Shown in pieces: positions 1-64,000 of a stretch of 64,000 nucleotides of DNA. The notes beneath the pieces were generated by a model. That model saw only the letters and a list, made by a program, of their open reading frames with translations. It had not been told where the DNA came from and did not search any database. Position numbers and translations under genes: made by a program. The DNA comes from Actinomycetota bacterium (GTDB lineage: Bacteria > Actinomycetota > Actinomycetes > S36-B12 > UBA5976). The number at the start of each line of letters is the position of its first letter. The stretch's first letter is position 1. The stretch covers positions 36,310 to 100,309 of the forward strand of contig WLPX01000003.1 of assembly GCA_009698575.1 (NCBI GenBank), in the 5' to 3' direction.

Positions 1-101
1 ATGCGATCTAGGTGAGCCTTTGCAACTTCTACTGCGGAAACTTCTCCCGAGGAAACTAGGCCCGCAAGTTCCGAGGCATCTTTACGTATGAGGTCAGACA
101 C
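1..101 (-). CDS. gatA: Glu/Asp-tRNA amidotransferase subunit A, N-terminal fragment (continues beyond window)
   Basis: Not in the ORF track. Minus-strand translation from GTG at 101 gives VSDLIRKDASELAGLVSSGEVSAVEVAKAHLDRI, a typical GatA N-terminus. It starts 2 nt after the gatC stop. Confidence 0.7.
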   Translation of the reverse strand, partial: MSDLIRKDASELAGLVSSGEVSAVEVAKAHLDR

Positions 102-103
102 TG

Positions 104-400
104 CTACTCCTCATCCAAAATGCGTGGGACTCGGAAACGTTCGTCTTCTACTGCTGGTGCGCCAGATAGCGCTTGCGCCGCTGTTAACGAAACTCCTGGA
201 ATATCCTCACGAAAAACATTTGTCATCGGAACTGGGTGGCTCATGGCTGGCACATCTGAAGTATCCAGGCTGGATACCTGCGCGACCGCATCCAAAATCG
301 CACCGAGCTGATCGGCGTAATGACCAAGCTGATCTGCTGGAATGCTAATTCGAGCCAAGTGCGCCAAGTGCGCAACGTCGTCTTGCGAAATTCCGGACAT
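104..400 (-). CDS. gatC: Glu/Asp-tRNA amidotransferase subunit C
   Basis: 98 aa with the GatC-like sequence ISQDDVAHLAHLARISIPADQL...VPRILDEE. Sits directly upstream of the gatA fragment. Confidence 0.9.
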   Translation of the reverse strand: MSGISQDDVAHLAHLARISIPADQLGHYADQLGAILDAVAQVSSLDTSDVPAMSHPVPMTNVFREDIPGVSLTAAQALSGAPAVEDERFRVPRILDEE

Positions 401-440
401 GGCTTAATTCTATTGGGAATTGGCCGAATGAGATTTCGCG

Positions 441-3582
<3,142 letters not shown>

Positions 3583-3583
<1 letters not shown>

Positions 3584-4671
3584 TATACGGATGCCGATCG
3601 GCGCGAGCGAGAAATTGTCGCACTGCCAATAACGCGAGTGCCGTCATACATAACTGCGGCTTGACCGGCAGCTAACCCACGCAAGTGTTCATCAAGTTGA
3701 ATTGTTACCAGCTCATCGCCAATGTGAACTGAGGCTGGCAAGGCTTCCCCATGTGCGCGAATCTGCACATGAATTCTGCTGCCATTAGCGGGAATTGGGC
3801 CTGACCACCGAGGCTTGATTGCTTCGATCAAATCAATATCTAGTAATACCGGTGGTCCAACCATGACAACATTGTTTTTTACATCAACATCAACTACATA
3901 GCGTCGTTCACCATCACCAGTTGGATTCCCCAATGCCAGCCCACGTCGTTGACCAACAGTAAAGGCATGCGCACCTGCGTGCGTTCCAACTTTGTTCCCA
4001 GTTTCAGCGTCGATAACTTCACCAGGTACCGATTCAATTTGGCGCGAAAGCCAACCAGCAGTATCGCCATCAGGAATAAAACAAATATCATGACTATCAG
4101 GCTTAGCTGCTACCAAAATTCCGCGACGATCAGCTTCGGCGCGAACTTCAACTTTAGTGCTGTCGCCTAGCGGGAACATTGAATAGGAAATTTGCTCAGC
4201 TGTTAAAACACCCAGTACGTAAGACTGATCTTTAAGTGGATCTACCGCGCGATGGAGTTCGGCACCATTTGGTCCTTGGAAAATCTGCGCATAATGGCCC
4301 GTACAAACCGCATCAAAGCCAAGTGCCATGGCACGATCTAAAACTGCCTCGAACTTTATGCTCTCGTTGCAACGTAGGCATGGGTTTGGTGTGCGACCAG
4401 CAGCATACTCTGAAATAAAGTCTTCGATAACTTTTTCCTGAAATTCCGAAGATAGATCCCATACATAAAATGGTGCACCGAGCATATCTGCGGCGCGAAA
4501 TGCGTCGTTGGAATCTTCGATTGTGCAGCAACCTCTAGCGCCTGTTCGATGTGACTGCGGATTGCGCGACAACGCCAAGTGAACTGCGGTTACGTCATGG
4601 CCAGCATCAACAGCTCGTGCTGCTGCAACTGCCGAATCAACGCCACCAGAAAGGGCGGCTAGTACTCGCAT
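3583..4671 (-). CDS. mnmA: tRNA 2-thiouridine(34) synthase
   Basis: 362 aa. PP-loop [17 protein letters not shown] and conserved CLRCN motif. Confidence 0.93.
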
Positions 4672-5861
4672 CAGACACGCACCGGCGCTGTTGTAATTTT
4701 TGGAACGCCAGCGCGCTTAGCCCGATCGATGGCACTTGGTAACGCGTTGATTAAGGCATCGACATCGGCTTGCGTTGAATCTGGGCCAAGTGTGAATCGC
4801 AAAGTGCTGCGAGCTGCATCTTCATCTGCGCCCATCCCCAGTAATACATGTGACGGTTGCGGCACACCAGCGCTACAAGCTGAACCAACTGAGCATTCAA
4901 CACCTTGAGCATCAAGCAGCATCAGAAGTGAATCTCCCAAGCAACCTGGAAATACAAAGTGCGCATTATTAGCAAGTCGGTCGGTAACCGAGCCGTTGTA
5001 AATTGCATCGGGAGCAATTTCTCGAACGCGGCGAACTAAATCATCTCGAAGTGCACTTACTCTTGCAACAGTTTCTACTTTTCGTGCGGAAGTAATTTCA
5101 AGTGCAGTTGCAAATCCCACAATGGCTGGAGCATCTAATGTGCCGGAACGAACGTCACGTTCTTGGCCACCACCATGGATGAGTGGTGTGACATGACAGT
5201 CTCTACTTATAACTAATGCGCCAATGCCGTGTGGTCCGCCGACTTTATGTCCCGAAACGCTCATCGCGCAAACGCCAAGTTGTGAAAAGTTAACTTCAAG
5301 CCAAGCTGGGGCTTGCACAGCATCAGTATGGAAGCGAATTCCAAATTCGCGAGTAACTGCAGTTAGCGCAGCAATGTCGTTAATAGTTCCAACTTCATTG
5401 TTAGCCAGAATGATGCTGACTAGTCCAACATCAGTTGGATCTTCACCTAATGCGCTACGCAATGCATCCGGCGTAATCTGTCCGAAGGAATCAGGCTTAA
5501 CCCAAGTAACTTCAAAACCTTCAGATTCGCCCAACCAGCGAACTGGATCCATCACGGCATGATGTTCTACTGCGCTTGTGATTATTCGATTGCGACGCGG
5601 ATCCCGATTTCGCTGATCCCAAGCAATTCCTTTAACGCCAATATTGTTGGCTTCAGTTCCACCAGCAGTAAATACCACCTCGGCTGAACTGCAACCCAAT
5701 GATCTGGCAACGCGCTCGCGGGATTCTTCAACAAGTCTTCGCGCTTTTCGGCCCGAGGCATGCAAAGAAGACGGGTTACCCGGTTTACCCAGCAACTCGG
5801 TCATGGCCGCAACGGCCTCCGGAAGCATTGGGGTCGTTGCAGCGTGATCTAAATACGCCAT
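4671..5861 (-). CDS. iscS: Cysteine desulfurase (NifS/IscS class V aminotransferase)
   Basis: 396 aa. PLP-lysine motif [16 protein letters not shown] and C-terminal catalytic GSACSAG. Confidence 0.9.
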
Positions 5862-5930
5862 ATCCCCAGTCTAGATGAGTTAACGAATACTTGAGTTTTC
5901 AGAAAAATCAGAAAACCCTTAGTTTGTGGG

Positions 5931-6884
5931 TTACTTACGTGCCTTTACCCGAGTTGTCAGATCTGGGACCACGGAATGTAGGTCGCCAACAACACCAAAG
6001 TCAGCCAAGTCAAAGATTGGCGCATCTGGATCCTTATTTACAACCACTACAGTCTTTGAAGTTTGCATGCCGGCGCGATGTTGAATGGCCCCAGAAATTC
6101 CATTTGCTACATAGAGCTGCGGGGAAACGGTTTTACCAGTTTGCCCAACTTGGAACTGATGCGGGTACCAACCAGCATCTGTAGCAGCGCGTGATGCACC
6201 AACGGCAGCGCCGAGTGCATCGGCCAGTGGCTCGATCACGCTTGCAAAACCAGCGTCACTGCCAACACCACGTCCACCCGAAACGACGATCGCAGCTTCG
6301 GAAAGATCTGGACGACCACTCTTTTGCACTGAAACACGATTTACTACTTTTGTGGAACCGGCGACTGCGCTAATTTCAACGGCCACGTCGACACGAGTTG
6401 CTGTGCCACCCGACTGCACTGGTGCAATTGAATTTGTCCGAACAGTAATGATCGGTGTTCCTTTAGAAACTTTGGAATGCACAATTGTTGCGCCACCAAA
6501 TACGTTTTGAGTTGCAATCGCATCAGCTGAGACTGCAACAGCATCAGTGATCACGCCAGAGTCAACAGCAATTGCAAGTCGGCCAGCAATTTCTTTACCG
6601 TCTGCGGAAGATGGAATCAACACAGCATCTGGTGATTTTTCAGCCACCAACTTCGCCAAAACATCAACCGTTGGAACCACAACGTGATCCAACATGGCTT
6701 GGCCATCAGCGACATAAACTACTTTGGCTCCATGGTCACCCAGCGTGGCAATTGCCGCATCTGCGCCAGGTCCAACAAAAACTGCGCTTGGTTCACCAAT
6801 GCCAGCAGCCATAGCTAGAAGTTCGAGTGACACCTTTTTAATGGTGCCTTCGGAATGCTCAACGAGAACTAATACTTCAGACAT
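5931..6884 (-). CDS. etfA: Electron transfer flavoprotein alpha subunit
   Basis: 317 aa with FAD-binding C-terminal half (YVANGISGAIQHRAGM). Paired with etfB. Confidence 0.93.
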   Translation of the reverse strand: MSEVLVLVEHSEGTIKKVSLELLAMAAGIGEPSAVFVGPGADAAIATLGDHGAKVVYVADGQAMLDHVVVPTVDVLAKLVAEKSPDAVLIPSSADGKEIAGRLAIAVDSGVITDAVAVSADAIATQNVFGGATIVHSKVSKGTPIITVRTNSIAPVQSGGTATRVDVAVEISAVAGSTKVVNRVSVQKSGRPDLSEAAIVVSGGRGVGSDAGFASVIEPLADALGAAVGASRAATDAGWYPHQFQVGQTGKTVSPQLYVANGISGAIQHRAGMQTSKTVVVVNKDPDAPIFDLADFGVVGDLHSVVPDLTTRVKARK

Positions 6885-6892
6885 TGCGACTC

Positions 6893-7678
6893 CTATATGA
6901 ACTTCTGTGTGACAAGGAATTCTTCAATTTTTTCAGCGCCATTACCTTCATCAGTAATTACTGTGCCCTTTGCTTTAGCAGGACGTTCTGCAAAGTCTTT
7001 GACTTCACTCCAAGCGTTAGCCAGACCTACAGTTGCCGCATCAAGTCCAAGATCCGAAAGACTCAAAGTTTCCATCGGTGCTTTCTTAGCAGCCATGATG
7101 TTTTTAAATGATGGGTAGCGTGGTTCATTGGTTTTTTCAACCACGGAAACTACGGCAGGAAGTGTTGATTGAACTTCGTCATAGCCATAGTCAGTTACTC
7201 GATGAATAGTAAGGTTCGAGCCAGATACTTCTACCTTGTTTGCAAAAGTCATCTGTGGCAGACCCAAACGAGCGGCAACCATTGCGGGCACCACGCTCAT
7301 GCGCGCGTCAGTTGATTCGGAACCGAAAATTATTAAATCAAAGCCGCGGCCTTCGATGGCTTTAGCTAGCACCAAGGAAGTTGCCAAAGCATCAGATCCG
7401 TAAAGCGCTGGATCACTGACGTGAATTCCAGCGTGTGCGCCCATCGAAATTGCCTTACGAACACTGTCGGCAGCTTCGTCAGGACCCATGGAAAGAATTG
7501 TTACTTCACCTTCGCCGGCTTCAATAATGCGAAGTGCTTCTTCGACCGCATACTCATCGAGTTCATTTACGACTCGATCCGCGGCAGCGCGATCCAGCGT
7601 GCTATCTCCAGCAGTTAGCTTCTTTTCGGCCCAACTATCTGGAACTTGCTTTACGCAGACACAAATCTTCACTTGCAC
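6893..7678 (-). CDS. etfB: Electron transfer flavoprotein beta subunit
   Basis: 261 aa, starts MQVKICVCVKQVPD, a typical EtfB N-terminus. Confidence 0.93.
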   Translation of the reverse strand: MQVKICVCVKQVPDSWAEKKLTAGDSTLDRAAADRVVNELDEYAVEEALRIIEAGEGEVTILSMGPDEAADSVRKAISMGAHAGIHVSDPALYGSDALATSLVLAKAIEGRGFDLIIFGSESTDARMSVVPAMVAARLGLPQMTFANKVEVSGSNLTIHRVTDYGYDEVQSTLPAVVSVVEKTNEPRYPSFKNIMAAKKAPMETLSLSDLGLDAATVGLANAWSEVKDFAERPAKAKGTVITDEGNGAEKIEEFLVTQKFI

Positions 7679-7828
7679 TCCTTATGTACTTGAGAAAGAG
7701 CCTTGCATTGGCGGCGAATTACTACAATCTCTGGTGCTGTGAGATTGGATACAATCCGTATTTACCTAGCCTAACCCCTTTAACGGCAAGCGCTATTTGG
7801 GGGGCTCCCAAGCCAATGGCCTGTGAGA

Positions 7829-8602
7829 TTAAGAGAAATCTGCCTTACCTGGACCATTTTCGACGAAGGACTTCATGCCAACCTTCTGGTCATTGGTGTC
7901 GAACTGGCCAGCGAATAGTCCCTGCTCCATAACCAAACCATCCGAAAGCAATTGTTCGCCGCCCTTGTCGATTCCGCGCTTTGCTGCCTTCAGGGCGGTG
8001 ACTGGACCGGTGCCATAAAGATTGGCAAGCTCCATAGCGCGCTTTAACACATCACTTGAATCAACAACTTCATTTACTAAGCCAAGAGTTAGTGCTTCGT
8101 CAGCATCTACGCGTCGTCCAGTGAAAATTAGATCTTTCGCGCGAGATGGTCCAATCAAGCGAGCAAGTCGCTGCGTGCCACCGCCACCAGGAATGATGCC
8201 AAGCAAGATTTCCGGTTGACCCATTACCGCATTCGAAGCAGCGATTCTAAAGTCACAACTCAATGCAAGTTCCAGGCCGCCGCCGAGGGCGTATCCAGTT
8301 ATTGCGGCAATCGTTGGAACCGGAATGTCACCAACAGCATTGAAGCAAGCTTGCAATCCAGGAGTTTCGCGCCGAGCAACTTCGCCATTCCAGTCGATCA
8401 TTTCTTTAATGTCCGCACCAGCTGCAAAAGTACGGTCGCCACCATAAATGACTACTGCACGCACGTCATCCGAGGCTGAAACTTCCAAGGCAACTGCTTT
8501 GATCTCTTCTTGCATGGCCCGATTTAGTACGTTCATTTTCGGACGATCTAGATGGATAACGGCAATCCGCTCTTGGCGTTCAACTCTGATAAATTCATAC
8601 AC
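7829..8602 (-). CDS. Enoyl-CoA hydratase (crotonase family)
   Basis: 257 aa. Crotonase motifs FAAGADIKEM and GYALGGGLELALSCD. Confidence 0.9.
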   Translation of the reverse strand: MYEFIRVERQERIAVIHLDRPKMNVLNRAMQEEIKAVALEVSASDDVRAVVIYGGDRTFAAGADIKEMIDWNGEVARRETPGLQACFNAVGDIPVPTIAAITGYALGGGLELALSCDFRIAASNAVMGQPEILLGIIPGGGGTQRLARLIGPSRAKDLIFTGRRVDADEALTLGLVNEVVDSSDVLKRAMELANLYGTGPVTALKAAKRGIDKGGEQLLSDGLVMEQGLFAGQFDTNDQKVGMKSFVENGPGKADFS

Positions 8603-8654
8603 AACTCAAGCCTAGCCAGAGGTTAGGTGACAGTAAAACTTGGTTAAAAAGTGG

Positions 8655-9596
8655 CTAGAAGAGTGCGTTAGTTAGTGCGCTTCGACCCTTAACAACTGCA
8701 GGGTCGGCTGGTCCAGCAATTTCAAATAGTTCTAGTAAGCGTTCTCGCGTTTGATCACGATCTTTGCCAGCGGAGTTCTTGATATGTTCAATCAAAAGCG
8801 CGAAGGCATCAAGGTACTCACCCATTAAAAAGGTGGCATCTGCTGCACGTAACACTGAATCAGTTTCTAAAGTTACAGTAGCAATATCATCCGCTAACTC
8901 GCGGCCATCTGTGCGCTGCAGTAAGTGGACATTCAACAATCCGATTTTTGCAATCGGGTCAGCCGGGCTGGCAGCCAAAATAGTTTGGTAGGCATTTACT
9001 GCAGCTGGCCAATCACCGGCTTCTAATGCGGATTCAGCCGCATCAAACCTTGGGTCACTAGGTGCCTGTCTAACTTCTTCACTTTCGGACTCCCCGACCT
9101 GACTGGAAATTCCAATTTTTTCGGCTTCAGCTAAAACTGTTTCCAGTACTTGACGTACTTGTGGTTCTGGCATGGCGCCCTGAAACATAGGTGCAACTTG
9201 TCCACCAATAACGGCGTAAACGGTTGGGATAGATTGCACCTGAAATGCTGCTGCTACTTGTGGCTCGGCATCAACATCAATTTTTGCCAGAATCCAGCGT
9301 CCGTCATATTCCAACGCGAGCTTTTCTAGAATCGGCGAAAGTTGTTTACACGGCTCGCACCAAGTAGCCCATAGATCCACTACTACTGGAACGGTCATTG
9401 ATTGGGCAATTACGTCTTGTTCAAAAGTTGCAGTGGTGACATCAATTATTAGAGAGGCTGCGATCGGATTATTTGCCCGTTCAGCTGCAACTTGGGCAGC
9501 TTTTGCTTGCGCTTCACGCGCGGCTGCTACTGCGCCCAGATCAATTGCGCCTTGCAGGTTCATATTTGATTGCGTCACATCTCTATTGTGGCGCAA
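8655..9596 (-). CDS. Thioredoxin-domain plus TPR-like co-chaperone (YbbN/CnoX-like)
   Basis: 313 aa with WCEPC thioredoxin motif followed by a helical repeat C-terminal half. The true start may be the internal MNLQGA (about 9563). Confidence 0.8.
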   Translation of the reverse strand: MRHNRDVTQSNMNLQGAIDLGAVAAAREAQAKAAQVAAERANNPIAASLIIDVTTATFEQDVIAQSMTVPVVVDLWATWCEPCKQLSPILEKLALEYDGRWILAKIDVDAEPQVAAAFQVQSIPTVYAVIGGQVAPMFQGAMPEPQVRQVLETVLAEAEKIGISSQVGESESEEVRQAPSDPRFDAAESALEAGDWPAAVNAYQTILAASPADPIAKIGLLNVHLLQRTDGRELADDIATVTLETDSVLRAADATFLMGEYLDAFALLIEHIKNSAGKDRDQTRERLLELFEIAGPADPAVVKGRSALTNALF

Positions 9597-9613
9597 ATAA
9601 TTGCAAGGTAAAA

Positions 9614-10570
9614 CTAATGCTTAGAAATACCCAGTTCTCTCAGGATCGATGTAACGGCTTCATCAGTGCTTAGGTTTCCGCTTGCCACTTGGGCACTTAA
9701 TTCATCAATTCGCGCCGAATGTAACTCGATCTGATCCGACAGTGCCGTGAGGACTGCCCGTCGCAAGCCCGTCTTAGCCCGATGCGCAACTCGCAGATCC
9801 CGACTACCCGAGGCAATCGCCCAAGTTCGATGATTCGAAATTGCCGTAACTAATTCCGGAATACCTAGACCATTAGTTGCAGTTGTTGTAACAATTTCCG
9901 GTGACCAACCAGCAGAATCACTAACACCCAGACCCAGCATGGAACGAAGTTCCCGCACTACACCTTCGGCGCCTTCTCGGTCAGCTTTATTCACGACGTA
10001 CAAATCTGCGATTTCTAAAATTCCCGCTTTAGCAGCTTGGATTCCATCGCCAGCGCCAGGTGCTAACACCAAGATCACAGTGTCCACAGCATTTACAACA
10101 TCTACTTCAGACTGGCCAACGCCAACTGTTTCTACGATCACGATATCGAAGCCGACTGCATCGAGGATTTTTGCTGCTGCCTGAGTTGCGCTAGAAAGTC
10201 CACCTAGCTGTCCGCGTGATGACATGGAGCGAATGAACACACCTTCATCAAGTGCGTGCTCCTGCATGCGAATTCGGTCGCCAAGGAGCGCTCCGCCAGT
10301 AACTGGTGATGAGGGATCGACAGCCAAGACTGCTACTCGCAAATTTTGCTTTCGGTACTCAGTGATTAATGCACCAGTTGTCGTTGACTTGCCAACTCCA
10401 GGCGGCCCGGTAATTCCTATTACTTGCGCGTTGCCGATTTTAGAACCAGCACCACTTGGGATACCTGCCAATAGTTCGCTTAAATCTGTAGCACCATCTT
10501 CAATTTCGCTTAGGACTTTACCTAGTGCACGCACATCACCAGCGATTGCGCTTTCAATTAACGGGTGCAT
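9614..10570 (-). CDS. meaB: MeaB/ArgK-type G-protein chaperone for AdoCbl-dependent mutases
   Basis: 318 aa. P-loop GITGPPGVGKST, the DRIRM motif, and NKAD. Confidence 0.88.
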   Translation of the reverse strand: MHPLIESAIAGDVRALGKVLSEIEDGATDLSELLAGIPSGAGSKIGNAQVIGITGPPGVGKSTTTGALITEYRKQNLRVAVLAVDPSSPVTGGALLGDRIRMQEHALDEGVFIRSMSSRGQLGGLSSATQAAAKILDAVGFDIVIVETVGVGQSEVDVVNAVDTVILVLAPGAGDGIQAAKAGILEIADLYVVNKADREGAEGVVRELRSMLGLGVSDSAGWSPEIVTTTATNGLGIPELVTAISNHRTWAIASGSRDLRVAHRAKTGLRRAVLTALSDQIELHSARIDELSAQVASGNLSTDEAVTSILRELGISKH

Positions 10571-10581
10571 AGCGAACCGAC

Positions 10582-11757
10582 TTACGGAACTCGAATAATA
10601 AGTGCGTCACCTTGACCGCCGCCGCCACAAAGTGCAGCCGCACCTGTGCCACCACCGCGACGCTTAAGTTCATTAGCAAGATGTAAAACGATGCGGGCTC
10701 CCGACATTCCGATTGGATGTCCAAGCGCTATTGCGCCACCGTTGACATTTACTTTTGAATCGTCGATACCAAGCTGATCCATGCTTACCAATGCAACGGA
10801 AGCAAAAGCTTCGTTCATTTCGTAAAGATCAAGACCAGCGGGATCCAAGCCAATTTTTTCAGCTGCTTTTTTGATTGCGCGAGCTGGTTGGGCAACTAGT
10901 GAGGCATCAGGACCTGCCACCATGCCATGCGAAAGAATCTCAGCTAGCACAGTTAAGCCAAGTTCAGCAGCTTTCTTTTCACTCATAACAATTACTGCGG
11001 CGGCGCCATCGCTAATTTGTGATGATGAACCTGCAGTTATGGTGCCATTCGCATCAAAGGCTGGGCGGAGTTTGCCTAAGGATTCAGATGTGGTTTCCGT
11101 GCGGATACCTTCGTCGGTCGCAAACATGATTGGATCACCTTTGCGCTGTGGAATCGCGACTGGCACAATTTCATCGTCAAATAGGCCGGCTGCGTGCGCC
11201 GAAGCAGCTCGTTGATGTGACTTGGCGGAAAATTCGTCTTGGCGTTCGCGGGAAATCTTGGCGTTCGCAGTGTATTTATCTGTGGCTTCACCCATACCGA
11301 GTTGATCGATAGCGCAGAACAAGCCATCAAATGCCATGGTGTCTTTCAGCGTCCAGTCGCCGTACTTCATTCCTTCTCGACTGCCGACAAGTACATGTGG
11401 TGAATTTGTCATGCTCTCCATGCCACCAGCAACAACTACATCTGCTTCACCGGAACGGATCAATTGATCTGCCATTGCAATCGCGTTAATTCCAGAAAGG
11501 CATACTTTATTAATGCTGATTGCCGGCACGTCCAGGCCGATTCCTGCTTTAATTGCGGCTTGGCGCGCAGGCATTTGGCCAGCTCCGGCCTGCAAAACAT
11601 GTCCCATGATTACGTAATCAACATCAGATGCTGACACCCCGGACTTAGCTAAGGCACCTTTGATTGCCACCGCGCCAAGCTCAACAGCGGATACATCTTT
11701 TAGTGAACCCAGCAATCGACCGATTCCAGTGCGAGCACCACCAACTATGACGGACAT
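10582..11757 (-). CDS. Acetyl-CoA C-acetyltransferase (thiolase II)
   Basis: 391 aa. Active-site [24 protein letters not shown] and CGGGGQG motifs. Confidence 0.93.
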
Positions 11758-11821
11758 GAAGTACCTTTCAGGTTAAGAGATTAGGGGCACAAAGTCCCTT
11801 ACAGTCACCTTAGCGATATGC

Positions 11822-12298
11822 TTGTCACAAGAAAGAATCCACCCAATGAATGCGGGGAATTTCATGGCCACTGTCAGCCAAGCCCTTGGCGAAACATTGC
11901 TGGGAATCGACCATGTTGGACTCGCAGTTCCAGACTTGGATGCTGCGATCACTCGATGGTCCCAGACTTTTGGCCTCGAGGTATCCCATCGTGAAATTAA
12001 TGAATCCCAAGGTATCGAAGAAGCGATGCTAGATCTGGCAGATGGCTCGCGCATTCAATTGCTGGCCCCATTGAATTCAGATTCAACTATTGCAAAATTT
12101 CTAGACCGCAATGGTGAAGGCATTCAACAACTTGCATTTCGAGTTACTGACATTAATGCAGCAATGGCAGCAGTCCTTAGCGCTGGGATGCGATTGATTT
12201 ATCCTGAATCAAGAATTGGCACTGCTGGCTCGGCAATAAATTTTGTTCATCCAAAAGATACTGGTGGCGTGTTAGTCGAATTAGTGCAATTGCCTTAA
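11822..12298 (+). CDS. mce: Methylmalonyl-CoA epimerase (VOC/glyoxalase fold)
   Basis: Core IDHVGLAVPDLDAAI...GIQQLAFRV...GGVLVELVQ. The start is probably an internal Met (MNAGNF or MATVSQ). Confidence 0.8.
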   Translation: MSQERIHPMNAGNFMATVSQALGETLLGIDHVGLAVPDLDAAITRWSQTFGLEVSHREINESQGIEEAMLDLADGSRIQLLAPLNSDSTIAKFLDRNGEGIQQLAFRVTDINAAMAAVLSAGMRLIYPESRIGTAGSAINFVHPKDTGGVLVELVQLP

Positions 12299-13053
12299 TT
12301 GCAAGTCGAGTTATCTTTTAAGTCGTCCCAGCGAGTCATTTCGCCATCCCAATTCCAACTGAGCTCTGGCATTTCAGGTCTGATTTTTTTAAGCGCTAAG
12401 TTCCATGCGATCCGGACAAACTTTTCACCAACCCAGAGATGGCGACATTCTGGAATTGCAACAACTTCGCACTGCGCGACCACTGCAAACTTCTCCTTCG
12501 CTTCAGGTGGTTTTAAGTAATCATCAAGTTCGGGAACTAATGCCAGCAATGGGCGCATTGAATCAGTCCAAGATTGCAAATGCTCTGCCGTACTCCACAT
12601 CAAAGGTGGACTAAATAAAACTGCGCCTTGCACTGGATCAACATTTCCATGCATTAATGTCACATCAGTTCCAAATGACCAGCCAACTAACCAAATGTTT
12701 TCTAGTCCCCGTGACTTAGCAAATTCCAAAGCGGCCGCTAAATCCAATCCTTCAGCTATTCCTTTGTCGTACTCCCCTTCGCTTCGGCCAGCTTTGCTAC
12801 AAGTTCCGCGAGTATTCCAGCGCAAAATTGCTACGTCAGCTAACGCAGGAAGTCGCCAGGCCGCTTTCTTGAACAGGTGGCTGTCCATCATGCCACCGCC
12901 AGTTGGATTTGGATGAAGTAACAATATTGTGGCTTTTGGTGCTCCGGAAATTGGCATTGCCAATTCACCGACTAACTTCAGGCCATCAGAAGTCGTTAAG
13001 GTAATGGCTTCCCGGTTTGCGGGAAGCACGCTATTTGAAACTAAATCTGCCAC
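12295..13053 (-). CDS. Alpha/beta hydrolase
   Basis: 252 aa with nucleophile elbow GWSFG. Its stop overlaps the mce stop convergently (TTAA). Confidence 0.7.
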   Translation of the reverse strand: MADLVSNSVLPANREAITLTTSDGLKLVGELAMPISGAPKATILLLHPNPTGGGMMDSHLFKKAAWRLPALADVAILRWNTRGTCSKAGRSEGEYDKGIAEGLDLAAALEFAKSRGLENIWLVGWSFGTDVTLMHGNVDPVQGAVLFSPPLMWSTAEHLQSWTDSMRPLLALVPELDDYLKPPEAKEKFAVVAQCEVVAIPECRHLWVGEKFVRIAWNLALKKIRPEMPELSWNWDGEMTRWDDLKDNSTCN

Positions 13054-13325
13054 TAGTACCTACTTGGCGTTCTACGTTTCCAGCACGCGGTATGCCAATG
13101 GCGCCGATCTTCGGCAGAGTAATCAATATTCCAAGCAACAATATGTGCGGTTCCAGGTTGAATTTCTCCTTGGCAGCCCGGGCACCTATAAACCTTCACC
13201 GAAGTTTCACCAGTGAGCGAAGTTACTTTCCATTCCCCATCGGAATGATTTTCGGTGCGGGCGAAATTGCCAAGTTTGAGCTCAGGTGGCTCTTGGTCTG
13301 ACTCTCTGCGATTTCGGCGGCCCAT
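13053..13325 (-). CDS. Small conserved actinobacterial protein with CPGC zinc-ribbon-like motif
   Basis: 90 aa containing YRCPGCQGEI...HWHTACW. No function can be assigned from sequence. Confidence 0.55.
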   Translation of the reverse strand: MGRRNRRESDQEPPELKLGNFARTENHSDGEWKVTSLTGETSVKVYRCPGCQGEIQPGTAHIVAWNIDYSAEDRRHWHTACWKRRTPSRY

Positions 13326-13356
13326 GGGTTAAGTCTAAGTTCAATTCCTAGAATTA

Positions 13357-14478
13357 CTAGAACGCCAGCGGTTGATAGTCCGTTACCCCACTGCGTTGTG
13401 CAAGTTCGGCTTGGGCAGCTCTAACTGATTCAATTCCCATGCTGTCTATTACTTCAAATGGACCTTGCGGTAATCCACACCCTAGACGCATGCCAGAGTC
13501 GATATCAGATTTAGCTGCATAGCCTGTTGCTTCCATTGCAATGCAATCGCCAAGATACGCAATGAGCAAGTCATTATGAATCTGCTTTTTTACGGATTCG
13601 TTTGAATCTGTAGGGATTTGGGCTGACTGAGAGTAATCATAAAATCCGGCACCAGACTTACGACCTTTATGTCCAGCAGCAACGAGCTCAACCATTCCTA
13701 CGGCTGGTTTATCAATTTCAAGACCAGTATCAGCATGAATAGTTTTTAAAATTTCTACGCAAGTATCGATACCAATTAGATCCAACAGTTCGCAAGGCCC
13801 CATTGGATAGTTCGAAAGTTCGCGCATCGCTGCATCAATTTGTTCTTTGGTACCTTGTCCCGAATCCAGGATCTGAACTGCATGATTCAAATACCGCAGC
13901 AGGAGTTTATTAACAATGAATCCTGGTTGATCAGAAATTTGCGCTAGATGTTTTCCTAGAGATGTACCAAGTTCGGCGATTTGGGCAACAACTTTTGGAT
14001 CAGACTTTGCAGTTGAAATTACTTCAACAAATTTTTGTACCGGTGCGGGATTAAAGAAGTGCATACCAACAACTTGCGCTGGTCGGTTTGTCGCATGTGC
14101 GATGTCAGTTACCGAAAGGCTTGAGGTGTTTGTAGCTAGAATTCCGGCTGGCTTTACGACCGCATCTAACTGACGAAATATTTGAGTCTTTAACGACAAA
14201 ATTTCCGGCGCTGCTTCAATAACTAGATCGCAATTCGCTAGTAGGGAGAAATCTTCTCCAAAAATTACGCGGGCAGTAATTTCATCACTTTCATCTTGGG
14301 TTAATTTTTCCTTGGTAACTGCGCGCCCTAAAGACTTAGCTAAGTTCGACTGACCAGCTGTAACTGCCGGTCCAGATTCTGCAACACCGGTTACTGCGTA
14401 GCCTGCTCGCGCAAAAACTTCCACGATTCCGGCACCCATAATGCCCAGTCCAACTACCCCAATTTGCTTAAAGCTCAT
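13357..14478 (-). CDS. 3-hydroxyacyl-CoA dehydrogenase with duplicated C-terminal domain
   Basis: The Rossmann motif VVGLGIMGAGI follows MSFKQIG, so the likely start is 14478 (longest ORF starts at 14529). HFFNPAP motif present. A second C-terminal dimerisation-like domain follows. Confidence 0.85.
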   Translation of the reverse strand: MSFKQIGVVGLGIMGAGIVEVFARAGYAVTGVAESGPAVTAGQSNLAKSLGRAVTKEKLTQDESDEITARVIFGEDFSLLANCDLVIEAAPEILSLKTQIFRQLDAVVKPAGILATNTSSLSVTDIAHATNRPAQVVGMHFFNPAPVQKFVEVISTAKSDPKVVAQIAELGTSLGKHLAQISDQPGFIVNKLLLRYLNHAVQILDSGQGTKEQIDAAMRELSNYPMGPCELLDLIGIDTCVEILKTIHADTGLEIDKPAVGMVELVAAGHKGRKSGAGFYDYSQSAQIPTDSNESVKKQIHNDLLIAYLGDCIAMEATGYAAKSDIDSGMRLGCGLPQGPFEVIDSMGIESVRAAQAELAQRSGVTDYQPLAF

Positions 14479-14563
14479 GTCCCTAGTCTGGCAGATACAG
14501 AAGTTACTGCAGTCAGCGCTGCTAGCCATAGCGCCGTTGCATTGATTACGGCAGAATCATTAC

Positions 14564-14893
14564 GTGCCGGCATGGAGTTCATTTTCATATTTCTTTGGGC
14601 CATTTATGGCCTTTGCCGGAATCGGCTTAATGGTTATTATCTTGCGGTGGGCATTTGCCCGTGGCAGTTCAGTGGTAGAGCGAACTGCGAAATCAGGAAG
14701 TCCGGACGAATACGGCATGCTGGTCCCGGTTGCGACTCCCAATAACTACATCGAAGGTGAAGTTTTGCGTCGTTCTTTAGTCGATGCGGGTGTGCGAGCA
14801 AGTTTGGCACAAACTAACGATGGTCCCAGGATTATGGTTTGGCCTAAAGATTTAGATCTGGCAAAAAATATTCTTAAGCGAGCTCAGGGCTAG
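14564..14893 (+). CDS. Small membrane-anchored hypothetical protein
   Basis: 109 aa with one N-terminal hydrophobic helix ([18 protein letters not shown]). Its 3' end overlaps the murA 3' end by 20 nt. Confidence 0.5.
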
Positions 14894-16181
14894 CTTCGCG
14901 AACAATATTTGCCCCTAATGTTGCCAGCTGGGTTTCAAAATCTACGTATCCACGATCTATGTGCTCAATTGCGTGAACTACCGTCTCGCCATCAGAAACA
15001 AGACCGGCTAGTACTAGCCCAGCCCCTGCACGGATGTCAGTTGCCTCTACCGGTGCGCCCGATAACTGTGATCTACCTCGAATCAAAGCGTGATGGCCAT
15101 CGGTACGAACTTCGGCGCCGAGTCGACTTAGTTCTTGCACAAATCTAAATCTGGCTTCAAATAAATTTTCAGTAACCATTGCTGAACCTTCAGCAATTGA
15201 ATTCAGTGCGATGAATTGAGGTTGCAGGTCAGTAGGAAATCCTGGGTACGGCAAAGTAACAATATCAACTGCAGTTGGCCGGCGATCCATTTGGACTCTA
15301 AAGCCATCACCAGTGATCTCCACATTTGCACCAACAGTGGTGAGCTTCTCTAACACGATTGAAAGATGCTCTGGATTTGCATTATGCACCGTAACGTCAC
15401 CGCGGGTGATTACTGCAGCTACTGCCCAAGTACCAGCAACTATCCGATCTGAGACTGTGGTGTACTCAGTTGCGCGCAATGCGCTAACTCCAGAAATCGT
15501 TAGTAGCGATGTTCCAATGCCTGAAATTTGCCCACCCATCGAAACCAACATGTTGCAGATGTCTACAATTTCAGGTTCCCGAGCTGCGTTATCAATAATT
15601 GTTTGCCCACTTGCAGTTACTGCTGCCATAAGTAATGTCTCGGTAGCACCGACGCTAGGAAAATCTAAATACACATGCGTTCCAACTAAGCCACCGTCAG
15701 GCGCATGCACCACCAAGTACCCGTGTTCGTTGGTGACAGTTGCACCCATACGTTCAAGTCCGGCTGTGTGCATATCTAGTCCGCGCGATCCAATTGCATC
15801 GCCACCAGGAAGTGCTACATCAGCAGCACCAGTGCGAGCTACTAATGGCCCTAGTACTGCGATTGAAGCCCGCATGCGTCGCACTAAGTCATAATCTGCG
15901 CGATGCTCAATAGTTTCCGGCACGTCGATGGTTACGGTTTCACTGACGGCGCTGTAATTAACTGTGCAACCCAGGCGACGAAGCAGTTCTGCCATGATCG
16001 TGACGTCGAGGATGTTTGGCACCGCATGGATAGTTGTCACCCCAGGTGCAAGTAAAGCTGCTGCCATAAGTTTCAGGCTGCTATTTTTGGCACCGGTAAC
16101 GTGCACCTCGCCAACCAGGCGGGCGCCTCCTTGAATCCGGAAAACCTCCACGATTAAGCAGAATACTGTGCTTTTGGACAT
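14874..16181 (-). CDS. murA: UDP-N-acetylglucosamine 1-carboxyvinyltransferase
   Basis: [22 protein letters not shown]-terminus and full-length MurA-like sequence. The exact start is uncertain (ATG 16181 or GTG about 16151). Confidence 0.92.
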
Positions 16182-16256
16182 TTAAATTCGAAGCCTGAAA
16201 AAGTCGAGTAAACACCGTGAAAAGCAGTTATCGCTTCGCGGCCATAGGCTAGGGAC

Positions 16257-16829
16257 ATGGTTAATTTAACGCGAATCTATACCCGCACTGGCGATGATGG
16301 CACTACCAACCTTGGCGACATGAGTCGAACCGGTAAAAATGATCCGCGGCTAAAAGCCTATGCAGATGTAGACGAAGCCAATAGCGCGATTGGCCTTGCC
16401 ATTGCGGCTGGTGAACTTCGTGCGGACCTTTCGGAGCTGCTAACCAAAATTCAAAACGAACTTTTTGACGTTGGCGCAGATCTATGTACTCCTGTAATTG
16501 ATAACCCAGCTCACGAACCGCTTCGGGTAACTCAGGATTACATTGAAAGACTCGAAACAGCATGTGATACTTTCAACGAAGAACTCGAAGCTTTGCGTTC
16601 GTTTATTCTGCCTGGTGGCACCGTTGGCGCAGCTCACTTACATGTAGCTCGGACTGTAACCAGACGCGCCGAACGCAGCACTTGGGCAGCGATTGATATG
16701 TATCACGGCGGCATGAACATGCTTGCAGCAAACTATTTAAATCGCCTTTCAGACCTGCTGTTTATACTTTCGCGTGTTGCCAATAAAGAAATTGGCGATG
16801 TCCTATGGCAACCAGGTAATACTCGCTGA
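16257..16829 (+). CDS. PduO-type ATP:cob(I)alamin adenosyltransferase (ATR domain only)
   Basis: 190 aa: RIYTRTGDDGTT...EANSAIG...FILPGG...RAER. It has no DUF336 C-terminal domain. Confidence 0.9.
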   Translation: MVNLTRIYTRTGDDGTTNLGDMSRTGKNDPRLKAYADVDEANSAIGLAIAAGELRADLSELLTKIQNELFDVGADLCTPVIDNPAHEPLRVTQDYIERLETACDTFNEELEALRSFILPGGTVGAAHLHVARTVTRRAERSTWAAIDMYHGGMNMLAANYLNRLSDLLFILSRVANKEIGDVLWQPGNTR

Positions 16830-16842
16830 TCGATCGCAAAAG

Positions 16843-17790
16843 TTAGCCGACAGTGCTGGCAAGTGCTGCTAAGGCTGACATCAGCCTGGTGTGGAACTCA
16901 TCGCCATCAATACTCCAGGCAACATAGCCATTTGGCTTAACGTCATTGCGCAATCGCGTGTCAGTTACTGTCATACCGGTAGTTAGATCTCCCTGACATT
17001 CGACGTCAATGAAGGCTGGTTCCAGTTCCATCATGTTTGGCCAGATCGCTTCTGCCATAGCTAACGCATCATGTTGATGTGTCATGCGCTCGCCATAAAA
17101 CATTGAATAAAAATCCGTATAAGAGGTCAAGATATGATCGAAAACATTTCCGAACTTACTGCCGTCTTTTAACCAACCCCACAGGTGTTCATGCGTTTTA
17201 ACGGAATGTGTAACATCAAGCCCAACCATCACAGTATTAATGCCACTTGCAAACACTCGCTTTGCCGCTTCTGGGTCATGCCAAATATTGAATTCGGCCA
17301 CTGGGGTTACGTTGCCAGTTCGTGCTGCGCCACCCATAATCACAAATCGTTCGATCATTGGAATTACATCTGGGTGCTTATCGACTAAGTGCGCAATGTT
17401 AGTTAATGGGCCGATTGCAATTAATGTAACTGGGTACGGTGAATTTCGAATTTTGTCTGCTAAAAACGCTGGCGCATCAGTTGAAACCGCTTTGGTAGTG
17501 GGTTCTGGTAAGTCAACACCGGCAAGACCATCGTTCCCATGAACTGGTTCATATCCTGTTTCCATCTTGGCTCGGCCGTATGGCTCGTCATAGCCCGAAG
17601 CAACTGGAATATCAGATCGGCCAAAGAACTCTAGTAAGCGCAATGCATTACGTGTTGTCGCTGCCAGACCCGAATTGCCACCAACAGTTGTGATACCAAT
17701 TACGTTTACTTCAGGTGATGCCAGGGCCAATGCAATCGCGACAGCATCATCAATGCCGGGATCAGTATCAATTAGTAACGCGCGAGTCAT
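16843..17790 (-). CDS. Nucleoside hydrolase (IUNH family)
   Basis: 315 aa with N-terminal DTDPGIDDAVAI aspartate cluster. Confidence 0.88.
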   Translation of the reverse strand: MTRALLIDTDPGIDDAVAIALALASPEVNVIGITTVGGNSGLAATTRNALRLLEFFGRSDIPVASGYDEPYGRAKMETGYEPVHGNDGLAGVDLPEPTTKAVSTDAPAFLADKIRNSPYPVTLIAIGPLTNIAHLVDKHPDVIPMIERFVIMGGAARTGNVTPVAEFNIWHDPEAAKRVFASGINTVMVGLDVTHSVKTHEHLWGWLKDGSKFGNVFDHILTSYTDFYSMFYGERMTHQHDALAMAEAIWPNMMELEPAFIDVECQGDLTTGMTVTDTRLRNDVKPNGYVAWSIDGDEFHTRLMSALAALASTVG

Positions 17791-17800
17791 TATTTTCCTT

Positions 17801-18649
17801 TTAGTTAGTATTGGAATTTAGAAAAGAATCTACTTCAGTTGCTGTGGGCATTCCAGATTGAGCGCCAAGTTTTAGAGTGGAAAGCGCCGATGCGGCGCAC
17901 GCGCGATCAAGTGCTTGCGAAACCGAAGCACCCGATGCGTAGGCAACAATAAATGCACCAACAAATGTGTCGCCAGCGCCGACGGTATCTAGCGCAGCAA
18001 CTACTGGTGGCACAGATTTGGCAACCACTTGCCCATCTTGATAAGCCACAACTTCGTTAGCACCTGCAGTTACGATAACCAATCCAGATTGTGGTTTACC
18101 TAATTCAGCAAACTCATGTTCGTTGACTATGAGCACATCAACTAACTCAGCTAGTTCATCTGAAATAGTTCGCACCGGAGCCGCATTTAGACAAAAAATT
18201 CCAGTAGCGGCTTTCCCGGCTGCAATGATTACTGATTCGGGAATTTCGAATTGCACTATGACGGCATCTGCCGAGGAAATTTGTGTTGAATCAAATGAGG
18301 CATGTTGGTTAGCGCCATCTGCAACAACTATTTGGTTTTCGCCTGAATGTTCAACCATCACTAACGCAGTGCTGGTTGGCGAAGAAACTTTTGCTACAGC
18401 TTCGACCGATACTCCGCTTTGCGATAATGCCGCAAGACACATTTGGCCGGGCTCATCATCGCCAACTGCGCCAAACATAGATACATTGCCGCCCATGCGC
18501 GCTGCAGCAACGGCTTGGTTTGCGCCTTTGCCACCGGGAAACCATTTCGGTTCTGAGCTACTAACAGTTTCGCCACGGCCAGGGAGCTTTGGCATTTGAA
18601 CTACTAAGTCAGCGTTAATACTGCCAACTACTGCAATGCGCGGTGCCAT
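17801..18649 (-). CDS. rbsK: Ribokinase (PfkB family)
   Basis: 282 aa with GGKGANQAVAAARMG and DTVGAGDTFVGAF motifs. Confidence 0.88.
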   Translation of the reverse strand: MAPRIAVVGSINADLVVQMPKLPGRGETVSSSEPKWFPGGKGANQAVAAARMGGNVSMFGAVGDDEPGQMCLAALSQSGVSVEAVAKVSSPTSTALVMVEHSGENQIVVADGANQHASFDSTQISSADAVIVQFEIPESVIIAAGKAATGIFCLNAAPVRTISDELAELVDVLIVNEHEFAELGKPQSGLVIVTAGANEVVAYQDGQVVAKSVPPVVAALDTVGAGDTFVGAFIVAYASGASVSQALDRACAASALSTLKLGAQSGMPTATEVDSFLNSNTN

Positions 18650-18680
18650 GCCTAGAGCCTAGACGATCTAGCATTTATAA

Positions 18681-18719
18681 AAATCAAGGCCAGGATCCAC
18701 TGGACCCTGGCCTTGATTT
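18681..18719 (-). terminator. Intrinsic terminator after atpC
   Basis: Perfect 14-bp inverted repeat AAATCAAGGCCAGG (18681-18694) / CCTGGCCTTGATTT (18706-18719). It is followed by a U-run on the minus-sense transcript. Confidence 0.75.
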
Positions 18720-18726
18720 GAAATTT

Positions 18727-19134
18727 CTAGCTATGCATTCCAGTTGCTGTTACTGCAGCTGCTGCCTTTAAGCGAGTTTCTGCGCGATGAACTGCAGCTA
18801 GGGCTTCTGGAGAATCTTCGCCAGCAACTCGAGCTTTGTCTAATGCCTTTTGCGCCCGCTCAATATCAATATCACTTGATAGTTCAGCAGTCTCGGCCAA
18901 GATCCGAACGTTGTCAGAATCCATAGCAACGAATCCCCCATGAACTGCAATCGCAACTTTGGCGCCTTCGGTAGGTTCAATGCGAACTACCCCATTAACC
19001 AAAAGTGAAAGCACTGGTTCGTGACCTGGCAGGATGCCGATCTCGCCTTCTGGAGTTTTGGCAACGATCGACTTAGCTGGGCCAACCCACACACTGCGGT
19101 CGACGGCTACGACGGAAACGTTGAGTTCAGCCAC
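18727..19134 (-). CDS. atpC: F1 ATP synthase epsilon subunit
   Basis: 135 aa, last gene of the atp operon, epsilon-like sequence. Confidence 0.92.
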   Translation of the reverse strand: MAELNVSVVAVDRSVWVGPAKSIVAKTPEGEIGILPGHEPVLSLLVNGVVRIEPTEGAKVAIAVHGGFVAMDSDNVRILAETAELSSDIDIERAQKALDKARVAGEDSPEALAAVHRAETRLKAAAAVTATGMHS

Positions 19135-19136
19135 GA

Positions 19137-20570
<1,434 letters not shown>

Positions 20571-20581
20571 TTACTCCCTGG

Positions 20582-21490
20582 TTATGCGGACGCCAGTGCG
20601 TCGGCTCCGCCGACGATTTCACTGATTTCCTGGGTGATTTCTGCCTGACGGGCCTGGTTGGCCTGACGAGCAAGTGTGCGGATTAGTTCTTCAGCGTTAT
20701 CAGATGCAGACTTCATGGCACGACGACGAGCGGCGTGTTCACTGGCTGCAGCTAACAACAGTGCGGTGTAAATCATGTTCTCGACGTATCGAGGTAACAA
20801 AGCTTCGAGTACAGCTTCTGGGCTTGGCTCAAAGTCATAAAGTGGGAAAACTTTGGTATCTAGTTTTTCGGAAGCCTCGGCTTTGGAAACTTCAAGAATT
20901 TCCACTGGAAGGATTCGGCGAACTCGAACTTGTTGAACAGCCATGTTAACGAAGTGGGTGTAAACCAAATGAATTTCGTCTACGCCACCTTCGGCAGTTG
21001 GAGTGTTGAAGGCTTCAAACACGGCAGAAGCAATGCGCTTTGCATCTTCGTAAGTTGGTTGGTCAGTAAAACCAGTCCAGGAGTTTGCAATCTTGCGCTC
21101 GCGGAACTTGTAGTAACCAACTGACTTACGCCCTACTAGGTAGTGCTCTGGCGTAACGCCTTCTTCGCTAAGAAGTGCATTCAGCCCTTCGCCTTCTTTG
21201 ATGACGGCTGAGGAATACGCACCAGCAAGACCACGATCAGAAGTAATCAGAATTACTGCGGCACGCTTACGATTTTCAACTTCAGAAACCAAGGCACCCT
21301 TGCTATTACCGTGCGAAACTGCAGCAGAGATTGCTCGAAGCAGTTCTTGAGTGTAAGGCAAAGAAGCTTCAACGCGCTGTTGCGCCTTGACGAAACGCGA
21401 TGAAGCAATGAGCTCCATAGCCTTCGTAATCTTCTTGGTCGACTGGACGGATTTAATCCGTCGTCGGTAGACCCGCAGTTGAGCTCCCAT
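20582..21490 (-). CDS. atpG: F1 ATP synthase gamma subunit
   Basis: 302 aa. Operon position and gamma-like termini. Confidence 0.93.
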
Positions 21491-21492
21491 TT

Positions 21493-23124
21493 TTAGGCCT
21501 TGACCTTCACGATCTGAGTGACATCAATGTCAGCTTCATCGATTGCTGTAACTGGTGCATCGTTTACCAAAGAATGGCCTGCAGTGGTACGGAACTGCTT
21601 CTTGAATTCGCCAATTGCCTTTTCCAATGCACTGACGTTGTCATCGGAAAGATCAGTTGTGGTGCGAATGGATTCGAAGATTGCGTTGTGGTTGCGTTCA
21701 ATTTGATCAAGGAATTCAGAATCAAATCGACGGATATCTTCCACTGGTACGTCATCTAAGTTGCCAGAAGTTCCAGACCAAACGGACACGGCTTCGCGTT
21801 CCATGGACTGAGGTTGGTACTGACCCTGCTTTAGCAATTCAACTAAACGTGAACCACGTCCAAGCTGAGCCTTTGATGCAGCATCTAGATCAGAACCGAA
21901 GGCAGCGAAAGCTTCAAGTTCGCGGTACTGAGCTAAGTCAAGACGTAGTCGACCAGCAACCTTCTTCATTGACTTAGGCTGCGCAGAACCACCCACGCGG
22001 GATACCGAAATACCTACGTTGATAGCCGGACGAATACCTGAGTTGAAGAGATCCGATTCCAAGAAGCACTGGCCATCCGTAATGGAAATAACGTTGGTCG
22101 GAATGTATGCCGAAACGTCATTGGCTTTGGTTTCAATGATCGGTAGTCCAGTCATTGAGCCAGCGCCCAATTCGTCAGAAAGTTTTGCGCAACGCTCTAG
22201 CAAACGAGAGTGTAAGTAGAACACGTCACCTGGGTAAGCTTCGCGACCTGGCGGACGACGAAGTAACAAGGAAACCGCGCGGTAAGCCTCAGCTTGCTTG
22301 GAAAGATCATCAAAGACGATCAAAACATGTTCGCCCTTGTACATCCAGTGCTGGCCAATTGCAGAACCGGTGTAAGGAGCTAGGTACTTGAAGCCCGCTG
22401 GATCAGATGCCGGGGCTGCAACGATTGTGGTGTATTCCATCGCGCCAAACTCTTCGAGTGCGCCCTTAACAGCAGCAATCGTTGAACCCTTTTGACCGAT
22501 GGCAACGTATATGCACTTAACCTGCTTCTTCTTGTCACCGGACTTCCAGTTCTCGCGCTGATTTAAAATTGTGTCGATTGCAACAGCCGTCTTACCTGTT
22601 TGGCGGTCACCAATGATTAGCTGACGTTGGCCACGACCAATAGCCGTCATAGCGTCGATGGCTTTAAGGCCAGTTAACATCGGTTCTTTAACCGGTTGGC
22701 GCTGCACAACTGTTGGTGCCTGAGTTTCAAGGGCACGACGACCTTCAGCAACTATTGGACCAAGACCATCAATTGGGTTACCAAGTGGATCTACAACACG
22801 ACCTAGGAAGCCATCGCCTACTGGAACCGAAAGGATCTCACCAGTGCGCTTTACGCTCTGCCCTTCGGCGATCTTGGAACCATCTCCGAGAAGAACTGCA
22901 CCGATCTCGCGAACATCAAGGTTCAGAGCTAAGCCCTTAAGGCCACCTTCGAACTCAAGTAATTCGTTGGTCATGGCGGAGTGCAAACCCTCAACGCGTG
23001 CAATACCGTCACCGGTCTGAGTTACCTGTCCAACTTCTTCGCGCGAAGTGCCAGCTGCAAACGACTCAACATTGCGAGCGATTGCATCGCGGATCTCATC
23101 CGGGCGGATCGAGAGTTCCGTCAT
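21493..23124 (-). CDS. atpA: F1 ATP synthase alpha subunit
   Basis: 543 aa with Walker A GDRQTGKT. Confidence 0.97.
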
Positions 23125-23184
23125 GGTGTCCTGCTTTCTTCTTGTTAGTTCTTGCCTATTAGTGCTTGGTCAAATTACGGGTTG

Positions 23185-23994
23185 TTATGCCAGCAGTGCT
23201 CTGCGGGCGCTTTCTAGTCGAGCAGCAACAGAGCCATCAATTACGTCTTCTCCGATGGTTACTGAAATTCCGCCGACTATTGCTGGATCAATAGCTACGT
23301 TGATCCGAACATTCTTGCCAGTGATCTTCGATAGTGCAGCCGATAAACGACGAGTTTGATCTGCATCTAGTGCAACAACGGACCGAACCTCAGCTACAAC
23401 TTGGTTGCGTTGAGCCGCAGCCAAGGTACCAAGAGTTTCCAAAACCGCATCAACTCGGCGACCGCGTAAATTACCCGCGACATGCTTTATCAAGCCAAGA
23501 GTGATCGCATCTACTTTGCTACCAAGTAAGTCGCCAACAATTTCGGCCTTAGTTTGGGAACTCAAAGATGGATCCGTAAGGGTCATTTGCAATTCTGGTG
23601 AGGCTTGAACCGCGCGACCAAAATGGAAAATTTCGTTTTCCACTCGGTCAAGAGATCCAGCCTTATCAGCAGCAACGAACGCGGCCTGTGAACCAAGAAG
23701 TTCAACAGCGTCCACTAGATCGTTATCTGATGACCAGCGCGCAGCCACAAGTTCCGCTAAAACGTCTTGCGTTCCGGAACTTACCTTGGTGCCATAGACA
23801 TCTTTAATTAACGAGGTCCGAGCATCGATTGGCTGGCCACTGTCTGCCAGATATTGTCGAAGTGATTTTTCGCTAGCCAATATATCGGCAGCCGCAAGTA
23901 ACTCAGCAGACAGAGCGGACAGATCGCTCTGACTCGAACGGGAGCGCATTGACTCCTGTACTAATGCCAAACTATTGCGGGATGCGCCGATCAT
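23185..23994 (-). CDS. atpH: ATP synthase delta subunit (long actinobacterial form)
   Basis: 269 aa. Operon position and OSCP-like C-terminal half. Confidence 0.85.
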   Translation of the reverse strand: MIGASRNSLALVQESMRSRSSQSDLSALSAELLAAADILASEKSLRQYLADSGQPIDARTSLIKDVYGTKVSSGTQDVLAELVAARWSSDNDLVDAVELLGSQAAFVAADKAGSLDRVENEIFHFGRAVQASPELQMTLTDPSLSSQTKAEIVGDLLGSKVDAITLGLIKHVAGNLRGRRVDAVLETLGTLAAAQRNQVVAEVRSVVALDADQTRRLSAALSKITGKNVRINVAIDPAIVGGISVTIGEDVIDGSVAARLESARRALLA

Positions 23995-24527
23995 TTCTTG
24001 GCTGCCTCACTTTCGAGGTCTGCAATGAAACGATCCACTGAAGCACGAGCGCGAGCATCATCAGTTAGGGATTCCCCAACGACTTTGCCAGCAAGTGCTA
24101 GCGCAAGTTCACTGACATCTCGACGAAGTGTTGTCATCGCCTGAGCTTGTTCAGCTTCAATCTGGGCTTGAGCGCGCTCCGTAACGATGGCAGCTGCAGA
24201 AGCAGCTTCGCCGCGGGCGTTTTCAATCATGACTGTTTTTTCTGCTTGTGCCTCGGCACGGATATTGGCTGCTTCGGTGCGAGCGTCAGCTAGTTGAGCG
24301 CGGTACTGCTCAAGCATGGCCGCAGCCTCTGCTTGTGAGTTTTCCGCACGCGCTAGCCCACCCTCAATTGCATCGGCACGCTCTTCGAGCGTTTTACTAA
24401 TTGCAGGAAATGCAAATTTAGCCAGCGCAAAGAATACGATTCCAAATGCAAGAGCTCCGATAATCAGTTCATCAAGCGGCAAGCGCAGGATGTTGACTTC
24501 GGATTCAGCAGCGATGATGTTAAACAC
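23991..24527 (-). CDS. atpF: Fo ATP synthase b subunit
   Basis: 178 aa with one N-terminal TM helix followed by a long Ala/Glu-rich helix. Confidence 0.88.
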   Translation of the reverse strand: MFNIIAAESEVNILRLPLDELIIGALAFGIVFFALAKFAFPAISKTLEERADAIEGGLARAENSQAEAAAMLEQYRAQLADARTEAANIRAEAQAEKTVMIENARGEAASAAAIVTERAQAQIEAEQAQAMTTLRRDVSELALALAGKVVGESLTDDARARASVDRFIADLESEAAKK

Positions 24528-24550
24528 GGTAGGTTAATCCTCGATTTGAA

Positions 24551-24820
<270 letters not shown>

Positions 24821-24873
24821 TCAGGTTTACTTTCTGTCTTGCAAGTCCTAATCGATTTCTCGACTAAGAAAAT

Positions 24874-25707
24874 TTAGTGTTCAGCGTGTAACGAACCACC
24901 GATGTAGACCGCGGTCAAAAGCGTGAAGATGAATGCCTGTAGACCTTGGATAAACATTTCGAAACCAGTTAAAACTACAGTTACGCCAAAAGATGTTGCC
25001 GAACCCAGTACCCCAATAATTGATGGCGATAACAAGTAGTAGGCACCAACGGTAAAGGTCGTAAGTAGTAAGTGACCAGCAAACATGTTTGCAAACAAAC
25101 GAATCGCCTGGGTAACGGGACGAGTTACAACTAGCTGAAGTAGTTCAAGTGGTGCAAGCAGCACGTACATTGCCTTGGGCACACCAGGTGGGAACATTGC
25201 GCCAGTGAAGAATTTAAGCGGGCCCTGGTTCTTCATTCCTAGATACATGTAGGTGATGTAAACCATGAGCGTTAAAGAGACCGGAAATGCCAAGCTCGAC
25301 ATAATCGGGAACTGCGCAAGTGGAATGACGCCCATCAAGTTTGAAATCCAAACAAAGAAAAATAGTGAGCCTAGAAATGGAACGAAGCGGTCGCCGTCTT
25401 TACCAATTACTTCGCGGGCAATTTGGTCGCGCACGAATAAGTAAGCCTGCTCGCCTAATGATTGCAATTTGCCCGGCACCATCTTGCGGGGACGGGATGC
25501 TGCTAAAAAGAATGTGGCAACAATAATTGCAACTAATGCAATCAAGATTGAAGCCTTGCCTATTACAAATTCCATGCCACCAATATTTAGTGTGGTGTAC
25601 GGCTCAAGGAAAAAAATCTCTGCATTTGGTGCTGGGAAGCCACAGCCGGAATTGAGGTGCGGTGTTACGGGACACGATGTGTCGCCACTGAACTTCACAA
25701 CACTCAT
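24874..25707 (-). CDS. atpB: Fo ATP synthase a subunit
   Basis: 277-aa polytopic protein with the conserved RLFANMFAGH motif. Confidence 0.93.
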   Translation of the reverse strand: MSVVKFSGDTSCPVTPHLNSGCGFPAPNAEIFFLEPYTTLNIGGMEFVIGKASILIALVAIIVATFFLAASRPRKMVPGKLQSLGEQAYLFVRDQIAREVIGKDGDRFVPFLGSLFFFVWISNLMGVIPLAQFPIMSSLAFPVSLTLMVYITYMYLGMKNQGPLKFFTGAMFPPGVPKAMYVLLAPLELLQLVVTRPVTQAIRLFANMFAGHLLLTTFTVGAYYLLSPSIIGVLGSATSFGVTVVLTGFEMFIQGLQAFIFTLLTAVYIGGSLHAEH

Positions 25708-25973
25708 AGCTGGTCGTTCCTCCGGTCACTCGTAGTGGTGTTTCGACCCATTGCCGAAACGCGTGCGTAGGTGAGGTAGAGCGCTAGAACAATTCCGAGA
25801 ATCAAACCAGCGGCCATGAATGCATTTTGGTGCCCGAACTTTCGTCCTAAGAACCAACCAATTCCGCCATACAGTAATAGCCCGGCGGTTAAGTTACTAA
25901 CAGAACGCCAGGCCATATCCGATGTTGCACGGTTGTCGTCGCTGTTGGGGAATTCAGCTCCGTCTGCCTTCAT
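25704..25973 (-). CDS. AtpZ/AtpI-family small membrane protein
   Basis: 89 aa with two TM helices, immediately upstream of atpB and overlapping it. Confidence 0.65.
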   Translation of the reverse strand: MKADGAEFPNSDDNRATSDMAWRSVSNLTAGLLLYGGIGWFLGRKFGHQNAFMAAGLILGIVLALYLTYARVSAMGRNTTTSDRRNDQL

Positions 25974-26045
25974 TGCATCGCCAGATTATCAGGTTATTTT
26001 GGGGGCCTGGAACCAGCCCCCGACTTTGTGCGCACTTTCACAAAG

Positions 26046-26489
26046 TCACAAATCTTTAGGCTCGAAGGTATCTACTGGACGAACATCAGGACCAGATCCA
26101 GGCTCAACATAAAGCACTTTTGCTGTTGCAAATGCCCAGGTTTCAGCCACTAACCAAACCACGGTGCAAGACACTATTGTGGCGGCAAAGACCTTGGTAT
26201 CGAAGGCTTCGGTGTCCTGGAATAGCAGCAATAACACAAATAGAATCGCGATCTTGATCAAATAAAGCAGTAGTGCCATCGAAGTGGCTAGGCCAGGATT
26301 AGTCCGAATTACTTTATCGAGGGCGAGCTGGCCAGCTGCAAAAAAAATCACAACTAAGAATGTGCCAAATACTCCTGCGATAAGTCCTTCAATCCCACTT
26401 GAAATAAAGCCCGTGATTGTGGCTAGTGCTCCAACAATGAAAGTGGGAAGCGCGGCCCGAAGAATCAGTTTCTGACTTGTCATATGCAT
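26046..26489 (-). CDS. Integral membrane protein upstream of atp operon (Rv1303-position homologue)
   Basis: 147 aa with four predicted TM helices. Synteny between wecA and atpB. Confidence 0.6.
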   Translation of the reverse strand: MHMTSQKLILRAALPTFIVGALATITGFISSGIEGLIAGVFGTFLVVIFFAAGQLALDKVIRTNPGLATSMALLLYLIKIAILFVLLLLFQDTEAFDTKVFAATIVSCTVVWLVAETWAFATAKVLYVEPGSGPDVRPVDTFEPKDL

Positions 26490-26517
26490 CAGTCTCTCAG
26501 TTAAGTAACGATTAAGG

Positions 26518-27615
26518 CTAGTTGATAGAACGAGTTCGGGATTGAGGAGGATTCAAAACCCAGCTGGCAAGTGCAACCACTCCTAATGCTGCCCCTAATC
26601 CAGTAATCCAAACCGGAACAAATGCAGTACTGACTGCTCCGAATGCAATCAATCCAGTAAAAGCAGTCATGATCAAAACTGCGCGCTCTTGGCCGTGGCC
26701 CAGCTTTAGCAAGCGGTGATGCAGATGCTCCTTATCGGGAGCAAATGGTGACCGACCTTTGCGGGTTCGGCGAATCACGGCAAGCAATAAATCTAAAAGT
26801 GGAATCGCCAAAATGGATAGTGGTAAAACAATCGGTAAGAATGCCGGCAACAATGTTCCGCCACTGAGCCCGCCAGGATCAACTTGTCCGGTGAGCATGA
26901 TTGAAGATGCCGCCATCAGTAAGCCAATTAACATAGAGCCGGTATCCCCCATGAAAACTCGAGCTCGATACCAGTTATGCGGTAAGAACCCAGCACACAT
27001 TCCGATCAGCGCTGCCGATACTAAAGTTGCTAGTGCCGCGCGCTGGTAACCATTGGCAACAGATAAGAAATATGAATAGGCAAAGAATGCTCCGGCACCG
27101 ACCATAACAATGCTTGCTGCTAAGCCGTCAAGCCCATCAACCATATTTACTGCATTGATACTTACCAACACAACAAAAACAGTAAGCAAGACTGAAGTAG
27201 TTGGATCCAAGATGAATGTGCCGCGAATTGGTAGCCAAACTAAAGTCACGCCTTGCATGGCCATGGCACCCGCCGCCAATATCTGACCAACGAGTTTGGT
27301 TGGTGCATCTAATCCAAATTTGTCATCGATGACACCCAGCACAACAATTATCAAACTTCCATAAATTAAGGCGTTGATCTGACGTCGATCAGTAAAGATT
27401 GTTGACATTAGTGGCAATTGACTAGCCAGAATAATTGCAACTCCTAATCCGACGAGCATCGCCAAGCCACCCCATCGAGGCGTTGGGAAAATATGTACGT
27501 CGCGATCTCTTACTGTGGCCATTGCACCAAAGCGAATTGCTAACGCCCGCGCGAATGGTGTCACTAAATACGTCACGGCAGCTGCTGCTGCTAGACACAG
27601 TAAATACTCGCGCAT
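26518..27615 (-). CDS. wecA: Polyprenyl-phosphate GlcNAc-1-phosphate transferase (MraY/WecA family)
   Basis: 365-aa polytopic protein with the NMVDGLDGLA motif. Synteny with Rv1302 (rfe). Confidence 0.85.
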   Translation of the reverse strand: MREYLLCLAAAAAVTYLVTPFARALAIRFGAMATVRDRDVHIFPTPRWGGLAMLVGLGVAIILASQLPLMSTIFTDRRQINALIYGSLIIVVLGVIDDKFGLDAPTKLVGQILAAGAMAMQGVTLVWLPIRGTFILDPTTSVLLTVFVVLVSINAVNMVDGLDGLAASIVMVGAGAFFAYSYFLSVANGYQRAALATLVSAALIGMCAGFLPHNWYRARVFMGDTGSMLIGLLMAASSIMLTGQVDPGGLSGGTLLPAFLPIVLPLSILAIPLLDLLLAVIRRTRKGRSPFAPDKEHLHHRLLKLGHGQERAVLIMTAFTGLIAFGAVSTAFVPVWITGLGAALGVVALASWVLNPPQSRTRSIN

Positions 27616-27640
27616 ATCTAAAGGTTAGACCCCAGAGAAA

Positions 27641-28915
27641 TTAAGAACGCGGGTATGCGGGGAACTGAGCAGTTAAATCAAGCACCTCAGCCTTGATTTG
27701 GGCATGAACTGACGGATTATCTGTTTTAACCGCACGGCCAATCATGGAAGCGATCTTTGCCATTTCTGGCACACCCATTCCTTGAGTAGTTAGCGATGGC
27801 GTACCAACCCGAACACCCGAAGTTACCGCAGCTGGTTTGGGATCGTACGGAATTGAATTCTTATTCAAAACTATTCCTGAATCACTTGCTCGCTGCTCTG
27901 CTTCCTTGCCTGAAACATCGATACCTTGCAGATCCAATAGCGCTAAGTGTGTATCAGTGCCACCTGTAACCGGTCGCATGCCTTCAGCCGCAAGTCCAGC
28001 AGTGAGGGCTTGGGAGTTAACAATTACATCTTTTACATATTTTTGATATTCAGGTGTCGCACATTCCTTCAACGCAACAGCCTTGGCTGCAATCACATGC
28101 ATCATTGGACCGCCCTGCATCATTGGGAAAACCGCTTTATCAATTGCTGCCGCATGTTCCTGCTTGCAAACAATCATTCCCGAACGTGGACCACGCAAAA
28201 CTTTGTGAGTGGTAAATGAAACTACATCTGCATACGGAACTGGTGACGGAATTGCTTTACCAGCAACTAGCCCGATGAAGTGAGCGGCATCTACGTGCAT
28301 GATTGCGCCAACCTCGTCAGCAATTTCGCGGATTGCTTTGAAGTCAATTAAGCGTGGAATTGCTGAGCCACCAGCGATAATCATCTTTGGCTTGTGCTCG
28401 CGAGCCAGATCCCGCAATTGGTCGTAATCGATATTTTCAGTTCCCTCAGCAACGCCATAGTGAACTGGGTTAAACCATTTTCCAGAGTAAGAGACACCCG
28501 CACCGTGAGTTAAGTGACCACCGTGAGGCAATGACATAGCTAGGTAAGTATCGCCTGGCTGCAGGAACGCACCAAAGACCGCAATGTTTGCACTCGCGCC
28601 AGAATGTGGTTGCAAGTTTGCATGGTCGGCGCCAAAAAGTGACTTGGCTCTTTCGATTCCAATGGTTTCTGCCACATCTACAACTTCGCAGCCGCCGTAG
28701 TAGCGCTTGCCCGGGTAACCTTCGGCGTACTTATTACTTAAAGTTGAACCAAGTGCTGTTAAGACTGCAGGTGAAGTGAAGTTCTCAGATGCAATTAGCT
28801 GGATACCTGTGCGTAAGCGGGTTAGCTCATCTAGCAGCACATTTGCAATCTCTGGATCTGTTGATTGCAGCTGCGCAAAGTCAGATCCGAAAAAAGTTTC
28901 ACTCATCGTATTCAC
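27641..28915 (-). CDS. glyA: Serine hydroxymethyltransferase
   Basis: 424 aa with the PLP motif SFTTHKVLRGPRSG. Confidence 0.96.
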   Translation of the reverse strand: MNTMSETFFGSDFAQLQSTDPEIANVLLDELTRLRTGIQLIASENFTSPAVLTALGSTLSNKYAEGYPGKRYYGGCEVVDVAETIGIERAKSLFGADHANLQPHSGASANIAVFGAFLQPGDTYLAMSLPHGGHLTHGAGVSYSGKWFNPVHYGVAEGTENIDYDQLRDLAREHKPKMIIAGGSAIPRLIDFKAIREIADEVGAIMHVDAAHFIGLVAGKAIPSPVPYADVVSFTTHKVLRGPRSGMIVCKQEHAAAIDKAVFPMMQGGPMMHVIAAKAVALKECATPEYQKYVKDVIVNSQALTAGLAAEGMRPVTGGTDTHLALLDLQGIDVSGKEAEQRASDSGIVLNKNSIPYDPKPAAVTSGVRVGTPSLTTQGMGVPEMAKIASMIGRAVKTDNPSVHAQIKAEVLDLTAQFPAYPRS

Positions 28916-28965
28916 CTTTAGTAACTCTGGCCGTGGCGCGCAGAAATACCAGTCTAAGGGTGAAA

Positions 28966-29625
28966 TTAATTTGTTGCTGAGGCGTCAATTACGCCAGGAA
29001 GTACCTGCCGAATGTGCTCTAGGGAAATTACTCCGGCCCTAATCAGTCGCAAATTGTTAGTTGTGGCGTCAACGACCGTTGAATTTCCACCCGCTAGCTC
29101 CCCACCATCTAGGTAAAAATCTACCAAGTCACCCAATTGGGCTCGTGCCTGTTCCACAGTCTGGACTGGGCCGTGCCCAACTTGCTGCGTTCCAGTCATA
29201 ACGCAAGGTCCAACCCCAGCAAGCACTGCAAGTGCAGTTTCATGATGCGGAACTCGAACAGCTAGTGCCGAGTCCATCGGGCCATTACTCCAAGAAAGTG
29301 AATCTTGGGCAATCGTCAAAATGGTTAGCGCCCCTGGCCACATAGCACTGGCTAAATCATTTGCAAGTACTGAAAAGTTTGCAACACCCCGAATAGTGTC
29401 CAGTGATGCGGCGGCGATCGGTAAGGCAATCTCGGCAATCTGTTTTTTTGCCATCCGTAATTTAGTAACGGCGGCTGAATTGAATACATCGCAAACTACC
29501 GCATAGGAAGTGTCTGTCGGAATCACCACAAGTCCCCCACCCGAAATTGCAGCAATTGCTTTCGCTACTGCTTGCTGCACATCAGAACCTGAAGCAGGTG
29601 GGGATACTAACAAAGTTTCGGACAC
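28966..29625 (-). CDS. tsaC: L-threonylcarbamoyladenylate synthase (TsaC/YwlC/Sua5 family)
   Basis: 219 aa with VVIPTDTSYAVVCD and RVP motifs. Synteny next to prmC. Confidence 0.85.
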   Translation of the reverse strand: MSETLLVSPPASGSDVQQAVAKAIAAISGGGLVVIPTDTSYAVVCDVFNSAAVTKLRMAKKQIAEIALPIAAASLDTIRGVANFSVLANDLASAMWPGALTILTIAQDSLSWSNGPMDSALAVRVPHHETALAVLAGVGPCVMTGTQQVGHGPVQTVEQARAQLGDLVDFYLDGGELAGGNSTVVDATTNNLRLIRAGVISLEHIRQVLPGVIDASATN

Positions 29626-29629
29626 GAGA

Positions 29630-30529
29630 CTATCTTCCTACGCTTGGCTTAGTGGTTCTAACTGCGGTAGTAAACCTAGGTAGTTGATTGTAATCCTGAT
29701 TATCTTTTACCTCTTGCCAAATACCTAACATGGAATTCAGCAACGCTGGAACGCTTTCACCTTGCACATCAGCATGCTCCATGCCAAAGAATCCACCAGG
29801 GTGCAATAAGTCAGCACCGACCAAGGCAACTTCGCGCGCAACATCCAATCCATCTTCCCCGCTAAACAATGCCATCGCTGGATCATGATCTCTGGCTTCT
29901 GGGTCTCGCGGAATCATGTCCTGCGGAATGTAGGGCGGATTTGTTACAACTGCATCAAGCTGTCCAACCATGTCAGCAAGTAAAGTTCGGTCTCCGGCAT
30001 TTCCATGATGAATAAATACATGTGAACCCACCGCTTCAAGTTGAGCCGCGTGATCAACCACGTTGTGGGCCAGCCACTTGACAGCGTCTTCAGAAAGTTC
30101 GACTGCAAGAACTATTGTGCCTGGAACTTCCAATGCAATCGAAAGGGCAATTGCACCACTACCTGAGCAAAGATCAACAACATTGCGCGGTGCTGGGATA
30201 TTTTTTAAATGTGCAATCGCAGCTTCAACTAAAAGCTCTGTTTCAGGTCGCGGTACGAATACGCCCGGACCAACTGCAAGTGCTAAGTGACGAAAGTACG
30301 CAAAGCCCGTTAAGTGTTGCAAGGGGACGCGATTTGCTCTCCGGGCCACTAAGGCATTGAAATCAAATTCTTGGTCGGCAGTGATTTCTGAAACTGAAAC
30401 TAGTTGTGAACGTTCCAGGCCACAGGCATGAGCAAGAAGTAATTCGGCATCAACTTGTGAGCTCGAAACTCCAGCTTGATCGAGCAGCGCCGCAGCACTA
30501 CTTAATAGAGCTTTTGTTTCGACAGACAT
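29630..30529 (-). CDS. prmC: Release factor glutamine N5-methyltransferase
   Basis: 299 aa. SAM motif DLCSGSGAIA and catalytic NPPY. Confidence 0.92.
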   Translation of the reverse strand: MSVETKALLSSAAALLDQAGVSSSQVDAELLLAHACGLERSQLVSVSEITADQEFDFNALVARRANRVPLQHLTGFAYFRHLALAVGPGVFVPRPETELLVEAAIAHLKNIPAPRNVVDLCSGSGAIALSIALEVPGTIVLAVELSEDAVKWLAHNVVDHAAQLEAVGSHVFIHHGNAGDRTLLADMVGQLDAVVTNPPYIPQDMIPRDPEARDHDPAMALFSGEDGLDVAREVALVGADLLHPGGFFGMEHADVQGESVPALLNSMLGIWQEVKDNQDYNQLPRFTTAVRTTKPSVGR

Positions 30530-30532
30530 TGA

Positions 30533-30736
30533 TTACTTCTGAGCTCTAAAGTGAGCGACAAGTGCATTTGCATGACCATGCCCCATGCCGTATTCATCCT
30601 TTAGAAAAGTAACCATTTCCATATGCTTTTCGATTTTTGCTTTTTTAAGGATTTTCATCCATTCATCGATCTTCTTGCCGTAATTCTTTTCAATTGACGG
30701 AAAGTAGGAAGCCGGGCCTTTAACTGGTTCAGCCAT
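30533..30736 (-). CDS. DUF4287-like small protein
   Basis: The likely start is MAEPVKGPASYFPSIEKNYGK (30736). The longest ORF (to 30787) would overlap the prfA 3' end. Conserved GMGHGHANALV motif. Confidence 0.65.
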   Translation of the reverse strand: MAEPVKGPASYFPSIEKNYGKKIDEWMKILKKAKIEKHMEMVTFLKDEYGMGHGHANALVAHFRAQK

Positions 30737-30738
30737 TA

Positions 30739-31821
30739 TTAATCTCCTAGCGTTGCGAGTCGTTCCTTGGTGTCCGCTTCGATGCAAGCACCAATAACTG
30801 GATCCAAATCACCGTTCATCACTGCATCTAGGTTATTGCTCTTAAAACCAACGCGATGATCAGCTAACCGGTTTTCTGGAAAGTTATAGGTACGAATTCG
30901 CTCCGACCGGTCGACAGTACGGACCTGACTCTTGCGGGCATCAGATGCGGCTGCCATTGCCGCTTCTTGCGCAGCAGCCAACATGCGAGCTCGCAAAATT
31001 CGCATGGCAGATTCTTTATTCTGAAGCTGAGATTTTTCGTTCTGACAGGAAACCACAATTCCCGTAGGAACGTGAGTAATGCGAACTGCCGAGTCAGTTG
31101 TGTTAACACTCTGCCCGCCAGGACCGGATGAACGAAAAACGTCAATGCGCAAATCGTTTGGATCTATTGTCACATCAACTTCTTCAGCTTCTGGAAGCAC
31201 TAATACGCCAGCTGCGGAAGTGTGGATCCGTCCTTGAGATTCCGTAACCGGCACACGTTGCACTCGATGCACGCCACCTTCAAACTTTAGGTTTGCAAAT
31301 GGCGCATCTTCTGGCGCTACGACGCCTTTTGACTTAACCGCGATTGCAATATCTTTGTAGCCACCCATGTCAGATTCTTCGGCTTCTAAAACTTGAGTTG
31401 CCCAACCGCGCTTTTCAGCAAACTTTAAATACATGCGCATTAGATCGCCAGCAAATAATGCTGACTCTTCGCCGCCAGCACCAGCTTTGATTTCAAGAAT
31501 CACATCATTGCCATCCATTGGATCGCGTGGAATCAACATCTCTTGAAGTTTTTCGGCAGCAGTGTCGCGGGCAATTGCCATCTCTTCGGCTTCTGCCAAG
31601 AATGCTGCATCTTCGCTACCCATTTCGCGAGCTGCGATTTCATCCTCGCTGAGTTGAAGCCATTCACGATATTTGGCAACTACTGGCTTTAGTTCTGCGT
31701 GACGCTTACCAATGCGGCGTGCTTCATTTGGATTGCTATGAGTCGCAGGATCACTGAGCTTGGTTTCAAGCTCGTCGAGCTCGCTAACCATTGCTTCAAC
31801 CTTGTTGAAGTCTTGTGCCAT
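30739..31821 (-). CDS. prfA: Peptide chain release factor 1
   Basis: 360 aa. GGQ motif SGPGGQSVN and a PVT tripeptide (VPVTES). Confidence 0.96.
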
Positions 31822-31865
31822 CAGTTTTCCTTAAGTAAGTGGTGCTAAAAGTTATGCAGAGATAA

Positions 31866-31912
31866 AAAATGAGGCGCTGTCATCATCCGAAGACGACGAC
31901 AACACCTCATTT
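31866..31912 (-). terminator. Intrinsic terminator after rpmE
   Basis: Inverted repeat AAATGAGGCGCTGTC / GACAACACCTCATTT. The two mismatches become G-U pairs only in the minus-sense RNA. A U6 run follows on the minus strand. Confidence 0.6.
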
Positions 31913-31918
31913 AGAAAG

Positions 31919-32128
31919 CTAGGACTGCTTACCGAAGCGCTTCTCGAACTTGGCAACACGGCCACCAGTATCAAGAATCTTTTGCTTGCCGGTGTAGAAC
32001 GGGTGGCAAGCGCTGCATACGTCAGCGTGGATAACACCGGTCTTTTGGGTGCTACGAGTTGTAAATGTATTTCCGCAACCACAAGTGACTGTGGTGTCTA
32101 CGTACTCTGGGTGGATACCAGTCTGCAC
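31919..32128 (-). CDS. rpmE: 50S ribosomal protein L31 (Cys-containing form)
   Basis: 69 aa: MQTGIHPEY...CGCGN...[13 protein letters not shown]. Confidence 0.95.
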
Positions 32129-32287
32129 GGATTTCTCCTTATTAATACTGTGATCGGGTCGCAGGCTCGGATGCCTTGCGTGAACCGACTAACCCCTTGA
32201 TTGTGCCAGTTTTCAGGGATTCCTACAAAACGGGCATAATTTGGGGTCAAGTCACGGGCTTTTCAGTCAAGCAATAACCTAAGTGAC

Positions 32288-33571
32288 ATGCTCACTCGTC
32301 AGGATGCCTTAGGTCTAGATGCCAATGATCCATTGGCAAAATACCAAGATTTATTTGTCGTCACGGACCCCGAAGTTTGCTATTTAGATGGCAATTCACT
32401 CGGTCGCCTGCCTAAGAAAACCATTGAGACTATAAATGATTTCTTGGTCAATGGCTGGGGAACCAAGATCGTCGACGGTTGGGCCGACTGGATTGATAAG
32501 GCCGAAACTACTGGTGACCTAATTGGTCGAGCAGCTCTCGGCGCTAGTGCCGGTCAGACTCTGGCCATGGATACCACAAGCGTAAATTTCTATCGCTTGG
32601 TGCGCGCTGCAATTGCGGCTCGACCTGGACGCAAAACCATAATCACCGATGAAGCCAACTTCCCTACCGATCGCTACATCATGCAAGGTATTGCCGATGA
32701 ACTTGGTTTGAACTTAGTTGTGATTCCTAATGATTTACAAGAACATGAAGTTGGAAAACCGTTTAGCGACGAACGAGTCACGCCAGCAATATTGAAGCCT
32801 TATCTGACCGACGATGTTGCGCTTGTAACTCTGTCAGTAGTTGCTTATCGGTCCGGGGCACTACACAACATCAAAGAACTCACTGACTTAGTGCGCGCTA
32901 ATGGCACACTTTTGGTTTGGGATGCCAGTCATGCAGTTGGCGCAGTCGACATGCAGTTCGATCTCGATGGTGTGGATTTGGCAGTTGGCTGTACCTACAA
33001 GTATGGAAACTCTGGACCCGGCTCGCCTGCTTGGTTATACGTGAGCAAGCGCCTGCAGTCAGAATTACAAATGCCAATACAGGGATGGTTCGCGCAACGC
33101 AATCAATTCCTAATGGGATCGAAGTTCGAGCAGATTGAAGGTATGCGCGGCTTTCAAATTGCTAGTCCATCAATCATTGGCTTACTTTGCATTGATGAAG
33201 GCTTCGGGATGATTGAAGCTGCATCGATCTCAGCGATAAATGCCAAGGCATCCAAAGGCACTGACATGATGATCGAGCTATTTGATCAATGGTTAGCTCC
33301 CCTTGGCTTTGAATTGGTTACGCCACGAGATTCAAAATTACGAGGTGGGCACATAAGTATTTACCATCCTGCAGCTGCCCAGATTGCACGTGGCTTGCGC
33401 GATGATATGAAAGTGATTCCAGATTACCGAGCTCCAAATAGTATTCGCGTTGCTATTTCACCACTTGCTACTTCATTTGTTGAGGTTTTTGAGGGCTTTG
33501 AGCGCATCCGTGATTACACGAAATCTGGAAAATATAAAGATTTAGATCTAAGCCACGTCAAGGTTTCTTAA
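32288..33571 (+). CDS. kynU: Kynureninase-family PLP hydrolase
   Basis: 427 aa with the kynureninase signature GCTYKYGNSGPGSPA (PLP lysine) and DASHAVG. Confidence 0.8.
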   Translation: MLTRQDALGLDANDPLAKYQDLFVVTDPEVCYLDGNSLGRLPKKTIETINDFLVNGWGTKIVDGWADWIDKAETTGDLIGRAALGASAGQTLAMDTTSVNFYRLVRAAIAARPGRKTIITDEANFPTDRYIMQGIADELGLNLVVIPNDLQEHEVGKPFSDERVTPAILKPYLTDDVALVTLSVVAYRSGALHNIKELTDLVRANGTLLVWDASHAVGAVDMQFDLDGVDLAVGCTYKYGNSGPGSPAWLYVSKRLQSELQMPIQGWFAQRNQFLMGSKFEQIEGMRGFQIASPSIIGLLCIDEGFGMIEAASISAINAKASKGTDMMIELFDQWLAPLGFELVTPRDSKLRGGHISIYHPAAAQIARGLRDDMKVIPDYRAPNSIRVAISPLATSFVEVFEGFERIRDYTKSGKYKDLDLSHVKVS

Positions 33572-33593
33572 TGCTGCGGGTTACTCTGTAATT

Positions 33594-34190
33594 ATGAGTA
33601 ACCAAATTGAAACTGTAATTACCATCCAACTTGAAAATCGCGATCGCAAGTCCGTCGCACTACGTATTTTCTTGGTAGTGCCTATTGCCATATTCGTTTC
33701 AGCTTTTACGGCTTGGTCGGGTTCCAGTGAGGCATCTACCTTCTTATCAGGATTACTGTTCCTGCCGATTGTGCTAGCTCTTGTTTTCCGGGGAATCTAT
33801 CCGTCTTACGCGTTGGCTTTTAATCAGGCTCTTTTGGCGCTTTCAACGCGAGTTTCGGCTTACATTTTATTGCTAAACGATAACTACCCATCAATTGAAG
33901 AAAGTGCCGATGTAAAAATCACATTCCCAGATGTTGATGGTGGCGCGAAACTCAATCGTTATCTGCCATTAGTTAAATGGTTTCTTGCGTTGCCGCTTTA
34001 CCTAGTTGGACTGGTTTACGTAATTTATGGCTTGGCTGTTCTGATCTTTACTTGGTTTACGATTTTGTTCACTGGGAAGATGCCAGCAGCAAGTGGTGAA
34101 GTTCTTTTGGGCGTCACACAATATTGGAATCGAGTTTATGGCTACGCATTCTTACTGGTAACAGATGAGTACCCAAGCTTTTCACTCTAG
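33594..34190 (+). CDS. DUF4389 membrane protein
   Basis: 198 aa with the pattern FTILFTGKMP...YWNRVYGYAFLLVTDEYPSF typical of DUF4389. Confidence 0.7.
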   Translation: MSNQIETVITIQLENRDRKSVALRIFLVVPIAIFVSAFTAWSGSSEASTFLSGLLFLPIVLALVFRGIYPSYALAFNQALLALSTRVSAYILLLNDNYPSIEESADVKITFPDVDGGAKLNRYLPLVKWFLALPLYLVGLVYVIYGLAVLIFTWFTILFTGKMPAASGEVLLGVTQYWNRVYGYAFLLVTDEYPSFSL

Positions 34191-35929
34191 TTTCTAATTA
34201 AATTTGCTAGTTCCTTTAGATCAAGGCAAACGTCTATCCCCAAGGCTTTGAGCTGTTCAGTAACGTCAACTGGCATGTCTTGACCTTCAATCTCTTGGTT
34301 GAGGCGCCCGCCAATTATTACCTGCGGTGAAATTTCTCGTTTGGCTAGCTCTGCCAAAAGGTTCTCGGCATAACTTAGTGCCATTCCATTGTGAGTTGAA
34401 ATTAAAACCGCGGTGGCATTTTCTTGAAGTGCTAATTCAGCTAACTCATCAGGATCAATGCCAACTGAGCCAATAATTGGTTTTATATCCAGGCTTTCCA
34501 CAGCGTCAATTACAAGTCTCATGCCAATTTCATGCACATCACTTGAGGCAATAACTGGCTTATGAGACTTATTCAGGATCCAGTTTGCAGGGCGCACCAC
34601 TTCCCTAATCTTTGCCCGCTCCGATAGGAAGTCTTTTAGAACGTCAGTTGGAACTAAGGGCTCATAACCATCAAATAGCGGATCTTCGGTTGGTGTACCT
34701 ACGCCAAAACTTCGCTCTAGCTGGCTTGGTCCCAATCGGCGTACTGCAAGTAATAGTTGTAACGGATCCTTTATGTCTGCACCAAGCTCTGATAATCCGT
34801 TTATCAAATTGTCAAAGAATTTGTTTCCATTTTTTACTAGTTCTTGGCTTCGAAACTCAAGACTCTCCCAATTGGTGACTGGATAAATCGAATCCAACTT
34901 AGCTTTAGTGTGATGTGCAATTGTTTGGACATCAATAATTTCTTCGGGAGTTGGAACTCGGATGGCTTCAGTAACCGGAACCGGCATAATCGATGACCCA
35001 GCGCGCAAATGTCGATCGGCCAGCATCATGTACAAAACATCTACGCCAAGTACTCCATAGTTCTGTTCAATGTTTTGGGTATATCGAGTGGTATTTCCAA
35101 AGTAAAACGATGAGCAAACATCAGGCGGTCGCAACGTTTCGATAGCCATCGTTACGATCGTTTTTGTAATTGGATCATGGGTTAGGCCACCATAGGCATG
35201 CGCAAGTTTTGCACCAATCAATTCTTCAACTACATACCTTTCAAATTTTGCCCAACCAATGTAAGAGGCATAATCTCCAAATTGAGCTGGGAAGCCATCA
35301 TCTAAGTAGGAATGCACCACTGCCCCTTGTGATGCTTTGCTCGCCATCATGCCAAGGGCTTTTACTACTTCGCTCATTTGCGCGATATCGTCGCCCGGCC
35401 ATCCTGGATACTTCCAGGCGAACTGCGATAAATTACCGATATAGTTCACGCCTGCTGTTAAAGCGCGACGAGTATTGTCGACCGATGATGGAGATCCGAT
35501 CATCATGTCGCCCATGTGGGGTTGGATTTGAATGGAATGAGCTACTTCATTCCATTCCGAGTCTGAATTCAACATAGGACCGGTTTCTTTAAGCGCTCCG
35601 GCTCGATACTCGGGCGGAAGTCCCATTCGGCGATCCAAGGCGATAATAAATCTGTCTATATAGAAACCACGATCTGAAGTTTTTTGCCAGATTTTTTCTA
35701 GACCCTTTTTGGTTTCGGGCCAATCTGTCAAGCCAATAGTTAAGGCCGTCATAGTGCGACCTGCTTTAGCCATCTTTAATTTGTACTCAAGCTCAGAACT
35801 CACACCATGAAATTTACAAAATGCACTAGTGCCCATTTCGATTTGGTTTCCCAAATCTTTTCCTTGCGCAACTAACGATGGACCATCTAGCAATGTCCCT
35901 GTGAGAAAAAATTCCTTAGTCGCTTTCAC
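34187..35929 (-). CDS. Orphan cobalamin-binding enzyme: about 450-aa N-terminal catalytic region fused to a C-terminal B12-binding (DxHxxG) Rossmann domain
   Basis: 580 aa. The C-terminal roughly 125 aa align by eye to the glutamate mutase S subunit: DVHEIG (34523-34540), ISTHNG (SxL position) and VIIGGR (GG position). The N-terminal region is unassigned and could be a GlmE/2-methyleneglutarate-mutase-like barrel. Confidence 0.7.
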   Translation of the reverse strand: MKATKEFFLTGTLLDGPSLVAQGKDLGNQIEMGTSAFCKFHGVSSELEYKLKMAKAGRTMTALTIGLTDWPETKKGLEKIWQKTSDRGFYIDRFIIALDRRMGLPPEYRAGALKETGPMLNSDSEWNEVAHSIQIQPHMGDMMIGSPSSVDNTRRALTAGVNYIGNLSQFAWKYPGWPGDDIAQMSEVVKALGMMASKASQGAVVHSYLDDGFPAQFGDYASYIGWAKFERYVVEELIGAKLAHAYGGLTHDPITKTIVTMAIETLRPPDVCSSFYFGNTTRYTQNIEQNYGVLGVDVLYMMLADRHLRAGSSIMPVPVTEAIRVPTPEEIIDVQTIAHHTKAKLDSIYPVTNWESLEFRSQELVKNGNKFFDNLINGLSELGADIKDPLQLLLAVRRLGPSQLERSFGVGTPTEDPLFDGYEPLVPTDVLKDFLSERAKIREVVRPANWILNKSHKPVIASSDVHEIGMRLVIDAVESLDIKPIIGSVGIDPDELAELALQENATAVLISTHNGMALSYAENLLAELAKREISPQVIIGGRLNQEIEGQDMPVDVTEQLKALGIDVCLDLKELANLIRN

Positions 35930-35939
35930 GCGTCACCTC

Positions 35940-36740
35940 TTAAGGCAAGTATGCCGTTTCTGCAGCTAGCGTGCGCATGGCTTTTGCAATTGTCTGGATC
36001 TTTGCATCCAAAGTTGTAAGTCCCAGTTCGAACGTTACAGCGGTGGTATCGGGGAATGTTGAGTTAACCCAGATAGTAAAAGTCCCAGTGTAGGTATTTG
36101 TTGGTGATCCAGATTTTTCACCTGGAATGCATTCGGATTTATAGCCGGTTATTTGCGAAAGGCGATCGCTGATCGTTGCCGGTCGCTCTGGTGGACAGTC
36201 AATCTGCGCATATGGCTGATGGAACACCACGATCCGAGTTGGTTGAATCTTTTGGACTGCTTGCATCAGCGCAAGAGTTTCTGGTTCACTTGCTGGACTT
36301 GGACCGCTGTAAGTTCGCGCAGTTGGATCTGAGGCTTCCCACTTGATTGGGAAATTCCGATTTATATCAACTCGGTTAGCATTACGACGAGTTACTAACA
36401 CGGCACCATCGGGATTGCCATCGCGAATTACCCAGATTTCAGATTCTTTCGATACGGCCTGAGTCAACAACTTGTCTATGACTCGCTTGCCATCCGGCTC
36501 ATCTCCATGAATTGTGCCAATAACTAGTAACGCATTCTTTGAGTCAATAGCGGATCCAATTAATCTGCATGCAGTTATCTCTACTCCATTAACCGATTTA
36601 CCTACGACAATTGTTTCCTGGCAGCCACCAGCTTTGGGACTGTTCGAATCCTGCCAAATTTGAAACGCCCAGATTCCCGCGAAAATAGCAAGTGCAGCTA
36701 ATGCGCCTTCGATAACAATTAGCCAGAGTTTCATTCGCAC
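35940..36740 (-). CDS. M14 zinc carboxypeptidase/amidase (MpaA-like), membrane-anchored
   Basis: 266 aa. N-terminal TM helix, zinc motif HGDEPDG, then NRNFP and SEPE motifs. Confidence 0.8.
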   Translation of the reverse strand: MRMKLWLIVIEGALAALAIFAGIWAFQIWQDSNSPKAGGCQETIVVGKSVNGVEITACRLIGSAIDSKNALLVIGTIHGDEPDGKRVIDKLLTQAVSKESEIWVIRDGNPDGAVLVTRRNANRVDINRNFPIKWEASDPTARTYSGPSPASEPETLALMQAVQKIQPTRIVVFHQPYAQIDCPPERPATISDRLSQITGYKSECIPGEKSGSPTNTYTGTFTIWVNSTFPDTTAVTFELGLTTLDAKIQTIAKAMRTLAAETAYLP

Positions 36741-36778
36741 GAGATGAATCTATCTGGGTAACTGGACTATGCAAATAT

Positions 36779-36814
36779 AAAAGGTCCGACACTCTGATGA
36801 ATGCCGGACCTTTT
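36779..36814 (-). terminator. Candidate intrinsic terminator after rho
   Basis: AAAAGGTCCG (36779-36788) / CGGACCTTTT (36805-36814) with a 16-nt loop. The minus-sense RNA continues UUUUAUAUUU. Confidence 0.5.
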
Positions 36815-36824
36815 AATAATTGCT

Positions 36825-38468
36825 TTAGTCGACGTTATCCATCGAATCTGATCCCATGCCACCTGGTGCTTCTGGTGTGGTTTTTTGAACCTGCATCAAG
36901 AAGTCAAGGTTGCTCTTGGTTTCCCGGAGCTTGGTTAGCAGTAATTCAAGTGATTGCTGTGAATCAAGTGCATGTAGCACGCGGCGAAGCTTCCAAATCA
37001 CCTTTAGCTCATCTGCAGCCAAAAGAATTTCTTCGCGTCGGGTACCTGACGCTTCAACGTCCACAGCTGGGAAGATACGACGATCTGCCAGGCGACGATC
37101 AAGCTTAAGTTCCATGTTGCCAGTGCCCTTGAATTCTTCGAAGATAACTTCGTCCATTCGAGAGCCGGTATCAACAAGGGCCGTTGCCAAAATTGTTAGC
37201 GAGCCACCCTCTTCGATGTTACGAGCAGCACCGAAGAATTTCTTTGGTGGATAAAGCGCAGCTGAGTCAACACCACCAGAAAGAATACGGCCGGATGCTG
37301 GTGCTGAAAGGTTGTATGCGCGACCAAGACGAGTCATGGAGTCAAGTAGCACAACTACGTCATGTCCCATTTCAACCAAACGCTTTGCGCGTTCAATTGC
37401 TAGTTCGGCAATGGTTGTGTGATCTTCAGCTGGACGATCGAAAGTTGAAGCAATAACTTCACCCTTGACCGAACGCTGCATGTCAGTTACTTCTTCAGGT
37501 CGCTCGTCAACCAAAACAACCATCAAGTGAACTTCAGGATTGTTTTCAGCAATGGCATTTGCAATGTTCTGCAAAATCATGGTCTTACCGGCCTTAGGCG
37601 GCGAAACAATGAGTCCGCGCTGTCCCTTACCAATAGGAGCAACTAAGTCGATTACTCGAGTTACCAAGTTGTTTGGCACGGTTTCAAGGCGCAAACGATC
37701 TTGCGGGTAAAGCGGAGTTAGCTTGCCAAAGTCCACGCGCTTAATGGATTCATCTGGCTCTAATCCGTTGATGGATTCGATGCGAACTAGAGGATTGAAC
37801 TTCTGTGGACGATCACCTTCACGGGGCTGCTTAACCTGGCCGGTTACTGCATCGCCTTTACGAAGTGAAAAGCGCTTAACAAGACCCATGGAAACGTAAA
37901 CGTCATTTGGACCTGGCAAGTAACCAGAAGTGCGCACGAAAGCATAGTTATCAAGAATGTCGATAATTCCTGCGACTGGAAGAAGTACGTCATCGTCAGA
38001 AACTTCTAAGTCATAGTCACGATCGCCACCACGGCTACCGCGGTTATTACGGCCGTTGCTATTGCGATCATTGCGGTCTCGGCCACGTCGGTTGTTGCGA
38101 CCATTGCGGTCGTTACGGTCGCCGCGATCATTGCGGTCGCCGCGATCATTGCGATCACTGCTTTCGCTATCGCCATCATTATTACGCGGGGCACGCTCTT
38201 CGCGATCTTCACGGGGCGCACGGTCCTCGCGAGCATTCTCCGCTTTAGCGGCACCTGCTGGGCGAGATGCGGATCGAGAGCTTCGACCGCCACCCTGTTT
38301 GGCGCCAATGGCCTTAACAAGTTCGGCTTTGCGCATTCCAGATGCGCCTTCAATTCCTAGCCCGGCAGCCATGGCCTTTAGCTCAGGAAGCAGTTTGGTG
38401 TTCAGCCCTTTATCTTGGGCAACTGTCTCGGTCACGTATGTGTCCTCTGTGTTTTGAGTAGTTTGCAA
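36825..38468 (-). CDS. rho: Transcription termination factor Rho with Arg/Asp/Asn/Gly-rich N-terminal insertion
   Basis: Walker A SPPKAGKT, with full Rho core. The longest ORF starts at TTG 38468. GTG at 38435, preceded by AGAGGA, is a better start candidate. Confidence 0.95.
38117..38152. repeat. Perfect 2 x 18-bp tandem repeat inside the rho low-complexity insertion
   Basis: GGTCGCCGCGATCATTGC occurs twice (38117-38134 and 38135-38152), flanked by degenerate copies. It encodes (DRNDRG)n on the minus strand. Confidence 0.9.
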
Positions 38469-38596
38469 TCCAGCAGTAATGCCCGAAGTTTCGGGAGAAT
38501 TTTGCGGGATTTTCGGTGAAAGAGATTCAACCGATGTCTTAAGACTAGCAGGTCGATTGCCAAGGTGTGAAATTGCAGGCTGATCCCCTGAAATCG

Positions 38597-39508
38597 CTAT
38601 TCTTGAGCAGATTCTTCCTGACTGCTCGGAATAGCTCCTTGATCTGAAACTGCTACCGGAACCGCAGTAAATCCTGATTTTGCAATGATTTCGATCGCGT
38701 CAGCTACCTGTTCCACAGTGCTTAACGCAATCACAGTTGGCCCAGCGCCACTGATACAAGCGGCAATTTCGGCAACTCGCAATTGCTCGATTAGTGCCAT
38801 CGATTCTGCATATGCCTGGGCTCGGAAAGGTTGGTGGAGCTTGTCTTCGGTGGCTTCAAGTAAAAAATCTGGATCGCCAATCATGGCTGCAACTAGTAAT
38901 GCAGCTCTCCCAGCATTAAAGGCTGCGTCTACATGTGGAATGGTCTCAGGAATTAATCCTCGAGCTTTGTGAGTATCAAGTTCTGCATCTGGAATACCTA
39001 GCACTGGAGAAACATCCGGGTGCACATTCATCGAGACTGAATTTGCTGTGCCATCATCTTCGAGCCAGGCGATGGTCATTGCTCCGAGTAAGCAAGCTGC
39101 AACATTGTCTGGGTGACCTTCGATGGCATTTGCCATTTGTAATAATTCATCTTCACTGGCTCGGGCATAAGTTAGCTCACTTGCCAGCACTAACCCAGCA
39201 ACAATTGCACCGGCACTTGAACCTAAGCCTCGACCTTGTGGAATGGCATTCTTGCATTCCACGTGAAGTCCTGAAACTTCCGTGCCAAAGGCTTTGCAGG
39301 CATCAATTATGGTTTTGGCAATTAAGTGTGTGGCGTCGGTGGGTAACTTCCCGGCGCCTTCTCCGGTAACGACAACCGTGACTAAATTGTCATCAGTAAA
39401 TTGCGCAGTAACTTGATCCCGAATCTCCAGAGCTAACCCAAGTGCGTCATAACCCGGACCCAGATTAGCGCTGGTCGCGGGAACTGAAACTGAAACTATG
39501 CGAGACAT
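38597..39508 (-). CDS. thrB: Homoserine kinase
   Basis: 303 aa with the GHMP motif GRGLGSSAGAIVAG. Confidence 0.93.
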   Translation of the reverse strand: MSRIVSVSVPATSANLGPGYDALGLALEIRDQVTAQFTDDNLVTVVVTGEGAGKLPTDATHLIAKTIIDACKAFGTEVSGLHVECKNAIPQGRGLGSSAGAIVAGLVLASELTYARASEDELLQMANAIEGHPDNVAACLLGAMTIAWLEDDGTANSVSMNVHPDVSPVLGIPDAELDTHKARGLIPETIPHVDAAFNAGRAALLVAAMIGDPDFLLEATEDKLHQPFRAQAYAESMALIEQLRVAEIAACISGAGPTVIALSTVEQVADAIEIIAKSGFTAVPVAVSDQGAIPSSQEESAQE

Positions 39509-40566
39509 TAGGCCAGCCCAAGTGCAGCTGCGGCTGCTTTGACATCAACTGGAACTACGACTGGATCCTTTGCACTTTCCAAAGCCCACTGCGTATCTTT
39601 CAAACCATTGCCCGTTACTGTACAAACAATTGTTGAACCCGCATCAACTAACCCGCGTTGGGCTTGCTGCAATAAACCGGCGACTGAAGCCGCGCTTGAT
39701 GGCTCAACAAAGAAACCTTCTTTATCAGCTAGCAATCTATAGGCTTCCAAAATTTGGTCATCTGTAACGGAATCAATTAAGCCACCGGAATCGTCTCGCG
39801 CAGCAATCGCTAAATCCCAGGAAGCTGGCTTGCCAATCCGAATTGCAGTTGCAATAGTTTCTGGTTTTTCGATTGGATGGCCAGCTACAAATGGCGCCGC
39901 ACCTGCGGCCTGGAAGCCCCAAATTTGTGGTCGCTTTGTTGCAACTTTGTCATCGTAATACTCGGTGAAACCCATCCAATATGCCGAGATATTTCCCGCA
40001 TTACCTACAGGCAAGCAATGAATATCAGGAGCATCACCCAAGGAATCGACAATTTCAAAAGCTGCAGTTTTCTGTCCCTGTAATCGAGTTGGGTTAACAG
40101 AATTGACTAGGGCAATTGGATAATGTTCAGCCAGGTCTCGTGCAATGTCTAGACAATCGTCAAAGTTGCCATCAACTTGCAGAATTGTGGCGCCATGAAT
40201 CACGGCTTGGGCAAGTTTGCCCATTGCGATTTTTCCTTGCGGAACAAGGACTGCACATTTCATGCCAGCTTTGGTTGCATACGCAGCAGCAGAAGCGCTG
40301 GTATTTCCAGTTGATGCACAAACCACAGCCTTGGCACCGTTGCGAGCCGCATCTGTAATCGCCATGGTCATGCCACGATCTTTGAAGGAACCAGTCGGAT
40401 TCATGCCTTCGACTTTTAAATAGACTTTTGCACCTGTTTGTTCGGACAAGGTGCAGGCGTAAACAAGTGGTGTGCCACCTTCACCCAAAGTAACTACAAC
40501 ATCATTTGGGGAAATTGGTAAGCGATCTCGATATTCCTCGATTACACCACGCCAGATGTGAGCCAT
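39508..40566 (-). CDS. thrC: Threonine synthase
   Basis: 352 aa with the PLP motif [10 protein letters not shown]. Confidence 0.95.
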
Positions 40567-40568
40567 TA

Positions 40569-41858
40569 TTAAGCTCCAGCACCTTCAACGCGCATAACAC
40601 CAAGTACTTCGCGCACTGCAGACATGCTTTCAAGAGCCTCAACAGTTGCCCGCAGACGGCTTTCGGGTGCCTGGTGGGTGCGAATAATCAAAATTGCCGC
40701 GTCACCTTCGCCATCCTGGCGGACTGCTTGAATCGAGACGTCGTGCTTGGCAAATTCATTGGAAATAGCTGCGAGTACACCAGACTCATCAGCCACTTTT
40801 AAATTCAAGTAATAAGAAGTTATCGCTTCGCCAATTGGTCGAACTTCCAGATCAGCGTAAATACTCTGAGCTGGGCCAACCGAGCCGGCAATTCGATGGC
40901 GAGCTGCTGCAACTACGTCACCTACGACAGAACTTGCTGTCGGAGCACCACCAGCACCTCGACCATAAAACATAACTTGGCCTGCTGCTTCGGCCTCAAC
41001 GAAAACTGCGTTGAAAGCATCACGAACACTTGCTAATGGATGAGTGGCTGGAATCATTGCTGGATGCACTCGAACGATTACGCCCTTATCGTCTTCAGTC
41101 AATTCAGCAATCGCTAGCAATTTAATGACGTAGCCAAGTGATTTTGCTGCCGCAATATCATCAGCTGTTACTTTGGTCATTCCTTCGCGATAAACATCGT
41201 CAGCAGTTACGTTGGTATGGAAAGCTAGGCCAGCAAGAATCGCAGCTTTTGCCGCGCTATCAAATCCTTCAACGTCTGCAGTTGGATCCGCTTCGGCATA
41301 TCCCAAATCTTGCGCTTCTTTGAGGACTGCTGAGTAATCGGCGCCGTCGTTATACATCTTGGACAAAATAAAGTTTGTCGTGCCATTAACAATGCCTAAG
41401 ACTTTTGTGACTTTGTCACCAGCAAGTGATTCACGCAAAGGGCGAAGTAATGGAATCGCGCCGGCGACTGCAGCTTCGTAATATAAATCAACGCCAGCTT
41501 CTTCAGCAAGTTTGTGTAAATGAGCGCCATGAGCAGCAAGTAACGCCTTGTTTGCAGTTACAACTGAAGAACCATGCGAAATTGCTGATTCAATCAAAGT
41601 CTTTGCTGGTTCAATTCCACCGATCACTTCGATAACGATGTCTGCGCCAGAGGCAGCAAGTCCAGCAGCATCTTCGGTTAGCAACTTTGGGTCTACGCCT
41701 GGCCGAACTTTTGAGGCATCGCGAACTGCGATTCCGGTGAGCTTAAGTTCGCCGCCAATTCGAGCAGTTAAATCATCGGAGCTCTCGGAGATTAGTTGTG
41801 CTACCGAGGCGCCAACAGTTCCGCCACCTAGTAGTGCAACAGTTAGCGGGGAACCCAT
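40569..41858 (-). CDS. hom: Homoserine dehydrogenase with C-terminal ACT domain
   Basis: 429 aa. N-terminal LGGGTVG Rossmann motif. hom-thrC-thrB operon order. Confidence 0.93.
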
Positions 41859-42026
41859 TTCTTCTCCTAATAAATACAGTATTAATTATCAACAGCCACA
41901 AAGCCTTTAAGTCTTTGATTCGCCTTGGTCTAAGTCTGGCAGAAAGCCCCGAAACTAGCCAAAAACAATCCATTCGTTGCCACATAACATAGGATTTGGG
42001 CAAGTAATACGATCAACGGGGTAAAG

Positions 42027-43070
42027 ATGAAAAATTCACGGTCTTTAACAATTCTGTCCAAAGTATTAATCATTTTGGGAACTTTTGCCTTAACGCTGGG
42101 CACCTTTGCTGGAATTGTCAACAACAACTTGCTCAATGGTCCAAAATTGGCTGACCACATTGAAAGCATTCGTCACGATCCCGCAGTCATATCAAAAATG
42201 AGTGTGCAACTTACTGATGTACTAATTGAAAAAGCTCCAAACGCTGCGCCATTTCGTCCCGTAATAGAAAACGCTGCTTCCAAGATTCTGGCAAGTGACG
42301 CCTTGGCGGAACCAATCCGCGCAGCTGCGGTTCAACTTCGCGATTCATTTGTAAAGGGACAAGCCTTAAAGCTTGAGTTCACAGCCACGGCAAACGTCGC
42401 GATTGAAAAAGTAAACATGTTCGCGCCGCAACTTGGGATCGAACCAATCGCTTCACTGAGCTTGGAACCACCGGCGGGTAGCATTCTTGCCACGATTAAA
42501 ACTTTACAAAGTGTGTTGAAAATTTCAGACACACTAGCAACCGCACTTCCGATTGCCGCAGTCGTTATTTTCTTGATTGTTATTTTGCTGGCGCCATATC
42601 GACGCCAAGGCGCACAGCGCGTTGCCAAGTCAGTCATGATTTCTGGTGGAATCATCGCAGGAATTAGTGCAGCCATTTGGTTGGCTACAAATATATTCGG
42701 TCGCGATCCAAATATTGGACTCTACTTGATCGCTACTTGGAATCAATTCGATGCAGCATTCTGGATTCCAGCTGCAATTTTGATTATTGCTGGTGGCATG
42801 GCTTACACACTTTTGGGTGGAGTCTTGCCAGATGTTGACGTCCCTGGTGAAGTAGTCAAAACTTGGAAGCGAATTTGGGCACGTCCGGCCAATGTCTGGG
42901 TAACTTTCGCCCGCGCAATTATCTTCGTCGCACTTGGAGCATTTATTGTCATGAACACTCAAGTTGCAGTTCGTGGCTTATTGTTCATCGGCTCTGCGTT
43001 AATGATCGCAACCGCAATTTTCGAATTTAACCGGTTACTTGTTCGCGCTATTGAAAACGAAAAGGCTTAA
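42027..43070 (+). CDS. Hypothetical polytopic membrane protein
   Basis: 347 aa with an N-terminal TM helix, a soluble Ala-rich region, then about 5 TM helices. No recognisable motif. Confidence 0.5.
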   Translation: MKNSRSLTILSKVLIILGTFALTLGTFAGIVNNNLLNGPKLADHIESIRHDPAVISKMSVQLTDVLIEKAPNAAPFRPVIENAASKILASDALAEPIRAAAVQLRDSFVKGQALKLEFTATANVAIEKVNMFAPQLGIEPIASLSLEPPAGSILATIKTLQSVLKISDTLATALPIAAVVIFLIVILLAPYRRQGAQRVAKSVMISGGIIAGISAAIWLATNIFGRDPNIGLYLIATWNQFDAAFWIPAAILIIAGGMAYTLLGGVLPDVDVPGEVVKTWKRIWARPANVWVTFARAIIFVALGAFIVMNTQVAVRGLLFIGSALMIATAIFEFNRLLVRAIENEKA

Positions 43071-44407
43071 CTCAAGCCACCGTCGAGTGCTAGCAAGTCT
43101 TCGATCGTCTCGCGGCGAAGTAGTACTTGAGATTTACCCTCATTTACACAGACTGCTGCTGGTCGCGGAATATGGTTGTAATTACTAGCCATAGACCTGC
43201 AGTAAGCACCAGTTGCTGCAACAGCTAACAAGTCACCAGGTCTAATGTCTGCTGGAAGTTGTGTGTCTCGAACGACGATATCGCCACTTTCGCAATGCTT
43301 GCCAACGACTCGTGAAATTACTGGCATTCCAGTTGAGACGCGGTTAGCAATCGTTGTCGTGTATTCCGCGTCATAAAGTGCAGTTCGGATGTTATCGCTC
43401 ATGCCGCCGTCCACAGATATGTAATGGCGCGTGATGCCACTATCAAGTTCAACGGGCTTAATGGTTCCGACTTCGTAAACCGTAATACCGGGGTTTCCAA
43501 TAATCGCGCGACCTGGCTCAACGCTAATTTTTGGAACTGGGATTTTTACTCGAGCGCACTCCGTTCGAACAATGTCCAAAATTGACTTCGCCATAGTCGT
43601 CACATCAAGTGGGTCGTCGCCAGCAACGTAAGCAATACCCATTCCCCCGCCGACATCAAGCTCACTCACTGTTAGCCCATGTCGTTGCTTAATCTGTGCC
43701 GCAAAATCAACTACCCGATGTGTAGCTAATTCAAAACCAGACGCATCAAAAATCTGAGAACCAATATGTGAATGAAGCCCAGCAAGTGAAAGTGCATCGC
43801 TTTCCATGACATTGTCAACGGCCGCCATCGCCATGCCGGAAGCTACCGAGAGACCAAATTTTTGATCTTCATGTGCGGTTGAAATTGCTTCATGGGTGTG
43901 GGCTTCGACTCCAACAGTTAGCCGTAGCAAAACTTGCTGCACAATTCCAGCACTACTTGCAATCGAATTTAATCGTTCAATTTCAATCAAGCTGTCAATG
44001 ACTACTCGCCCAATGCCAACTTCAACTGCGCGCTCAAGGTCTTTCACGCTCTTGTTATTGCCATGCATAACGATTTGAGCCGGATCAATTCCAGCTCGTA
44101 GCGCAACTTCTAGTTCACCAGCGCTGGCCACGTCGATGCCTAGGCCTTCTTGGTTAACCCATTGCGCAATTTTTGTCGTTATAAACGCTTTGCCTGCGTA
44201 ATGCACGCTGGTCTCAATGTCATCAACTTTGAACGCAGCAACATAATCTCGGGCGCGCTTTCGTACATCAGCTTCATCAAAGATAAAAACTGGAGTGCCG
44301 TATTCCGCTGCAATTTCGGTTACGGAAAGTCCAGCGATCGTAATTTCACCTGCGGAATTGCGAGTGGCCGAAGCTGGCCAAATCGCGGGATCAAGTTCGC
44401 TGGACAT
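43067..44407 (-). CDS. lysA: Diaminopimelate decarboxylase
   Basis: 446 aa. PLP-lysine region HYAGKAF, GGGMGIAY, and CESGD. Confidence 0.93.
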   Translation of the reverse strand: MSSELDPAIWPASATRNSAGEITIAGLSVTEIAAEYGTPVFIFDEADVRKRARDYVAAFKVDDIETSVHYAGKAFITTKIAQWVNQEGLGIDVASAGELEVALRAGIDPAQIVMHGNNKSVKDLERAVEVGIGRVVIDSLIEIERLNSIASSAGIVQQVLLRLTVGVEAHTHEAISTAHEDQKFGLSVASGMAMAAVDNVMESDALSLAGLHSHIGSQIFDASGFELATHRVVDFAAQIKQRHGLTVSELDVGGGMGIAYVAGDDPLDVTTMAKSILDIVRTECARVKIPVPKISVEPGRAIIGNPGITVYEVGTIKPVELDSGITRHYISVDGGMSDNIRTALYDAEYTTTIANRVSTGMPVISRVVGKHCESGDIVVRDTQLPADIRPGDLLAVAATGAYCRSMASNYNHIPRPAAVCVNEGKSQVLLRRETIEDLLALDGGLS

Positions 44408-44409
44408 GG

Positions 44410-46095
44410 TTACATCCTGTCGGGTGCACTGACACCCAGCAATTCCAAGCCATTAAAGATGACTTGGCGCGTGGCAGCACACAGCCATAATCGAGCAATG
44501 TTTAGCTCGGTAACTGGCTCATCACCCTGCGGTAAAACCCGACAAGCGGCATAAAAAGAGTGATAGCTGGTTGCTACTTCCTCGATGTAACGCGCAATCC
44601 GATGTGGTTCCCGTAATTCGGCAGCTGAGGCAACTACCCGAGGGTAATCCGCCAGGATTCCAAGCAGAGCGCCTTCTCGATCATCAGCTAATTGAGATGG
44701 ATCGAAAGTATTTGGGTCCCAGTCGGCGGTGTTGGCTGGGATCAAACCAAGGTCGGCGGCATTTCGAATCACTGAGGCGATGCGGGCATGCGCGTACTGC
44801 ACGTAATAAACCGGGTTGTCATTGGTGCTTGAAACCAATAAATCAAGGTCCAATACCAAAGGTGACTCGACTGGATAGCGAATTAAAGAATATCGCGCGG
44901 CATCTACGCCAACTTCATCTACTAAATCTTCGAGCGTGATGATATTTCCAGCTCGCTTTGAAAGCCGAACTTCTTCACCATTCTTGAGCATCTTTACCAT
45001 CTGGCCGATCAAGATCTGAATGTTCTCGTCTGGATTATCACCGGCACAAGCTGCAACTGCGCGCAAGCGATTTACATAACCATGGTGATCTGCGCCTAAG
45101 AGATAAATACATAAGTCATAGCCTCGGTTGCGCTTATCAACGTAGTACGCCGTATCTGAGGCAAAGTAAGTCAGCGCGCCATCAGCTTTAATTAATACCC
45201 GATCTTTATCGTCATCAAAATCGCTAGTGCGCAACCAAGTGGCTCCGTCTTCAACAAACATATGTCCTTGAGTTTTCAGTTTCTCGAACCCACGATCAAC
45301 TGCGCCTGATGTATGTAGAGATTTTTCGGAATACCAAACATCAAAGTGAGTGTTGAAGTTATCCAGCACCCGCTTTTGATCAGTTAGTTGCAATTCATAT
45401 GCATGATCGCGAAATGACTCGCTGCGTTCTGGTTCAGGTAGATCGAGAATCTGCGGATTTTGTTTGACAATCTGTTTTGCTAACTCAGGGATATAGGCAC
45501 CGTGATAACCGCCCTCAGGAATTGGTTCACCGAGTGCTGCGGCTTTTACTGACTCGCCGAATTTATCCATTTGTACGCCGAGATCATTTATGTAGAACTC
45601 GCGTGATGACTGTGCGCCTTCGGCTTCAAGTACGCGCGCAATTGCATCGCCAACTGCAGCCCACCTGGTATGTCCAAGGTGTAGCGGACCAGTTGGATTC
45701 GCAGAAATGAATTCAACATTGATTTTCTTACCAGCCAATTTCGTGCCACGGCCAAAACTATTTCCTTTAGCGATGATGTCCCTGGCTAATTCACCTTGGC
45801 TTGCTGCAGAGATTCTGATGTTTATGAATCCGGGGCCAGCAATTTCAATTGCTTCAACACCTGGCAATTGCTCCAAGATTGGTTGGAGTATTTCAGCCGC
45901 TGCCCGTGGATTTAAGCCGGCTTTTTTACCAATCTGCATTGCAATATTTGTAGCCCAGTCACCATGATCTAGATTCTTGGGACGTTCCACGACGATTTCA
46001 GTTGGAATATCATCAACAGAAATATTCAATTGCCCAGCGGTGATCGCAGCCTCAACTGCTGATCTGAGATGAACTGCTAGTTCCTGCGGGGTCAT
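44410..46095 (-). CDS. argS: Arginine--tRNA ligase
   Basis: 561 aa with the HIGH-type motif ANPTGPLHLGHTR. Class I ArgRS length and termini. Confidence 0.95.
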   Translation of the reverse strand: MTPQELAVHLRSAVEAAITAGQLNISVDDIPTEIVVERPKNLDHGDWATNIAMQIGKKAGLNPRAAAEILQPILEQLPGVEAIEIAGPGFINIRISAASQGELARDIIAKGNSFGRGTKLAGKKINVEFISANPTGPLHLGHTRWAAVGDAIARVLEAEGAQSSREFYINDLGVQMDKFGESVKAAALGEPIPEGGYHGAYIPELAKQIVKQNPQILDLPEPERSESFRDHAYELQLTDQKRVLDNFNTHFDVWYSEKSLHTSGAVDRGFEKLKTQGHMFVEDGATWLRTSDFDDDKDRVLIKADGALTYFASDTAYYVDKRNRGYDLCIYLLGADHHGYVNRLRAVAACAGDNPDENIQILIGQMVKMLKNGEEVRLSKRAGNIITLEDLVDEVGVDAARYSLIRYPVESPLVLDLDLLVSSTNDNPVYYVQYAHARIASVIRNAADLGLIPANTADWDPNTFDPSQLADDREGALLGILADYPRVVASAAELREPHRIARYIEEVATSYHSFYAACRVLPQGDEPVTELNIARLWLCAATRQVIFNGLELLGVSAPDRM

Positions 46096-46148
46096 ACGAA
46101 GTAAGACTACCGAAACCCTTGCGATACAAGGAAATCCGCCACCAGTTT

Positions 46149-46799
46149 CTATTCAGCCTTACTAATAACTTGGCTAACTACCGCCACCGAGTTTTCGCGA
46201 TGGGCAGCTTGTAGGGCGATTGACTCAGCAACATCCCGGTTACGTAAGGCAACGATCATGTTTCGGTGTTCAGCATTCATGGCCTTTAGATTTGCCGGGG
46301 CTGCGAAGTAGACCCCGCGATAGGCGTCAGTCGCATCCCATTGGTTTCGAATCATGCGCACAAGCCGTGGCATGTTACTCGCCTCAAAAAGTGCAAAGTG
46401 GAACCTGCGATTAGCAGCAGTAACTGCGCTGACGTCACCCGAAGTTGCGGCTGCTTCAACATCGCTCAAAATATCTTCTAGGTACTCAATATCTTCATCG
46501 GTAAGCAACGGAACCCCAACTCGAAGTGCTTCGTCTTCAAGAATTGATCGAATTCGATAAACCTCAACTAAGTCATCAACGCTTAAGTTGGCAACAAAGT
46601 AGCCACGATGCGGGTGATAAATTACCTGGCCTTCGCCTTCTAGTACCTTTAACGCTTCGCGAAGTGGTACTCGACTCACACCAAGGCTGGCAGCTAACGC
46701 ATCTTGCACCACTTGCTGACCTGGTTCAAGCTGACCCGAAGCGATCATGACACGAAGTTCGCGGAGAACTCCTTCTTGCGCGGTAACTGTTTCACTCAT
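46149..46799 (-). CDS. GntR-family regulator, FadR/FCD subfamily
   Basis: 216 aa. Winged HTH (LAASLGVSRVPLREALKVLEGEG) plus a helical FCD-like C-terminus. ATGA overlap with the upstream CoA-transferase. Confidence 0.8.
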   Translation of the reverse strand: MSETVTAQEGVLRELRVMIASGQLEPGQQVVQDALAASLGVSRVPLREALKVLEGEGQVIYHPHRGYFVANLSVDDLVEVYRIRSILEDEALRVGVPLLTDEDIEYLEDILSDVEAAATSGDVSAVTAANRRFHFALFEASNMPRLVRMIRNQWDATDAYRGVYFAAPANLKAMNAEHRNMIVALRNRDVAESIALQAAHRENSVAVVSQVISKAE

Positions 46800-47905
46800 G
46801 CTTCATCCAAACTTGGCGGTGCTACCGCATATCGAACTGGTGTTTTGGAAAAAGTTATTGGGTTTGCAACTTGTTTGCGCGCTTCGCCATCTTGATTCAT
46901 TGTGATGATCGGATTTAATCCAAGTGACTCTGCGAATTTAAACGCATCGTCTAAAGCATTGATTGGACCACATGGCACGCCCACTTCGGACAGGTTATGC
47001 CACCAGTGATCTGCGCCAAATTTGCGGAACTCGGAATTTAGTAAATCATTTAGCGCTACTCGATGTTCGACTCGATCTGGGTTAGTCAAGAATCTCGGAT
47101 CGCTGGCAACATCTGCGATCCCTAATGCGTCACATAGTTTTGCGAACTGTCCATCATTGCCGACTGCAATTACAACTGGTCGATCTGCAGTTTGGTAAAC
47201 CTCGTATGGCGTGATTGACGGATGCGCATTTCCTAAAATTCCTGGAACTACATCACCTGAGACATATGAACTTGCTTGGTTTACCATCGCAGACAGCAGC
47301 GACGAAAGTAAGTTAACTTCGATTTCCTGACCTTCGCCAGATAAGTTTCGATGATTAAGTGCTGCCAAAATTCCGATCGTGGCATGCATTCCAGTGATTA
47401 CATCAACAAGTGCGACGCCAACTTTAGTTGGCTGCCCAGGTCCTGGACCGGTAACACTCATCAAGCCACCCATGGCTTGGACGAGCAAGTCATAGCCAGG
47501 CATTTGTGCACCGGCGCCCGATCCAAAACCGGTAATGGAACAGTAGATAACTTCGGGCTTTAGTTCTTTAACGCTCGCGTAATCCAGACCGAATTTCACG
47601 CTATTGCTCGGTGGAAAATTATGGATGACTATGTCAGCACGTTTAACTAACTCGCGAGCTTCGGCAAGGCCCTCAGCGCTGGTCATATCGATGGCAACTG
47701 AAGTCTTGTTTCGATTTACGGATTCAAAGTAAGTAGCCCGACCAGCAGGATCGTATGGTGGTCCCCAGTGCCGAGTATCGTCGCCAACTTCGGGGCGCTC
47801 AATCTTTATAACCGTCGCGCCCATATCGCCGAGCAACATAGTTGCGTATGGGCCAGCCAAAACGCGTGTGAAATCTGCTACAACTAACCCGTCTAAAGCG
47901 CCCAC
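46796..47905 (-). CDS. Family III (CaiB/BaiF) CoA-transferase
   Basis: 369 aa with the N-terminal signature LDGLVVADFTRVLAGPYATMLLGDMGATVIKIE. Confidence 0.85.
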   Translation of the reverse strand: MGALDGLVVADFTRVLAGPYATMLLGDMGATVIKIERPEVGDDTRHWGPPYDPAGRATYFESVNRNKTSVAIDMTSAEGLAEARELVKRADIVIHNFPPSNSVKFGLDYASVKELKPEVIYCSITGFGSGAGAQMPGYDLLVQAMGGLMSVTGPGPGQPTKVGVALVDVITGMHATIGILAALNHRNLSGEGQEIEVNLLSSLLSAMVNQASSYVSGDVVPGILGNAHPSITPYEVYQTADRPVVIAVGNDGQFAKLCDALGIADVASDPRFLTNPDRVEHRVALNDLLNSEFRKFGADHWWHNLSEVGVPCGPINALDDAFKFAESLGLNPIITMNQDGEARKQVANPITFSKTPVRYAVAPPSLDEA

Positions 47906-47956
47906 ATACTGATTGTATCCAATCTCAAGGATTGAAATACTTCAGGAATAGTTGCC

Positions 47957-48742
47957 TTAAATGTCCTTTAACTCAACGATTCTGCCACGCTCGCCAGGCT
48001 GATCCGAGGTTGCTGGTCGGCCTTTAGTTCGCACCGTGATCCGGGTGCGATCCCCACGAAACAGGTCATGTGAGTACTCGATTTTGCGACCTTGGGTATC
48101 CATTGTGGTTCGGGTCACGGATAGTAAAGGAGATCCCAACGGGACTTCCAAGATTCGCGCTTCATCAGTTGTGGCATTTATTAAGTCAATTTGTTCAACA
48201 GCTTCATCAGGAACTGTTTCATAGTGTTTACCAAGTAATTCATAAATTGAATCACCTAGTGGCCTTTCTAATAGGCCCGGAAACATGTCCGCTGGAAATC
48301 TCGCGTGTTCTAGTGAAATTGGAATGCTATCTGCCAAACGAATTCGCACTACATCAAAAATATGTTCGCCCTCAGAAAGTCCCAAAGCCATTTGAGTCTT
48401 TAGATCCGCCGGCATAACCGAGGCGCTGATTAATTTCGTTCCTGCCGTAAAGCCTTGTCCCCGAAGTAATGATGGGACACCGACAATTTGCGATAAGTCT
48501 CGATCAAGTTTTTCGGAAGCAACAAATGTGCCACCGCCCCTACCTGGCAACCTTCGAACAATGCCTGTTTCTTCTAATGCAGAAAGTGCTAGTCGCAACG
48601 TGGATCGACTAACTTGATATTCAGCTGCGAGTTCGCGTTCAGCAATTAGTTTTTGACCTGGGCGAAGTTGACCAGTTGAAATCTGTCCCAAAATACGTTG
48701 GCGCACATCTTCGGCAGTGCGACCCAAATCGTTTTCGTTCAC
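47957..48742 (-). CDS. GntR-family regulator, HutC subfamily (UTRA effector domain)
   Basis: 261 aa. HTH region ERELAAEYQVSRSTLRLALSALEETG followed by a UTRA-like beta-rich C-terminal domain. GTG start. Confidence 0.8.
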   Translation of the reverse strand: MNENDLGRTAEDVRQRILGQISTGQLRPGQKLIAERELAAEYQVSRSTLRLALSALEETGIVRRLPGRGGGTFVASEKLDRDLSQIVGVPSLLRGQGFTAGTKLISASVMPADLKTQMALGLSEGEHIFDVVRIRLADSIPISLEHARFPADMFPGLLERPLGDSIYELLGKHYETVPDEAVEQIDLINATTDEARILEVPLGSPLLSVTRTTMDTQGRKIEYSHDLFRGDRTRITVRTKGRPATSDQPGERGRIVELKDI

Positions 48743-48766
48743 AGGACAACAGTAACTGCGTACTTG

Positions 48767-49549
48767 CTACATTGCTTCAAGCGCTGCAAGTGATTCGGGC
48801 AAAATTTGGCCGCCATCGATAACCAGAGCCTGCCCAGTTACATACGCCGCTTCTTTTGTTGCGAAAAAGAGTGCTGCGTTACCGATGTCATCAACTTCAC
48901 CAAGTCGACCTTGCGGAACTGATGCTTCCATTGCTTTTCGATACTCGGGACCCATGTCGGCTAAACCTTCAGTTGCAATGTTTCCTGGCAATACTGCGTT
49001 GACTGTTATCCCCTTCGGCGCGAGTTCAATCGCAGCGGTACGCATGAATCCAAGTTGCGCTGCTTTACTGGCTCCGTAATGTGACCAGCCTGGGAAGCCA
49101 GTAACTGGACCAGTGATTGATGACGTTAAAACGATTCGTCCGTGACCTGACTTTTCTAAAGCAGGCAAACAAGCCTGTACCGAAAGCATGGTGCCTTTTA
49201 CATTTGTGCCAAAGACTAAGTCCATATCAGCCTCTGACATCGTTGCCAATTTTGAATCTGGGAAAATTCCGGCATTAGCGCAAAGCACGTCAATGCCACC
49301 ATTGCGCTCGATGGCAGTTGCTGCAACGCGATCGCAATCTGCTTTACTGCTGACCTCGGCGATTAAGTAGGTAACAGTTCCGCCACCTAATCCAGTTAGT
49401 TCTGCGCAGGCAGACTTTGCACTCGCTTCATCACGGCCTGTTATTAGGACATTCGCTCCAGCTTTAGCAAAAACCCTGGCTATGCCTTTACCAATACCTT
49501 TAGTACCGCCAGTTACAACGACTGAGTATCCGGCTACTGATGTGAACAT
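48767..49549 (-). CDS. Short-chain dehydrogenase/reductase (candidate amino-alcohol dehydrogenase / aminoacetone reductase)
   Basis: [12 protein letters not shown] cofactor motif and catalytic YGASKAA. ATG at 49549, preceded by GGGAG, is preferred over the TTG at 49561 that begins the longest ORF. Confidence 0.85.
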
Positions 49550-49596
49550 TTGCACTCCCAATTTAGGTTTTTCAAGTTACGGAAAAGTATCTCTAA

Positions 49597-50586
49597 TTAT
49601 GCGAACTTAGACAGGTAGTTTTCGGCTAATTCACAACTTACTTTGGTGAAATTTGCGCCCATTTCTTTACCAGTGTCGGTATCTTGATGCGACCCAACCC
49701 AGGCAACCAGCAAGAGTCGGCGAAACAGTATGAAAGTTGGAAGTTCGACTTCCTCTTCTTTGCTGAGTGGAGAAACACTTCGGTAGCCATCTACCCATGA
49801 CGCAGTCATCTCGGGAACTAGTGGATGGTCTTCAATAAAGGAAACAGACGACCCAAGGTCGTACATAAACCAGCTAAGTCCGCAGTCATCAAAGTCAATT
49901 ACTGTTACGTCACTGCCTGCAACCAATAAATTAGCTAGCCGCATGTCTGCATGTACCAACCCAAATCGATCTTCACTTTTGCCGTAACGTTCCAGTCGCG
50001 ATTTGAGTGTGTCAGAAAGTCTGCCAAGGATTTCAAGTTCAGTTGGCCCCATAGCAAGTCCATCGCGCCAAGATCCCCAGTGACCATTTGGACCAAGCGC
50101 AGTTTCGTAGTCCCAAGTGAATCTAGAGAAGTTACTTGGACGGCTCCATTGCTTTGATTGATCATGCAGACGTGCAGTTATTGCGCCCAAAGTTTTGAAA
50201 TCATCAACCATGCGCTCTTCGGTAGGTTCAACACCCGGCATAAATTCAAACATCACCGCATGACGTTCTTCACCAGTTGAATCTTTCGCGAGAATGATTT
50301 GCTCACCTGAACCAGCAGGCAAAATTGCTGGGGTTCGAACCAATTGAATTTCGCGCAATGACTGCACCCAGTCAAGCTCACTTTGAATAGCTTGTTTCGA
50401 ATGGTAAAACGGTCGGTGGATTCGCAGAATCGTATCTAGACCAGTGGTGCTATCAGTGACCTTGAAGGTTGCATTCTCCGACAGGTTTAGTAGCGAAATC
50501 TTGGAATCCGCAGGATAGCCAAACTTCGCTACCGCATCTACGGCAAACTCTTGCAACTTTGTAGGTTCGTTCGAATACCCACTCAT
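49597..50586 (-). CDS. APH/choline-kinase-fold kinase (candidate amino-alcohol kinase)
   Basis: 329 aa. Brenner motif HADMRLANLLV and metal-binding IDFDD. Confidence 0.85.
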   Translation of the reverse strand: MSGYSNEPTKLQEFAVDAVAKFGYPADSKISLLNLSENATFKVTDSTTGLDTILRIHRPFYHSKQAIQSELDWVQSLREIQLVRTPAILPAGSGEQIILAKDSTGEERHAVMFEFMPGVEPTEERMVDDFKTLGAITARLHDQSKQWSRPSNFSRFTWDYETALGPNGHWGSWRDGLAMGPTELEILGRLSDTLKSRLERYGKSEDRFGLVHADMRLANLLVAGSDVTVIDFDDCGLSWFMYDLGSSVSFIEDHPLVPEMTASWVDGYRSVSPLSKEEEVELPTFILFRRLLLVAWVGSHQDTDTGKEMGANFTKVSCELAENYLSKFA

Positions 50587-50660
50587 TTAACTCTCCTACC
50601 AACACCTTTATTTTGGCTCACTTGCCAATTGGTTTTGTCACTTTTGGGGAAGAAAAATGT

Positions 50661-51317
50661 TTAACCTTGATCGCGTCCAACAACTGATTCGAGAGCTTTG
50701 GTAATTGCATCACGAGCCTTAGTTACACTTTCCGTTGAGCCACTCATGTAAACCCGTCCGGCTGCACCAATCATCTGTACATCAACCAAAGTCACATCTG
50801 GGGCAACTTTTTCGGCTTCATTAGCAGCCACAGTTGCAAACAACGCCGGTGTCATTTCATAAACCAACAGAGATTCACCTGGCATAACCATTGACGCTTG
50901 CCGATTGCGGTTGAGAATAATGGCATGTTGATCCGTGATGTTTTCAATAATGTCGCTGTAAAGAATCCGGGGACGTAATTGGTCAGCTGCTGAAGCGTTT
51001 ATGCCATCAAGGATCGCCTGACCAGCTCGCTTTACCAATTCAATGTCAGAAGCGTGAACTTCTAAAACACCAAACTGACGTTCCACGAACAAAATGCCAG
51101 GTTCAACTTCAGGTACCGACTTCAGCGCCAAGTCAATTACTCGCTCGATCGCAAGCCCGGGTGCTACCTCGATGATCAAAGAGTGCTGACCACCATATGG
51201 AGGGTAACCCCGAGCTCGCGTCGGCGTGCTCATATAAGCAGCAAATTGCTGCTGGAGCTCTTCAACAAGCAAGTAGACGCGTAGTTCGGGCCCTGCTACG
51301 AGCGGGCCCGCACTCAA
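50661..51317 (-). CDS. Tandem BMC-domain shell protein (BMC-T type), paralogue 1
   Basis: 218 aa with two internal BMC-like repeats ([20 protein letters not shown]...[15 protein letters not shown] and [20 protein letters not shown]...[16 protein letters not shown]). TTG start overlapping the BMC-H stop (TTGA). Confidence 0.8.
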
Positions 51318-51598
51318 GCGGACTCGCCTACTTTGAAGTACTTGCTTAGTTCTGCATGTGGACGTGGAATTACGTGCTGTGAAACTAGTTCGCCAACTTG
51401 GTTAACTGCTTCGGCACCTGCGTCAGTTGCAGCCTTAACTGCGCCGACATCACCCACGATGACAACAGTCACAAGACCGTCGCCAACTTCTTCACGCGCA
51501 ACAATAGTTACATTGGCTGCCTTAACCATGGCATCTGCAGCAGCAACTGCTGCAACATATCCCTTAGTCTCGATCAAGCCCAGTGCGTTGCTTGACAT
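51314..51598 (-). CDS. BMC-H hexameric shell protein (Pfam00936-type)
   Basis: 94 aa: [26 protein letters not shown]...[23 protein letters not shown], a canonical PduA/CcmK-like sequence. Strong SD AGGAGA upstream. Confidence 0.93.
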
Positions 51599-51680
51599 AT
51601 CTTTCTCCTATTTGTGATTGCAAACGGTTGTTTGCTTTCGGTTTATTCAGTCTTACTTGCCTGGTTTCCCAGGCGGTGTA

Positions 51681-51950
51681 CTAAGAAGCGCTGTGCTTCC
51701 CAGAACTCTTAGTGTCCTCATCAATCGAACCGATGATGAGAGCATCAATTGGCGGTGTTACGTCTGGGAACCAAGCTGCTGCTACTGAGCCAGTTGAAAC
51801 CAAAACGCTTTCCCCAATTCCGGAACCCAGAACGTCGAAAGCAACCAAGTGTGCGCCACCTTCAACTTCGACTTCGAGAAATGCCCCGTGGGGAATCTCA
51901 GTTAGACGACGGGTCGCCCATACATTGCCGATGACTCGAGCTTTTAACAT
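51681..51950 (-). CDS. BMC-P pentameric vertex protein (EutN/CcmL family)
   Basis: 89 aa: MLKARVIGNVWATRR...LVAFDVLGSGIGESVLVSTGS...IDALIIGSID, the typical EutN/CcmL pattern. Confidence 0.9.
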   Translation of the reverse strand: MLKARVIGNVWATRRLTEIPHGAFLEVEVEGGAHLVAFDVLGSGIGESVLVSTGSVAAAWFPDVTPPIDALIIGSIDEDTKSSGKHSAS

Positions 51951-52438
51951 CAGCGCATCACCGATCCCTTCTGATTATCTTGTTGACTTTCTTTTATGAT
52001 CGTCACACCTAAGTCGCGAGCTTTATCTCGCGCTAGTGATGTGACGACAACTTTGCGACCCACGATCAAAGTTGATCCGGATTCGGCAGCTTTTCTGATT
52101 GTTGACTCGGTAACAGCACCCTTTTCGATTCGGGTAGTCCCGCTATTATCTGCAACGTTAGCTTTCGCTTGGTCAGTTAACTGAAAAACGATTTCACCCT
52201 CGCGCAGCGCGCTCAGAGTTTTTGCATCTGCGGCCAAGTCAAGAATCCGATGCACAAAAGTTTGTACCTGAACGTCACTGGTCAAGGAAACCATTTCAAC
52301 AACTTGTGCTGGTTTTTGAGTAGGTGTCGCGTTGCCAGCTAAAGCTTTTGCAATGTCACTTGCCCCACTGGCGCCACCTAGCGCATCTCGCAGTGCTTCG
52401 CGGACGAGCGCCCGAAGCATTTCGTTATCTGTAGACAT
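51950..52438 (-). CDS. BMC-locus hypothetical protein with N-terminal encapsulation-peptide-like amphipathic helix
   Basis: 162 aa. EMLRALVREALRDAL (52379-52423), then a Gly/Ala/Pro/Gln linker, then a roughly 110-aa domain ending VVVTSLARDKARDLGVTI. Translationally coupled on both sides (TGATG). Confidence 0.6.
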   Translation of the reverse strand: MSTDNEMLRALVREALRDALGGASGASDIAKALAGNATPTQKPAQVVEMVSLTSDVQVQTFVHRILDLAADAKTLSALREGEIVFQLTDQAKANVADNSGTTRIEKGAVTESTIRKAAESGSTLIVGRKVVVTSLARDKARDLGVTIIKESQQDNQKGSVMR

Positions 52439-53037
52439 CAGCGCTCACTCAAAACTCGTTCAGCAACTTCAGCTGCCGCTCGAACATTTGCTTCTTTGCC
52501 AGATAAGTACACCCGACCAGTAGCGCCAATCATCCGGTAGTCAACAACTTTTATGTCAGTTGCCTTTTCCGCTTCATTAGTTGCCAAGATCGCATATGAC
52601 GCCGGTTGAACTTCCAATATGTACAAAGATTCACCCGGCAGAATCATCGAACCGACTTTGTTTCGATTGATAAGGAATGCATGCTGTTGATCCACGGATG
52701 GAACGACTCGGGAAGCCAAGATTTTAGGTTTTGTCGCTTCCGACTCAGATGTTCCAAGAGCTGCTAGTACTGCCTGACCGGCAGCGCGCACTTCTTCGGT
52801 TGGACCATGAATTTCTAGGTATCCGAAGGTTCGCTCTACGAACAAGATTCCAGCCTGAACATTTGCATGTTTTAGGGCAACGTCGGTCAACGCTTCAATG
52901 TCCAGACCAGGTGCAACTTCAATCACCTGGGCAGCCATGTTTGCGCGTGGCAAAGCTCCCTTAACCCATGAGCCCAAATAGCACATAGTTTGAGGTTGCA
53001 TCTGGTCGATATAGATGAACGACCGAAGCTCTGCCAT
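52438..53037 (-). CDS. Tandem BMC-domain shell protein (BMC-T type), paralogue 2
   Basis: 199 aa with two BMC-like repeats (VIEVAPGLDIEALTDVALKH...LEIHGPTEEVRAAG and ILEVQPASYAILATNEAEKA...VYLSGKEANVRAAAE). Collinear with the 218-aa paralogue. Confidence 0.8.
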   Translation of the reverse strand: MAELRSFIYIDQMQPQTMCYLGSWVKGALPRANMAAQVIEVAPGLDIEALTDVALKHANVQAGILFVERTFGYLEIHGPTEEVRAAGQAVLAALGTSESEATKPKILASRVVPSVDQQHAFLINRNKVGSMILPGESLYILEVQPASYAILATNEAEKATDIKVVDYRMIGATGRVYLSGKEANVRAAAEVAERVLSER

Positions 53038-53054
53038 GTATCTCTCTTCTCTAA

Positions 53055-54626
53055 TTAGTTCTTAATCAATGCGTGAAGTTCTTCGACAATCAGTTTCCGA
53101 ATTTCGTCGCGTAATTCTGCAACGTCTTGGGAAATTGGTTCACGATGAATCGGCGCAGGCACTTGGGCGTTGTTGCGATCATTTGAAGCCGTTGGGTAGG
53201 CCGGAACTGGTCCTGAAGGAGCTGTCCACGGATTCAAACCTGCAAACGTTGGCATTACTTCGCGCACGTCTGAGTTGTAAGCCAAGCGTGTGTAATTAAG
53301 TAAGTGTTTTGGTTGCAGGTTTTCGCCGACTGAAGATCGGCCGGCAAATCCAGTGCCAATTGTCATAGTTGGTGGCAAGTTTGTTTGGATTCCGGAGGCA
53401 CCAAGGCTGTTGCCCACATTCACCGAAACGCGTAGCACTGGAACCGCAGCGCTGAATTTCATAATTAGTTCTGGATTGGCGCTATGAATTGCGGCAGAGT
53501 GCCCTGCTCCGGTGATTCGTAAAATGGCGCGCGCAATATCAATGCCGCGCTCTGCAGTTGGAACTCGAACAAATCCCAAAACTGGACATAACTTTTCATG
53601 AGCAAAAGGTTCTTCAGGAACCACTAATTCAAACGGTGCGACCAAGGCTCTGGTTTTCGCCGGAACTTTTATGCCAGCTTGTTCTGCAATCCAAACGGCA
53701 TCTTTACCAACCATTTTTATGTTGAAGTGACCTTCTGGAAATACCGTGCTTCGAATTGCGTCGCGCTCTTCGTCTTTGAGAACATAGGCACCTTCACGGG
53801 CGAAAGCCAAAAGCAACTTATCTGCAATCGCTTCTTCTGCGATTACAACACTTTCGTTGGTGCACAAAATGGAGTTATCAAATGCCTTGCTCTCGATAAT
53901 TCGAGCTGCGGTTTTTTGGATGTCGGCTGTTGAATCAACTAAAACTGGAACATTTCCAGGACCCACGCCAATTGCTGGGTTTCCGCTGCGGTAAGCAGAT
54001 CGCACAACTGGGCTACCACCAGTAGCAACAATTACATCTGTGCGCTCATCGGTCATTAAGGCGTTAATTAATGGAATTGAAGGATCTTCCACAATTTGAA
54101 TGATTCCATCTGGGGCGCCCGCAGCAACTGCTGCTTCTGCCATTGCCTTGGCTGCTGCAACACAAACTTTCTTTGCCATTGGGTGCGGGCTAATGATGAT
54201 TGCGTTTCGAGTCATCAAAGCCAAAATGATTTTGAACGAAACTGTAGCAACCGGATTAGTGGAAGGCGTTAACGCCAGAACTACGCCAGCAGGCCTAGGA
54301 ATGGCAACAATTTTGTTAACTTCATCGATTTCTGGTGAAACAAAATCTTGACCTCGATAGGCATCAACAATTCCGGTAGAGCAAGCAACATTCTTTAGTA
54401 ACTTGTGTTCCGCTACACCAAAGCCAGTTTCCGCCACTGCATCACGTGCGAACTCTTGTGCCCGAGCGGCCAATGCCGAAGCTGCGGCATCAACAATTCG
54501 ATTAACTGTTGCTACGTCGTACTTTGCGTATGCTCGTGCAGCCCAATCAGCACGTTCGACCATGGCTCGCCCGCGAGGTACGCCGGCTGGTTCAACCATC
54601 AATGGTTCATAAGTCATTTCGCTCAT
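53055..54626 (-). CDS. CoA-acylating aldehyde dehydrogenase (PduP/EutE-like) with C-terminal encapsulation peptide
   Basis: 523 aa. Catalytic Cys in NSILCTNES. A Pro-rich linker is followed by the amphipathic helix DVAELRDEIRKLIVEELHALIKN (53058-53126). Confidence 0.88.
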   Translation of the reverse strand: MSEMTYEPLMVEPAGVPRGRAMVERADWAARAYAKYDVATVNRIVDAAASALAARAQEFARDAVAETGFGVAEHKLLKNVACSTGIVDAYRGQDFVSPEIDEVNKIVAIPRPAGVVLALTPSTNPVATVSFKIILALMTRNAIIISPHPMAKKVCVAAAKAMAEAAVAAGAPDGIIQIVEDPSIPLINALMTDERTDVIVATGGSPVVRSAYRSGNPAIGVGPGNVPVLVDSTADIQKTAARIIESKAFDNSILCTNESVVIAEEAIADKLLLAFAREGAYVLKDEERDAIRSTVFPEGHFNIKMVGKDAVWIAEQAGIKVPAKTRALVAPFELVVPEEPFAHEKLCPVLGFVRVPTAERGIDIARAILRITGAGHSAAIHSANPELIMKFSAAVPVLRVSVNVGNSLGASGIQTNLPPTMTIGTGFAGRSSVGENLQPKHLLNYTRLAYNSDVREVMPTFAGLNPWTAPSGPVPAYPTASNDRNNAQVPAPIHREPISQDVAELRDEIRKLIVEELHALIKN

Positions 54627-55978
54627 GCTGACCTGCGCTCATTACGGATTTCGGCATATGCTTTTCCAATTGCAAGCTCAGTGCGATCTAGCATTTCTTC
54701 GGCAACTTCTGGCTTTAACAAAATTCCTGGCTTGTATTGCAGCACTCGAGGATCAAGCGTGGAGAAGATTGCCCAAACGCCGTTTTCGTATAGATGGCGC
54801 ATTACGTACTTTGCGCCTTGTGGGTGTGCAAATTCCAAACCTAGAATCACGCCGTTTTGCCGGATGCCAATAAACCAATCTGGGTAAGTTGCCTGAACTT
54901 CTGCAAGCCGCATGCCAACGTAGTCGGCAATGTAATGAACCATTGATCGAGTTTCTTCGCGGGAACAAATTTCTAAAGTCTTGAGTGCTGCAATACATCC
55001 AAGTTCAGCGCCACCGAAAGTTGAAATGTGTCCGAAGCCATCTTCGTTCAACCAACCGGCTGCCTTTTCAGTTGCAAGAACAGCTGCGATTGGATACAGG
55101 CCACCCGAGATGCCCTTACCTGTGACAAGAATATCTGGAGTAATGCCGTGCTTAGTAATTCCCCAAAGTTCGCCAGTTCGCATCAAGCCGGTTTGAACTT
55201 CATCTGCGATGTATAGCGCGTCGTACTTTTCGCAAAGAAGTTTTACTGCTTCTAAGTAACCTGGGTTTGGCAGTGGGAAGCCATAAGTCGCTGGAATCGT
55301 TTCCATAATTACTGCAGCAACATCGCGACCCCGGAGCGCATCTTCCATAGCCTCTAAATCATTGAATGGCACATGCGGAAATTCTTCGGGACGATCTGAA
55401 AGAAATAGCTTGGAGAAGCGATCGTCGCCTGTACCTACGGCTAATCCAGTGTGGCCGTGATATGCCTTAATGATCGAAACAATTTTTCGTTTTTGCGTGG
55501 CATGACGTGCAGTCTTGAGTGCAATGTCAATGGCTTCACCTCCGCCGGATCCATAAATAACTTTGCTTAACCCAGCAGGGGCAGTTTTGATTAATGCCTC
55601 TGCTAACGCAGTTCTAGCAAGAGATGGGAAATGGTGGTTGCCAATATCAAAATGTTGCATTGCCATTGTTACGGCTTGCACAACTTCAGGATTACGGTGA
55701 CCTAAGTTATAAGTTCCACCGTTTAAGTGCGCATCAATCAGGCGCTTACCTGACATGTCATAAATGAAATATTCTTCGCGCCGATCAATTACCAGCGGCA
55801 CTCCAGAGTCAATCCAGAATTGAGTTTTACCCGGATTCCAAAATTCTTTGGACTTATCAAGCATCTGCTCTTTGGAGTCATATGAAAAAAGTCCGTAGTC
55901 GAATTCGGGGGCAGCAACTTGTTCTTGGGTCATCCCGAAACCTTTCGCTCTCTCCTGGAATCTGTATTTACAGATCAC
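54623..55978 (-). CDS. Class-III aminotransferase-fold PLP enzyme (candidate amino-alcohol O-phosphate phospho-lyase)
   Basis: PLP lysine in DILVTGKGISGG and DEVQTGLMRTG. The likely true start is ATG 55933 (MTQEQV, preceded by GAAAGG) rather than 55978. ATGA overlap with the AldDH. Confidence 0.85.
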   Translation of the reverse strand: MICKYRFQERAKGFGMTQEQVAAPEFDYGLFSYDSKEQMLDKSKEFWNPGKTQFWIDSGVPLVIDRREEYFIYDMSGKRLIDAHLNGGTYNLGHRNPEVVQAVTMAMQHFDIGNHHFPSLARTALAEALIKTAPAGLSKVIYGSGGGEAIDIALKTARHATQKRKIVSIIKAYHGHTGLAVGTGDDRFSKLFLSDRPEEFPHVPFNDLEAMEDALRGRDVAAVIMETIPATYGFPLPNPGYLEAVKLLCEKYDALYIADEVQTGLMRTGELWGITKHGITPDILVTGKGISGGLYPIAAVLATEKAAGWLNEDGFGHISTFGGAELGCIAALKTLEICSREETRSMVHYIADYVGMRLAEVQATYPDWFIGIRQNGVILGLEFAHPQGAKYVMRHLYENGVWAIFSTLDPRVLQYKPGILLKPEVAEEMLDRTELAIGKAYAEIRNERRSA

Positions 55979-56289
55979 CTGATCAAATGATTACACAGAA
56001 TTAGACCAAAAGACCATACCTTTTAGCAACTTTTGGTTGAATTTTGGTTTAACAACTAAAACCCTATAAATCCACAGTTTTACTGGCTAGTAAGTCCGAT
56101 TTGTCGCTTTCTGTGTTGATTTTTATACCAAATAGAATTTTCTGTTGACCAAAAAAATGGACAAAACTCATTCAATTTCATTGTTTTGGGGTTTGGTTTC
56201 TGGCAAAGTCGAACCAACCGTGTGACTGAGGTCACCGCAAGTGAGCAATGTCGGGAGTTCCTCGACGTTAAAACGAAAGGGTCGAATGC
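55979..56289. promoter_or_regulatory. Divergent control region between the BMC operon and the permease gene
   Basis: 311-bp AT-rich spacer. It holds the direct repeat AGACCAAAAGACCA (56003-56016), TTTTGGTTGAATTTTGGTTT (56031-56050), further ACCAAA copies, and the palindrome GTGAC-TGAG-GTCAC (56222-56235). Confidence 0.45.
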
Positions 56290-57870
56290 ATGTCGACAAA
56301 TAAAGATAGCCAACAAGGCCTTCGCAAAGGTGCCATTGGTTTGGTTGCGGTTCTATTTATGGCGGTAGCAAATGCTGCTCCGATCACTGCAATGAGCTTC
56401 AACATGCCTGTTGGTGTTGGTTGGGGTAACGGAATCGGTGCACCTGCCGGTTTCCTATTTGCAACGATCGTTTTATCGATTTTCTCAATCGGGTTCTCTG
56501 CCATGGCAAAGCGCGTTACAACTGCAGGCGCTTTTTACGGATTTATCTCTCATGGCCTAGGTCAAGTTTGGGGTATGGCGGCAGGTCTACTTGCTACCAT
56601 TTCGTACATTCTTTTCGAAGGTACCTTAATTGGTGGTTTTGCATTCTTCGCTTCAAACACCTTGAGTTCAATGGCTGGAATTGATGTCAACTGGTTGATA
56701 CTCGCAATCGGCGGCATGATCCTGATTTGGGTTTTGACTTATTTCGACATCACACTTGCTGCGGCAATTCTCAGCGTTACTTTGGTTGCTGAAGTGCTAT
56801 TACTTCTGGCTTTCGGCATCAGTGTTCTAGTTAAGGGTGGACCAGACGGATTCATGGTTTCTGAAACCATTTCCCCAATGGCTGCCTTTGGAAACCTTGA
56901 GGCTGGAGCATATGGATCGAGCGTTGCAGCTGGTACCGCAGCACTTGGTATCTTCTTTGCTTTCTGGTCATGGATTGGCTTTGAAACCACTGCTGCATAC
57001 GGTGAAGAGTCCAAGGATCCAAAGCACGTTGTCCCTCGCGCCACAATGATCGCCGTTATCGGACTTGGTGTGTTCTACACATTCGTTTCCTGGATGGCAG
57101 TTGTCGCAAACGGTGCAAAGACTTCTGTGGAAGTTGCTTCCGGATCCACTGGTAACCCAGTTGATCTTTGGTTAATCCCAGTTCAGGCAAATCTAGGTTC
57201 GCTTGCAGAAAGTACTTACCGAGTACTTTTGGTAATCGGTTCATTTGCTTGCGCCATGGCATTCCACAATGCTGCTTCACGCTACGTATTTGCACTTGGT
57301 CGCGAACTTCCATTTGCCGGAATCCGCACGCGTCTAGCAAGCACTCATCACAAGCATCAGTCACCAGCTGTGGCATCTACTGTGGTTACCGCAATCAACA
57401 TCGTTATGGTTCTCTTGTTTGCAACCTACTCAACTGCTTGGACTTCAGATCCAGCCGTTGCAGGCGCAACCTCAGACCCTAACTTGTTGCCATACGGAGT
57501 TATCTACACTGTTCCGTCACTTGTTGGAACTGCATTTATTCTGGTCGTTCAGGTAATCTGCTCATTTGCAGTTATCGGCTACTTCTGGGGTAAGAAGAAG
57601 CACAAAGGCAATGTTCTAACTACCTTGGTTGCTCCACTCGTTGGTGCAGCAGGCATGATCTACGCTTTAGTTCTGCTCTTCGCTGCAGTTGGTTCAGGCT
57701 TTGCCGCCGGTTACCAGTCAAACTCATTGATGGTTAAGTACCTGCCGCACGAAATTGCAGGAACTTTGATCTTCGGTTTGCTGTATGCCCTATGGGTCAA
57801 GTCCAAGCATCCAGAAATCTACGAAGAAATCGGTCGTACGACTATGGAAGAAGCTCACGAGCGCGTGTAA
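56290..57870 (+). CDS. APC-superfamily amino acid/amine permease
   Basis: 526 aa with about 12-13 TM helices. Typical APC N-terminal region GAIGLVAVLFMAVANAAPITAM. Confidence 0.85.
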   Translation: MSTNKDSQQGLRKGAIGLVAVLFMAVANAAPITAMSFNMPVGVGWGNGIGAPAGFLFATIVLSIFSIGFSAMAKRVTTAGAFYGFISHGLGQVWGMAAGLLATISYILFEGTLIGGFAFFASNTLSSMAGIDVNWLILAIGGMILIWVLTYFDITLAAAILSVTLVAEVLLLLAFGISVLVKGGPDGFMVSETISPMAAFGNLEAGAYGSSVAAGTAALGIFFAFWSWIGFETTAAYGEESKDPKHVVPRATMIAVIGLGVFYTFVSWMAVVANGAKTSVEVASGSTGNPVDLWLIPVQANLGSLAESTYRVLLVIGSFACAMAFHNAASRYVFALGRELPFAGIRTRLASTHHKHQSPAVASTVVTAINIVMVLLFATYSTAWTSDPAVAGATSDPNLLPYGVIYTVPSLVGTAFILVVQVICSFAVIGYFWGKKKHKGNVLTTLVAPLVGAAGMIYALVLLFAAVGSGFAAGYQSNSLMVKYLPHEIAGTLIFGLLYALWVKSKHPEIYEEIGRTTMEEAHERV

Positions 57871-57878
57871 CGTACAAA

Positions 57879-57925
57879 CAAATGAAATTGGGCATCAGCA
57901 TTGCTGGTGCCCAATTTCATTTTTA
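57879..57925 (+). terminator. Intrinsic terminator after the permease gene
   Basis: Long inverted repeat AAATGAAATTGGGCATCAGCA / TGCTGGTGCCCAATTTCATTT (one G-U pair) followed by a T-run. Confidence 0.8.
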
Positions 57926-57978
57926 AAGACTTCTTAAACCATAGGGAATTGCTCGACTAAATCGACAAGAATAAGGGC

Positions 57979-59016
57979 ATGACACTAGAGATTTGCAATT
58001 GGGCGCCGGATGAAGATGCTGATCCAGCCACACACACTTTCACATTTGGTGGACGTGAGGGTGTAGTTAGCGTAAAGCCAGGAACCATAATTGATTCTTG
58101 GTCCTTTGACTGCTTTGGTGGCCGGGTTAAATCTGCCAGTGACATGTCAACACAAGTTTGTGACCCTAGGTTTCTAAATCCGCAAACCGGACCGTTCTAT
58201 GTCGAAGGTGCCGAGCCAGGTGACACCTTGGCGGTTCACTTCATTTCTATTGAACCCCGTGAGGCTTGGGGCGTTAGTACGACTGTGCCATTCTTTGGCG
58301 CGCTTACTTCAACGCCGACAACTGCAACTTTGCAACCCGCACTTTTAGAACGAACTTGGATTTATGAATTGGACTTAACTGAGCGCTTAGTTAGATACGC
58401 AGCAGCTGACACTAAGTTCACAGCCGCACTGCCATTAGATCCGATGCACGGCACCGTCGGAGTCGCGCCCGCACTTGGCGAAGTTCGCTCATCTTTAACT
58501 CCAGGTGACTGGGGCGGAAATATGGATACTCCTGAAATGCGCGCTGGCGTTACTTGTTATCTAGGCGTAAATGTTGAAGGTGCATTGTTTTCATTTGGCG
58601 ATGGACATGCGCGCCAAGGTGAAGGTGAAACTTGTGGTGTCGCCGTTGAGACTGCCATGGATACCGTACTGATAATCGATTTGATCAAGGGAACTCCAAC
58701 GCCTTGGCCGCGTATTGAATCCGACGATTACATAATCACCACTGGCTCAACCAAGCCACTGGAAGATGCATTCCGAATCGCACATTCCCAGATGGTTCAT
58801 TGGGTTAGCGAACTAACCGGCCAATCAACTTTGGATAGTTATCAGTTCGTTTCGCAAACCGCTTTGACTCCAGTGGCAAATGTGGTTGATACCAACTACA
58901 CGATGGTTGCTAAAGTCGCCAAGGAATACTTAGGTAGTGTGAACGTAATGCAAGGAATGCATCACAAAATGCGAGCCAAAGCAGCGCAGTGGCAAACGTA
59001 TAAGAAAGGCAACTAA
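57979..59016 (+). CDS. Acetamidase/formamidase-family amidohydrolase
   Basis: 345 aa. FmdA/AmdA-like features: NPQTGPFYVEGAEPGDTLAVH and GNMDTPEM...GDGHARQGEGE. Confidence 0.75.
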   Translation: MTLEICNWAPDEDADPATHTFTFGGREGVVSVKPGTIIDSWSFDCFGGRVKSASDMSTQVCDPRFLNPQTGPFYVEGAEPGDTLAVHFISIEPREAWGVSTTVPFFGALTSTPTTATLQPALLERTWIYELDLTERLVRYAAADTKFTAALPLDPMHGTVGVAPALGEVRSSLTPGDWGGNMDTPEMRAGVTCYLGVNVEGALFSFGDGHARQGEGETCGVAVETAMDTVLIIDLIKGTPTPWPRIESDDYIITTGSTKPLEDAFRIAHSQMVHWVSELTGQSTLDSYQFVSQTALTPVANVVDTNYTMVAKVAKEYLGSVNVMQGMHHKMRAKAAQWQTYKKGN

Positions 59017-59450
59017 TGCCAAGGGTAGAACGCATGGAAATTGATTTAGCGCTCGCAATTGAAATGACCAATGCTGCTAAAGCTAAAGCAATTGAAATTA
59101 ATGCCCCCATGTCAATTGCCGTGCTTGACGCAGGTGCAAATCTGCTTAGCTTTCAGCGCATGGATGGCGCCGAACTTGCGGGGCCTAATTTGGCAGTTGA
59201 TAAGGCTTACACGTCAGTAACAAATCGAATTGAGACTGGCGACTTGCGAGCGCGAGTTGCACCTGATGGTGACCTGCCAGGCATGAACGCAAACGGTAAC
59301 GGTCGTTACATCGCATTCGCTGGCGGTATTCCGTGTTGGGATGGCGATCGCGTAATTGGAGCCATCGGAGTAAGTGGTGGCTCATGGGATGAAGATCAAA
59401 TATGTGCCCAGGCTGGAATTGAAGTATTTAAGCGAGCATGCCAGGCATGA
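59016..59450 (+). CDS. GlcG/DUF336 (PduO C-terminal-domain-like, putative haem-binding) protein
   Basis: 144 aa: ISIAVLDAGANLLSFQRMDGA...DKAYTS...GAIGVSGGSWDEDQ. TAATG junction with the amidase gene. Confidence 0.8.
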   Translation: MPRVERMEIDLALAIEMTNAAKAKAIEINAPMSIAVLDAGANLLSFQRMDGAELAGPNLAVDKAYTSVTNRIETGDLRARVAPDGDLPGMNANGNGRYIAFAGGIPCWDGDRVIGAIGVSGGSWDEDQICAQAGIEVFKRACQA

Positions 59451-61687
59451 TTCCAAACGAGCCAATTGGCCGCTTTCGTTTTATGAACGAGCAGCGCGTC
59501 AATCTCGACGGTTTTGCAACTCCCGAACCTGAGTTAGGACTAGTTGCATTCAATGGCATAAACGATCCAGCTCCTTCATTGATAATCAATGCCGGACGCA
59601 TTGTGGAAATGGATGGTCGGGGCGAATCAGATTTTGATTCAATCGATGAGTTCATCGCCCGGCACGGAATTGACTTAAGTGTTGCCCAAGAAGCTATGGC
59701 AATCGACAGCACGGAGTTTGCTCGCAGACTCGTTGATCCCAATCATTCTCGAAAAAGCATTGTGCAACTTGCCTCTGGGATGACACCTGCAAAGTTAGCC
59801 GAGATACTTTCCCTACTTACTGCCGCAGAATTAGTTATCGCAATGACAAAAATGCGAGCAAGGCGTACGCCGAGTAATCAGGCGCATGTAACTAACAGGT
59901 CGGATGATCCGCTATTGCTTGCCGCTGATGCCGCAACTGCCGCCGCATTTGGATTTAGAGAACTTGAAACCACAGTTCCAGTTGCAGCCGATGCGCCATC
60001 TAATGCAGTTGCAGTATCAATCGGAGCGGCTGTTGGCTCGCCTGGCGTGCTAGTGCAGTGTTCGGTTGAAGAAGCCGCAGAGTTAGCCCTTGGCATGCGT
60101 GGATTAGTTTCGTACGCAGAAACGGTTTCGCTTTATGGAACTGAACAAATTTTTATCGATGGTGACGACACTCCGTGGTCTAAAGCATTTCTAACTAGCG
60201 CCTACGCCAGTCGTGGCATCAAAATGCGAGTTACTTCTGGTGGTGGTTCCGAAGCCCTGATGGGCGGTGCTGAAAAATGCAGCATGTTTTATCTTGAGGC
60301 GCGCTGCGTTGCGCTAGCTCGAGCAATCGGCGCACAAGGTGTGCAAAACGGTGGAATCGATTCAGCTTCAGTTGCTGGTGCCGTACCAGGTGGTGTTCGT
60401 TCCTTAATGGCAGAAAACGTAATGGTGATGTTGCGAAATCTCGAAGCTTGCACAGGTAACGACGCGCTAATGAGTGAATCTGACGTTCGGAGAACTTCGA
60501 GAACTCATCCAATTTTTATTGGCGGCTCCGACTTTATTAATAGTGGGTTTGGTTCAATCCAGCGCTACGACAATATGTTTGGGCCAAGTCAGTGGAATTC
60601 TGAAGACATCGATGATTTCTTGGCTATGCAACGCGACTGGGGTGTCGATGGTGGTCTTCGCACCGCAAATGAAGTCGAAGTTGCCAGATTACGGCGGCGC
60701 GCAACGGAAGCAGTAAGTGCGGTTTATTCCTGGTTGGGACTAGGCGATTTTTCCCAAGAGTGGGCCGAGCAGGCCATTGATGCGGCTGGCTCTAAAGATA
60801 TTTCTTCGGGCGACTTGATGCTTCCACTAACTGCAGCTCGCACAATTATGGAAACCAATGTAACCATGCTTGACGTCATCGCAGCCCTTGCCGAAAATGG
60901 TTTCGATCTAGAGGCGCAACGTTGCTTGGACATGCTTAAGGCTCGAGTTGCAGGTGACTACTTACAAACTTCAGCAATTTTCGACGAAGAAATGAATGTG
61001 CTTTCGCTAGTTACAGATCCAAATGAATACTCCGGTCCTGGAACGGGATATCAACCGACGCCTGCTCGACAGGCACAGATCGACACCATTAGACAGCAAC
61101 GTTCAGTTGCTGACTTACTTGTGGAACAAAAAAGTTTTGGAAACAAGAATATTTTTGCAACTGGATCTGCTGAAGTTAGTTACGACCCGCGTGATGTTGT
61201 TATCGGTGTCTCACCTGCCACTGGTAAAGACATTTGGGTCACACTCTCTGGTCTAAGTGTTGCCGATGCGATAACTGAAATCCTGGCTGGTCTCGAAGAA
61301 GAGGGTTGCGTTGGACGCATAGTTCGCATCAATGACTCACTTGATTTGGGCATGATCGGGTTAACTGCTGCCCGACTTTCCGGATCTGGTGTCAGCGTTG
61401 GATTGCAAGCAAAGGGAACTGCATTAATTCATCGCAGAGATTTAGCTCCACTGGCAAACCTCGAGTTGTATTCAGTTGCTCCGACAATTACGCGCGAGCT
61501 TTATCGCATGATGGGAATCAACGCTGGTCGCCATGCAAAGGGAGCTACGCCCGAACCAGTCCGCAATCCATATTCGGATGAAGCAATTGAAGCGCGCTAC
61601 CACACCAAAGTTGTTTCATTAGTTGCGATTGAACGTAATTGCGTAACTAAAGAAGTCCCAGAAGTTATGGAGCTGAGGAAGTCATGA
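59438..61687 (+). CDS. pduCD: Coenzyme-B12-dependent diol/glycerol dehydratase, fused large (alpha) + medium (beta) subunit
   Basis: 749 aa. Residues 1 to about 550 are collinear with PduC (MTPAKL, MRARRTPSNQAHVTN, DGDDTPWSKAFL, YLEARC, DNMF, GDYLQTSA). Residues from about 586 to the end are collinear with the PduD core (VVIGVSPATG...LSGSGVSVGLQAKGT...NLELYS). An alternative start at ATG 59447 gives an ATGA overlap with the DUF336 gene. Confidence 0.9.
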   Translation: MPGMIPNEPIGRFRFMNEQRVNLDGFATPEPELGLVAFNGINDPAPSLIINAGRIVEMDGRGESDFDSIDEFIARHGIDLSVAQEAMAIDSTEFARRLVDPNHSRKSIVQLASGMTPAKLAEILSLLTAAELVIAMTKMRARRTPSNQAHVTNRSDDPLLLAADAATAAAFGFRELETTVPVAADAPSNAVAVSIGAAVGSPGVLVQCSVEEAAELALGMRGLVSYAETVSLYGTEQIFIDGDDTPWSKAFLTSAYASRGIKMRVTSGGGSEALMGGAEKCSMFYLEARCVALARAIGAQGVQNGGIDSASVAGAVPGGVRSLMAENVMVMLRNLEACTGNDALMSESDVRRTSRTHPIFIGGSDFINSGFGSIQRYDNMFGPSQWNSEDIDDFLAMQRDWGVDGGLRTANEVEVARLRRRATEAVSAVYSWLGLGDFSQEWAEQAIDAAGSKDISSGDLMLPLTAARTIMETNVTMLDVIAALAENGFDLEAQRCLDMLKARVAGDYLQTSAIFDEEMNVLSLVTDPNEYSGPGTGYQPTPARQAQIDTIRQQRSVADLLVEQKSFGNKNIFATGSAEVSYDPRDVVIGVSPATGKDIWVTLSGLSVADAITEILAGLEEEGCVGRIVRINDSLDLGMIGLTAARLSGSGVSVGLQAKGTALIHRRDLAPLANLELYSVAPTITRELYRMMGINAGRHAKGATPEPVRNPYSDEAIEARYHTKVVSLVAIERNCVTKEVPEVMELRKS

Positions 61688-62049
61688 ATTTACAAATTGG
61701 TTTTTCCGGAAAGAATGTCTCTGAAGTTACGGTTGAATCAATTCGTCGCGGAGACATAACTCTCGATGACGTACGAATTCATCCGAGTACTTTGTCGCAT
61801 CAAGCTGACGTTGCCCGCGAAAATGGCAATCCTCAACTCGCGGAGAATTTTCTGCGGGCCGCAGAATTGACTGGGCTGCCAGATGAAACGGTTTTGCGAT
61901 ACTACGACGCACTCCGTCCCGGCCGATCGACTGCACAAGATTTACTTCAAATTGCTGATGATTTGGCAGCCATTGGCGCAGTCAAAAACTCCGAATTGTT
62001 TCGCCAGGCTGCAGATGTCTATGCTCGCCGCGGGCTTACCGCAAAATAG
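61684..62049 (+). CDS. pduE: Diol/glycerol dehydratase small (gamma) subunit, short form
   Basis: 121 aa: DDVRIHPSTL..QADVARE...NFLRAAELTGLPDE..L.YYDALRPGRST, collinear with the PduE core. ATGA overlap with the fused alpha-beta gene. Confidence 0.88.
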   Translation: MNLQIGFSGKNVSEVTVESIRRGDITLDDVRIHPSTLSHQADVARENGNPQLAENFLRAAELTGLPDETVLRYYDALRPGRSTAQDLLQIADDLAAIGAVKNSELFRQAADVYARRGLTAK

Positions 62050-62054
62050 TCCTT

Positions 62055-63698
62055 ATGAAACTTGTCGCTGGGATAGATATCGGAAACTCAACGACAGAAA
62101 TCGTAATCTCAAATGGCGCTGAGCCAATTGCCTGGGATCGCAGGCCAACTCGAGGCATCAAGGGATCTGAAGCATCGGTAAAAGCGGCGCTATCACTCTT
62201 ACAAAACATCGAACGGGAACACAACCTAATCGCTACACAAGTTTCCGTCGCGCCATGGAATCCAGTGGAAACATTAACTTCCACAATTCATGAGCCACTA
62301 CCAAACACCGGAAAGTTGCAAATAATTAAAACTGCCCACCAAAGTGTTGTTGGCGATGGTTGGGTTGTGGGTAATCCGTGGCTGATTACCGAAGCAGTTA
62401 AGTCCAACGAATCAGCAATTGCTATCGTGCCATCAGGTACTGGATATGACATTGCTGCCAACATAATCAATCAAGCAATCGCGCAAGGTGCTCAAATCAC
62501 AGGTGTTGTAGTTGCAGATGACGAAGCAGTGCTAATTGCTAAGCGCGTTACAAAAAACTTGCCCGTAGTTGATGGGGCTGATACTGCCACCGCGCTGAGA
62601 GCTCGAAAGTTGTTTTTGGAAGTTAGGCCGCAAAGCACCACGGTGCAGGCTGCGACTGACATTTGGGCGCTGCGGGCGGCACTAGAACTAACTGAAGATG
62701 AAGCAACACCGCTATCTGAAATAGTTCGTTGGGTTAGAAATGATCGCACGGTTTTGATCGGTCTGTTTGCAGATACCAAGAGCTCGATTGAAATTCAAAA
62801 TGGTTTTGTTACTTGGCGCGATTACACGAAATTGGATCTATTCGATGCAGTCTCACAAATGTCGAATTCCCAAATTGGCGACATCACACAGCTAAATATT
62901 CCTGATGCAGTTTTAACATCCGATGTTTGGGCCTTTGACATCACTAAGGTTTTGGCAGAACGTGGGCTACGCCAAGTTGGGCACACTCGAGACTTGGCAA
63001 TAGCTCAACTTGCAGCATCCAGCATTGAAACTCCAAATGACTTATCAGAAATATTTGGAGTGCCAGTAGTTGTGGCACAATCCGAAGCCCAAGCTGCCAA
63101 GTTAGGCGCGCACAGTACGCCAGGTCTGGCATTAGACGCGGCAGTTTTAGACATCGGTGGCGGCACCATTGATTTGATCAGCACAGTTGAGTTATCAGCT
63201 GCCGGCGCTGGTGAATTGCTAACAGCAGCAGTTGCCTTTGCTTTAGATACTTCGCGTGGTGCGGCAGATTGGATTAAGCGTGGTCCAGCCCAGCGGTTAG
63301 AGTCGCCGCATCTATTGCTTGCTGAAGATGGAAGTAAAGCCTTCACTGAAGAATCTAAGCCTTATCCAGCATCTGCAATGGGTTCGTTAATCGCCCCTGG
63401 GCCCGCTGGTTATCTGACGTTTGGGCAAAATCTGCAACCAGCTGAATGGCGCATCATGCGTCAAGCGTTAAAGCAAGCAGCTATCGGGGCAAATGTGGCG
63501 CGACTAATTAGAAGTATCGCCGGCAATGGAAATGCTGGTCCAAGTTTGAACCTAGTAGTAGTCGGTGGGCCAGCAGCAGACGATGAACTCATCCCGATTT
63601 TGAGTCAAGTTATGGGAATCACTGCAATTGGCAGAGGAAATGTTGCCGGAAAACTCGGTCATAGGTACGCCGTTGCCTATGGCTTATCTCAACTTTAA
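62055..63698 (+). CDS. pduG: Diol dehydratase reactivase large subunit (PduG/DdrA-like)
   Basis: 547 aa. N-terminus MKLVAGIDIGNSTTEIV and a second phosphate motif LDIGGGTIDL (ASKHA fold). Confidence 0.85.
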   Translation: MKLVAGIDIGNSTTEIVISNGAEPIAWDRRPTRGIKGSEASVKAALSLLQNIEREHNLIATQVSVAPWNPVETLTSTIHEPLPNTGKLQIIKTAHQSVVGDGWVVGNPWLITEAVKSNESAIAIVPSGTGYDIAANIINQAIAQGAQITGVVVADDEAVLIAKRVTKNLPVVDGADTATALRARKLFLEVRPQSTTVQAATDIWALRAALELTEDEATPLSEIVRWVRNDRTVLIGLFADTKSSIEIQNGFVTWRDYTKLDLFDAVSQMSNSQIGDITQLNIPDAVLTSDVWAFDITKVLAERGLRQVGHTRDLAIAQLAASSIETPNDLSEIFGVPVVVAQSEAQAAKLGAHSTPGLALDAAVLDIGGGTIDLISTVELSAAGAGELLTAAVAFALDTSRGAADWIKRGPAQRLESPHLLLAEDGSKAFTEESKPYPASAMGSLIAPGPAGYLTFGQNLQPAEWRIMRQALKQAAIGANVARLIRSIAGNGNAGPSLNLVVVGGPAADDELIPILSQVMGITAIGRGNVAGKLGHRYAVAYGLSQL

Positions 63699-63797
63699 TT
63701 CAAAATTTTCACACCAGAATTTGAAAAATCTGCAAAAGTATTTATAGCAAGTTTGGTATTCAGGTTTGAACCTAAATATAAATAAAGGGAGCGCGTA

Positions 63798-64000
63798 ATG
63801 GCTACTACCGTTTGGCATAACGGCAAAGTGTGGATTAATGAAAATGAATCATCAGATGCGATTGCAGCATCTGATGGTGTAATCGTTGCTCACGGTGCAG
63901 ATGCGCTTGCCTTGCAGGCCGATGAAAAAATTGACCTTAACGGCGCCACTTTGTTGCCAGGTTTTGGTGATGGTCATGCGCATCCAGTTTTTGGTGGTAC
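63798..64000 (+). CDS. Amidohydrolase-family (YtcJ-like metal hydrolase) protein, N-terminal fragment running off the window
   Basis: Not in the ORF track. ATG 63798, preceded by AAAGGGAG, translates to MATTVWHNGKVWINENESSDAIAASDGVIVAHG...IDLNGATLLPGFGDGHAHPVFGG (HxH metal motif). Confidence 0.65.
   Translation, partial: MATTVWHNGKVWINENESSDAIAASDGVIVAHGADALALQADEKIDLNGATLLPGFGDGHAHPVFGG

What the first reader, a model, noticed from the sequence alone, without database searches (positions are those of the whole stretch)
34187..35929. Orphan single-chain B12 enzyme: large unassigned N-terminal region fused to a canonical DxHxxG cobalamin-binding domain
The last roughly 125 residues match the base-off/His-on B12-binding Rossmann domain motif for motif: DVHEIG, then ISTHNG at the SxL position, then VIIGGR at the GG position. 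They align by eye along glutamate mutase subunit S. The preceding roughly 450 residues do not look like methylmalonyl-CoA mutase, methionine synthase or a corrinoid methyltransferase cap. Size and order (catalytic region first, B12 domain last) resemble a fused glutamate-mutase-like or 2-methyleneglutarate-mutase-like carbon-skeleton mutase. No partner subunit, substrate-pathway gene or reactivase is adjacent. Its neighbours are an exported M14 peptidase, DUF4389 and kynureninase. The substrate is not predictable from this window.
Basis: partly seen in the sequence, partly recalled or inferred. Interest (0 to 1): 0.6.

Follow-up and report, generated by a model that had tools for sequence, protein, structure and literature searches.

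The report
Uncharacterised single-chain B12 radical isomerase
This gene encodes a well-conserved member of an unstudied family of vitamin-B12 enzymes built like glutamate mutase in one chain; its substrate is unknown, and finding it would add a new reaction to the short list of B12 radical rearrangements.

Summary
Window 34187-35929 (minus strand) is a 580-aa ORF. Its last ~125 residues form a base-off/His-on cobalamin domain: DVHEIG 464-469, STHNGMAL 511-518 and GG 540-541, spaced as in methylmalonyl-CoA mutase. Residues 1-450 match no Pfam, NCBIfam or PDB sequence model.

Predicted structures (pLDDT 89 and 93) show a TIM barrel closest to glutamate mutase GlmE (Foldseek E 2e-11). Lysine and ornithine aminomutase barrels come next, and acyl-CoA mutases are far behind.

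The protein belongs to a compact family of ~580-aa proteins present in more than ten phyla, named only 'hypothetical' or 'MCM B12-binding subunit'. Relatives are often coupled or fused to MutL-type reactivases. They also sit beside P5C-reductase-like, proline-racemase-like, gamma-glutamylcyclotransferase-like and amino-acid-oxidase genes.

GlmE's arginine claw is not kept at the aligned positions, and there is no conserved PLP lysine and no methyltransferase cap.

In this probable Nanopelagicales genus the gene is a clean single-gene presence/absence polymorphism (7 of 31 genomes) between an M14 peptidase gene and a DUF4389 gene. Its local neighbours therefore say little about function.

Best reading: an adenosylcobalamin radical isomerase or eliminase acting on a small amino or imino acid, substrate unresolved. 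The scan has noted this family twice before on other DNA.

The parts
34187..35929 (-). 580-aa ORF (stop codon 34187-34189): single-chain B12 isomerase-like protein, P0001
   Evidence: More than 712 homologues of about 580 aa. The window protein keeps every family position that is at least 97% conserved (checked against the translation).
34595..35929 (-). Residues 1-445: catalytic (beta/alpha)8 barrel plus helical extension, with no sequence-family assignment
   Evidence: AF2 model m7e046f7267f4, pLDDT 93.2. Foldseek matches: GlmE 1cb7_B E 2.3e-11 with TMq 0.59, KamD 1xrs_A E 2.6e-8, OraE 3kp0_A E 1.7e-4. No Pfam, NCBIfam or PDB sequence hit.
34190..34567 (-). Residues ~455-580: Rossmann-type cobalamin-binding domain
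   Evidence: PF02310 E 1.3e-6. The family profile hits 2yxb, 4r3u_C and GlmS. Foldseek 4r3u_C TM 0.78.
34523..34540 (-). DVHEIG (residues 464-469): the DxHxxG motif, with H466 as the predicted lower cobalt ligand
   Evidence: D464 and H466 are invariant in 73 of 73 sequences. Position 469 is G in 18 and A in 55.
34376..34399 (-). STHNGMAL (residues 511-518): family signature at the SxL position
   Evidence: All eight residues are invariant in 73 of 73 sequences. S511 lies 45 residues after H466.
34307..34312 (-). G540-G541: the GG motif, followed by the conserved L543-N544-Q545 (at least 97%)
34964..34966 (-). Codon of E321, within the PVTEAIRVP loop after barrel strand 8. It aligns with GlmE E330, which I recall as the adenosyl-ribose contact.
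   Evidence: Global hhalign of alignment A3 against a GlmE alignment (Prob 38%) aligns EA..VPT with GlmE EA..IPT. E321, R324 and P326 are invariant. The alignment has low confidence.
35934..35939 (-). GAGGTG ribosome-binding site, directly after the M14 stop codon and 4 nt before the GTG start

Best explanation
The gene encodes a functional, single-chain, base-off/His-on adenosylcobalamin (AdoCbl) radical enzyme. It belongs to a previously uncharacterised family that shares its fold, but no recognisable sequence family, with glutamate mutase.

Inferred mechanism:
1. The C-terminal Rossmann domain binds the cofactor, with H466 replacing the dimethylbenzimidazole base.
2. The N-terminal TIM barrel closes over the upper face of the corrin.
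3. Substrate binding triggers Co-C homolysis.
4. The 5'-deoxyadenosyl radical, its ribose probably held by invariant E321, abstracts a hydrogen from a small carboxylate substrate. That substrate is held by invariant R93, R100, R101 and R324 and by D99, D141, N166 and D211.
5. A 1,2-shift or elimination follows, and the hydrogen is returned.

The substrate is probably not L-glutamate bound the way GlmE binds it, because the arginine claw is not kept at the aligned positions. It is also unlikely to be an acyl-CoA. Gene neighbourhoods across the family point to a five-carbon amino or imino acid of the proline / hydroxyproline / glutamate / ornithine group, probably with a cyclic-imine product in the sister clade.

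In this genome the enzyme works alone. AdoCbl would come from the PduO-type adenosyltransferase encoded 18 kb away.

Shown here: the ORF, the motifs, the family, the predicted fold, the neighbourhood statistics and the indel. Inferred: cofactor form, radical chemistry and substrate class.

My odds are about 0.75 for an AdoCbl radical isomerase or eliminase and about 0.45 for a substrate in the Pro/Glu/Orn group. No single substrate rates above about 0.15. The confidence given (0.7) is for the statement taken as an AdoCbl radical enzyme acting on a small amino- or imino-acid-like carboxylate.
For: B12 domain:
- The motifs are present with the expected spacing.
- The family profile hits B12-mutase small subunits.
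- The motif residues are invariant across 73 sequences.

Catalytic domain:
- The full-length AF2 model (pLDDT 88.6) matches MCM alpha chains over both domains (E 5e-12, TMq 0.52-0.58) and GlmE.
- The barrel-only model (pLDDT 93.2) ranks GlmE first, then KamD, then OraE. Generic TIM barrels follow, and IcmF is only 26th.
- A global profile alignment to GlmE is colinear and shares GRT[LM]T, G[ST]P and EA..[IV]PT. GlmE E330 aligns with invariant E321.
- Conserved residues cluster in the loops after the barrel strands.

Links to AdoCbl reactivases:
- A MutL (PF13941) gene lies directly upstream in 10 of 80 loci. In L001 it overlaps the mutase gene by 4 bp. It is also upstream in L098, L099 and L103.
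- A hydantoinase-A-like ATPase lies 11-57 bp downstream in most of the 8 loci that have one within 3 kb.
- Mutase+MutL fusion proteins exist: P0133 (857 aa) and P0270.

Substrate-class hints:
- A ProC-like reductase is adjacent on the same strand in 25 of 80 loci across many phyla.
- Proline-racemase-like genes occur in 6 loci, GGACT/AIG2-like in 10, DAO in 5, SDR in 13, and class-III aminotransferases in 3.
- Prolidase-type M24 peptidases flank the gene in L029 and L058.
- A 2OG oxygenase lies upstream in L102.
- A cultured Maritalea porphyrae carries a Dpp-ABC / ProC-like / mutase / AIG2-like operon.

Cofactor supply in this genome:
- PduO-type adenosyltransferase, MeaB and two MCM-type enzymes are present.
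- A B12 diol dehydratase is present in this genome and in all 7 genus genomes that carry the gene.
Against: - No experiment exists for any family member.
- The fold evidence rests on predicted models.
- Local hhalign to GlmE is insignificant (Prob 3.5%), and the global alignment reaches only 38%. Residue mapping is therefore tentative.
- The Pfam B12 hit is below the gathering cut-off.
- This genome has no MutL, as was also the case for 3-4 of 5 other carrier genomes tested.
- The ProC/GGACT link belongs to the sister clade B (36-41% identity), which differs at some pocket-proximal positions such as K114A and S146F.
- Clade A contexts are heterogeneous. They include an acyl-CoA-type cluster with CoA ligase, CoA transferase and enoyl-CoA hydratases around tandem paralogues.
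- In this genus the neighbours are demonstrably independent of the gene.
Confidence: 0.7

Rival explanations
1. It is a 2-methyleneglutarate-mutase-type carbon-skeleton mutase. It would act on a non-amino dicarboxylic acid (or its CoA ester) in an organic-acid catabolic route.
For: - The domain order and size match what I recall for Eubacterium barkeri Mgm: about 614 aa with a C-terminal DxHxxG domain (Beatrix et al. 1994, cited; the details are from memory).
- Tandem paralogues with MutL sit in a cluster containing an acyl-CoA ligase, a family-III CoA-transferase, enoyl-CoA hydratases and a 3-hydroxyacyl-CoA dehydrogenase.
- A CoA-transferase lies upstream in L062.
- Four invariant arginines could bind two carboxylates.
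Against: - No nicotinate-pathway neighbours were recognised in the roughly 88 loci examined.
- Most conserved neighbours are amino- or imino-acid enzymes.
- The closest barrels are those of amino-acid mutases.
- No Mgm sequence was available, so homology remains untested.
Confidence: 0.13
2. It is a true glutamate mutase (L-glutamate to 3-methylaspartate) in which the E and S subunits are fused.
For: GlmE is the best structural match. MutL partners occur in relatives. Gamma-glutamyl-processing neighbours are present: MpaA-like M14, GATase_4 and GGACT.
Against: - There is no PF06368 or NCBIfam GlmE hit.
- hhalign gives Prob 3.5%.
- GlmE R66, R100 and R149 align with T/H/N64, I96 and H138.
- No methylaspartate ammonia-lyase scores above the cut-off in this genome, and none was seen beside any relative.
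Confidence: 0.05
3. It is a PLP- and AdoCbl-dependent aminomutase, like lysine 5,6-aminomutase or ornithine 4,5-aminomutase, moving an amino group of ornithine, lysine or a related diamino acid.
For: KamD and OraE are the second and third best barrel matches. Class-III aminotransferase and ProC-like neighbours fit ornithine-type metabolism.
Against: No lysine is conserved in the Rossmann domain, which is where I recall KamE and OraE anchoring PLP. The only conserved lysine in 73 sequences is K50, which precedes barrel strand 1. No S/beta-type partner subunit is present.
Confidence: 0.05
4. It is not a radical enzyme. It would be a methylcobalamin-type corrinoid methyltransferase fusion, or a B12-binding sensor or carrier.
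For: MetH folate+cobalamin modules appear among the full-length Foldseek hits (E 1e-8). MttB-family methyltransferase genes lie near the gene in L044 and L060.
Against: - TM scores to MetH are only about 0.27.
- No B12-binding_2 cap domain was detected.
- MutL-type reactivase coupling and fusions are, to my knowledge, typical of AdoCbl enzymes.
- The barrel has an enzyme-like invariant pocket.
Confidence: 0.04
5. In this lineage the gene is a decaying relic with no current function.
For: It is present in only 7 of 31 genomes of the genus and has no dedicated partner. One genus copy (G428) is split into two pieces.
Against: - The frame is intact and the Shine-Dalgarno site is good.
- All residues conserved in at least 97% of the family are retained.
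- Copies within the genus are 81-85% identical, and have diverged about as much as their flanking genes.
Confidence: 0.03

Closest known systems
Glutamate (methylaspartate) mutase GlmE/GlmS = MutE/MutS with chaperone GlmL/MutL (EC 5.4.99.1; PDB 1cb7, 1ccw, 6h9e; Pfam PF06368 + PF02310)
   Same: - It is the best structural match for the barrel (E 2e-11, about 490 aligned columns).
- The small amino-acid-sized barrel has a C-terminal helical extension.
- The B12 domain is His-on with the same motif spacing.
- The EA..[IV]PT loop is shared, with the glutamate that I recall contacting the adenosyl ribose.
- MutL-type partners occur in relatives.
   Different: - It is one chain (barrel first, then the B12 domain) rather than two subunits.
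- There is no PF06368 match, and the profile-profile comparison is not significant.
- The arginine claw is not conserved at the aligned positions.
- A family-specific insertion, MGDMM, carries invariant G140 and D141.
- No methylaspartase is present in the genome.
2-Methyleneglutarate mutase Mgm of Eubacterium barkeri (EC 5.4.99.4)
   Same: From memory of Beatrix et al. 1994: a single chain of about 614 aa, with an N-terminal catalytic region lacking obvious similarity to other mutases, a C-terminal DxHxxG domain, and a MutL-like partner (MgmL).
   Different: No sequence or structure was at hand, so kinship is untested. The neighbourhoods of this family are amino- and imino-acid genes, not nicotinate-fermentation genes.
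Lysine 5,6-aminomutase KamDE (PDB 1xrs) and ornithine 4,5-aminomutase OraSE (PDB 3kp0/3kp1)
   Same: They are the second and third best barrel matches. They have amino-acid substrates and a His-on B12 Rossmann domain.
   Different: They need PLP bound to a lysine of the Rossmann domain, and no such conserved lysine exists here. They also have extra subunits or domains.
Methylmalonyl-CoA mutase family (PDB 1req, 2xiq; PF01642)
   Same: They share the same two-domain order in one chain. They are the best full-length Foldseek hits (E 5e-12, TMq up to 0.58), and the DxHxxG/SxL/GG spacing is identical.
   Different: There is no PF01642 match. The barrel alone is much closer to GlmE. The N-terminal CoA-binding arm is absent. 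The genome already has two ordinary MCM-type enzymes.
Glycyl-radical trans-4-hydroxy-L-proline dehydratase HypD with its adjacent P5C reductase (PMC7077986)
   Same: This is an analogy of context only. HypD is a radical enzyme encoded next to a P5C reductase, which is also the commonest neighbour in clade B of this family. That paper notes that several glycyl-radical eliminases have B12-dependent counterparts.
   Different: The fold and cofactor are unrelated. No evidence shows that hydroxyproline is the substrate here.
GlmS+GlmE-order fused B12 protein paired with opine dehydrogenase (predicted by Zhang et al. 2009, PMC2667541)
   Same: It is another uncharacterised single-chain glutamate-mutase-like B12 family.
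   Different: The domain order is opposite (B12 domain at the N-terminus) and the conserved partner differs (opine dehydrogenase). It is not the same family.

Membership tests
Base-off/His-on AdoCbl-dependent isomerases (general class) | Rossmann B12-binding domain with DxHxxG ... SxL ... GG | tested here: met
   D464-x-H466-x-x-G469, S511 (45 residues after the His) and G540-G541 (74 after) are present. The motifs are invariant in 73 sequences except that G469 is often A. PDB profile hits to mutase small subunits.
Base-off/His-on AdoCbl-dependent isomerases (general class) | (beta/alpha)8 barrel catalytic domain of the mutase type | tested here: met
   AF2 models with pLDDT 88.6 and 93.2. Foldseek matches GlmE, KamD, OraE and MCM. 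These are predicted structures, not solved ones.
Base-off/His-on AdoCbl-dependent isomerases (general class) | Binds adenosylcobalamin and generates a 5'-deoxyadenosyl radical | not testable with these tools
   This needs UV-vis and EPR spectroscopy and activity assays on purified protein.
Base-off/His-on AdoCbl-dependent isomerases (general class) | Dedicated reactivase or chaperone partner (MutL/GlmL, MeaB, DdrAB) | tested here: inconclusive
   MutL is adjacent in 10 of 80 loci and a hydantoinase-A-like ATPase in 8 of 80. Fusion proteins exist. However, no MutL is present in this genome, nor in 3-4 of 5 other carrier genomes. The MeaB in the window is about 24 kb away.
Glutamate mutase (GlmE/GlmS, PF06368) | Sequence membership in the Met_asp_mut_E family | tested here: not met
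   No PF06368 or TIGR GlmE hit. Local hhalign against a GlmE alignment gives Prob 3.5%.
Glutamate mutase (GlmE/GlmS, PF06368) | Arginine claw R66/R100/R149 binding the two carboxylates of glutamate (residue roles from memory) | tested here: not met
   The global hhalign (Prob 38%) aligns these residues with T64 (H/N in relatives), I96 and H138. The alignment has low confidence.
Glutamate mutase (GlmE/GlmS, PF06368) | Pathway partner methylaspartate ammonia-lyase | tested here: not met
   PF07476 gives only a 23-bit sub-threshold match in this genome. None was recognised beside relatives.
2-Methyleneglutarate mutase (Mgm) | Sequence homology to E. barkeri Mgm | not testable with these tools
   No Mgm sequence or structure is held in any library that I could query by name.
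PLP/AdoCbl aminomutases (KamDE, OraSE) | Conserved PLP-anchoring lysine in the Rossmann domain (role from memory) | tested here: not met
   No lysine column reaches 70% conservation outside K50 in 73 sequences.
Acyl-CoA mutases (MCM/ICM/HCM, PF01642) | MM_CoA_mutase barrel with a CoA-binding channel | tested here: not met
   No PF01642 hit. With the barrel-only model, IcmF ranks 26th and no MCM chain is in the top 50.
Corrinoid-dependent methyltransferases | Four-helix cap (B12-binding_2, PF02607) before the Rossmann domain | tested here: not met
   No PF02607 hit at E <= 0.01. TM to MetH modules is about 0.27.

The most novel reading that the evidence does not exclude
The family is the first adenosylcobalamin enzyme to act on a proline-family imino acid. 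One example would be an oxygen-tolerant B12 counterpart of the glycyl-radical hydroxyproline dehydratase HypD, turning a hydroxyproline isomer into a pyrroline carboxylate. The adjacent ProC-like reductase would then reduce that product. A ring-opening or ring-contracting variant of the same chemistry is also possible. This would add a new reaction class to the roughly dozen known AdoCbl isomerases and eliminases. It would also reveal a B12-dependent route for collagen- or peptide-derived imino acids in anaerobic sediments, marine bacteria and abundant freshwater actinobacteria.
Probability: 0.13. Interest if true: 0.85.

Novelty: new variant of a known kind. Interest (0 to 1): 0.62.

Why it matters
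Only about a dozen adenosylcobalamin-dependent isomerases and eliminases are known, and each has been a reference case for radical enzymology. This gene belongs to a well-delimited, highly conserved family with a complete B12 mutase architecture. The N-terminal profile finds 570 representatives of 50%-identity clusters among 1.84 billion proteins, in more than ten phyla. The family nevertheless has no Pfam or NCBIfam model for its catalytic domain, no informative annotation and no described substrate.

The family-wide links to MutL reactivases and to imine-, proline- and gamma-glutamyl-type enzymes make the problem directly testable. A cultured carrier (Maritalea porphyrae) has a compact transporter / reductase / mutase / cyclotransferase operon.

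For freshwater Nanopelagicales, which depend on external B12, the gene is a strain-variable trait. It adds to their set of B12-dependent functions and may mark a specific dissolved organic nitrogen niche.

Tried and rejected
1. Pfam, NCBIfam and PDB sequence searches on the full protein and on a 30-sequence profile gave only B12-domain hits.
2. Local hhalign against a GlmE alignment built from actinobacterial GlmE genes was insignificant, Prob 3.5%. The weak PF06368 matches to ~550-aa ORFs in other Actinomycetota are not this family.
3. The idea that M14, DUF4389 and the kynureninase-like gene form a functional island with the mutase was rejected. These genes occur in 20-21 of 31 genus genomes, against 7 for the mutase. 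In G312 and G345, M14 and DUF4389 lie 18 bp apart with no mutase remnant.
4. The classical glutamate-mutase pathway was rejected: there is no methylaspartase and no arginine claw.
5. The PLP aminomutase reading was rejected: there is no conserved lysine in the Rossmann domain.
6. The 'novel B12 family' of Zhang et al. 2009 is a different family, with an N-terminal B12 domain and an opine dehydrogenase partner.
7. Seven literature searches found no paper describing this family or a B12-dependent hydroxyproline or proline enzyme.
8. Rfam found no riboswitch or other RNA family in the window. The promoter and terminator scan was uninformative.
10. The 1101-aa ORF in L014 is a spurious upstream extension in a high-GC genome, not a fusion.
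Full report
**Observation.** The finding's coordinates hold a 580-codon ORF on the minus strand, 34187-35929. It starts with GTG, preceded by GAGGTG 4 nt upstream, directly after the stop codon of the upstream M14 peptidase gene. The translation contains the quoted motifs: DVHEIG at residues 464-469, STHNGMAL at 511-518 and GG at 540-541. The His-to-Ser distance is 45 residues and the His-to-GG distance is 74, which is the spacing I recall for methylmalonyl-CoA mutase.

Pfam finds only a sub-threshold B12-binding match (PF02310, E 1.3e-6, 28.7 against 32.1 bits). NCBIfam finds only weak GlmS and MCM C-terminal matches. A profile of 30 homologues strengthens the case. It hits the B12 subunits of a coenzyme-B12 mutase (2yxb, E 1.4e-5), of 2-hydroxyisobutyryl-CoA mutase (4r3u_C) and of glutamate mutase, but nothing for residues 1-450.

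**The family.** More than 712 clusters at 90% identity match the protein end to end. Almost all are 575-600 aa and are named 'hypothetical protein', 'cobalamin-dependent protein' or 'methylmalonyl-CoA mutase cobalamin-binding subunit'. A profile of the N-terminal 450 residues alone, run against 1.84 billion representatives, finds 570 proteins at E <= 1e-3 and 160 at E <= 1e-30. The full-length ones are again about 580-600 aa. It is a compact, sharply bounded family.

Genome hits come from Nanopelagicales-type Actinomycetota (81-85% identity), Alphaproteobacteria and a Mycolicibacterium (47-50%). At 36-41% identity they come from Thermodesulfobacteriota, Synergistota, Chloroflexota, Bacillota, Bacteroidota, Gammaproteobacteria and others.

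In 73 full-length sequences about 80 positions are at least 97% conserved. The window protein carries the consensus residue at every one of them (checked). Among these positions:
- D464 and H466.
- The whole STHNGMAL block.
- G540 and G541, then L543, N544 and Q545.
- In the barrel: R93, D99, R100, R101, E115, D141, N166, D211, E321 and R324.

Position 469 of 'DxHxxG' is Ala in 55 sequences and Gly in 18. The window has the canonical Gly.

**Fold.** AlphaFold2 with the family alignment gives a confident model (pLDDT 88.6, pTM 0.88). Foldseek against the PDB returns MCM alpha chains over both domains (E 5e-12, TMq 0.52-0.58), GlmE (E 1.4e-10) and ornithine aminomutase. The isolated B12 subunit 4r3u_C matches with TM 0.78.

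I then modelled residues 1-450 alone (pLDDT 93.2) so that the B12 domain could not drive the ranking. The ranking was as follows:
- GlmE first (1cb7_B, E 2.3e-11, TMq 0.59, 491 columns).
- Lysine 5,6-aminomutase KamD second (E 2.6e-8).
- Ornithine 4,5-aminomutase third (E 1.7e-4).
- Generic TIM barrels after that.
- IcmF only 26th, and no MCM chain in the top 50.

The barrel is therefore of the amino-acid-mutase type, not the acyl-CoA-mutase type.

At sequence level the kinship is almost invisible. Local hhalign against a GlmE alignment (built from loci, alignment A2) gives Prob 3.5%. A forced global alignment (Prob 38%) is colinear and lines up GRT[LM]T at strand 1, G[ST]P, and EA..[IV]PT after strand 8. 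In that alignment GlmE E330 falls on invariant E321; I recall E330 as the adenosyl-ribose contact. GlmE's arginine claw (R66, R100, R149) falls on T/H/N64, I96 and H138. The residue mapping is tentative. If it holds, the substrate is not bound as GlmE binds glutamate.

**Rival domain types.** No lysine is conserved in the Rossmann domain; the only conserved lysine is K50. This argues against a KamE/OraE-type PLP aminomutase. No B12-binding_2 cap is detected, and TM scores to MetH modules are about 0.27. This argues against a methyltransferase.

**Neighbourhoods of relatives.** I examined 80 genome loci plus 8 metagenome loci. Genes within 3 kb of the family gene (annotated) were:

| Neighbour | Loci (of 80) | Notes |
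|---|---|---|
| ProC-like pyrroline-5-carboxylate reductase | 25 | Almost always same strand, 45-240 bp away; 187-195 bits against the 196.75 cut-off of TIGR00112 |
| SDR | 13 | |
| MutL (PF13941) | 10 | Directly upstream; overlaps the mutase gene by 4 bp in L001 |
| GGACT/AIG2-like protein | 10 | |
| Hydantoinase/oxoprolinase-A-like ATPase | 8 | Mostly Synergistota; 11-57 bp downstream in most |
| Proline-racemase-superfamily gene | 6 | 58-87 bp upstream in Hyphomicrobiaceae |
| DAO-type oxidase | 5 | |

Further cases:
- MutL-mutase pairs in L098, L099 and L103.
- A 2OG-Fe(II) oxygenase directly upstream in L102.
- An ANTAR regulator upstream in L100.
- Prolidase-type M24 genes in L029 and L058.
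- MttB-family methyltransferases in L044 and L060.
- Predicted proteins that fuse the whole mutase to a MutL domain: P0133 (857 aa) and P0270.

To my knowledge, MutL/GlmL-type ATPases are partners of AdoCbl enzymes. This coupling is the strongest non-structural argument for radical AdoCbl chemistry.

The cultured Maritalea porphyrae strain G21631-S1 carries a compact operon: a Dpp-type ABC transporter, a ProC-like gene, the mutase and an AIG2-like gene, with a divergent GntR regulator. It is a practical experimental handle.

**Two clades.** A maximum-likelihood tree splits the family by a long branch.
- Clade A holds the window protein, other Nanopelagicales, Mycolicibacterium and the Alphaproteobacteria. 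Its contexts are MutL, proline-racemase-like, DAO, SDR and luciferase-like oxidoreductase genes. One subgroup has tandem paralogues inside an acyl-CoA-type cluster.
- Clade B holds the ProC/GGACT/SDR/hydantoinase-like contexts.

The clades share the invariant pocket residues listed above but differ at some nearby positions, such as K114 to A and S146 to F. The ProC link cannot therefore be transferred to the window protein without reserve. The proline-racemase-like link occurs in both clades.

**Context in this genome.** The assembly is 1.70 Mb in 30 contigs and 92% complete. By its closest relatives it is a freshwater Nanopelagicales. It has no MutL and no methylaspartase above the cut-off. 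It does have:
- A PduO-type adenosyltransferase, at window ~16275-16781.
- MeaB, at window ~9728-10450.
- Two MCM-type enzymes.
- Four other B12-binding-domain matches.
- A B12 diol dehydratase, at window ~59471-61108.

AdoCbl supply is therefore plausible.

The family gene is rare in the order. It was found in 4 of 121 sampled genomes, all in the window's own genus, and in 7 of 31 genomes of that genus. The kynureninase-like and M14 genes are present in 21 and 20 of those 31 genomes.

In G312 and G345 the order is rho, M14, DUF4389, kynureninase-like, prfA. M14 and DUF4389 are 18 bp apart with no trace of the mutase. In G360 and G435 the mutase fills exactly that gap. The gene is thus a single-gene presence/absence polymorphism, and its neighbours are not its pathway.

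Genus copies are 81-85% identical, similar to the flanking genes. This fits old presence with repeated loss better than recent transfer. All 7 carrier genomes also carry the B12 diol dehydratase, against 10 of the 24 non-carriers. The genomes are kin and many are incomplete, so this is only a hint.

**Interpretation.** The best-supported reading is a functional AdoCbl-dependent radical isomerase or eliminase from a new family with glutamate-mutase-like architecture. It would act on a small amino or imino acid carboxylate.

The most attractive specific idea is reasoned from context only. In Clostridiales the glycyl-radical hydroxyproline dehydratase HypD is encoded next to a P5C reductase. The same paper notes that several glycyl-radical eliminases have B12-dependent counterparts (PMC7077986). 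A B12 enzyme that produces a pyrroline carboxylate from a hydroxyproline isomer or a related compound would explain the ProC-like, proline-racemase-like, SDR, DAO, prolidase and 2OG-oxygenase neighbours. It would not explain the GGACT-like, GATase_4 or CoA-cluster contexts. I give it about 0.13.

**Prior knowledge.** Seven literature searches found no description of this family. The 'novel B12-dependent family' of Zhang et al. 2009 has its B12 domain at the N-terminus and an opine dehydrogenase partner, so it is a different family.

Earlier notes of this scan describe what is very probably the same family on other DNA. One is a 597-aa protein whose 'usual neighbours are enzymes that process imines' (e1-1392940). 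The other is a 589-aa DxHxxA protein coupled to a ProC-family reductase (e1-4971393). These notes agree with my independent neighbourhood counts. I did not compare those sequences directly.

**Verdict.** The gene is a new, uncharacterised variant of a known kind of enzyme and is worth biochemical follow-up. The substrate remains open.

Noticed in passing
window 34187-36740; L104 (G312), L105 (G345), L106 (G360), L107 (G435): The mutase is a clean single-gene presence/absence polymorphism within the genus. Where it is absent, the M14 and DUF4389 genes lie 18 bp apart with no remnant. The mutase is in 7 of 31 genomes, against 20-21 of 31 for its neighbours.
   Followed up: yes
G428:C46:100-1796 (same genus; not fetched as a locus): One genus copy of the mutase matches in two overlapping pieces (residues 15-202 and 200-580). 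This is either a frameshifted pseudogene or an assembly error.
   Followed up: no
L058:8001-9665 (Dehalococcoides sp. JdFR-54 MAG): The family gene has an in-frame TGA exactly at the codon of the invariant R324. A CGA-to-TGA nonsense change, a sequencing error or recoding could explain it.
   Followed up: partly
window ~59471-61108 (+); genus genomes: The B12 diol-dehydratase large subunit is present in 17 of 31 genus genomes, including all 7 that carry the mutase. The mutase may be kept only in genomes that already use AdoCbl. The genomes are kin and many are incomplete, so this is not a statistical test.
   Followed up: partly
window ~16275-16781 (+) and ~9728-10450 (-): A PduO-type ATP:cob(I)alamin adenosyltransferase and a MeaB-type G-protein chaperone are encoded in the same window. 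Together they could supply AdoCbl.
   Followed up: partly
P0133 (857 aa), P0270 (664 aa), P0191 (608 aa): Some metagenomic proteins fuse the complete mutase to a MutL N-terminal domain, or fuse a hydantoinase-A N-domain to the barrel. These are Rosetta-stone links to the reactivase. They could be gene-calling merges.
   Followed up: partly
L002:312-3831; L098:5227-8749: Tandem paralogues of the family (597 and 582 aa) follow MutL. They sit in a cluster with an acyl-CoA ligase, a family-III CoA-transferase, enoyl-CoA hydratases, a 3-hydroxyacyl-CoA dehydrogenase and an ABC transporter. This may be a heterodimeric subfamily with an organic-acid or CoA-ester substrate.
   Followed up: partly
L081:1555-10987 (Maritalea porphyrae strain G21631-S1): A cultured isolate carries a Dpp-type ABC transporter / ProC-like / mutase / AIG2-like operon with a divergent GntR-FCD regulator. 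It is a ready genetic system for finding the substrate.
   Followed up: partly
L005:313-9743: In one Nanopelagicales-type MAG the mutase ends a same-strand string: Liv-type amino-acid ABC transporter, GATase_4 (Ntn amidohydrolase-like), class-III aminotransferase, M14, mutase. The record is titled 'Bifidobacterium breve', which looks like a mislabel given 84% identity and synteny with Nanopelagicales.
   Followed up: partly
window 32288-33571 (+): The kynureninase-like gene scores 210 bits against the 246-bit cut-off of TIGR01814. It is co-oriented with DUF4389, 22 bp downstream, so it may not be a true kynureninase. Whether the genome has the rest of the kynurenine pathway was not checked.
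   Followed up: no
L100:6350-8752; L102:5932-9123: Two other clade-A contexts were seen: an ANTAR response regulator directly upstream (L100), and a 2OG-Fe(II) oxygenase upstream with an overlapping 123-aa ORF downstream (L102).
   Followed up: no

Follow-up and report, generated by a model that had tools for sequence, protein, structure and literature searches.

A fused B12-dependent dehydratase operon beside an RMM/AAUM-type microcompartment locus of a freshwater Nanopelagicales actinobacterium

Gene content of the locus

The window, the whole stretch of 64,000 nucleotides that was analysed, contains two gene blocks at positions 47957-63698. The minus strand encodes a complete microcompartment core of the RMM/AAUM type, and a divergent operon on the plus strand encodes a permease, an amidase, a DUF336 protein, a fused alpha-beta B12 dehydratase, its small subunit, and a reactivase alpha subunit (Table 1). 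By homology and synteny, the locus is assigned to an already known organelle type, the RMM/AAUM of amino-alcohol breakdown. Every gene named in the original prediction was found where it had been placed, and the two chemistries (kinase/lyase and B12 dehydratase) had been identified correctly. The suggestion of a high-GC Mycobacterium or Rhodococcus as host does not hold; with a GC content of ~48% in the window and Nanopelagicales MAGs as nearest relatives (91-96% identity), the host is a freshwater Nanopelagicales actinobacterium. No mention of Nanopelagicales together with microcompartments was found in the literature searched.

Table 1. Features of the locus and its flank, with positions in the window
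Feature	Position	Strand	Basis
GntR-FCD regulator	46149-46799	-	Pfam
CoA-transferase III	46796-47905	-	Pfam
GntR/UTRA (HutC-type) regulator	47957-48742	-	Pfam GntR+UTRA
SDR	48767-49561	-	Pfam adh_short
APH-family kinase	49597-50586	-	Pfam APH
Tandem-domain BMC-T, CsoS1D-like	50661-51317	-	43% identity to the other BMC-T of the window
BMC-H hexamer shell protein	51314-51598	-	Pfam BMC, E=8.8e-28
BMC-P pentamer vertex protein	51681-51950	-	Pfam EutN_CcmL, E=1.3e-17
RMM-specific 162-aa protein	51950-52438	-	homologues only
Second tandem-domain BMC-T	52438-53037	-	Pfam BMC
CoA-acylating AldDH	53055-54626	-	Pfam Aldedh
AldDH C-terminal encapsulation peptide (residues ~500-523)	53058-53129	-	
Class-III aminotransferase-fold PLP enzyme (AT3)	54623-55933	-	Pfam Aminotran_3
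Divergent promoter region	55934-56289	.	repeats and palindrome
APC-family amino-acid / ethanolamine-type permease	56290-57870	+	Pfam AA_permease
Acetamidase/formamidase-family amidase	57979-59016	+	Pfam FmdA_AmdA
HbpS-like/DUF336 protein	59016-59450	+	Pfam HbpS-like
Fused Dehydratase_LU+MU, 749 aa	59438-61687	+	Pfam LU+MU
Dehydratase_SU small subunit, 121 aa	61684-62049	+	Pfam Dehydratase_SU
Reactivase alpha-like ATPase, 547 aa	62055-63698	+	Pfam DDR + DDR_swiveling

The last gene of the core block encodes the GntR/UTRA regulator, and its synteny is kept in relatives. The GntR-FCD and CoA-transferase III genes adjoin the housekeeping gene argS and do not follow the GntR-UTRA gene in inspectable relatives; as neighbours of the system, they are candidate members at most. 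Residues 17-327 of the kinase match PDB 6EF6 (E=2.5e-89), which we take to be the aminopropanol kinase of M. smegmatis, and the protein appears to be a homologue of (S)-1-amino-2-propanol kinase. The SDR gene stays beside the kinase gene in all architectures; by analogy with the cited M. smegmatis/Rhodococcus literature, its product is predicted to be an aminoacetone / 1-amino-2-propanol dehydrogenase. The open reading frame of AT3 extends to 55978, but its true start is probably the ATG at 55933, because orthologues comprise 432-436 aa. AT3 is predicted, by analogy with the literature, to be an amino-alcohol O-phosphate phospho-lyase, and its sequence identity amounts to 77-98% across Actinomycetota and to 69% with the gammaproteobacterial copy.

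Among the shell proteins, the second BMC-T shares 70% identity with a BMC protein of R. jostii RHA1 (pRHL2), and orthologues of the CsoS1D-like BMC-T carry PF27545 (CsoS1D_N). The 162-aa protein has no match in Pfam, NCBIfam, or PDB, and its AF2 model (pLDDT 64) yielded no fold match; its 43 homologues share an N-terminal amphipathic helix, which resembles an encapsulation peptide, followed by a variable Pro/Ala linker and two conserved modules. The best NCBIfam matches of the AldDH are acetylating acetaldehyde dehydrogenases. Its C-terminus consists of a Pro-rich linker and an amphipathic helix (DVAELRDEIRKLIVEELHALIKN), and homologues retain the motif ELR[DE]EIR[RK]LI[VI][ED]EL behind a variable linker, which supports the predicted encapsulation peptide. 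That the AldDH is the only one was borne out for the window, where a tblastn search with it yielded no paralogue at E<=1e-3.

The divergent promoter region contains repeated half-sites of the GACCAAA/TACCAAA type (56001-56052 and 56123-56132) and, at 56221-56236, the CRP-like palindrome TGTGACTGAGGTCACC, a candidate site; only one other site in the 64-kb window comes as close to TGTGA-N6-TCACA (at most one mismatch), and the palindrome is found again upstream of the permease in distant relatives. The permease, which weakly matches the ethanolamine permease of NCBIfam, is encoded by the first gene of the plus-strand block; in relatives without the amidase, it lies directly upstream of the dehydratase. 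The amidase matches PDB 5UBU (E=1.6e-57) and is an accessory gene of the block; it occurs together with DUF336 in 43 of the 64 loci with at least 2.5 kb of upstream sequence and is lacking in the co-directional loci and in the versions of Gammaproteobacteria and Rhizobiaceae described below. The HbpS-like/DUF336 protein is an ordinary companion of B12 dehydratases; the K. oxytoca dehydratase is likewise flanked by a 142-aa gene annotated as a heme-binding protein.

The fused dehydratase conserves all catalytic and Ca2+-binding residues, and its large-subunit part exceeds the NCBIfam cut-off for the "propanediol/glycerol family". Residue 308, at the position of Ser301, is Asp, and residue 343, at that of Gln336, is Ala. 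Both substitutions recur in all 80 related loci (the best 80 tblastn matches); dehydratases of Rhizobiaceae have Asp/Thr at positions 301/336. According to PMC7674605, Ser301 touches the C3-OH of glycerol. Further changes shared by these enzymes lie beside Asp335, including His to Glu at position 341 of glycerol dehydratase. In a rough NJ tree, the Asp-type dehydratases group as a single clade. They share the alpha-beta fusion, a short gamma subunit, and Asp at position 301 of the pocket, and they lack a reactivase beta subunit; by these sequence traits, the enzyme is a member of a distinct, specialised Asp301 clade.

The small subunit has no N-terminal extension and aligns to positions 58-168 of a 174-residue long-form model; DhaB3 of K. 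oxytoca, with 142 aa, is longer. Reactivase alpha scores below the NCBIfam cut-off for PduG and evolves fast, with 33-40% identity between actinobacterial clades. It is followed by an AT-rich spacer of ~100 nt and an Amidohydro_3 gene starting at 63798. No medium-subunit-like or DdrB-like ORF was detected in the window or within 10 kb on either side in the 80 related loci (phmmer, E<=10), in agreement with the original observation that the reactivase beta subunit is missing.

Relation to known systems

The locus closely resembles RMM1/AAUM1 of M. smegmatis MC2 155 and R. jostii RHA1, which have the same GntR regulator, SDR, aminopropanol-kinase homologue, class-III PLP enzyme, AldDH, and permease and the same shell set (one BMC-H, one BMC-P, and two BMC-T). 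PTAC and alcohol dehydrogenase are lacking in the present locus as in RMM1/AAUM1, and in R. jostii RHA1 the position of the 162-aa protein gene between BMC-P and BMC-T is likewise occupied. By contrast, the divergent operon of amidase, DUF336, B12 dehydratase, and reactivase is present here but not in RMM1, the alpha/beta-hydrolase genes of RMM1 are absent, and the host is a low-GC freshwater lineage.

The statement in the original prediction that a dehydratase-containing RMM subtype had been catalogued was correct. Axen 2014 described RMM2 from four genomes, stating both an "unused" and a "bifunctional" reading and favouring that "the dehydratase is not used". Its combination of RMM genes with diol dehydratase homologues encoded on the other strand, the lack of hydrolases, and the synteny from permease to regulator all match the present locus. 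Sutter 2021 redefined RMM2 as mainly proteobacterial, with another gene order and without the dehydratase; the gene order here differs from that and is RMM1-like.

With the PDU metabolosome (PduCDE and PduGH of Salmonella/Citrobacter), the locus shares an AdoCbl diol-dehydratase family enzyme with reactivase alpha and the proximity of the dehydratase to BMC shell genes and an acylating AldDH. It differs in the alpha-beta fusion, the lack of targeting extensions and of PduH, and a pocket with Asp301/Ala336 instead of Ser/Gln; PduL, PduQ, PduS, and PduO were not apparent among the genes predicted between 46 and 64 kb. Glycerol/diol dehydratases in which alpha and beta are naturally fused and the small subunit is separate are documented for Mesorhizobium loti and M. 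smegmatis (Liu 2010, cited in PMC7674605). They are presented only as variants with a fusion and as candidates for engineering, and the text consulted mentions neither pocket substitutions nor a link to amino-alcohol kinase/lyase genes.

Linkage of the dehydratase across relatives

Co-occurrence was counted on the 80 best tblastn matches, which are not an unbiased census, and linkage on the 31 loci in which the dehydratase has 9 kb or more of sequence on each side. Kinase and/or lyase are present in all 31 of these relatives and a full shell plus AldDH in 28, which decisively contradicts the possibility, considered in the original prediction, that the two blocks are never co-conserved. No dehydratase of the Asp301 clade without a kinase/lyase module was found among the loci examined. 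RMM or kinase/lyase modules without the dehydratase occur in R. jostii, A. fabrum C58, and one Nanopelagicales relative, whose AldDH is 90% identical.

The link between dehydratase and kinase/lyase extends over Actinomycetota, Gammaproteobacteria, and Rhizobiaceae, regardless of whether shell or AldDH is present, and is kept in four architectures. Besides the divergent arrangement (44 loci), there is a co-directional one (7 loci), in which the stop codon of the GntR gene lies ~0-90 nt before the start of the dehydratase, and a gammaproteobacterial version with a PotD-like ABC transporter and no shell. In Rhizobiaceae, a cluster on one strand comprises, in this order, ABC transporter, dehydratase, small subunit, UgpC, SDR, phosphotransferase, aminotransferase-family protein, and GntR; no AldDH or reactivase gene is annotated in the 22-26 kb inspected. 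A decayed locus of Acidothermaceae, like the gammaproteobacterial and Rhizobiaceae versions, keeps the link to SDR, kinase, and lyase without shell and AldDH, suggesting that the dehydratase is coupled to the amino-alcohol enzymes and not to the shell or AldDH.

This pattern bears on the reading preferred by Axen and shared by Sutter 2021, in which the dehydratase operon is a mere neighbour of the BMC locus and has no part in its function. The opposite strands of the two blocks in the window, the presence of PDU enzymes near only 4 of 32 RMM2 loci (Sutter 2021), and the existence of dehydratase-less RMM loci, one of them in a close Nanopelagicales relative, are in line with it. However, the kinase and/or lyase link in 31 of 31 loci from one phylum and two proteobacterial classes and in four gene orders, the short distance between dehydratase and the GntR gene of the RMM operon in co-directional loci, and the RMM permease at the head of the dehydratase operon already render this reading disfavoured and, in our judgement, highly improbable. 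Because the clade always occurs beside kinase/lyase genes, the two blocks look like one pathway and not like chance neighbours, and seem to form one functional unit, whose tie is to the kinase/lyase module and not to the shell.

Pathways compatible with the locus

The role of the dehydratase in such a unit may be conceived in several ways. It could be an ordinary 1,2-propanediol (or ethanediol/glycerol) dehydratase operating in parallel with the kinase/lyase route, with the aldehydes of both meeting at the encapsulated AldDH. This is the reading of the original prediction and also the "bifunctional BMC" of Axen. It requires only canonical chemistry, for which every catalytic and Ca2+-binding residue is conserved and the large-subunit score is sufficient; both routes lead to a C2/C3 aldehyde, the window encodes one AldDH, the two blocks are strongly co-located, and the RMM2-bearing Paracoccus yeei has been reported to grow on 1,2-propanediol (PMC8156839). 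We nevertheless consider it rather unlikely, since it accounts for the link to AldDH but not for that to SDR, kinase, and lyase, which Rhizobiaceae, Gammaproteobacteria, and Acidothermaceae keep despite the loss of AldDH and shell, and offers no reason for the invariant substitutions Ser301Asp and Gln336Ala in the C3 pocket. With the pocket remodelled in this way, 1,2-propanediol cannot be assumed as the substrate.

The location of the enzyme is a further consideration. Encapsulation-peptide extensions like those that target PduD/PduE were not found on the beta part or the gamma subunit, suggesting that the dehydratase is cytosolic; this is weak evidence, because AT3, kinase, and SDR also lack recognisable encapsulation peptides. 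If the dehydratase formed an aldehyde, it would be released free in the cytosol, which argues against parallel routes. One shell serving two feeder pathways is favoured by the strong co-location of the blocks but not by the missing PduD/PduE-type extensions or by a link that outlasts the shell; the alternative of a cytosolic dehydratase, also raised in the original prediction, fits better but is awkward with a free aldehyde as product.

A linear route from aminopropanol, which extends scenario 2 of Ravcheev and Thiele, would employ AT3 as a transaminase yielding lactaldehyde, the SDR to form 1,2-propanediol, and the dehydratase to supply the AldDH with propionaldehyde. It would retain the normal regiochemistry of the dehydratase, explain why SDR, aminotransferase-fold enzyme, and dehydratase travel together, and agree with the fact that the solved structures nearest to AT3 are true aminotransferases. 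We regard it as highly improbable, because it has no role for the ever-present kinase, conflicts with the kinase/phospho-lyase route reportedly proposed from the biochemistry of M. smegmatis, does not account for the pocket changes, and would render dehydratase-less RMM loci incomplete.

Our tentative preference, with a likelihood somewhat short of even, is a single catabolic unit consisting of the RMM core and a cytosolic dehydratase that broadens its intake. In this unit, the SDR would interconvert aminoacetone and 1-amino-2-propanol, the kinase would form the amino-alcohol O-phosphate, and the class-III-fold PLP enzyme would remove phosphate and ammonia to yield propionaldehyde, which the peptide-targeted AldDH would trap as acyl-CoA within a shell of one BMC-H, one BMC-P, and two BMC-T. 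The substrate of the dehydratase would more probably be a diol with a cationic (amino) substituent at C3, such as 3-amino-1,2-propanediol, than plain 1,2-propanediol. By family names, the adjacent transporters (APC permease, PotD-like ABC, and CUT1-type ABC) would be suited to a small polar amine as cargo. Also in line with a distinct role of the clade, a canonical Pdu system expressed in E. coli did not consume 3-amino-1,2-propanediol (bioRxiv 10.64898/2026.06.05.730297).

Several points argue against the amino-diol. The large-subunit part still scores above the "propanediol/glycerol family" cut-off of NCBI, and the usual regiochemistry would yield 3-aminopropanal, which SDR, kinase, and lyase enzymes are, to our knowledge, not known to process. 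To form aminoacetone, the enzyme would have to abstract at the secondary carbon, which in the dehydratase family is known only for 2,3-butanediol (PMC7674605; bioRxiv 10.64898/2026.06.05.730297). Neither a natural source nor a known pathway for 3-amino-1,2-propanediol was found in the literature searched.

The Asp301 clade, its constant linkage to kinase/lyase genes, the one-way dependence of the dehydratase on that module, and the absence of an encapsulation peptide from the dehydratase go beyond the literature searched. In the single unit preferred here, the dehydratase may act on a vicinal diol brought in from outside, and the resulting carbonyl compound would join the same route. This would widen the diet of the module, and toxic aldehyde would arise only inside the shell.

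Layout and host of the composite locus

The gene list of the original prediction is borne out by an ORF map and Pfam scans, which place a minus-strand block of shell, kinase and aldehyde dehydrogenase (AldDH) genes divergently to a plus-strand operon encoding a fused B12 dehydratase. The gene between AldDH and the divergent intergenic region encodes AT3, a class-III aminotransferase-fold PLP enzyme and predicted amino-alcohol O-phosphate phospho-lyase; it probably starts at ATG 55933 (MTQEQVAAPEF...), which yields a product of 436 aa, and its orthologues comprise 432-436 aa. The genes from amidase to reactivase overlap or are only 5 nt apart. They are followed by an AT-rich spacer of ~100 nt and an Amidohydro_3 gene (63798-64000, plus strand; ~460-490 aa) that runs off the window; the same gene directly follows the reactivase alpha gene in the related loci L003-L017 and is kept at this position only in the Nanopelagicales-like clade.

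Features of the composite locus (window positions)
Feature	Position	Strand	Remarks
Family-III CoA-transferase and GntR/FCD regulator	46149-47905	minus	abut argS
GntR/UTRA regulator	47957-48742	minus	
SDR	48767-49561	minus	
APH-family kinase	49597-50586	minus	
Second tandem BMC-T (outward order)	50661-51317	minus	
BMC-H	51314-51598	minus	
BMC-P	51681-51950	minus	
162-aa protein	51950-52438	minus	no family match
Tandem BMC-T	52438-53037	minus	
AldDH	53055-54626	minus	
AT3	54623-55978	minus	longest ORF, GTG 55978; class-III aminotransferase fold
Divergent intergenic region			311-356 nt, between AT3 and permease
Amino-acid permease	56290-57870	plus	
FmdA/AmdA amidase	57979-59016	plus	
HbpS-like/DUF336 protein	59016-59450	plus	
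Fused dehydratase, large and medium subunits	59438-61687	plus	749 aa
Dehydratase small subunit	61684-62049	plus	121 aa
Reactivase alpha-like protein	62055-63698	plus	547 aa

The remainder of the scanned window consists of housekeeping genes (argS and hom-thrC-thrB-rho-prfA, Pfam-checked), including an ORF at 43067-44407 that is probably lysA. The CoA-transferase and the GntR/FCD regulator are listed as mere neighbors because they do not occur beside the RMM block in the inspectable relatives. A 580-aa protein (34187-35929, minus strand) shows a weak, below-cut-off match to a B12-binding domain in its C-terminal residues 463-543, which may make it another cobalamin-related protein of this neighborhood.

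The best relatives of the fused dehydratase (91-96% identity) stem from lake MAGs labelled Candidatus Nanopelagicales or Actinomycetota, which identifies the host as a low-GC freshwater actinobacterium and not as a Mycobacterium or Rhodococcus. The GC content of the window is flat (~48%); horizontal acquisition of the island was rejected as far as base composition is concerned, because both GC and skew are flat across its boundary. No joint mention of microcompartments and Nanopelagicales was found in the literature searched, and propanediol, ethanolamine, and shell proteins go unmentioned in a 2025 study on cultivated Nanopelagicales.

Shell, cargo, and regulation of the RMM block

Judged by its gene content, the minus-strand block is the core of an amino-alcohol microcompartment (RMM/AAUM). 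Its shell set comprises one BMC-H, one BMC-P, and two tandem BMC-T of the dp type (Pfam BMC, EutN_CcmL), the same as that of RMM1/AAUM1 in the supplement of Sutter 2021. The two BMC-T paralogs are 43-45% identical to each other, and their orthologs carry CsoS1D_N and BMC domains. On plasmid pRHL2 of Rhodococcus jostii RHA1, the annotated order (AldDH, BMC, hypothetical, EutN, BMC, BMC) is that of the window, and one BMC protein shares 70% identity with the BMC-T at 52438-53037. The SDR, the GntR regulator, and the amino-acid permease are also present in RMM synteny. The pRHL2 locus (L089, 12001-17490) contains the sequence BMC-T, hypothetical, EutN, BMC-H twice, with identical protein accessions, and this four-gene repeat arose by recent duplication inside the RMM locus.

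The kinase matches PDB 6EF6, which we take to be the aminopropanol kinase of M. smegmatis, over nearly its full length (E=2.5e-89), and is a predicted APH-family (S)-1-amino-2-propanol kinase homolog. AT3 combines the class-III aminotransferase fold with RMM synteny, and its closest solved structures are true aminotransferases; its assignment as a putative phospho-lyase draws on secondary citations. Mallette and Kimber are said to have described in 2018, and secondary citations to repeat, a route from aminoacetone via aminopropanol, its O-phosphate, and propionaldehyde to propionyl-CoA. A linear line in which a transaminase would lead through lactaldehyde to propanediol is very improbable.

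AldDH falls closest to the NCBIfam type of acetylating acetaldehyde dehydrogenases and carries at its C terminus a Pro-rich linker and then DVAELRDEIRKLIVEELHALIKN. This C-terminal helix motif is kept in the homologs behind a linker of variable sequence, which is the classic signature of a predicted encapsulation peptide. The 162-aa protein has an N-terminal amphipathic helix, EMLRALVREALRDAL, which is as well conserved as the helix of AldDH and is followed by a length-variable Pro/Ala linker and a pair of small conserved modules; no other protein of the region has a terminal element resembling an encapsulation peptide. It has no sequence match in Pfam, NCBIfam, or PDB, and an AF2 model from a 43-sequence alignment (pLDDT 64, pTM 0.28) retrieved nothing from PDB below E=0.1 with Foldseek. 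The protein could be a second cargo with an encapsulation peptide or an adaptor for enzymes that lack one.

The locus proteins scanned with Pfam include no member of a PTAC or alcohol dehydrogenase family, an absence that is a known peculiarity of RMM loci (Axen 2014). In one clade of JGI metagenome contigs (L085-L087, 16641-19721), genes with Complex1_51K/NADH_4Fe-4S, Fer4_15, Ferric_reduct, and ApbE domains come after the RMM locus; they are of interest because the recycling of NAD+ in RMM compartments is unexplained.

The divergent intergenic region contains a CRP/GlxR-like palindrome, TGTGACTGAGGTCACC (56221-56236), which precedes the permease start by ~55-70 nt. Within the 64 kb of the window, only one other site has no more than one mismatch to the CRP consensus TGTGA-N6-TCACA, and a comparable palindrome occupies the same relative position 5' of the permease in distant actinobacterial relatives. 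On the AT3 side, four half-sites of the GACCAAA/TACCAAA type, TTAGACCAAAAG, CTTTTGGTTGAA, TTTTGGTTTAA, and TTATACCAAA (56001-56052 and 56123-56132), are candidate GntR/UTRA operators; similar ACCAAA repeats are found at the same relative positions in relatives from distant clades. Scans of the stretch from 46 to 64 kb for consensus promoters and terminators gave fewer matches than shuffled sequence.

A dehydratase clade with a remodelled pocket and its gene context

Through its active-site region, the window dehydratase aligns without gaps to the glycerol dehydratase of K. pneumoniae (PDB 9vi2/1iwp). In the numbering of the K. oxytoca diol dehydratase, mapped via the alignment to glycerol dehydratase, the Ca2+ ligands and catalytic residues Gln141, His143, Glu170, Glu221, Gln296, Asp335, and Ser362 are kept not only in the window protein but in all 80 relatives; Phe374 is also kept in the window protein. 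The C3 pocket, which is Ser/Gln at positions 301 and 336 of the canonical enzymes, has changed from Ser301 to Asp308 and from Gln336 to Ala343 (window numbering), and this replacement is invariant in all 80 loci (the best 80 of 298). Both residues were reportedly mutated by Yamanishi in 2012 to alter chain-length tolerance and inactivation by glycerol. Glycerol bound in the pro-S mode directs its C3-OH towards Ser301 (PMC7674605).

Among 1.84 billion cluster representatives, the pocket types are Ser/Gln (canonical), Ser/Ala, Asp/Ala, Asp/Thr, Asp/Ser, and Asp/Asn, with Asp/Thr in the dehydratases of Rhizobiaceae. The latter share with the window clade the replacements I304A, T338L/K, F339M/T, and H341E (glycerol-dehydratase numbering), next to Asp335. 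In a rough, midpoint-rooted NJ tree, the Asp-type sequences form one clade (hereafter the Asp301 clade) and the Ser-type sequences the other.

NCBI cut-offs are reached by neither the beta part nor the small subunit, and the reactivase alpha-like protein lies far below its PduG cut-off. As part of the fusion, the beta part lacks a free N-terminus; the small subunit falls short of even the non-encapsulated DhaB3 (142 aa) in length and aligns to residues 58-168 of the 174-residue PduE-type long form, i.e., only to the C-terminal core. In place of an alpha2-beta2 reactivase (DdrAB/PduGH/GdrAB), there is only the alpha-like protein: 81 regions (80 loci and the window) contain no ORF resembling DdrB/PduH or a medium subunit, and neither an ORF running off the window end nor a hidden small ORF in the relatives qualified as a reactivase beta gene. 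In the Rhizobiaceae members, no reactivase gene is annotated nearby. The PDU metabolosome has PduD/PduE N-terminal targeting extensions, PduL, PduQ, and PduGH, and the locus differs from it on these points; no PduL or PduQ family match was obtained among the locus proteins scanned with Pfam.

A scan of a genome collection with the fused dehydratase yielded 298 relatives, of which the best 80 loci were kept and searched for all window proteins. Cultured carriers include Kineosporia sp. R_H_3 (L056), Microbispora siamensis NBRC 104113 (L068), and Acidothermaceae bacterium B102 (L072). The co-conservation of the two blocks that the original prediction had called for is evident: all 31 loci flanked on each side by at least 9 kb carry kinase and/or lyase (AT3), and 28 of them at least three shell genes plus AldDH. 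With at least 9 kb upstream, kinase and/or lyase are present in 43 of 45 loci; the remaining two lie on gammaproteobacterial contigs too short to reach the site at which these genes are found in their relatives.

The gene order varies among the relatives. A divergent, window-like order (a) is found in 44 loci, where amidase and DUF336 may be missing (of the 64 loci with enough upstream sequence, 43 have both); in L081-L084, which lack them, the permease lies directly 5' of the dehydratase. A gene of DUF336 size, annotated as heme-binding protein, likewise adjoins the K. oxytoca dehydratase. In seven loci, plus L093-L096, the order (b) is co-directional (AT3, AldDH, shell, kinase, SDR, GntR, dehydratase), with a gap of only ~0-90 nt between the GntR stop and the dehydratase. 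This removes the opposite-strand argument of Axen, and undercuts the explanation that the operon merely lies beside an unrelated BMC locus, which we regard as barely credible.

Other lineages retain the association in the absence of an organelle. Two gammaproteobacterial MAGs (L018, L029) show an order (c) of HTH-cupin regulator, enolase-superfamily (MR_MLE) gene, dehydratase, small subunit, and reactivase alpha, continuing with AraC, a PotD-like ABC transporter, SDR, kinase, and AT3; shell genes are absent, and the MR_MLE gene takes the place of the amidase 5' of the dehydratase. Their dehydratases share 82-85% identity with the window protein and are nested in the actinobacterial clade of the rough NJ tree, suggesting an acquisition by horizontal transfer between phyla. 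On plasmids of Rhizobiaceae (Shinella zoogloeoides, Agrobacterium cucumeris), order (d) is a single same-strand run of sugar-type ABC components, fused dehydratase, small subunit, UgpC, SDR, phosphotransferase, aminotransferase-family protein, and GntR, with no annotated AldDH, shell, or reactivase gene in the stretches inspected. Acidothermaceae bacterium B102 (L072, AP028633.1) has kept SDR, kinase, AT3, permease, amidase, DUF336, and dehydratase; the shell genes between kinase and AT3 are missing and AldDH is reduced to a fragment (32% identical, 4063-4770, tblastn), so that the locus looks decayed; SDR, kinase, and lyase are intact, as is the operon of the dehydratase. In L046, the kinase adjoins the dehydratase and there is no shell.

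Loci picked from the RMM side, irrespective of the presence of a dehydratase, give a complementary picture. A dehydratase is adjacent in two loci selected by their AldDH homologs (P0224 and P0258, 67-69% identity) and in two selected by homologs of the 162-aa protein (P0389 and P0369, 38-39% identity). The locus with an AldDH 90% identical to that of the window (P0153, in three related assemblies) has an RMM block with neither permease nor dehydratase within 10 kb. In two of these assemblies (L099, GCA_038908875.1; L100, GCA_038908755.1), the block occupies another genomic site, with a second APH-family kinase and an acyl-CoA dehydrogenase directly upstream, which indicates that organelle block and dehydratase operon are separable within one order; the third (L101, GCA_038909025.1) has the same downstream flank, and its contig ends before the upstream genes. 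A dehydratase is also missing from the RMM locus on R. jostii pRHL2 and from plasmid pAt of A. fabrum C58, where the genes for kinase, AT3, and SDR accompany a PotD/PotF transporter. Dependence thus runs in one direction only: the module (SDR, kinase, and AT3) and the organelle occur in the absence of the dehydratase, and the Asp301 clade was not seen in the absence of the module.

Proposed cooperation of dehydratase and module

Much of the composite has precedents. RMM2 was defined by RMM1 genes with diol dehydratase homologs on the opposite strand and without the RMM1 hydrolases (Axen 2014), and the window locus is of this catalogued type. It is not RMM2 in the sense of Sutter 2021, who described that type as proteobacterial (mainly Proteobacteria and Marinimicrobia) with a gene order unlike RMM1; the window has an actinobacterial host and the actinobacterial RMM1-type order. 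For Mesorhizobium loti and M. smegmatis, PMC7674605 mentions naturally fused alpha and beta subunits with reference to Liu 2010. Together with the DUF336-size neighbor in K. oxytoca, these precedents mean that the central idea of the original prediction and most of the oddities it listed were already known. Three points are new: evidence for a genuine association, specific for one separate clade of dehydratases that is marked by its altered pocket and a reactivase consisting of alpha only; the coupling of the dehydratase to the kinase/lyase module and not to the organelle; and the occurrence of the composite in Nanopelagicales.

The two blocks very likely form one functional unit; the mode of their cooperation we infer. 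The original prediction had one shell and a single AldDH serving both feeder pathways, or a cytosolic dehydratase delivering aldehyde to an organelle. Its observation stands, as does the reality of the association, and its interpretation is supported in part; the convergence of parallel routes from 1,2-propanediol and aminopropanol on one encapsulated AldDH is rather unlikely. Three observations speak against such a convergence. The conserved partners of the dehydratase are SDR, kinase, and lyase and not AldDH or the shell; the dehydratase has no targeting extensions, so that free aldehyde would be released in the cytosol; and a carboxylate has been added to the C3 pocket, with transporters of the amine/polar-solute type encoded alongside.

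We tentatively favor, at somewhat less than an even chance, a reading that fits these observations, namely a single unit in which a cytosolic dehydratase would act upstream of the module and convert an imported, more probably cationic, diol to a carbonyl compound that enters the module route. A candidate reaction would be the conversion of 3-amino-1,2-propanediol to aminoacetone via abstraction of a hydrogen at the secondary carbinol carbon. We know of no natural source of 3-amino-1,2-propanediol. In the dehydratase family, secondary-carbon abstraction is known only for 2,3-butanediol (PMC7674605; bioRxiv 10.64898/2026.06.05.730297). The canonical Pdu system in E. coli does not consume 3-amino-1,2-propanediol (bioRxiv 10.64898/2026.06.05.730297), which agrees with a difference in specificity but would be explained equally well by a lack of uptake.

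It is distinctly unlikely, at the present state of evidence, that the fused B12 dehydratases of the Asp301 clade are dehydratases of amino-diols (e.g., 3-amino-1,2-propanediol) rather than of propanediol, and the first enzyme of an extended AAUM; our literature search found no report of an amino-diol B12 dehydratase. If they were, the new carboxylate (Asp301) would bind the ammonium group of the substrate, and the aminoacetone formed would be the entry substrate of the route via SDR, kinase, phospho-lyase, and AldDH. For its maintenance, the dehydratase would depend on an alpha-only reactivase or do without any.

The role of the RMM-adjacent diol dehydratase has been open since 2014, and the 2021 catalog treated the enzyme as incidental. 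For a large actinobacterial group, the gene context reverses this view: no member of the clade was found to lack the module, including those that have lost the organelle. This raises the enzymological question of which substrate the Asp301/Ala336 pocket accepts, and a natural fused alpha-beta B12 dehydratase with a beta-less reactivase or none is relevant to the engineering of inactivation-resistant glycerol dehydratases. The locus also places a metabolosome and a B12-dependent enzyme in the Nanopelagicales, which are among the most abundant freshwater bacteria.

Follow-up and report, generated by a model that had tools for sequence, protein, structure and literature searches.

The window, the whole 64,000-nucleotide stretch of actinobacterial DNA that was analysed, carries a bacterial microcompartment (BMC) locus of ten minus-strand genes, a divergently transcribed permease gene, and a plus-strand diol dehydratase operon. 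The features of this region and of its argS side are as follows.

46149-46799: GntR-FCD regulator gene, between argS and the block
46796-47905: family-III CoA-transferase gene, between argS and the block
47926-63796: accessory block (15,871 bp, 16 genes) comprising the RMM/AAUM locus, the permease gene, and the diol dehydratase operon
47957-48742, minus: GntR/HutC-type regulator with GntR HTH and UTRA effector domain (Pfam UTRA 1.5e-36, GntR 4e-17)
48767-49561, minus: short-chain dehydrogenase (SDR), APDH ortholog (PDB 6CI8 and 6CI9, 1e-99, full length)
49597-50586, minus: APH-fold kinase, APK ortholog (PDB 6EF6 2.5e-89, residues 17-327; Pfam APH 2e-25)
50661-51317, minus: BMC-T, tandem-domain double-stacking (CcmP-like), MSM0271 ortholog (PDB 5SUH, MSM0271, 1.5e-95; NCBIfam CcmP 1.8e-59)
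51314-51598, minus: BMC-H hexamer protein, MSM0272 ortholog (Pfam BMC PF00936 8.8e-28; PDB 5L38, MSM0272, 1e-39)
51681-51950, minus: BMC-P pentamer vertex protein, MSM0273 ortholog (Pfam EutN_CcmL 1.3e-17; PDB 5L37, MSM0273, 7.5e-31)
51950-52438, minus: RMM-specific 162-aa protein
52438-53037, minus: BMC-T, tandem-domain double-stacking, MSM0275 ortholog (PDB 5L39, MSM0275, 2.2e-92; NCBIfam CcmP 1.3e-63)
53055-54626, minus: CoA-acylating aldehyde dehydrogenase (AldDH) with predicted C-terminal encapsulation peptide (NCBIfam AdhE N-terminal half 6.8e-131, EutH_ACDH 6.5e-117)
54623-55978, minus: class-III aminotransferase-fold PLP enzyme, proposed amino-alcohol O-phosphate phospho-lyase (Pfam Aminotran_3 1.1e-71)
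55934-56289: control region from which the aminotransferase and permease genes diverge
56290-57870, plus: APC-family permease, the first plus-strand gene (Pfam AA_permease 1.5e-14)
57979-59016, plus: acetamidase/formamidase-family (FmdA-like) protein (Pfam FmdA_AmdA 5.5e-24)
59016-59450, plus: HbpS/GlcG-like (DUF336) protein, gene overlapping its neighbours on both sides (Pfam HbpS-like 1.5e-33)
59438-61687, plus: B12-dependent diol/glycerol dehydratase, large and medium subunits fused (Pfam Dehydratase_LU 2.4e-231, Dehydratase_MU 9.5e-24)
61684-62049, plus: diol dehydratase small subunit, short form (Pfam Dehydratase_SU 1.2e-34)
62055-63698, plus: diol dehydratase reactivase large subunit (Pfam DDR 2.7e-37, DDR_swiveling 1.9e-15)

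By Pfam, NCBIfam, and PDB matches, the shell inventory consists of one BMC-H, one BMC-P, and two different BMC-T(dp) proteins, the combination that defines RMM1/AAUM1 shells (Sutter 2021, supplementary data). For BMC-H, 5L38 is the best natural protein in the PDB and second overall behind an engineered tandem BMC-H fusion. The BMC-H translation contains both the KAAN and the PRPH edge motif, the role of which has been described (Sutter 2021). The 218-aa CcmP-like tandem BMC protein gave no Pfam match at E≤0.01. The end of the BMC-H gene and the start of the MSM0271-type BMC-T gene share 4 nt. A full shell set (1 BMC-H, 2 BMC-T, 1 BMC-P) had been put forward in the original prediction, and the shell open reading frames do match BMC models as well as M. 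smegmatis structures.

Among the minus-strand enzymes, the SDR aligns over its full length with 6CI8 and 6CI9, which we take to be the M. smegmatis (S)-1-amino-2-propanol dehydrogenase (APDH), and it lacks a terminal extension. The kinase match, 6EF6, is presumably the M. smegmatis (S)-1-amino-2-propanol kinase (APK); the depositor names of all three entries are generic. The AldDH also matches Pfam Aldedh (1e-26), its best NCBIfam models are CoA-acylating, and Cys255 is invariant within ILCTNES (alignment A1). Immediately upstream, the aminotransferase gene overlaps the AldDH gene by 4 nt. For the aminotransferase, two starts are candidates: the longest open reading frame gives 451 aa from GTG 55978 and gene callers on identical contigs give 436 aa from ATG 55933, the latter being the likely start. 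Pfam and NCBIfam matches agree with the families originally assigned to the AldDH, aminotransferase-fold enzyme, APH kinase, SDR, HutC-type regulator, and APC permease. Profile searches detected neither a phosphotransacylase nor an alcohol dehydrogenase among the 16 genes of the block, and the absence of both is typical of RMM loci (Axen 2014; Sutter 2024).

The AldDH ends in an amphipathic tail, ELR(D/E)EIR(K/R)LIVEEL..LIK, conserved behind a variable linker of ~25 residues (alignment A1). This pattern identifies the tail (residues about 500-523, window 53058-53129) as a predicted encapsulation peptide, in line with the earlier description of an acylating AldDH carrying one. The RMM-specific 162-aa protein carries near its N-terminus a helix resembling an encapsulation peptide (residues about 4-20, window 52379-52429), followed by a variable linker and a pair of small conserved domains. 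Its alignment (A2) shows a conserved D.EMLRALVREALRDAL, an A/P/G-rich character of the variable linker, and the motif KGAVTE...T(P/S)LARDKAR, and its terminal hydrophobic moment was the highest of 20 proteins tested (99.8th percentile). A Pfam search and a PDB fold search of this protein found no match, TIGR02536 (NCBIfam) matched weakly at the C-terminus (1.6e-4), and the AlphaFold model has a pLDDT of 62.7. No conserved amphipathic terminus was seen in the plus-strand proteins.

The minus-strand genes run in the order aminotransferase, AldDH, BMC-T, 162-aa protein, BMC-P, BMC-H, BMC-T, kinase, SDR, and GntR regulator, which is the order in Mycolicibacterium and in most other Actinomycetota loci among the matches listed, as had been expected of a Mycobacterium-type RMM locus. 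Eleven co-directional, mostly translationally coupled genes had been predicted. All eleven are present where predicted, but only ten lie on the minus strand and the eleventh is the divergent permease; moreover, just four of the nine minus-strand junctions overlap (by 1 or 4 nt), the other gaps being 17-82 nt. The comparison set consisted of the best 80 matches listed to the window's AldDH. In the 37 full-flank actinobacterial RMM loci among these matches, the kinase is present in all 37, the GntR/UTRA regulator in 36, the 162-aa protein in 31, and the permease in 29. The control region between the divergent genes contains inverted repeats TTAGACCAAAA / TTTTGGTTTAA (repeat-search pairs I1 and I4) as candidate operators, an assignment that is a lead only because no exact palindrome was common to different taxa.

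RMM1/AAUM1 of M. smegmatis mc2 155 (Axen 2014; Sutter 2021; Mallette and Kimber 2017, 2018) has the same shell set as that predicted for the window (one BMC-H, one BMC-P, two distinct BMC-T(dp)). It also has the same class-III aminotransferase-fold enzyme, acylating AldDH, APH-fold kinase, and SDR, together with the same GntR/UTRA regulator, divergent permease, and gene order, and it too is without a phosphotransacylase (PTAC) and an alcohol dehydrogenase (AlcDH). Every solved component of that system is the top natural PDB match of the window protein (E 1e-31 to 1e-100), and with shell proteins, kinase, and SDR best matched by the corresponding M. smegmatis RMM structures, the original assignment to the RMM type holds. 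A GntR-family regulator and an amino-acid permease have been reported at the ends of RMM loci (Axen 2014), and the window locus has one at each end, as in RMM1. In tblastn comparisons with Mycolicibacterium loci, the 162-aa protein is 32-43% identical, whereas the other RMM proteins reach 45-77%. The hydrolase genes listed for RMM1 (Axen 2014) are not among the 16 genes of the block, which instead include the FmdA-like amidase, the HbpS-like protein, and the dehydratase/reactivase operon. The hosts also differ, M. smegmatis being a high-GC soil mycobacterium and the window's host a 48% GC, gene-dense, freshwater Nanopelagicales-like lineage.

The locus had been taken to end at 57870. However, a tightly coupled plus-strand operon (57979-63698) continues the unit 108 bp after the permease gene and encodes the FmdA-like and HbpS-like proteins, the fused diol dehydratase, its small subunit, and the reactivase. 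The FmdA-like gene still adjoins the permease gene in loci where the dehydratase sits elsewhere (L016, L017, L053). In the fused dehydratase, residues 12-551 form the alpha part and residues 574-741 the beta part, equivalent to residues 50-217 of 1DIO_B, with a linker between them that is not conserved. The match to the medium-subunit profile begins only at position 38 of 219, and by both this match and that to 1DIO_B the PduD-type N-terminal targeting segment is absent. The small subunit likewise lacks the PduE N-terminal extension, the PduE profile being matched only from position 59 of 173. No separate reactivase small-subunit gene follows the reactivase gene; on identical contigs the next gene, ~100 bp on, encodes Amidohydro_3.

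Common to the window and the Salmonella-type PDU system are a B12 diol dehydratase with reactivase, a propionaldehyde intermediate, and a tagged acylating AldDH. The targeting tag of PduP is N-terminal, whereas that of the window's AldDH is C-terminal. The window further departs from PDU in its fused large and medium subunits, the missing PduD and PduE extensions, and the lack of a reactivase small-subunit gene. Its shell contains CcmP-like BMC-T(dp) proteins and no homologs of other PDU shell proteins, and PduL, PduQ, PduS, and PduO are absent from the block, in which only the HbpS/DUF336-like protein is present.

The extent of the block is given by related genomes. Homology with the empty site L094 ends at 47925 and restarts at 63797 (blastn against the window), and in this sister lineage an intergenic stretch of 170 bp occupies the place of the window's 15.9-kb block. 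The empty site thus defines the unit as 47926-63796, RMM locus and dehydratase operon together. Sites L088, L089, and L093-95 are empty, and L087, L090-92, and L096-97 carry the block, which lies between a CoA-transferase gene and an amidohydrolase gene. Jointly missing with clean borders in the sister lineage, the RMM locus and the dehydratase operon are the same insertion/deletion unit. The entire block is missing from a close sister lineage and so counts as an accessory trait that is not fixed in the clade. The locus does not directly follow argS, as had been stated, since the GntR-FCD and CoA-transferase genes intervene.

Taken together, the evidence makes it likely that the window holds a functional RMM1/AAUM-type BMC locus of a freshwater Nanopelagicales-like actinobacterium, joined to a B12 diol dehydratase operon in a vertically inherited 15.9-kb accessory block. 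The APC permease would import an amino alcohol or aminoacetone. The SDR would interconvert aminoacetone and (S)-1-amino-2-propanol, an activity demonstrated with the orthologs from M. smegmatis and Rhodococcus, and the APH-fold kinase would phosphorylate the amino alcohol, as shown for the M. smegmatis ortholog. Within the shell of one BMC-H, one BMC-P, and two BMC-T(dp) proteins, the aminotransferase-fold enzyme is proposed, by pathway logic, to act as an O-phospho-amino-alcohol phospho-lyase releasing propionaldehyde, ammonia, and phosphate; the literature searched contained no published assay of this activity for an RMM ortholog. The AAUM pathway model of Mallette and Kimber, which is cited by reviews, reportedly also yields propionaldehyde. 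The tagged AldDH, whose family and tag are read from its sequence, would turn this aldehyde into propionyl-CoA. The 162-aa protein with its targeting-like helix may be a core or adaptor protein, and the GntR/UTRA protein would control the divergent promoters. Diol dehydratase yields propionaldehyde from 1,2-propanediol, and the dehydratase with its reactivase would therefore supply the same aldehyde, so that the block is best read as a two-entry propionaldehyde-to-propionyl-CoA module. Amino alcohols, by which the original prediction justified the cost of the organelle, are retained here as one entry, but this justification was incomplete because the B12 dehydratase/reactivase operon that it overlooked belongs to the same insertion/deletion unit. 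The recycling of NAD+ and CoA in RMM is a recognized gap in current understanding (Sutter 2024).

A tentative but tenable alternative is that the BMC serves amino alcohols only and that the dehydratase operon is a cytosolic, independent neighbour, linked through ancestry or shared regulation. This is the view of Sutter 2021, which judged PDU enzymes to be probably of minor importance in RMM loci and found them near only 4 of the 32 loci that it terms RMM2. The lack of PDU-type targeting extensions on the dehydratase subunits is consistent with it, as is the position of the operon on the opposite strand, also described for the Mycobacterium loci named RMM2/PDU2, which pair the RMM gene set with oppositely oriented diol dehydratase genes (Axen 2014). 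Among the matches listed, a fused dehydratase lies ≤10 kb away in 27 of 66 related RMM loci. For the full-flank actinobacterial loci the figure is 21 of 37, which is biased toward relatives of the window locus because the loci are the best AldDH matches listed; the other 16 have no dehydratase nearby. However, the linkage recurs in at least four positions or orientations, which is hard to obtain from ancestry alone, and in the window's clade the RMM locus and dehydratase are missing as one clean block. Releasing propionaldehyde into the cytosol beside an organelle made to confine it would also be an odd design. For RMM2/PDU2, whose diol dehydratase genes lie beyond the RMM core and permease on the other strand, as in the window, a possible bifunctional organelle was suggested (Axen 2014), and the linkage in the window has added support from the presence/absence polymorphism of the whole block. 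The class name RMM2 was later redefined as RMM2/AAUM2, with Proteobacteria/Marinimicrobia hosts and a different gene order (Sutter 2021). This class was rejected for the window because its gene order is that of RMM1 and its host an actinobacterium; the proteobacterial loci (L048-L066) are ordered otherwise.

It is unlikely that ethanolamine from phospholipid turnover is the main substrate, with the kinase and phospho-lyase leading through acetaldehyde to acetyl-CoA. Amino-alcohol breakdown by kinase and phospho-lyase, as classically described in bacteria, accepts both ethanolamine and 1-aminopropan-2-ol, and a greater supply of ethanolamine in lake water is plausible. The permease matches amino-acid and ethanolamine permease models weakly, the latter at 4e-8. 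Yet the enzymes to which the kinase and SDR are closely orthologous were characterised with (S)-1-amino-2-propanol and aminoacetone as substrates, ethanolamine would leave the SDR without a role, and the linked diol dehydratase suits a C3 aldehyde pool.

A different model was stated by Axen 2014, in which the PLP enzyme is a true aminotransferase converting aminoacetone to methylglyoxal, which the AldDH detoxifies. The closest solved or curated relatives of the enzyme are indeed transaminases (putrescine aminotransferase, ArgD, and PigE), putrescine aminotransferase being the nearest solved one (4.5e-52). We nevertheless regard this model as very improbable, as it leaves the kinase without a role despite its presence in every full-flank actinobacterial locus among the matches listed, the kinase ortholog (6EF6) phosphorylates 1-amino-2-propanol, and a supply of amino acceptor is not encoded.

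A decaying or recently acquired island without present function is a barely credible reading of the block, although a sister lineage lacks it: all 16 open reading frames are intact in two carrier lineages whose DNA differs by 21-24%, block proteins are 72-98% conserved between them, mostly ≥86%, at ~79% DNA identity, and searches gave no integrase, tRNA, or border repeats. Identity between these lineages is 95-98% for the shell proteins, 95% for the SDR, and 93% for the dehydratase, and the aminotransferase-fold enzyme is 96% identical to its L096 ortholog; ArgS and LysA are 92% and 86% identical. GC (0.478 vs 0.484) and GC3 (0.401 vs 0.403) of the block match those of the rest of the window, and its DNA identity between carriers (78.8%) is about that of the flanks (76.4%), which indicates from composition and divergence that the block is old in the clade.

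Across the window, GC is 0.45-0.51, the coding fraction is ~94%, and the median intergenic gap is 17 bp. Exact proteins of the window were found in many freshwater metagenome assemblies, with contigs of up to 230-268 kb, and its AtpD is 99% identical to a protein from a MAG labelled Candidatus Nanopelagicales by NCBI. A mid-GC, gene-dense actinobacterial host is thus supported, the term compact resting on coding density and order-level placement. The host is a very abundant, gene-dense freshwater lineage, probably belonging to Candidatus Nanopelagicales by one marker and the NCBI label of one MAG. A known organelle type, RMM1/AAUM, is thereby found in a new host lineage.

Ten consecutive open reading frames (ORFs) on the minus strand span 47957-55978, with a permease gene transcribed divergently from them. 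A complete RMM-type microcompartment locus had been predicted here, and the gene set, shell ORFs included, is real, being matched by Pfam and NCBIfam profiles apart from the 162-aa protein. The genes are listed in transcription order, with profile E-values in brackets.

First, minus strand: class-III aminotransferase-fold protein (Pfam, 1e-71)
Second, minus strand: aldehyde dehydrogenase (AldDH), whose best curated models (NCBIfam) are CoA-acylating (AdhE N-terminal half, 7e-131; EutH_ACDH, 7e-117)
Third, minus strand: CcmP-like tandem BMC protein, 199-aa BMC-T (1e-63)
Fourth, minus strand (51950-52438): 162-aa protein (no Pfam match)
Fifth, minus strand: EutN/CcmL pentamer protein, BMC-P (1e-17)
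Sixth, minus strand: BMC-H protein (9e-28)
Seventh, minus strand: second CcmP-like tandem BMC protein, 218-aa BMC-T (2e-59; no Pfam match at E<=0.01)
Eighth, minus strand: APH-fold kinase (2e-25)
Ninth, minus strand: SDR (Pfam/NCBIfam)
Tenth, minus strand: GntR+UTRA regulator (Pfam/NCBIfam)
56290-57870, plus strand: permease, 526 aa, divergent

The original prediction counted eleven co-directional genes, mostly translationally coupled; there are ten, the permease being divergent, and overlaps occur at only four of the nine junctions, the others being gaps of 17-82 nt. The aminotransferase gene probably starts at the ATG at 55933, as called on identical contigs, rather than at the GTG at 55978.

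Each product was compared with the full set of solved structures. For the six products tabulated below, the match is the Mycobacterium smegmatis RMM protein from the equivalent position in its locus.

Table. Solved structures matching products of the locus (product; structure; E-value).
199-aa BMC-T; best structure MSM0275 (5L39); 2e-92
218-aa BMC-T; best structure MSM0271 (5SUH); 1.5e-95
BMC-H; MSM0272 (5L38), the top natural match, ranked below an engineered tandem BMC-H fusion; 1e-39
BMC-P; best structure MSM0273 (5L37); 7.5e-31
Kinase; best structure 6EF6, presumably the M. smegmatis amino-propanol kinase (depositor name generic); 2.5e-89
SDR; best structure 6CI8/6CI9, 6CI8 being taken as the M. 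smegmatis amino-propanol dehydrogenase (depositor name generic); 1e-99

Among solved structures the aminotransferase-fold enzyme finds no close relative, the best match being putrescine aminotransferase (4.5e-52). The BMC-H protein retains the KAAN and PRPH edge motifs, which have been linked to facet-forming hexamers (Sutter, 2021).

With an alignment of AldDH homologs (A1) as the query, a single genome of each GTDB species was scanned, and 20 window proteins were compared by tblastn with the 80 best-matching loci, 66 of which are RMM-type. The order AT-AldDH-T-hyp-P-H-T-kinase-SDR-GntR is common to nearly all Actinomycetota among the 66, including Mycolicibacterium, Nocardioides, Streptosporangiaceae, Kineosporia, and Solirubrobacterales, whereas gene orders in proteobacterial RMM loci differ from that of the window. 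Firmicutes matches below approximately 45% identity represent other microcompartment types. RMM1/AAUM1 has been defined from 140 loci in Actinobacteria and Proteobacteria as having one H, one P, and two different T(dp) proteins (Sutter, 2021). The window locus fits this type and not the RMM2/AAUM2 of the same catalog; it is a bona fide RMM1/AAUM1 locus, hence of a known kind. A complete RMM-type locus, with an AldDH 65% identical, also occurs on a contig binned as Bifidobacterium breve (L073; CALQEM020000037.1), which is most likely mis-binned.

The unit does not end with the permease at 57870, as originally proposed. A tightly coupled plus-strand operon, overlooked in that reading, begins 108 bp beyond it.

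57979-59016, plus strand: FmdA/AmdA-family protein
59016-59450, plus strand: HbpS/DUF336-like protein
59438-61687, plus strand: diol/glycerol dehydratase, fused large and medium subunits, 749 aa (large-subunit model, 3e-249)
61684-62049, plus strand: dehydratase small subunit
62055-63698, plus strand: reactivase large subunit, 547 aa

No gene for the reactivase small subunit is found in the block that these genes form with the RMM locus; either the reactivase acts without it or its gene lies elsewhere. An Amidohydro_3 gene follows the reactivase large-subunit gene by approximately 100 bp (window 62055-64000; 1-2572 of comparison locus L001).

The boundaries and history of the block were examined in relatives located through ArgS homologs. 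A complete block occupies the same site in a lineage with 92% ArgS identity (loci L087, L090-92, and L096), and the site is empty in a lineage with 91% ArgS identity (L088, L089, and L093-95, including NCBI assembly GCA_052739875.1), where the amidohydrolase gene directly adjoins the CoA-transferase gene. When the window is aligned with the empty site, homology stops at 47925 and restarts at 63797, which defines a unit of 15,871 bp and 16 genes (47926-63796), in place of which the empty site has 170 bp. At least 23 metagenome contigs encode an identical AldDH, and the 16-gene arrangement is the same on all those listed. Neither an integrase nor a tRNA nor a border repeat was found at the block, and since a tRNA scan returned no tRNA, it does not lie at a tRNA site. 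The block is indistinguishable from its flanks in GC content (0.478, compared with 0.484 in the remaining window sequence) and in GC3 (0.401 against 0.403).

Flanking DNA of the window is 76.4% identical to that of either relative, the second carrier or the block-less lineage, and these two are 82% identical to each other; for the block, identity between the two carriers is 78.8%. The simplest history is that the block was present in the common ancestor and underwent one clean loss. Between carriers, protein identity is 95-98% for the shell, 96% for the aminotransferase, 95% for the SDR, 93% for the dehydratase, and 94% for the FmdA and HbpS proteins, compared with 92% and 86% for the flanking ArgS and LysA. 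By these identities, the block is under purifying selection, and there is evidence that it is ancient and selected in the clade, yet dispensable.

Contrary to the original claim, the locus does not directly follow argS; two genes intervene.

46149-47905, between argS and the block: genes for a GntR-FCD regulator and a family-III CoA-transferase, overlapping by 4 nt

The best model for the transferase is succinate--glutarate CoA-transferase (4e-109). These genes were considered as locus members that might recycle CoA and were rejected, as they are unchanged in lineages without the block and thus form a separate unit. In the block-less lineage, urease subunit genes lie beside the amidohydrolase gene (L093-L095 and L088).

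Coding sequence makes up 94% of the window, the median gap being 17 bp and GC content approximately 48% throughout, and outside the block the window has core actinobacterial synteny (lysA-argS, hom-thrC-thrB, rho, prfA, prmC, glyA, and the atp operon). This synteny at 19137-44407, where sua5 is also found, means that the block borders a highly conserved stretch and is not in a variable island of the typical kind. The stretch also has a kynureninase-like gene (32288-33571). A 580-aa protein (34187-35929, minus strand) is matched in Pfam solely by a B12-binding domain, weakly and under the gathering score (1.3e-6); it may represent a second cobalamin-dependent function, and the lineage is presumably B12-scavenging. 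Convergent with lysA is a 347-aa ORF without a Pfam match (42027-43070, plus strand), whose position is kept in sister lineages, where it is called at 336-348 aa and likewise has no family. Exact copies of window proteins are deposited as "freshwater metagenome," and freshwater metagenome variants at >=90% identity fill the list of ArgS homologs. AtpD is 99% identical to a protein that NCBI assigns to a Candidatus Nanopelagicales MAG, a single marker that suggests placement of the host at the level of the order. A literature search returned no report tying microcompartments, propanediol, or aminopropanol to Nanopelagicales, Planktophila, or acI, and these names do not occur in the accessible part of the supplementary data of Sutter (2021).

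The term RMM2/PDU2 was coined for an RMM locus with a dehydratase on the opposite strand, and the idea of a bifunctional organelle was raised with it (Axen, 2014). The window has this arrangement. The dehydratase was later set aside as probably unimportant for RMM loci (Sutter, 2021). Among the loci from the best 80 AldDH matches, a sample biased toward relatives of the window AldDH, a fused dehydratase lies within 10 kb in 27 of 66 RMM loci and near 21 of the 37 actinobacterial loci with full 10-kb flanks, a quantitative hint that the linkage is common. The dehydratase is found past the permease and divergent, as in the window; co-directional, immediately after the GntR gene; convergent, after the GntR gene; or, in two Alphaproteobacteria, upstream of the RMM core. 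Despite the sample bias, these varied arrangements, together with the fact that the sister lineage lacks both parts at once, speak for selection on the linkage. In L016, L017, L025, L049, L053, and L067, an FmdA-like gene accompanies the permease or RMM core, even when the dehydratase is at another position or missing. Since it stays with these genes, the protein may have a role in the amino-alcohol branch, such as freeing the amine from an N-acyl precursor.

The AldDH had been said to carry an encapsulation peptide, and the alignment agrees. Its C-terminus bears a conserved amphipathic segment, ELR(D/E)EIR(K/R)LIVEEL..LIK, behind a linker of approximately 25 residues with little conservation, and by sequence this appears to be the usual anatomy of such a peptide. 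A strongly conserved helix (D.EMLRALVREALRDAL) lies at the N-terminus of the 162-aa protein and is followed by a linker, whose length varies greatly, and by two small conserved domains; the terminal hydrophobic moment of this helix is the highest among 20 proteins tested. The AlphaFold model of the protein is of modest confidence (pLDDT 62.7, pTM 0.27), and Foldseek found no fold relative in the PDB at E<=0.001. Comparison of termini, profiles, and linker found no targeting signal of either type on the dehydratase. Its alpha part begins a few residues ahead of the conserved core, as judged from loci with unambiguous starts, longest-ORF extension being spurious in high-GC loci. The beta part starts at the equivalent of Klebsiella beta-chain residue 50 (medium-subunit profile position 38), the inter-subunit linker is not conserved, and the small subunit is a short form missing approximately 55 N-terminal residues of PduE.

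Candidate operators, which serve as a lead, lie at 55996-56052, 60-120 bp upstream of the aminotransferase gene: nested inverted repeats (TTAGACCAAAA / TTTTGGTTTAA) and a tandem TTTTGGTT(G/T)AA repeat. No exact palindrome is conserved across 60 upstream regions as a common GntR operator. An Rfam scan of the whole window found no RNA family or riboswitch, including the cobalamin riboswitch, and promoter and terminator consensus scans of 47800-64000 gave sites no more numerous than in shuffled sequence.

Orthologs of the SDR interconvert aminoacetone and 1-amino-2-propanol, orthologs of the kinase phosphorylate 1-amino-2-propanol, and reviews describe the RMM organelle as metabolizing aminoacetone to propionyl-CoA. 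In the proposed pathway, the permease would import the substrate, the PLP enzyme would act as a phospho-lyase releasing propionaldehyde within the shell, and the tagged AldDH would convert propionaldehyde to propionyl-CoA, with the GntR/UTRA protein governing the divergent promoters. The dehydratase would yield the same aldehyde from 1,2-propanediol. It is conceivable, but rather unlikely, that in this clade the RMM shell forms a two-entry organelle fed propionaldehyde by two unrelated signature enzymes, the PLP phospho-lyase and the B12 diol dehydratase, the latter recruited without a canonical targeting peptide, perhaps via the 162-aa protein, which would itself carry one, and that this pairing is widespread and selected in Actinomycetota. 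If so, the pairing would be the very combination that the 2021 catalog dismissed, and a bacterioplankton lineage among the most abundant in fresh water would gain a dedicated route to propionyl-CoA, both from amino alcohols and from 1,2-propanediol of algal origin.

The host lineage and the defined 16-gene accessory block with a B12 dehydratase are new here, as are the evidence for its age, selection, and dispensability and the hint, in counts, of a common RMM-dehydratase linkage. The frequency of this linkage, in several arrangements, reopens the question of a bifunctional RMM organelle. It is also relevant to the workings of organelles that have no known enzymes for cofactor recycling, NAD+ and CoA recycling in RMM being a recognized gap. 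Most discussion of microcompartments concerns gut anaerobes, pathogens, soil actinobacteria, and autotrophs. Here the bearer is a gene-dense actinobacterial lineage of fresh water, very abundant in lake metagenomes, in which the organelle is conserved yet dispensable. Sister lineages with occupied and with empty sites offer a natural contrast for ecology and metatranscriptomics, and the presence of the block suggests that the genuine carbon and nitrogen sources in lakes include amino alcohols and probably also 1,2-propanediol.

Follow-up and report, generated by a model that had tools for sequence, protein, structure and literature searches.

The classical diol and glycerol dehydratases, namely PduCDE of Salmonella, PddABC of Klebsiella oxytoca and DhaB123 of K. 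pneumoniae (PDB 1dio, 1iwp and 1mmf), are built from three separate polypeptides and are served by a two-subunit reactivase. The window analysed here, a stretch of 64,000 nucleotides from a freshwater actinobacterium that has not been cultured and has a genome of 1.7 Mb, instead presents the large (alpha) and medium (beta) subunits in one gene. The question raised by this locus is whether the joined frame is genuine, how the two subunits meet within it, and what the fusion means for the targeting, reactivation and substrate of the enzyme.

The fused gene and its domains

The gene was located on the plus strand at 59438..61687, where the window reads as one open frame of 749 amino acids with no stop or frameshift. 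The Pfam search identified Dehydratase_LU (PF02286) at residues 12-557 (E 2.4e-231, 769.5 bits against a cut-off of 25) and Dehydratase_MU (PF02288) at residues 608-705 (E 9.5e-24, 83.8 bits against a cut-off of 27). Among the NCBIfam profiles, the large-subunit model NF011979 matched residues 11-557 with 828.2 bits, above its cut-off of 788, and the medium-subunit model NF011616 matched residues 567-739, corresponding to profile positions 38-209 of 219. The latter scored 158 bits, which is below the cut-off of 248 because the N-terminal profile positions 1-37 are missing. The ranges of both libraries define a TIM-barrel alpha domain at 59471..61108 (plus strand, residues 12-557) and a Rossmann-like, cobalamin-binding beta core at 61193..61654 (plus strand, residues 586-739; PF02288 and NF011616). 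The preliminary description of this DNA had stated that a single 749-aa frame carries both subunits and that the PduD core begins at DVVIGVSPATG. The open frame and both profile libraries bear out the former, and the motif does start at residue 586.

The fused chain was also compared with the classical enzymes at the level of structure and active site. The AlphaFold model had a mean pLDDT of 90 and a pTM of 0.84. Its alpha part superposed on 1mmf_A and 1dio_A with a target TM of 0.97 and an rmsd of 1.4-1.5 Å, and its beta part on 1dio_B, 1mmf_B and 5ysh_E with a target TM of 0.92-0.95 (0.93 for 1dio_B). The folds are the same, the sequence identities being 48-49% for alpha and 34-38% for beta, and the active site is conserved. 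The calcium/substrate-binding and catalytic residues of the K. oxytoca enzyme, which we take to be Gln141, His143, Glu170, Glu221, Gln296, Asp335 and Ser362, mapped to Q148, H150, E177, E228, Q303, D342 and S369 in an alignment to the Klebsiella chain. The first six were invariant across 50 fused homologues and S369 was nearly so.

The junction between the two subunits

The peptide QIDTIR...YDPR joins the two domains and comprises 39 residues (547-585; nt 61076-61192). A linker of about 35 residues had been proposed at 61085-61190; these coordinates were right to within three codons, but most of the segment is homologous to the native termini of the free subunits, and the entire junction is predicted to be ordered, at a pLDDT of 82-95. 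Its first part, the alpha C-terminal tail (61076..61126, plus strand, residues 547-563), aligned with the very end of the large subunits of unfused actinobacterial enzymes, just ahead of their stop codon. R552 and Q553 were conserved here among the 50 fused homologues, and the model predicted helices at 542-549 and 557-565 (pLDDT 82-90). The last part, the beta N-terminal arm (61151..61192, plus strand, residues 572-585), aligned with the arm leading up to the EVVIG motif of medium subunits that are free. It held the conserved residues G576, A578 and P584 in the same homologues, together with a predicted strand at 572-577 (pLDDT 91-95). As the beta part of the model covers 177 alignment columns of 1dio_B (target length 179), this arm lies within the matched fold.

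Between the tail and the arm lies a variable hinge of about 8 residues (61127..61150, plus strand, residues 564-571), which was delimited by column entropy and indels. These residues showed the highest column entropy across the 50 fused homologues, and the only indels within residues 536-600 fell at residues 569-570. Judged from the alignment, the hinge is the only stretch of the junction that appears to behave like a true linker. The natural joint is thus nearly seamless, being made of the alpha tail, some eight variable residues and the beta arm. Where unfused enzymes have been crystallised, the alpha C-terminus lies close to the beta N-terminus. The junction was free of stops and frameshifts in 10 congeners, in which the ratio of nonsynonymous to synonymous differing codons was 0.83 in the junction versus 0.17 and 0.14 in the two domains. 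Across these congeners, the junction is under weaker constraint than either domain.

Occurrence of the fusion and its known relatives

A single frame of this kind could in principle be an error of sequencing or assembly, in which two neighbouring genes were joined by the loss of a stop codon or by an indel. The genome is a 30-contig draft and two related metagenome-assembled loci (L057 and L096) do have frame breaks; however, the same fused frame was found in all full-length matches from 30 other gene-bearing genomes of the same order, was unbroken in 77 of the 80 species genomes that matched best, and was present in all of the 120 best metagenome proteins (81-99% identity). The length of the junction was also conserved across families. 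Since the same continuous frame recurs in independent assemblies, the fusion is not an assembly artefact, and the probability that we leave to such an error is negligible.

How far the fusion has spread, a point raised by the preliminary description, could be read from the same comparison. The fused form was present in every one of these 80 species genomes except one, and its carriers were Actinomycetota, Alphaproteobacteria and one Thermomicrobiales MAG. The representatives at 50% identity were mostly fragments, with a few divergent full-length sequences, both fused and unfused. In the tree, 70 fused sequences, the window protein among them, formed a clade with an SH-aLRT support of 100. The alphaproteobacterial fused enzymes formed a separate clade and, unlike the window, had no reactivase homologue within 10 kb. 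The fusion probably arose more than once. Two candidates were removed from the fused set. The genome G125 had seemed to hold a long-linker fusion, as an open frame of 797 was given for both matches, yet a TGA stop followed by a new in-frame ATG identified it as unfused. The Clostridium magnum locus had appeared fused from joined tblastn pieces and resolved into separate ORFs, one of 554 aa and one of 197 aa.

The novelty implied for the fusion did not survive a reading of the literature. Mycobacterium, Mesorhizobium and Hyphomicrobium are already known to have natural fusions (Liu et al., 2010, pmid 21224206, as cited in PMC7674605; PMC4777399), and the named examples include M. smegmatis MSMEG_0497, MSMEG_1547 and MSMEG_6321 and the enzyme of Mesorhizobium loti (Martins-Pinheiro et al., 2016, PMC4777399; Liu et al., 2010, as cited). 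The fused proteins of Mycobacterium and Mycolicibacterium were 57-63% identical to the window protein, belonged to the same actinobacterial clade and had the same junction length. As in the Mycobacterium and Mesorhizobium types, the large and medium subunits share one gene and the small subunit is separate. The window differs from these types in its host and in its operon, which has an FmdA-like amidase, a DUF336 gene and shell genes alongside. With the fusion widespread and already on record for Mycobacterium and Mesorhizobium, the gene is an ordinary, functional-looking member of a known group. It carries little weight as a discovery, since publications have described the fusion from 2010 onwards and the annotation of close homologues is routine.

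The two subunits have also been joined artificially. Engineered alpha-beta chains made from the Klebsiella enzyme show activity (PMC7674605), and those of the K. pneumoniae glycerol dehydratase include the constructs of Wang (2009), Gibson (2013; stop-codon read-through) and Maddock (2017). Engineered single-chain fusions have been solved in the PDB (9vi2, 9via, 9vig, 9vii and 9vij); the engineered chain of 754 aa has the same topology, alpha C-terminus to beta N-terminus, and aligned with window residues 12-727 (E 6e-203). The engineered proteins retain the full beta N-terminus plus a linker or a translated intergenic spacer, whereas the natural joint is shorter because beta is trimmed to its conserved arm. 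In the literature searched, no paper characterising a natural fused enzyme was found. The use of natural fused enzymes in glycerol bioconversion has been suggested (PMC7674605), and a catalogue of natural junctions could therefore guide linker design.

Operon partners, proposed reaction and the neighbouring microcompartment

The fused gene is embedded in a plus-strand operon. Its start is overlapped by a gene for an HbpS-like/DUF336 protein with the fold of the PduO C-terminal domain (59016..59450; PF03928, E 1.5e-33), and its end overlaps by 4 bp the gene of a small (gamma) subunit of 121 aa (61684..62049; PF02287, E 1.2e-34, 119.7 bits). This is followed by a divergent homologue of the reactivase large subunit (62055..63698, 547 aa; PF08841 and PF18427), which is about 60 aa shorter than DdrA/GdrA, scored 151 bits with TIGR04491, below the cut-off of 400, and matched 2d0o_A with E 1.4e-28. 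A PduO-type adenosyltransferase is encoded on the same contig. The operon also encodes an FmdA/AmdA-family amidase and an amidohydrolase; as these are foreign to the classical pdu/dha sets, the physiological substrate is uncertain. Genes of an RMM-type amino-alcohol microcompartment lie nearby, at 47957..57870, on both strands. GntR, SDR, APH kinase, BMC-H, BMC-P, a further BMC-domain protein, AldDH and a class-III aminotransferase lie on the minus strand, and a permease on the plus strand.

We consider it likely, at a probability of roughly 0.85, that the gene encodes a natural and evolutionarily stable alpha-beta fusion of an AdoCbl-dependent diol/glycerol dehydratase that pairs with the separate gamma subunit. 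The open frame, the domain homology, the conserved active-site residues, the fold, the conservation across genomes and the type of locus were observed directly; the quaternary structure, the substrate and the placement in the cytosol or the shell interior are what we infer. The fused chain and the 121-aa gamma subunit would most likely form an (alpha-beta/gamma)2 enzyme. Its reaction may be the dehydration of a vicinal diol (1,2-propanediol, perhaps glycerol or ethylene glycol), and the resulting aldehyde would be the same kind of intermediate as that handled by the AldDH of the adjacent RMM-type microcompartment.

PDU-type PduD and PduE carry encapsulation peptides at their N-termini, whereas the beta and gamma parts of the window do not. 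No encapsulation extension was found on alpha, which aligns from residue 11-12, on beta, which follows the alpha tail directly, or on gamma, whose match to a PduE-type profile of 174 positions spans 58-168. As the medium-subunit homology begins at profile position 38 of 219, the fused chain lacks a PduD-type targeting extension. The earlier claim that the fusion removes the beta targeting peptide is thus correct as to the absence of the peptide but not as to its cause. The short free medium subunits (192-197 aa) of loci devoid of shell genes likewise have no such peptide, and many genomes with a fused enzyme have no shell genes, among them two with no BMC-domain match (G152 and G249); the fusion accordingly did not remove it. 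The state of these short subunits makes it probable that the absence is ancestral and DhaB2-like. It could still be argued that the fusion evolved to delete the peptide and so to keep the dehydratase out of the microcompartment or reroute it, given the missing extensions, the microcompartment genes only 4-8 kb away, and the amphipathic N-terminal helices and long linkers of unfused actinobacterial medium subunits from shell-gene loci (L106 and L107). We regard this as quite unlikely in view of the peptide-less free subunits and the shell-less genomes, of a genome with its shell genes and fused dehydratase genes on different contigs (G111), of the absence of a shell gene within 10 kb in about half of the 80 fused loci, and of the precedent of a Mycobacterium PduE without the extension (Aussignargues et al., 2015). 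The junction helix SVADLLVEQ was considered as an internal encapsulation peptide and rejected, since the motif is also conserved in the fused proteins of G111 and so is not tied to the microcompartment.

Two further alternatives concern reactivation and substrate. Unlike the classical two-subunit reactivase, that of the window had no detectable partner: a DdrB-like small subunit was not found in the 92%-complete genome with PF02288 and a DdrB-specific profile, the sole match to either being the fused beta domain. The DdrB-specific profile likewise detected no such ORF in the loci of the window's crown clade, and found one in 5 of 5 unfused control loci. This distribution would suit a coupling in which tethering of beta made the beta-mimicking small subunit (DdrB/PduH/GdrB) dispensable and led to its loss. 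Basal fused lineages (L086, L089, L090, L091, L092 and L094) nevertheless retain a small ORF of the DdrB type downstream of their reactivase gene, so the fusion is older than the loss and can exist without it. Because the small subunit was lost only once, in one clade, the correlation has no statistical weight, and a very divergent small subunit could escape detection; the coupling is therefore unlikely. A strict version, based on a beta-domain profile that placed DdrB-like ORFs only in unfused loci, was abandoned once the DdrB-specific profile had found the basal fused examples. Less probable still, and below the peptide-deletion account, is an in vivo substrate that is an amino alcohol or another metabolite of the aminoacetone/1-amino-2-propanol pathway in place of a diol. 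Fused genes are repeatedly linked to a GntR-SDR-APH kinase-class III aminotransferase set, even without shell genes (for instance L049, L060, L066, L069, L073 and L079), and SDR and APH homologues lie near several alphaproteobacterial fused genes. Against this, the presumed calcium-binding and catalytic residues, which bind two vicinal hydroxyls, are conserved, a kinase/phospho-lyase route already explains amino-alcohol deamination, and many fused loci have no such neighbours.

A more speculative picture, to which we give the same low credence as to the reactivase coupling, is that the tethered beta of the crown actinobacterial clade may dock directly on a single-subunit 547-aa reactivase whose beta-mimicking small subunit has been lost, and that the peptide-less enzyme might still feed or enter the RMM shell. 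If true, this would represent a simplified version of subunit-swap reactivation, and the RMM compartment would be bifunctional.

The neighbouring locus matches the RMM2 definition, that is, RMM and shell genes with a dehydratase on the opposite strand, as given in the RMM passages of Axen et al. (2014, PMC4207490; see also Sutter et al., 2021, PMC8217296). By those passages, the aminotransferase, AldDH, BMC-H, BMC-P, third BMC-domain protein, APH, SDR, GntR and permease are shared, and the present instance differs in lying outside Mycobacterium and Rhodococcus. No mention of a fused alpha-beta dehydratase chain was found in the RMM passages of either paper. The same layout of RMM genes and an opposite-strand dehydratase was observed in G401, G416 and about 38 of the 80 fused loci. 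The fused form was frequently linked to amino-alcohol (RMM) genes.

The fused reading frame in independent assemblies

The fused dehydratase gene was located on the + strand (59438..61687) as a single open reading frame of 749 codons, and the domain placement bore out the preliminary description, which had assigned the large (alpha) and medium (beta) subunits to one ORF. Pfam matched the large-subunit domain to residues 12-557 (E 2.4e-231) and assigned residues 608-705 (E 9.5e-24) to the medium-subunit domain. The NCBIfam profiles placed the large subunit at residues 11-557 (828 bits against a cut-off of 788) and the medium subunit at residues 567-739 (profile positions 38-209 of 219 matched). 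The coordinates and sequence reading were likewise correct: the peptide quoted as a linker corresponds to residues 547-585, and DVVIGV follows from residue 586. The small (gamma) subunit is encoded by the next gene (61684..62049), which overlaps the fused gene by 4 bp, and a divergent reactivase large-subunit homologue (62055..63698) lies 3' of it.

A search of 5.8 billion clustered proteins showed both Pfam domains in one chain in 120/120 of the best matches (81-99% identity, 661-759 aa), whose sources were JGI, ENA, NCBI and Logan. The gene was present in 30 of 200 sampled other genomes of the same order, where all full-length matches formed a continuous frame over query residues about 1-747. 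Among the best-matching 80 species-representative genomes, 77 carried an intact single fused ORF and Clostridium magnum was the only unfused case; two MAG loci showed frame breaks and one locus was short at its 5' end. When the 39 junction codons (residues 547-585) were compared within the genus, no stop, frameshift or indel was found. The codon differences there comprised 128 synonymous versus 106 nonsynonymous changes (ratio 0.83), and the same comparison gave nonsynonymous/synonymous ratios of 0.17 in the alpha domain and 0.14 in the beta domain. The junction is translated, yet under weaker constraint than the alpha and beta domains. A sequencing or assembly artefact as the source of the fusion was excluded for practical purposes, because independent assemblies carry the same continuous frame.

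A natural dhaB1-dhaB2 fusion is attributed to Mycobacterium smegmatis and Mesorhizobium loti (Liu et al. 2010, as cited in PMC7674605) and has likewise been reported in Hyphomicrobium (PMC4777399). Published listings for M. smegmatis give three genes as 'large subunit' and none as medium subunit (PMC4881515, PMC8088520). Engineered alpha-beta fusions are active (PMC7674605), and their solved single-chain structures are available in the PDB. Given these earlier natural fusions and the active, structurally solved engineered ones, the fused gene is a correctly read instance of an already known phenomenon.

Structure of the junction and the predicted enzyme

Unfused actinobacterial large subunits end in C-terminal tails such as ...IKTIRQAISPDSI-stop, with which IDTIRQQRSVADL (residues 548-560 of the fused chain) aligns. 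Long and short free medium subunits share a conserved arm directly before the EVVIG motif, e.g. ...VGEAKVGTKADEVVIG; IFATGSAEVSYDPRDVVIG (residues 572-590) aligns with this arm, which is also where the alignment of the Klebsiella beta chains to the fused chain begins. In 50 fused homologues examined over residues 536-600, high entropy and indels were confined to residues about 565-575, and R552, Q553, Q564, G576, A578 and P584 were conserved. An AlphaFold2 model of the fused chain, built with the alignment of these homologues, reached a mean pLDDT of 90 and a pTM of 0.84, with junction blocks at 82-95, and predicted helices at 542-549 and 557-565 and a strand at 572-577. The alpha part of the model matched 1mmf_A and 1dio_A (target TM 0.97, rmsd 1.4-1.5 Å), and the beta part matched 1dio_B over 177 alignment columns (target length 179, target TM 0.93). 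The homology of tail and arm, the narrow variable stretch and the ordered model show a nearly seamless joint, in which the alpha tail is followed by about 8 variable residues and these by the native beta arm. The linker of about 35 residues proposed initially is thus reduced to this variable stretch; the rest is native tail and arm rather than a flexible spacer.

Q148, H150, E177, E228, Q303, D342 and S369, the positions to which alignment maps the residues that bind Ca or act in catalysis in the Klebsiella enzymes, were invariant in the fused family, except that S369 was nearly so. The product is most likely an (alpha-beta/gamma)2 AdoCbl diol dehydratase, for which we infer both quaternary structure and substrate. 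A PduO-type ATP:cob(I)alamin adenosyltransferase (about 16275-16781, +; PF01923, E 2e-60), the sole PF01923 match in the genome, is encoded on the same contig and could supply the AdoCbl.

Origin of the fusion and changes in the accessory subunits

A maximum-likelihood tree of the alpha part only was obtained from 81 fused and 7 unfused sequences. The window protein fell within an actinobacterial clade of 70 fused sequences (support 100) that includes Kineosporia, Streptosporangiaceae, Nocardioides, Mycobacterium/Mycolicibacterium and Thermoleophilia. The alphaproteobacterial fused enzymes formed a clade apart from it, and two divergent fused proteins with different junctions were nested among unfused enzymes. 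Well-supported branches of this midpoint-rooted tree forced at least three changes between the fused and unfused states. Several origins of the fusion are therefore likely but not proven, because few unfused sequences were included and the tree has a midpoint root only.

One divergent fused dehydratase (L111, G249:C15:39000-58500; 44% identity) has a different junction sequence and its small-subunit gene upstream, not downstream, and no reactivase homologue was found within about 9 kb. A second fused copy in one MAG (L058:4771-9324, -) occupies the C-terminal part of an open frame of 1517 codons; the N-terminal extension of 770 codons may simply be high-GC sequence that contains no stop and precedes the true start. 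Three contigs (L026, L068, L089) are labelled as 'Gammaproteobacteria bacterium' or 'Bifidobacterium breve' MAGs; the fused genes of the former are 79-81% identical to the window's and nested inside the freshwater actinobacterial clade, and that of the latter clusters with Thermoleophilia. Mis-binning or mislabelling of the contigs, and not gene transfer, probably explains these placements.

The fusion had also been proposed to remove the free beta N-terminus, which bears the microcompartment-targeting peptide in Pdu systems; there, the PduD peptide suffices for packaging (PMC4594438). The peptide is indeed absent: the fused chain has no N-terminal extension, with beta homology starting at NCBIfam profile position 38. 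The gamma match starts at position 58 of the 174-position PduE-type profile, and Mycobacterium PduE had earlier been noted as lacking an extension (PMC4594438). Unfused actinobacterial medium subunits from two shell-gene loci (L106, L107) have an amphipathic helix at the N terminus, together with a long linker rich in Pro, Ala and Thr; neither was found in those of 192-197 aa from loci without shell genes (L104, L108, L109). Since short free beta subunits also lack the peptide and the fused form is common without a microcompartment, its absence is best read as an ancestral DhaB2-like state and not as a product of the fusion.

The reactivase large-subunit homologue (547 aa) is about 60 aa shorter than DdrA/GdrA. 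No small DdrB/PduH-like subunit was found in the assembled genome (92% complete) with the PF02288, beta-domain and DdrB-specific profiles, the sole match each time being the fused beta domain. With the DdrB-specific profile, the small subunit was detected in 5/5 unfused control loci but in no locus of the window's crown clade. Six basal fused loci (L086, L089-L092, L094) also have it, as DdrB-like ORFs of 96-139 aa located 3' of the reactivase gene, the L092 match lying inside a 314-aa ORF call. As this ORF is present in basal fused lineages and was not found in the crown clade, the small subunit was lost after the fusion, which does not require that loss. A functional link between the two is speculative.

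Microcompartment neighbourhood

Three shell genes were identified 6-8 kb upstream of the fused gene, on the opposite strand: BMC-H (51314..51598), BMC-P (51681..51950) and a further BMC-domain protein (52438..53037). They are accompanied by aldehyde dehydrogenase, class-III aminotransferase, APH kinase, SDR and GntR regulator genes, and a permease gene is transcribed divergently from this block. Two ORFs of the block had no Pfam match (50661..51317, 218 aa; 51950..52438, 162 aa). In the definition of Axen et al. 2014 (PMC4207490), an RMM2 locus combines the RMM1 genes with diol dehydratase genes encoded on the other strand. Because a complete RMM-type amino-alcohol microcompartment gene set (47957-57870) is divergent from the dehydratase operon, the window locus is of this RMM2 type.

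In a tally of 80 related loci over a 10 kb range, about 38 had a shell-containing arrangement like the window's, about 8 had the GntR-SDR-kinase-aminotransferase genes without shell genes, and the remainder had neither within 10 kb. Among the fused-gene genomes checked directly, shell genes lay about 7 kb from the dehydratase in G401 and G416 and on a different contig in G111; the BMC-domain search gave no match in G152 and G249.

The dehydratase operon opens with an amidase of the FmdA/AmdA family and a DUF336/HbpS-like gene (57979-59450), and is followed by an Amidohydro_3 gene (63798-64000) cut by the contig end 237 nt beyond the window. In a 92%-identical Lac Pavin MAG (L025:14337-18341), urease-like gamma-beta and alpha subunits are encoded among the genes that follow downstream. 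Among the loci compared, the FmdA/AmdA-family amidase was confined to the window's near relatives.
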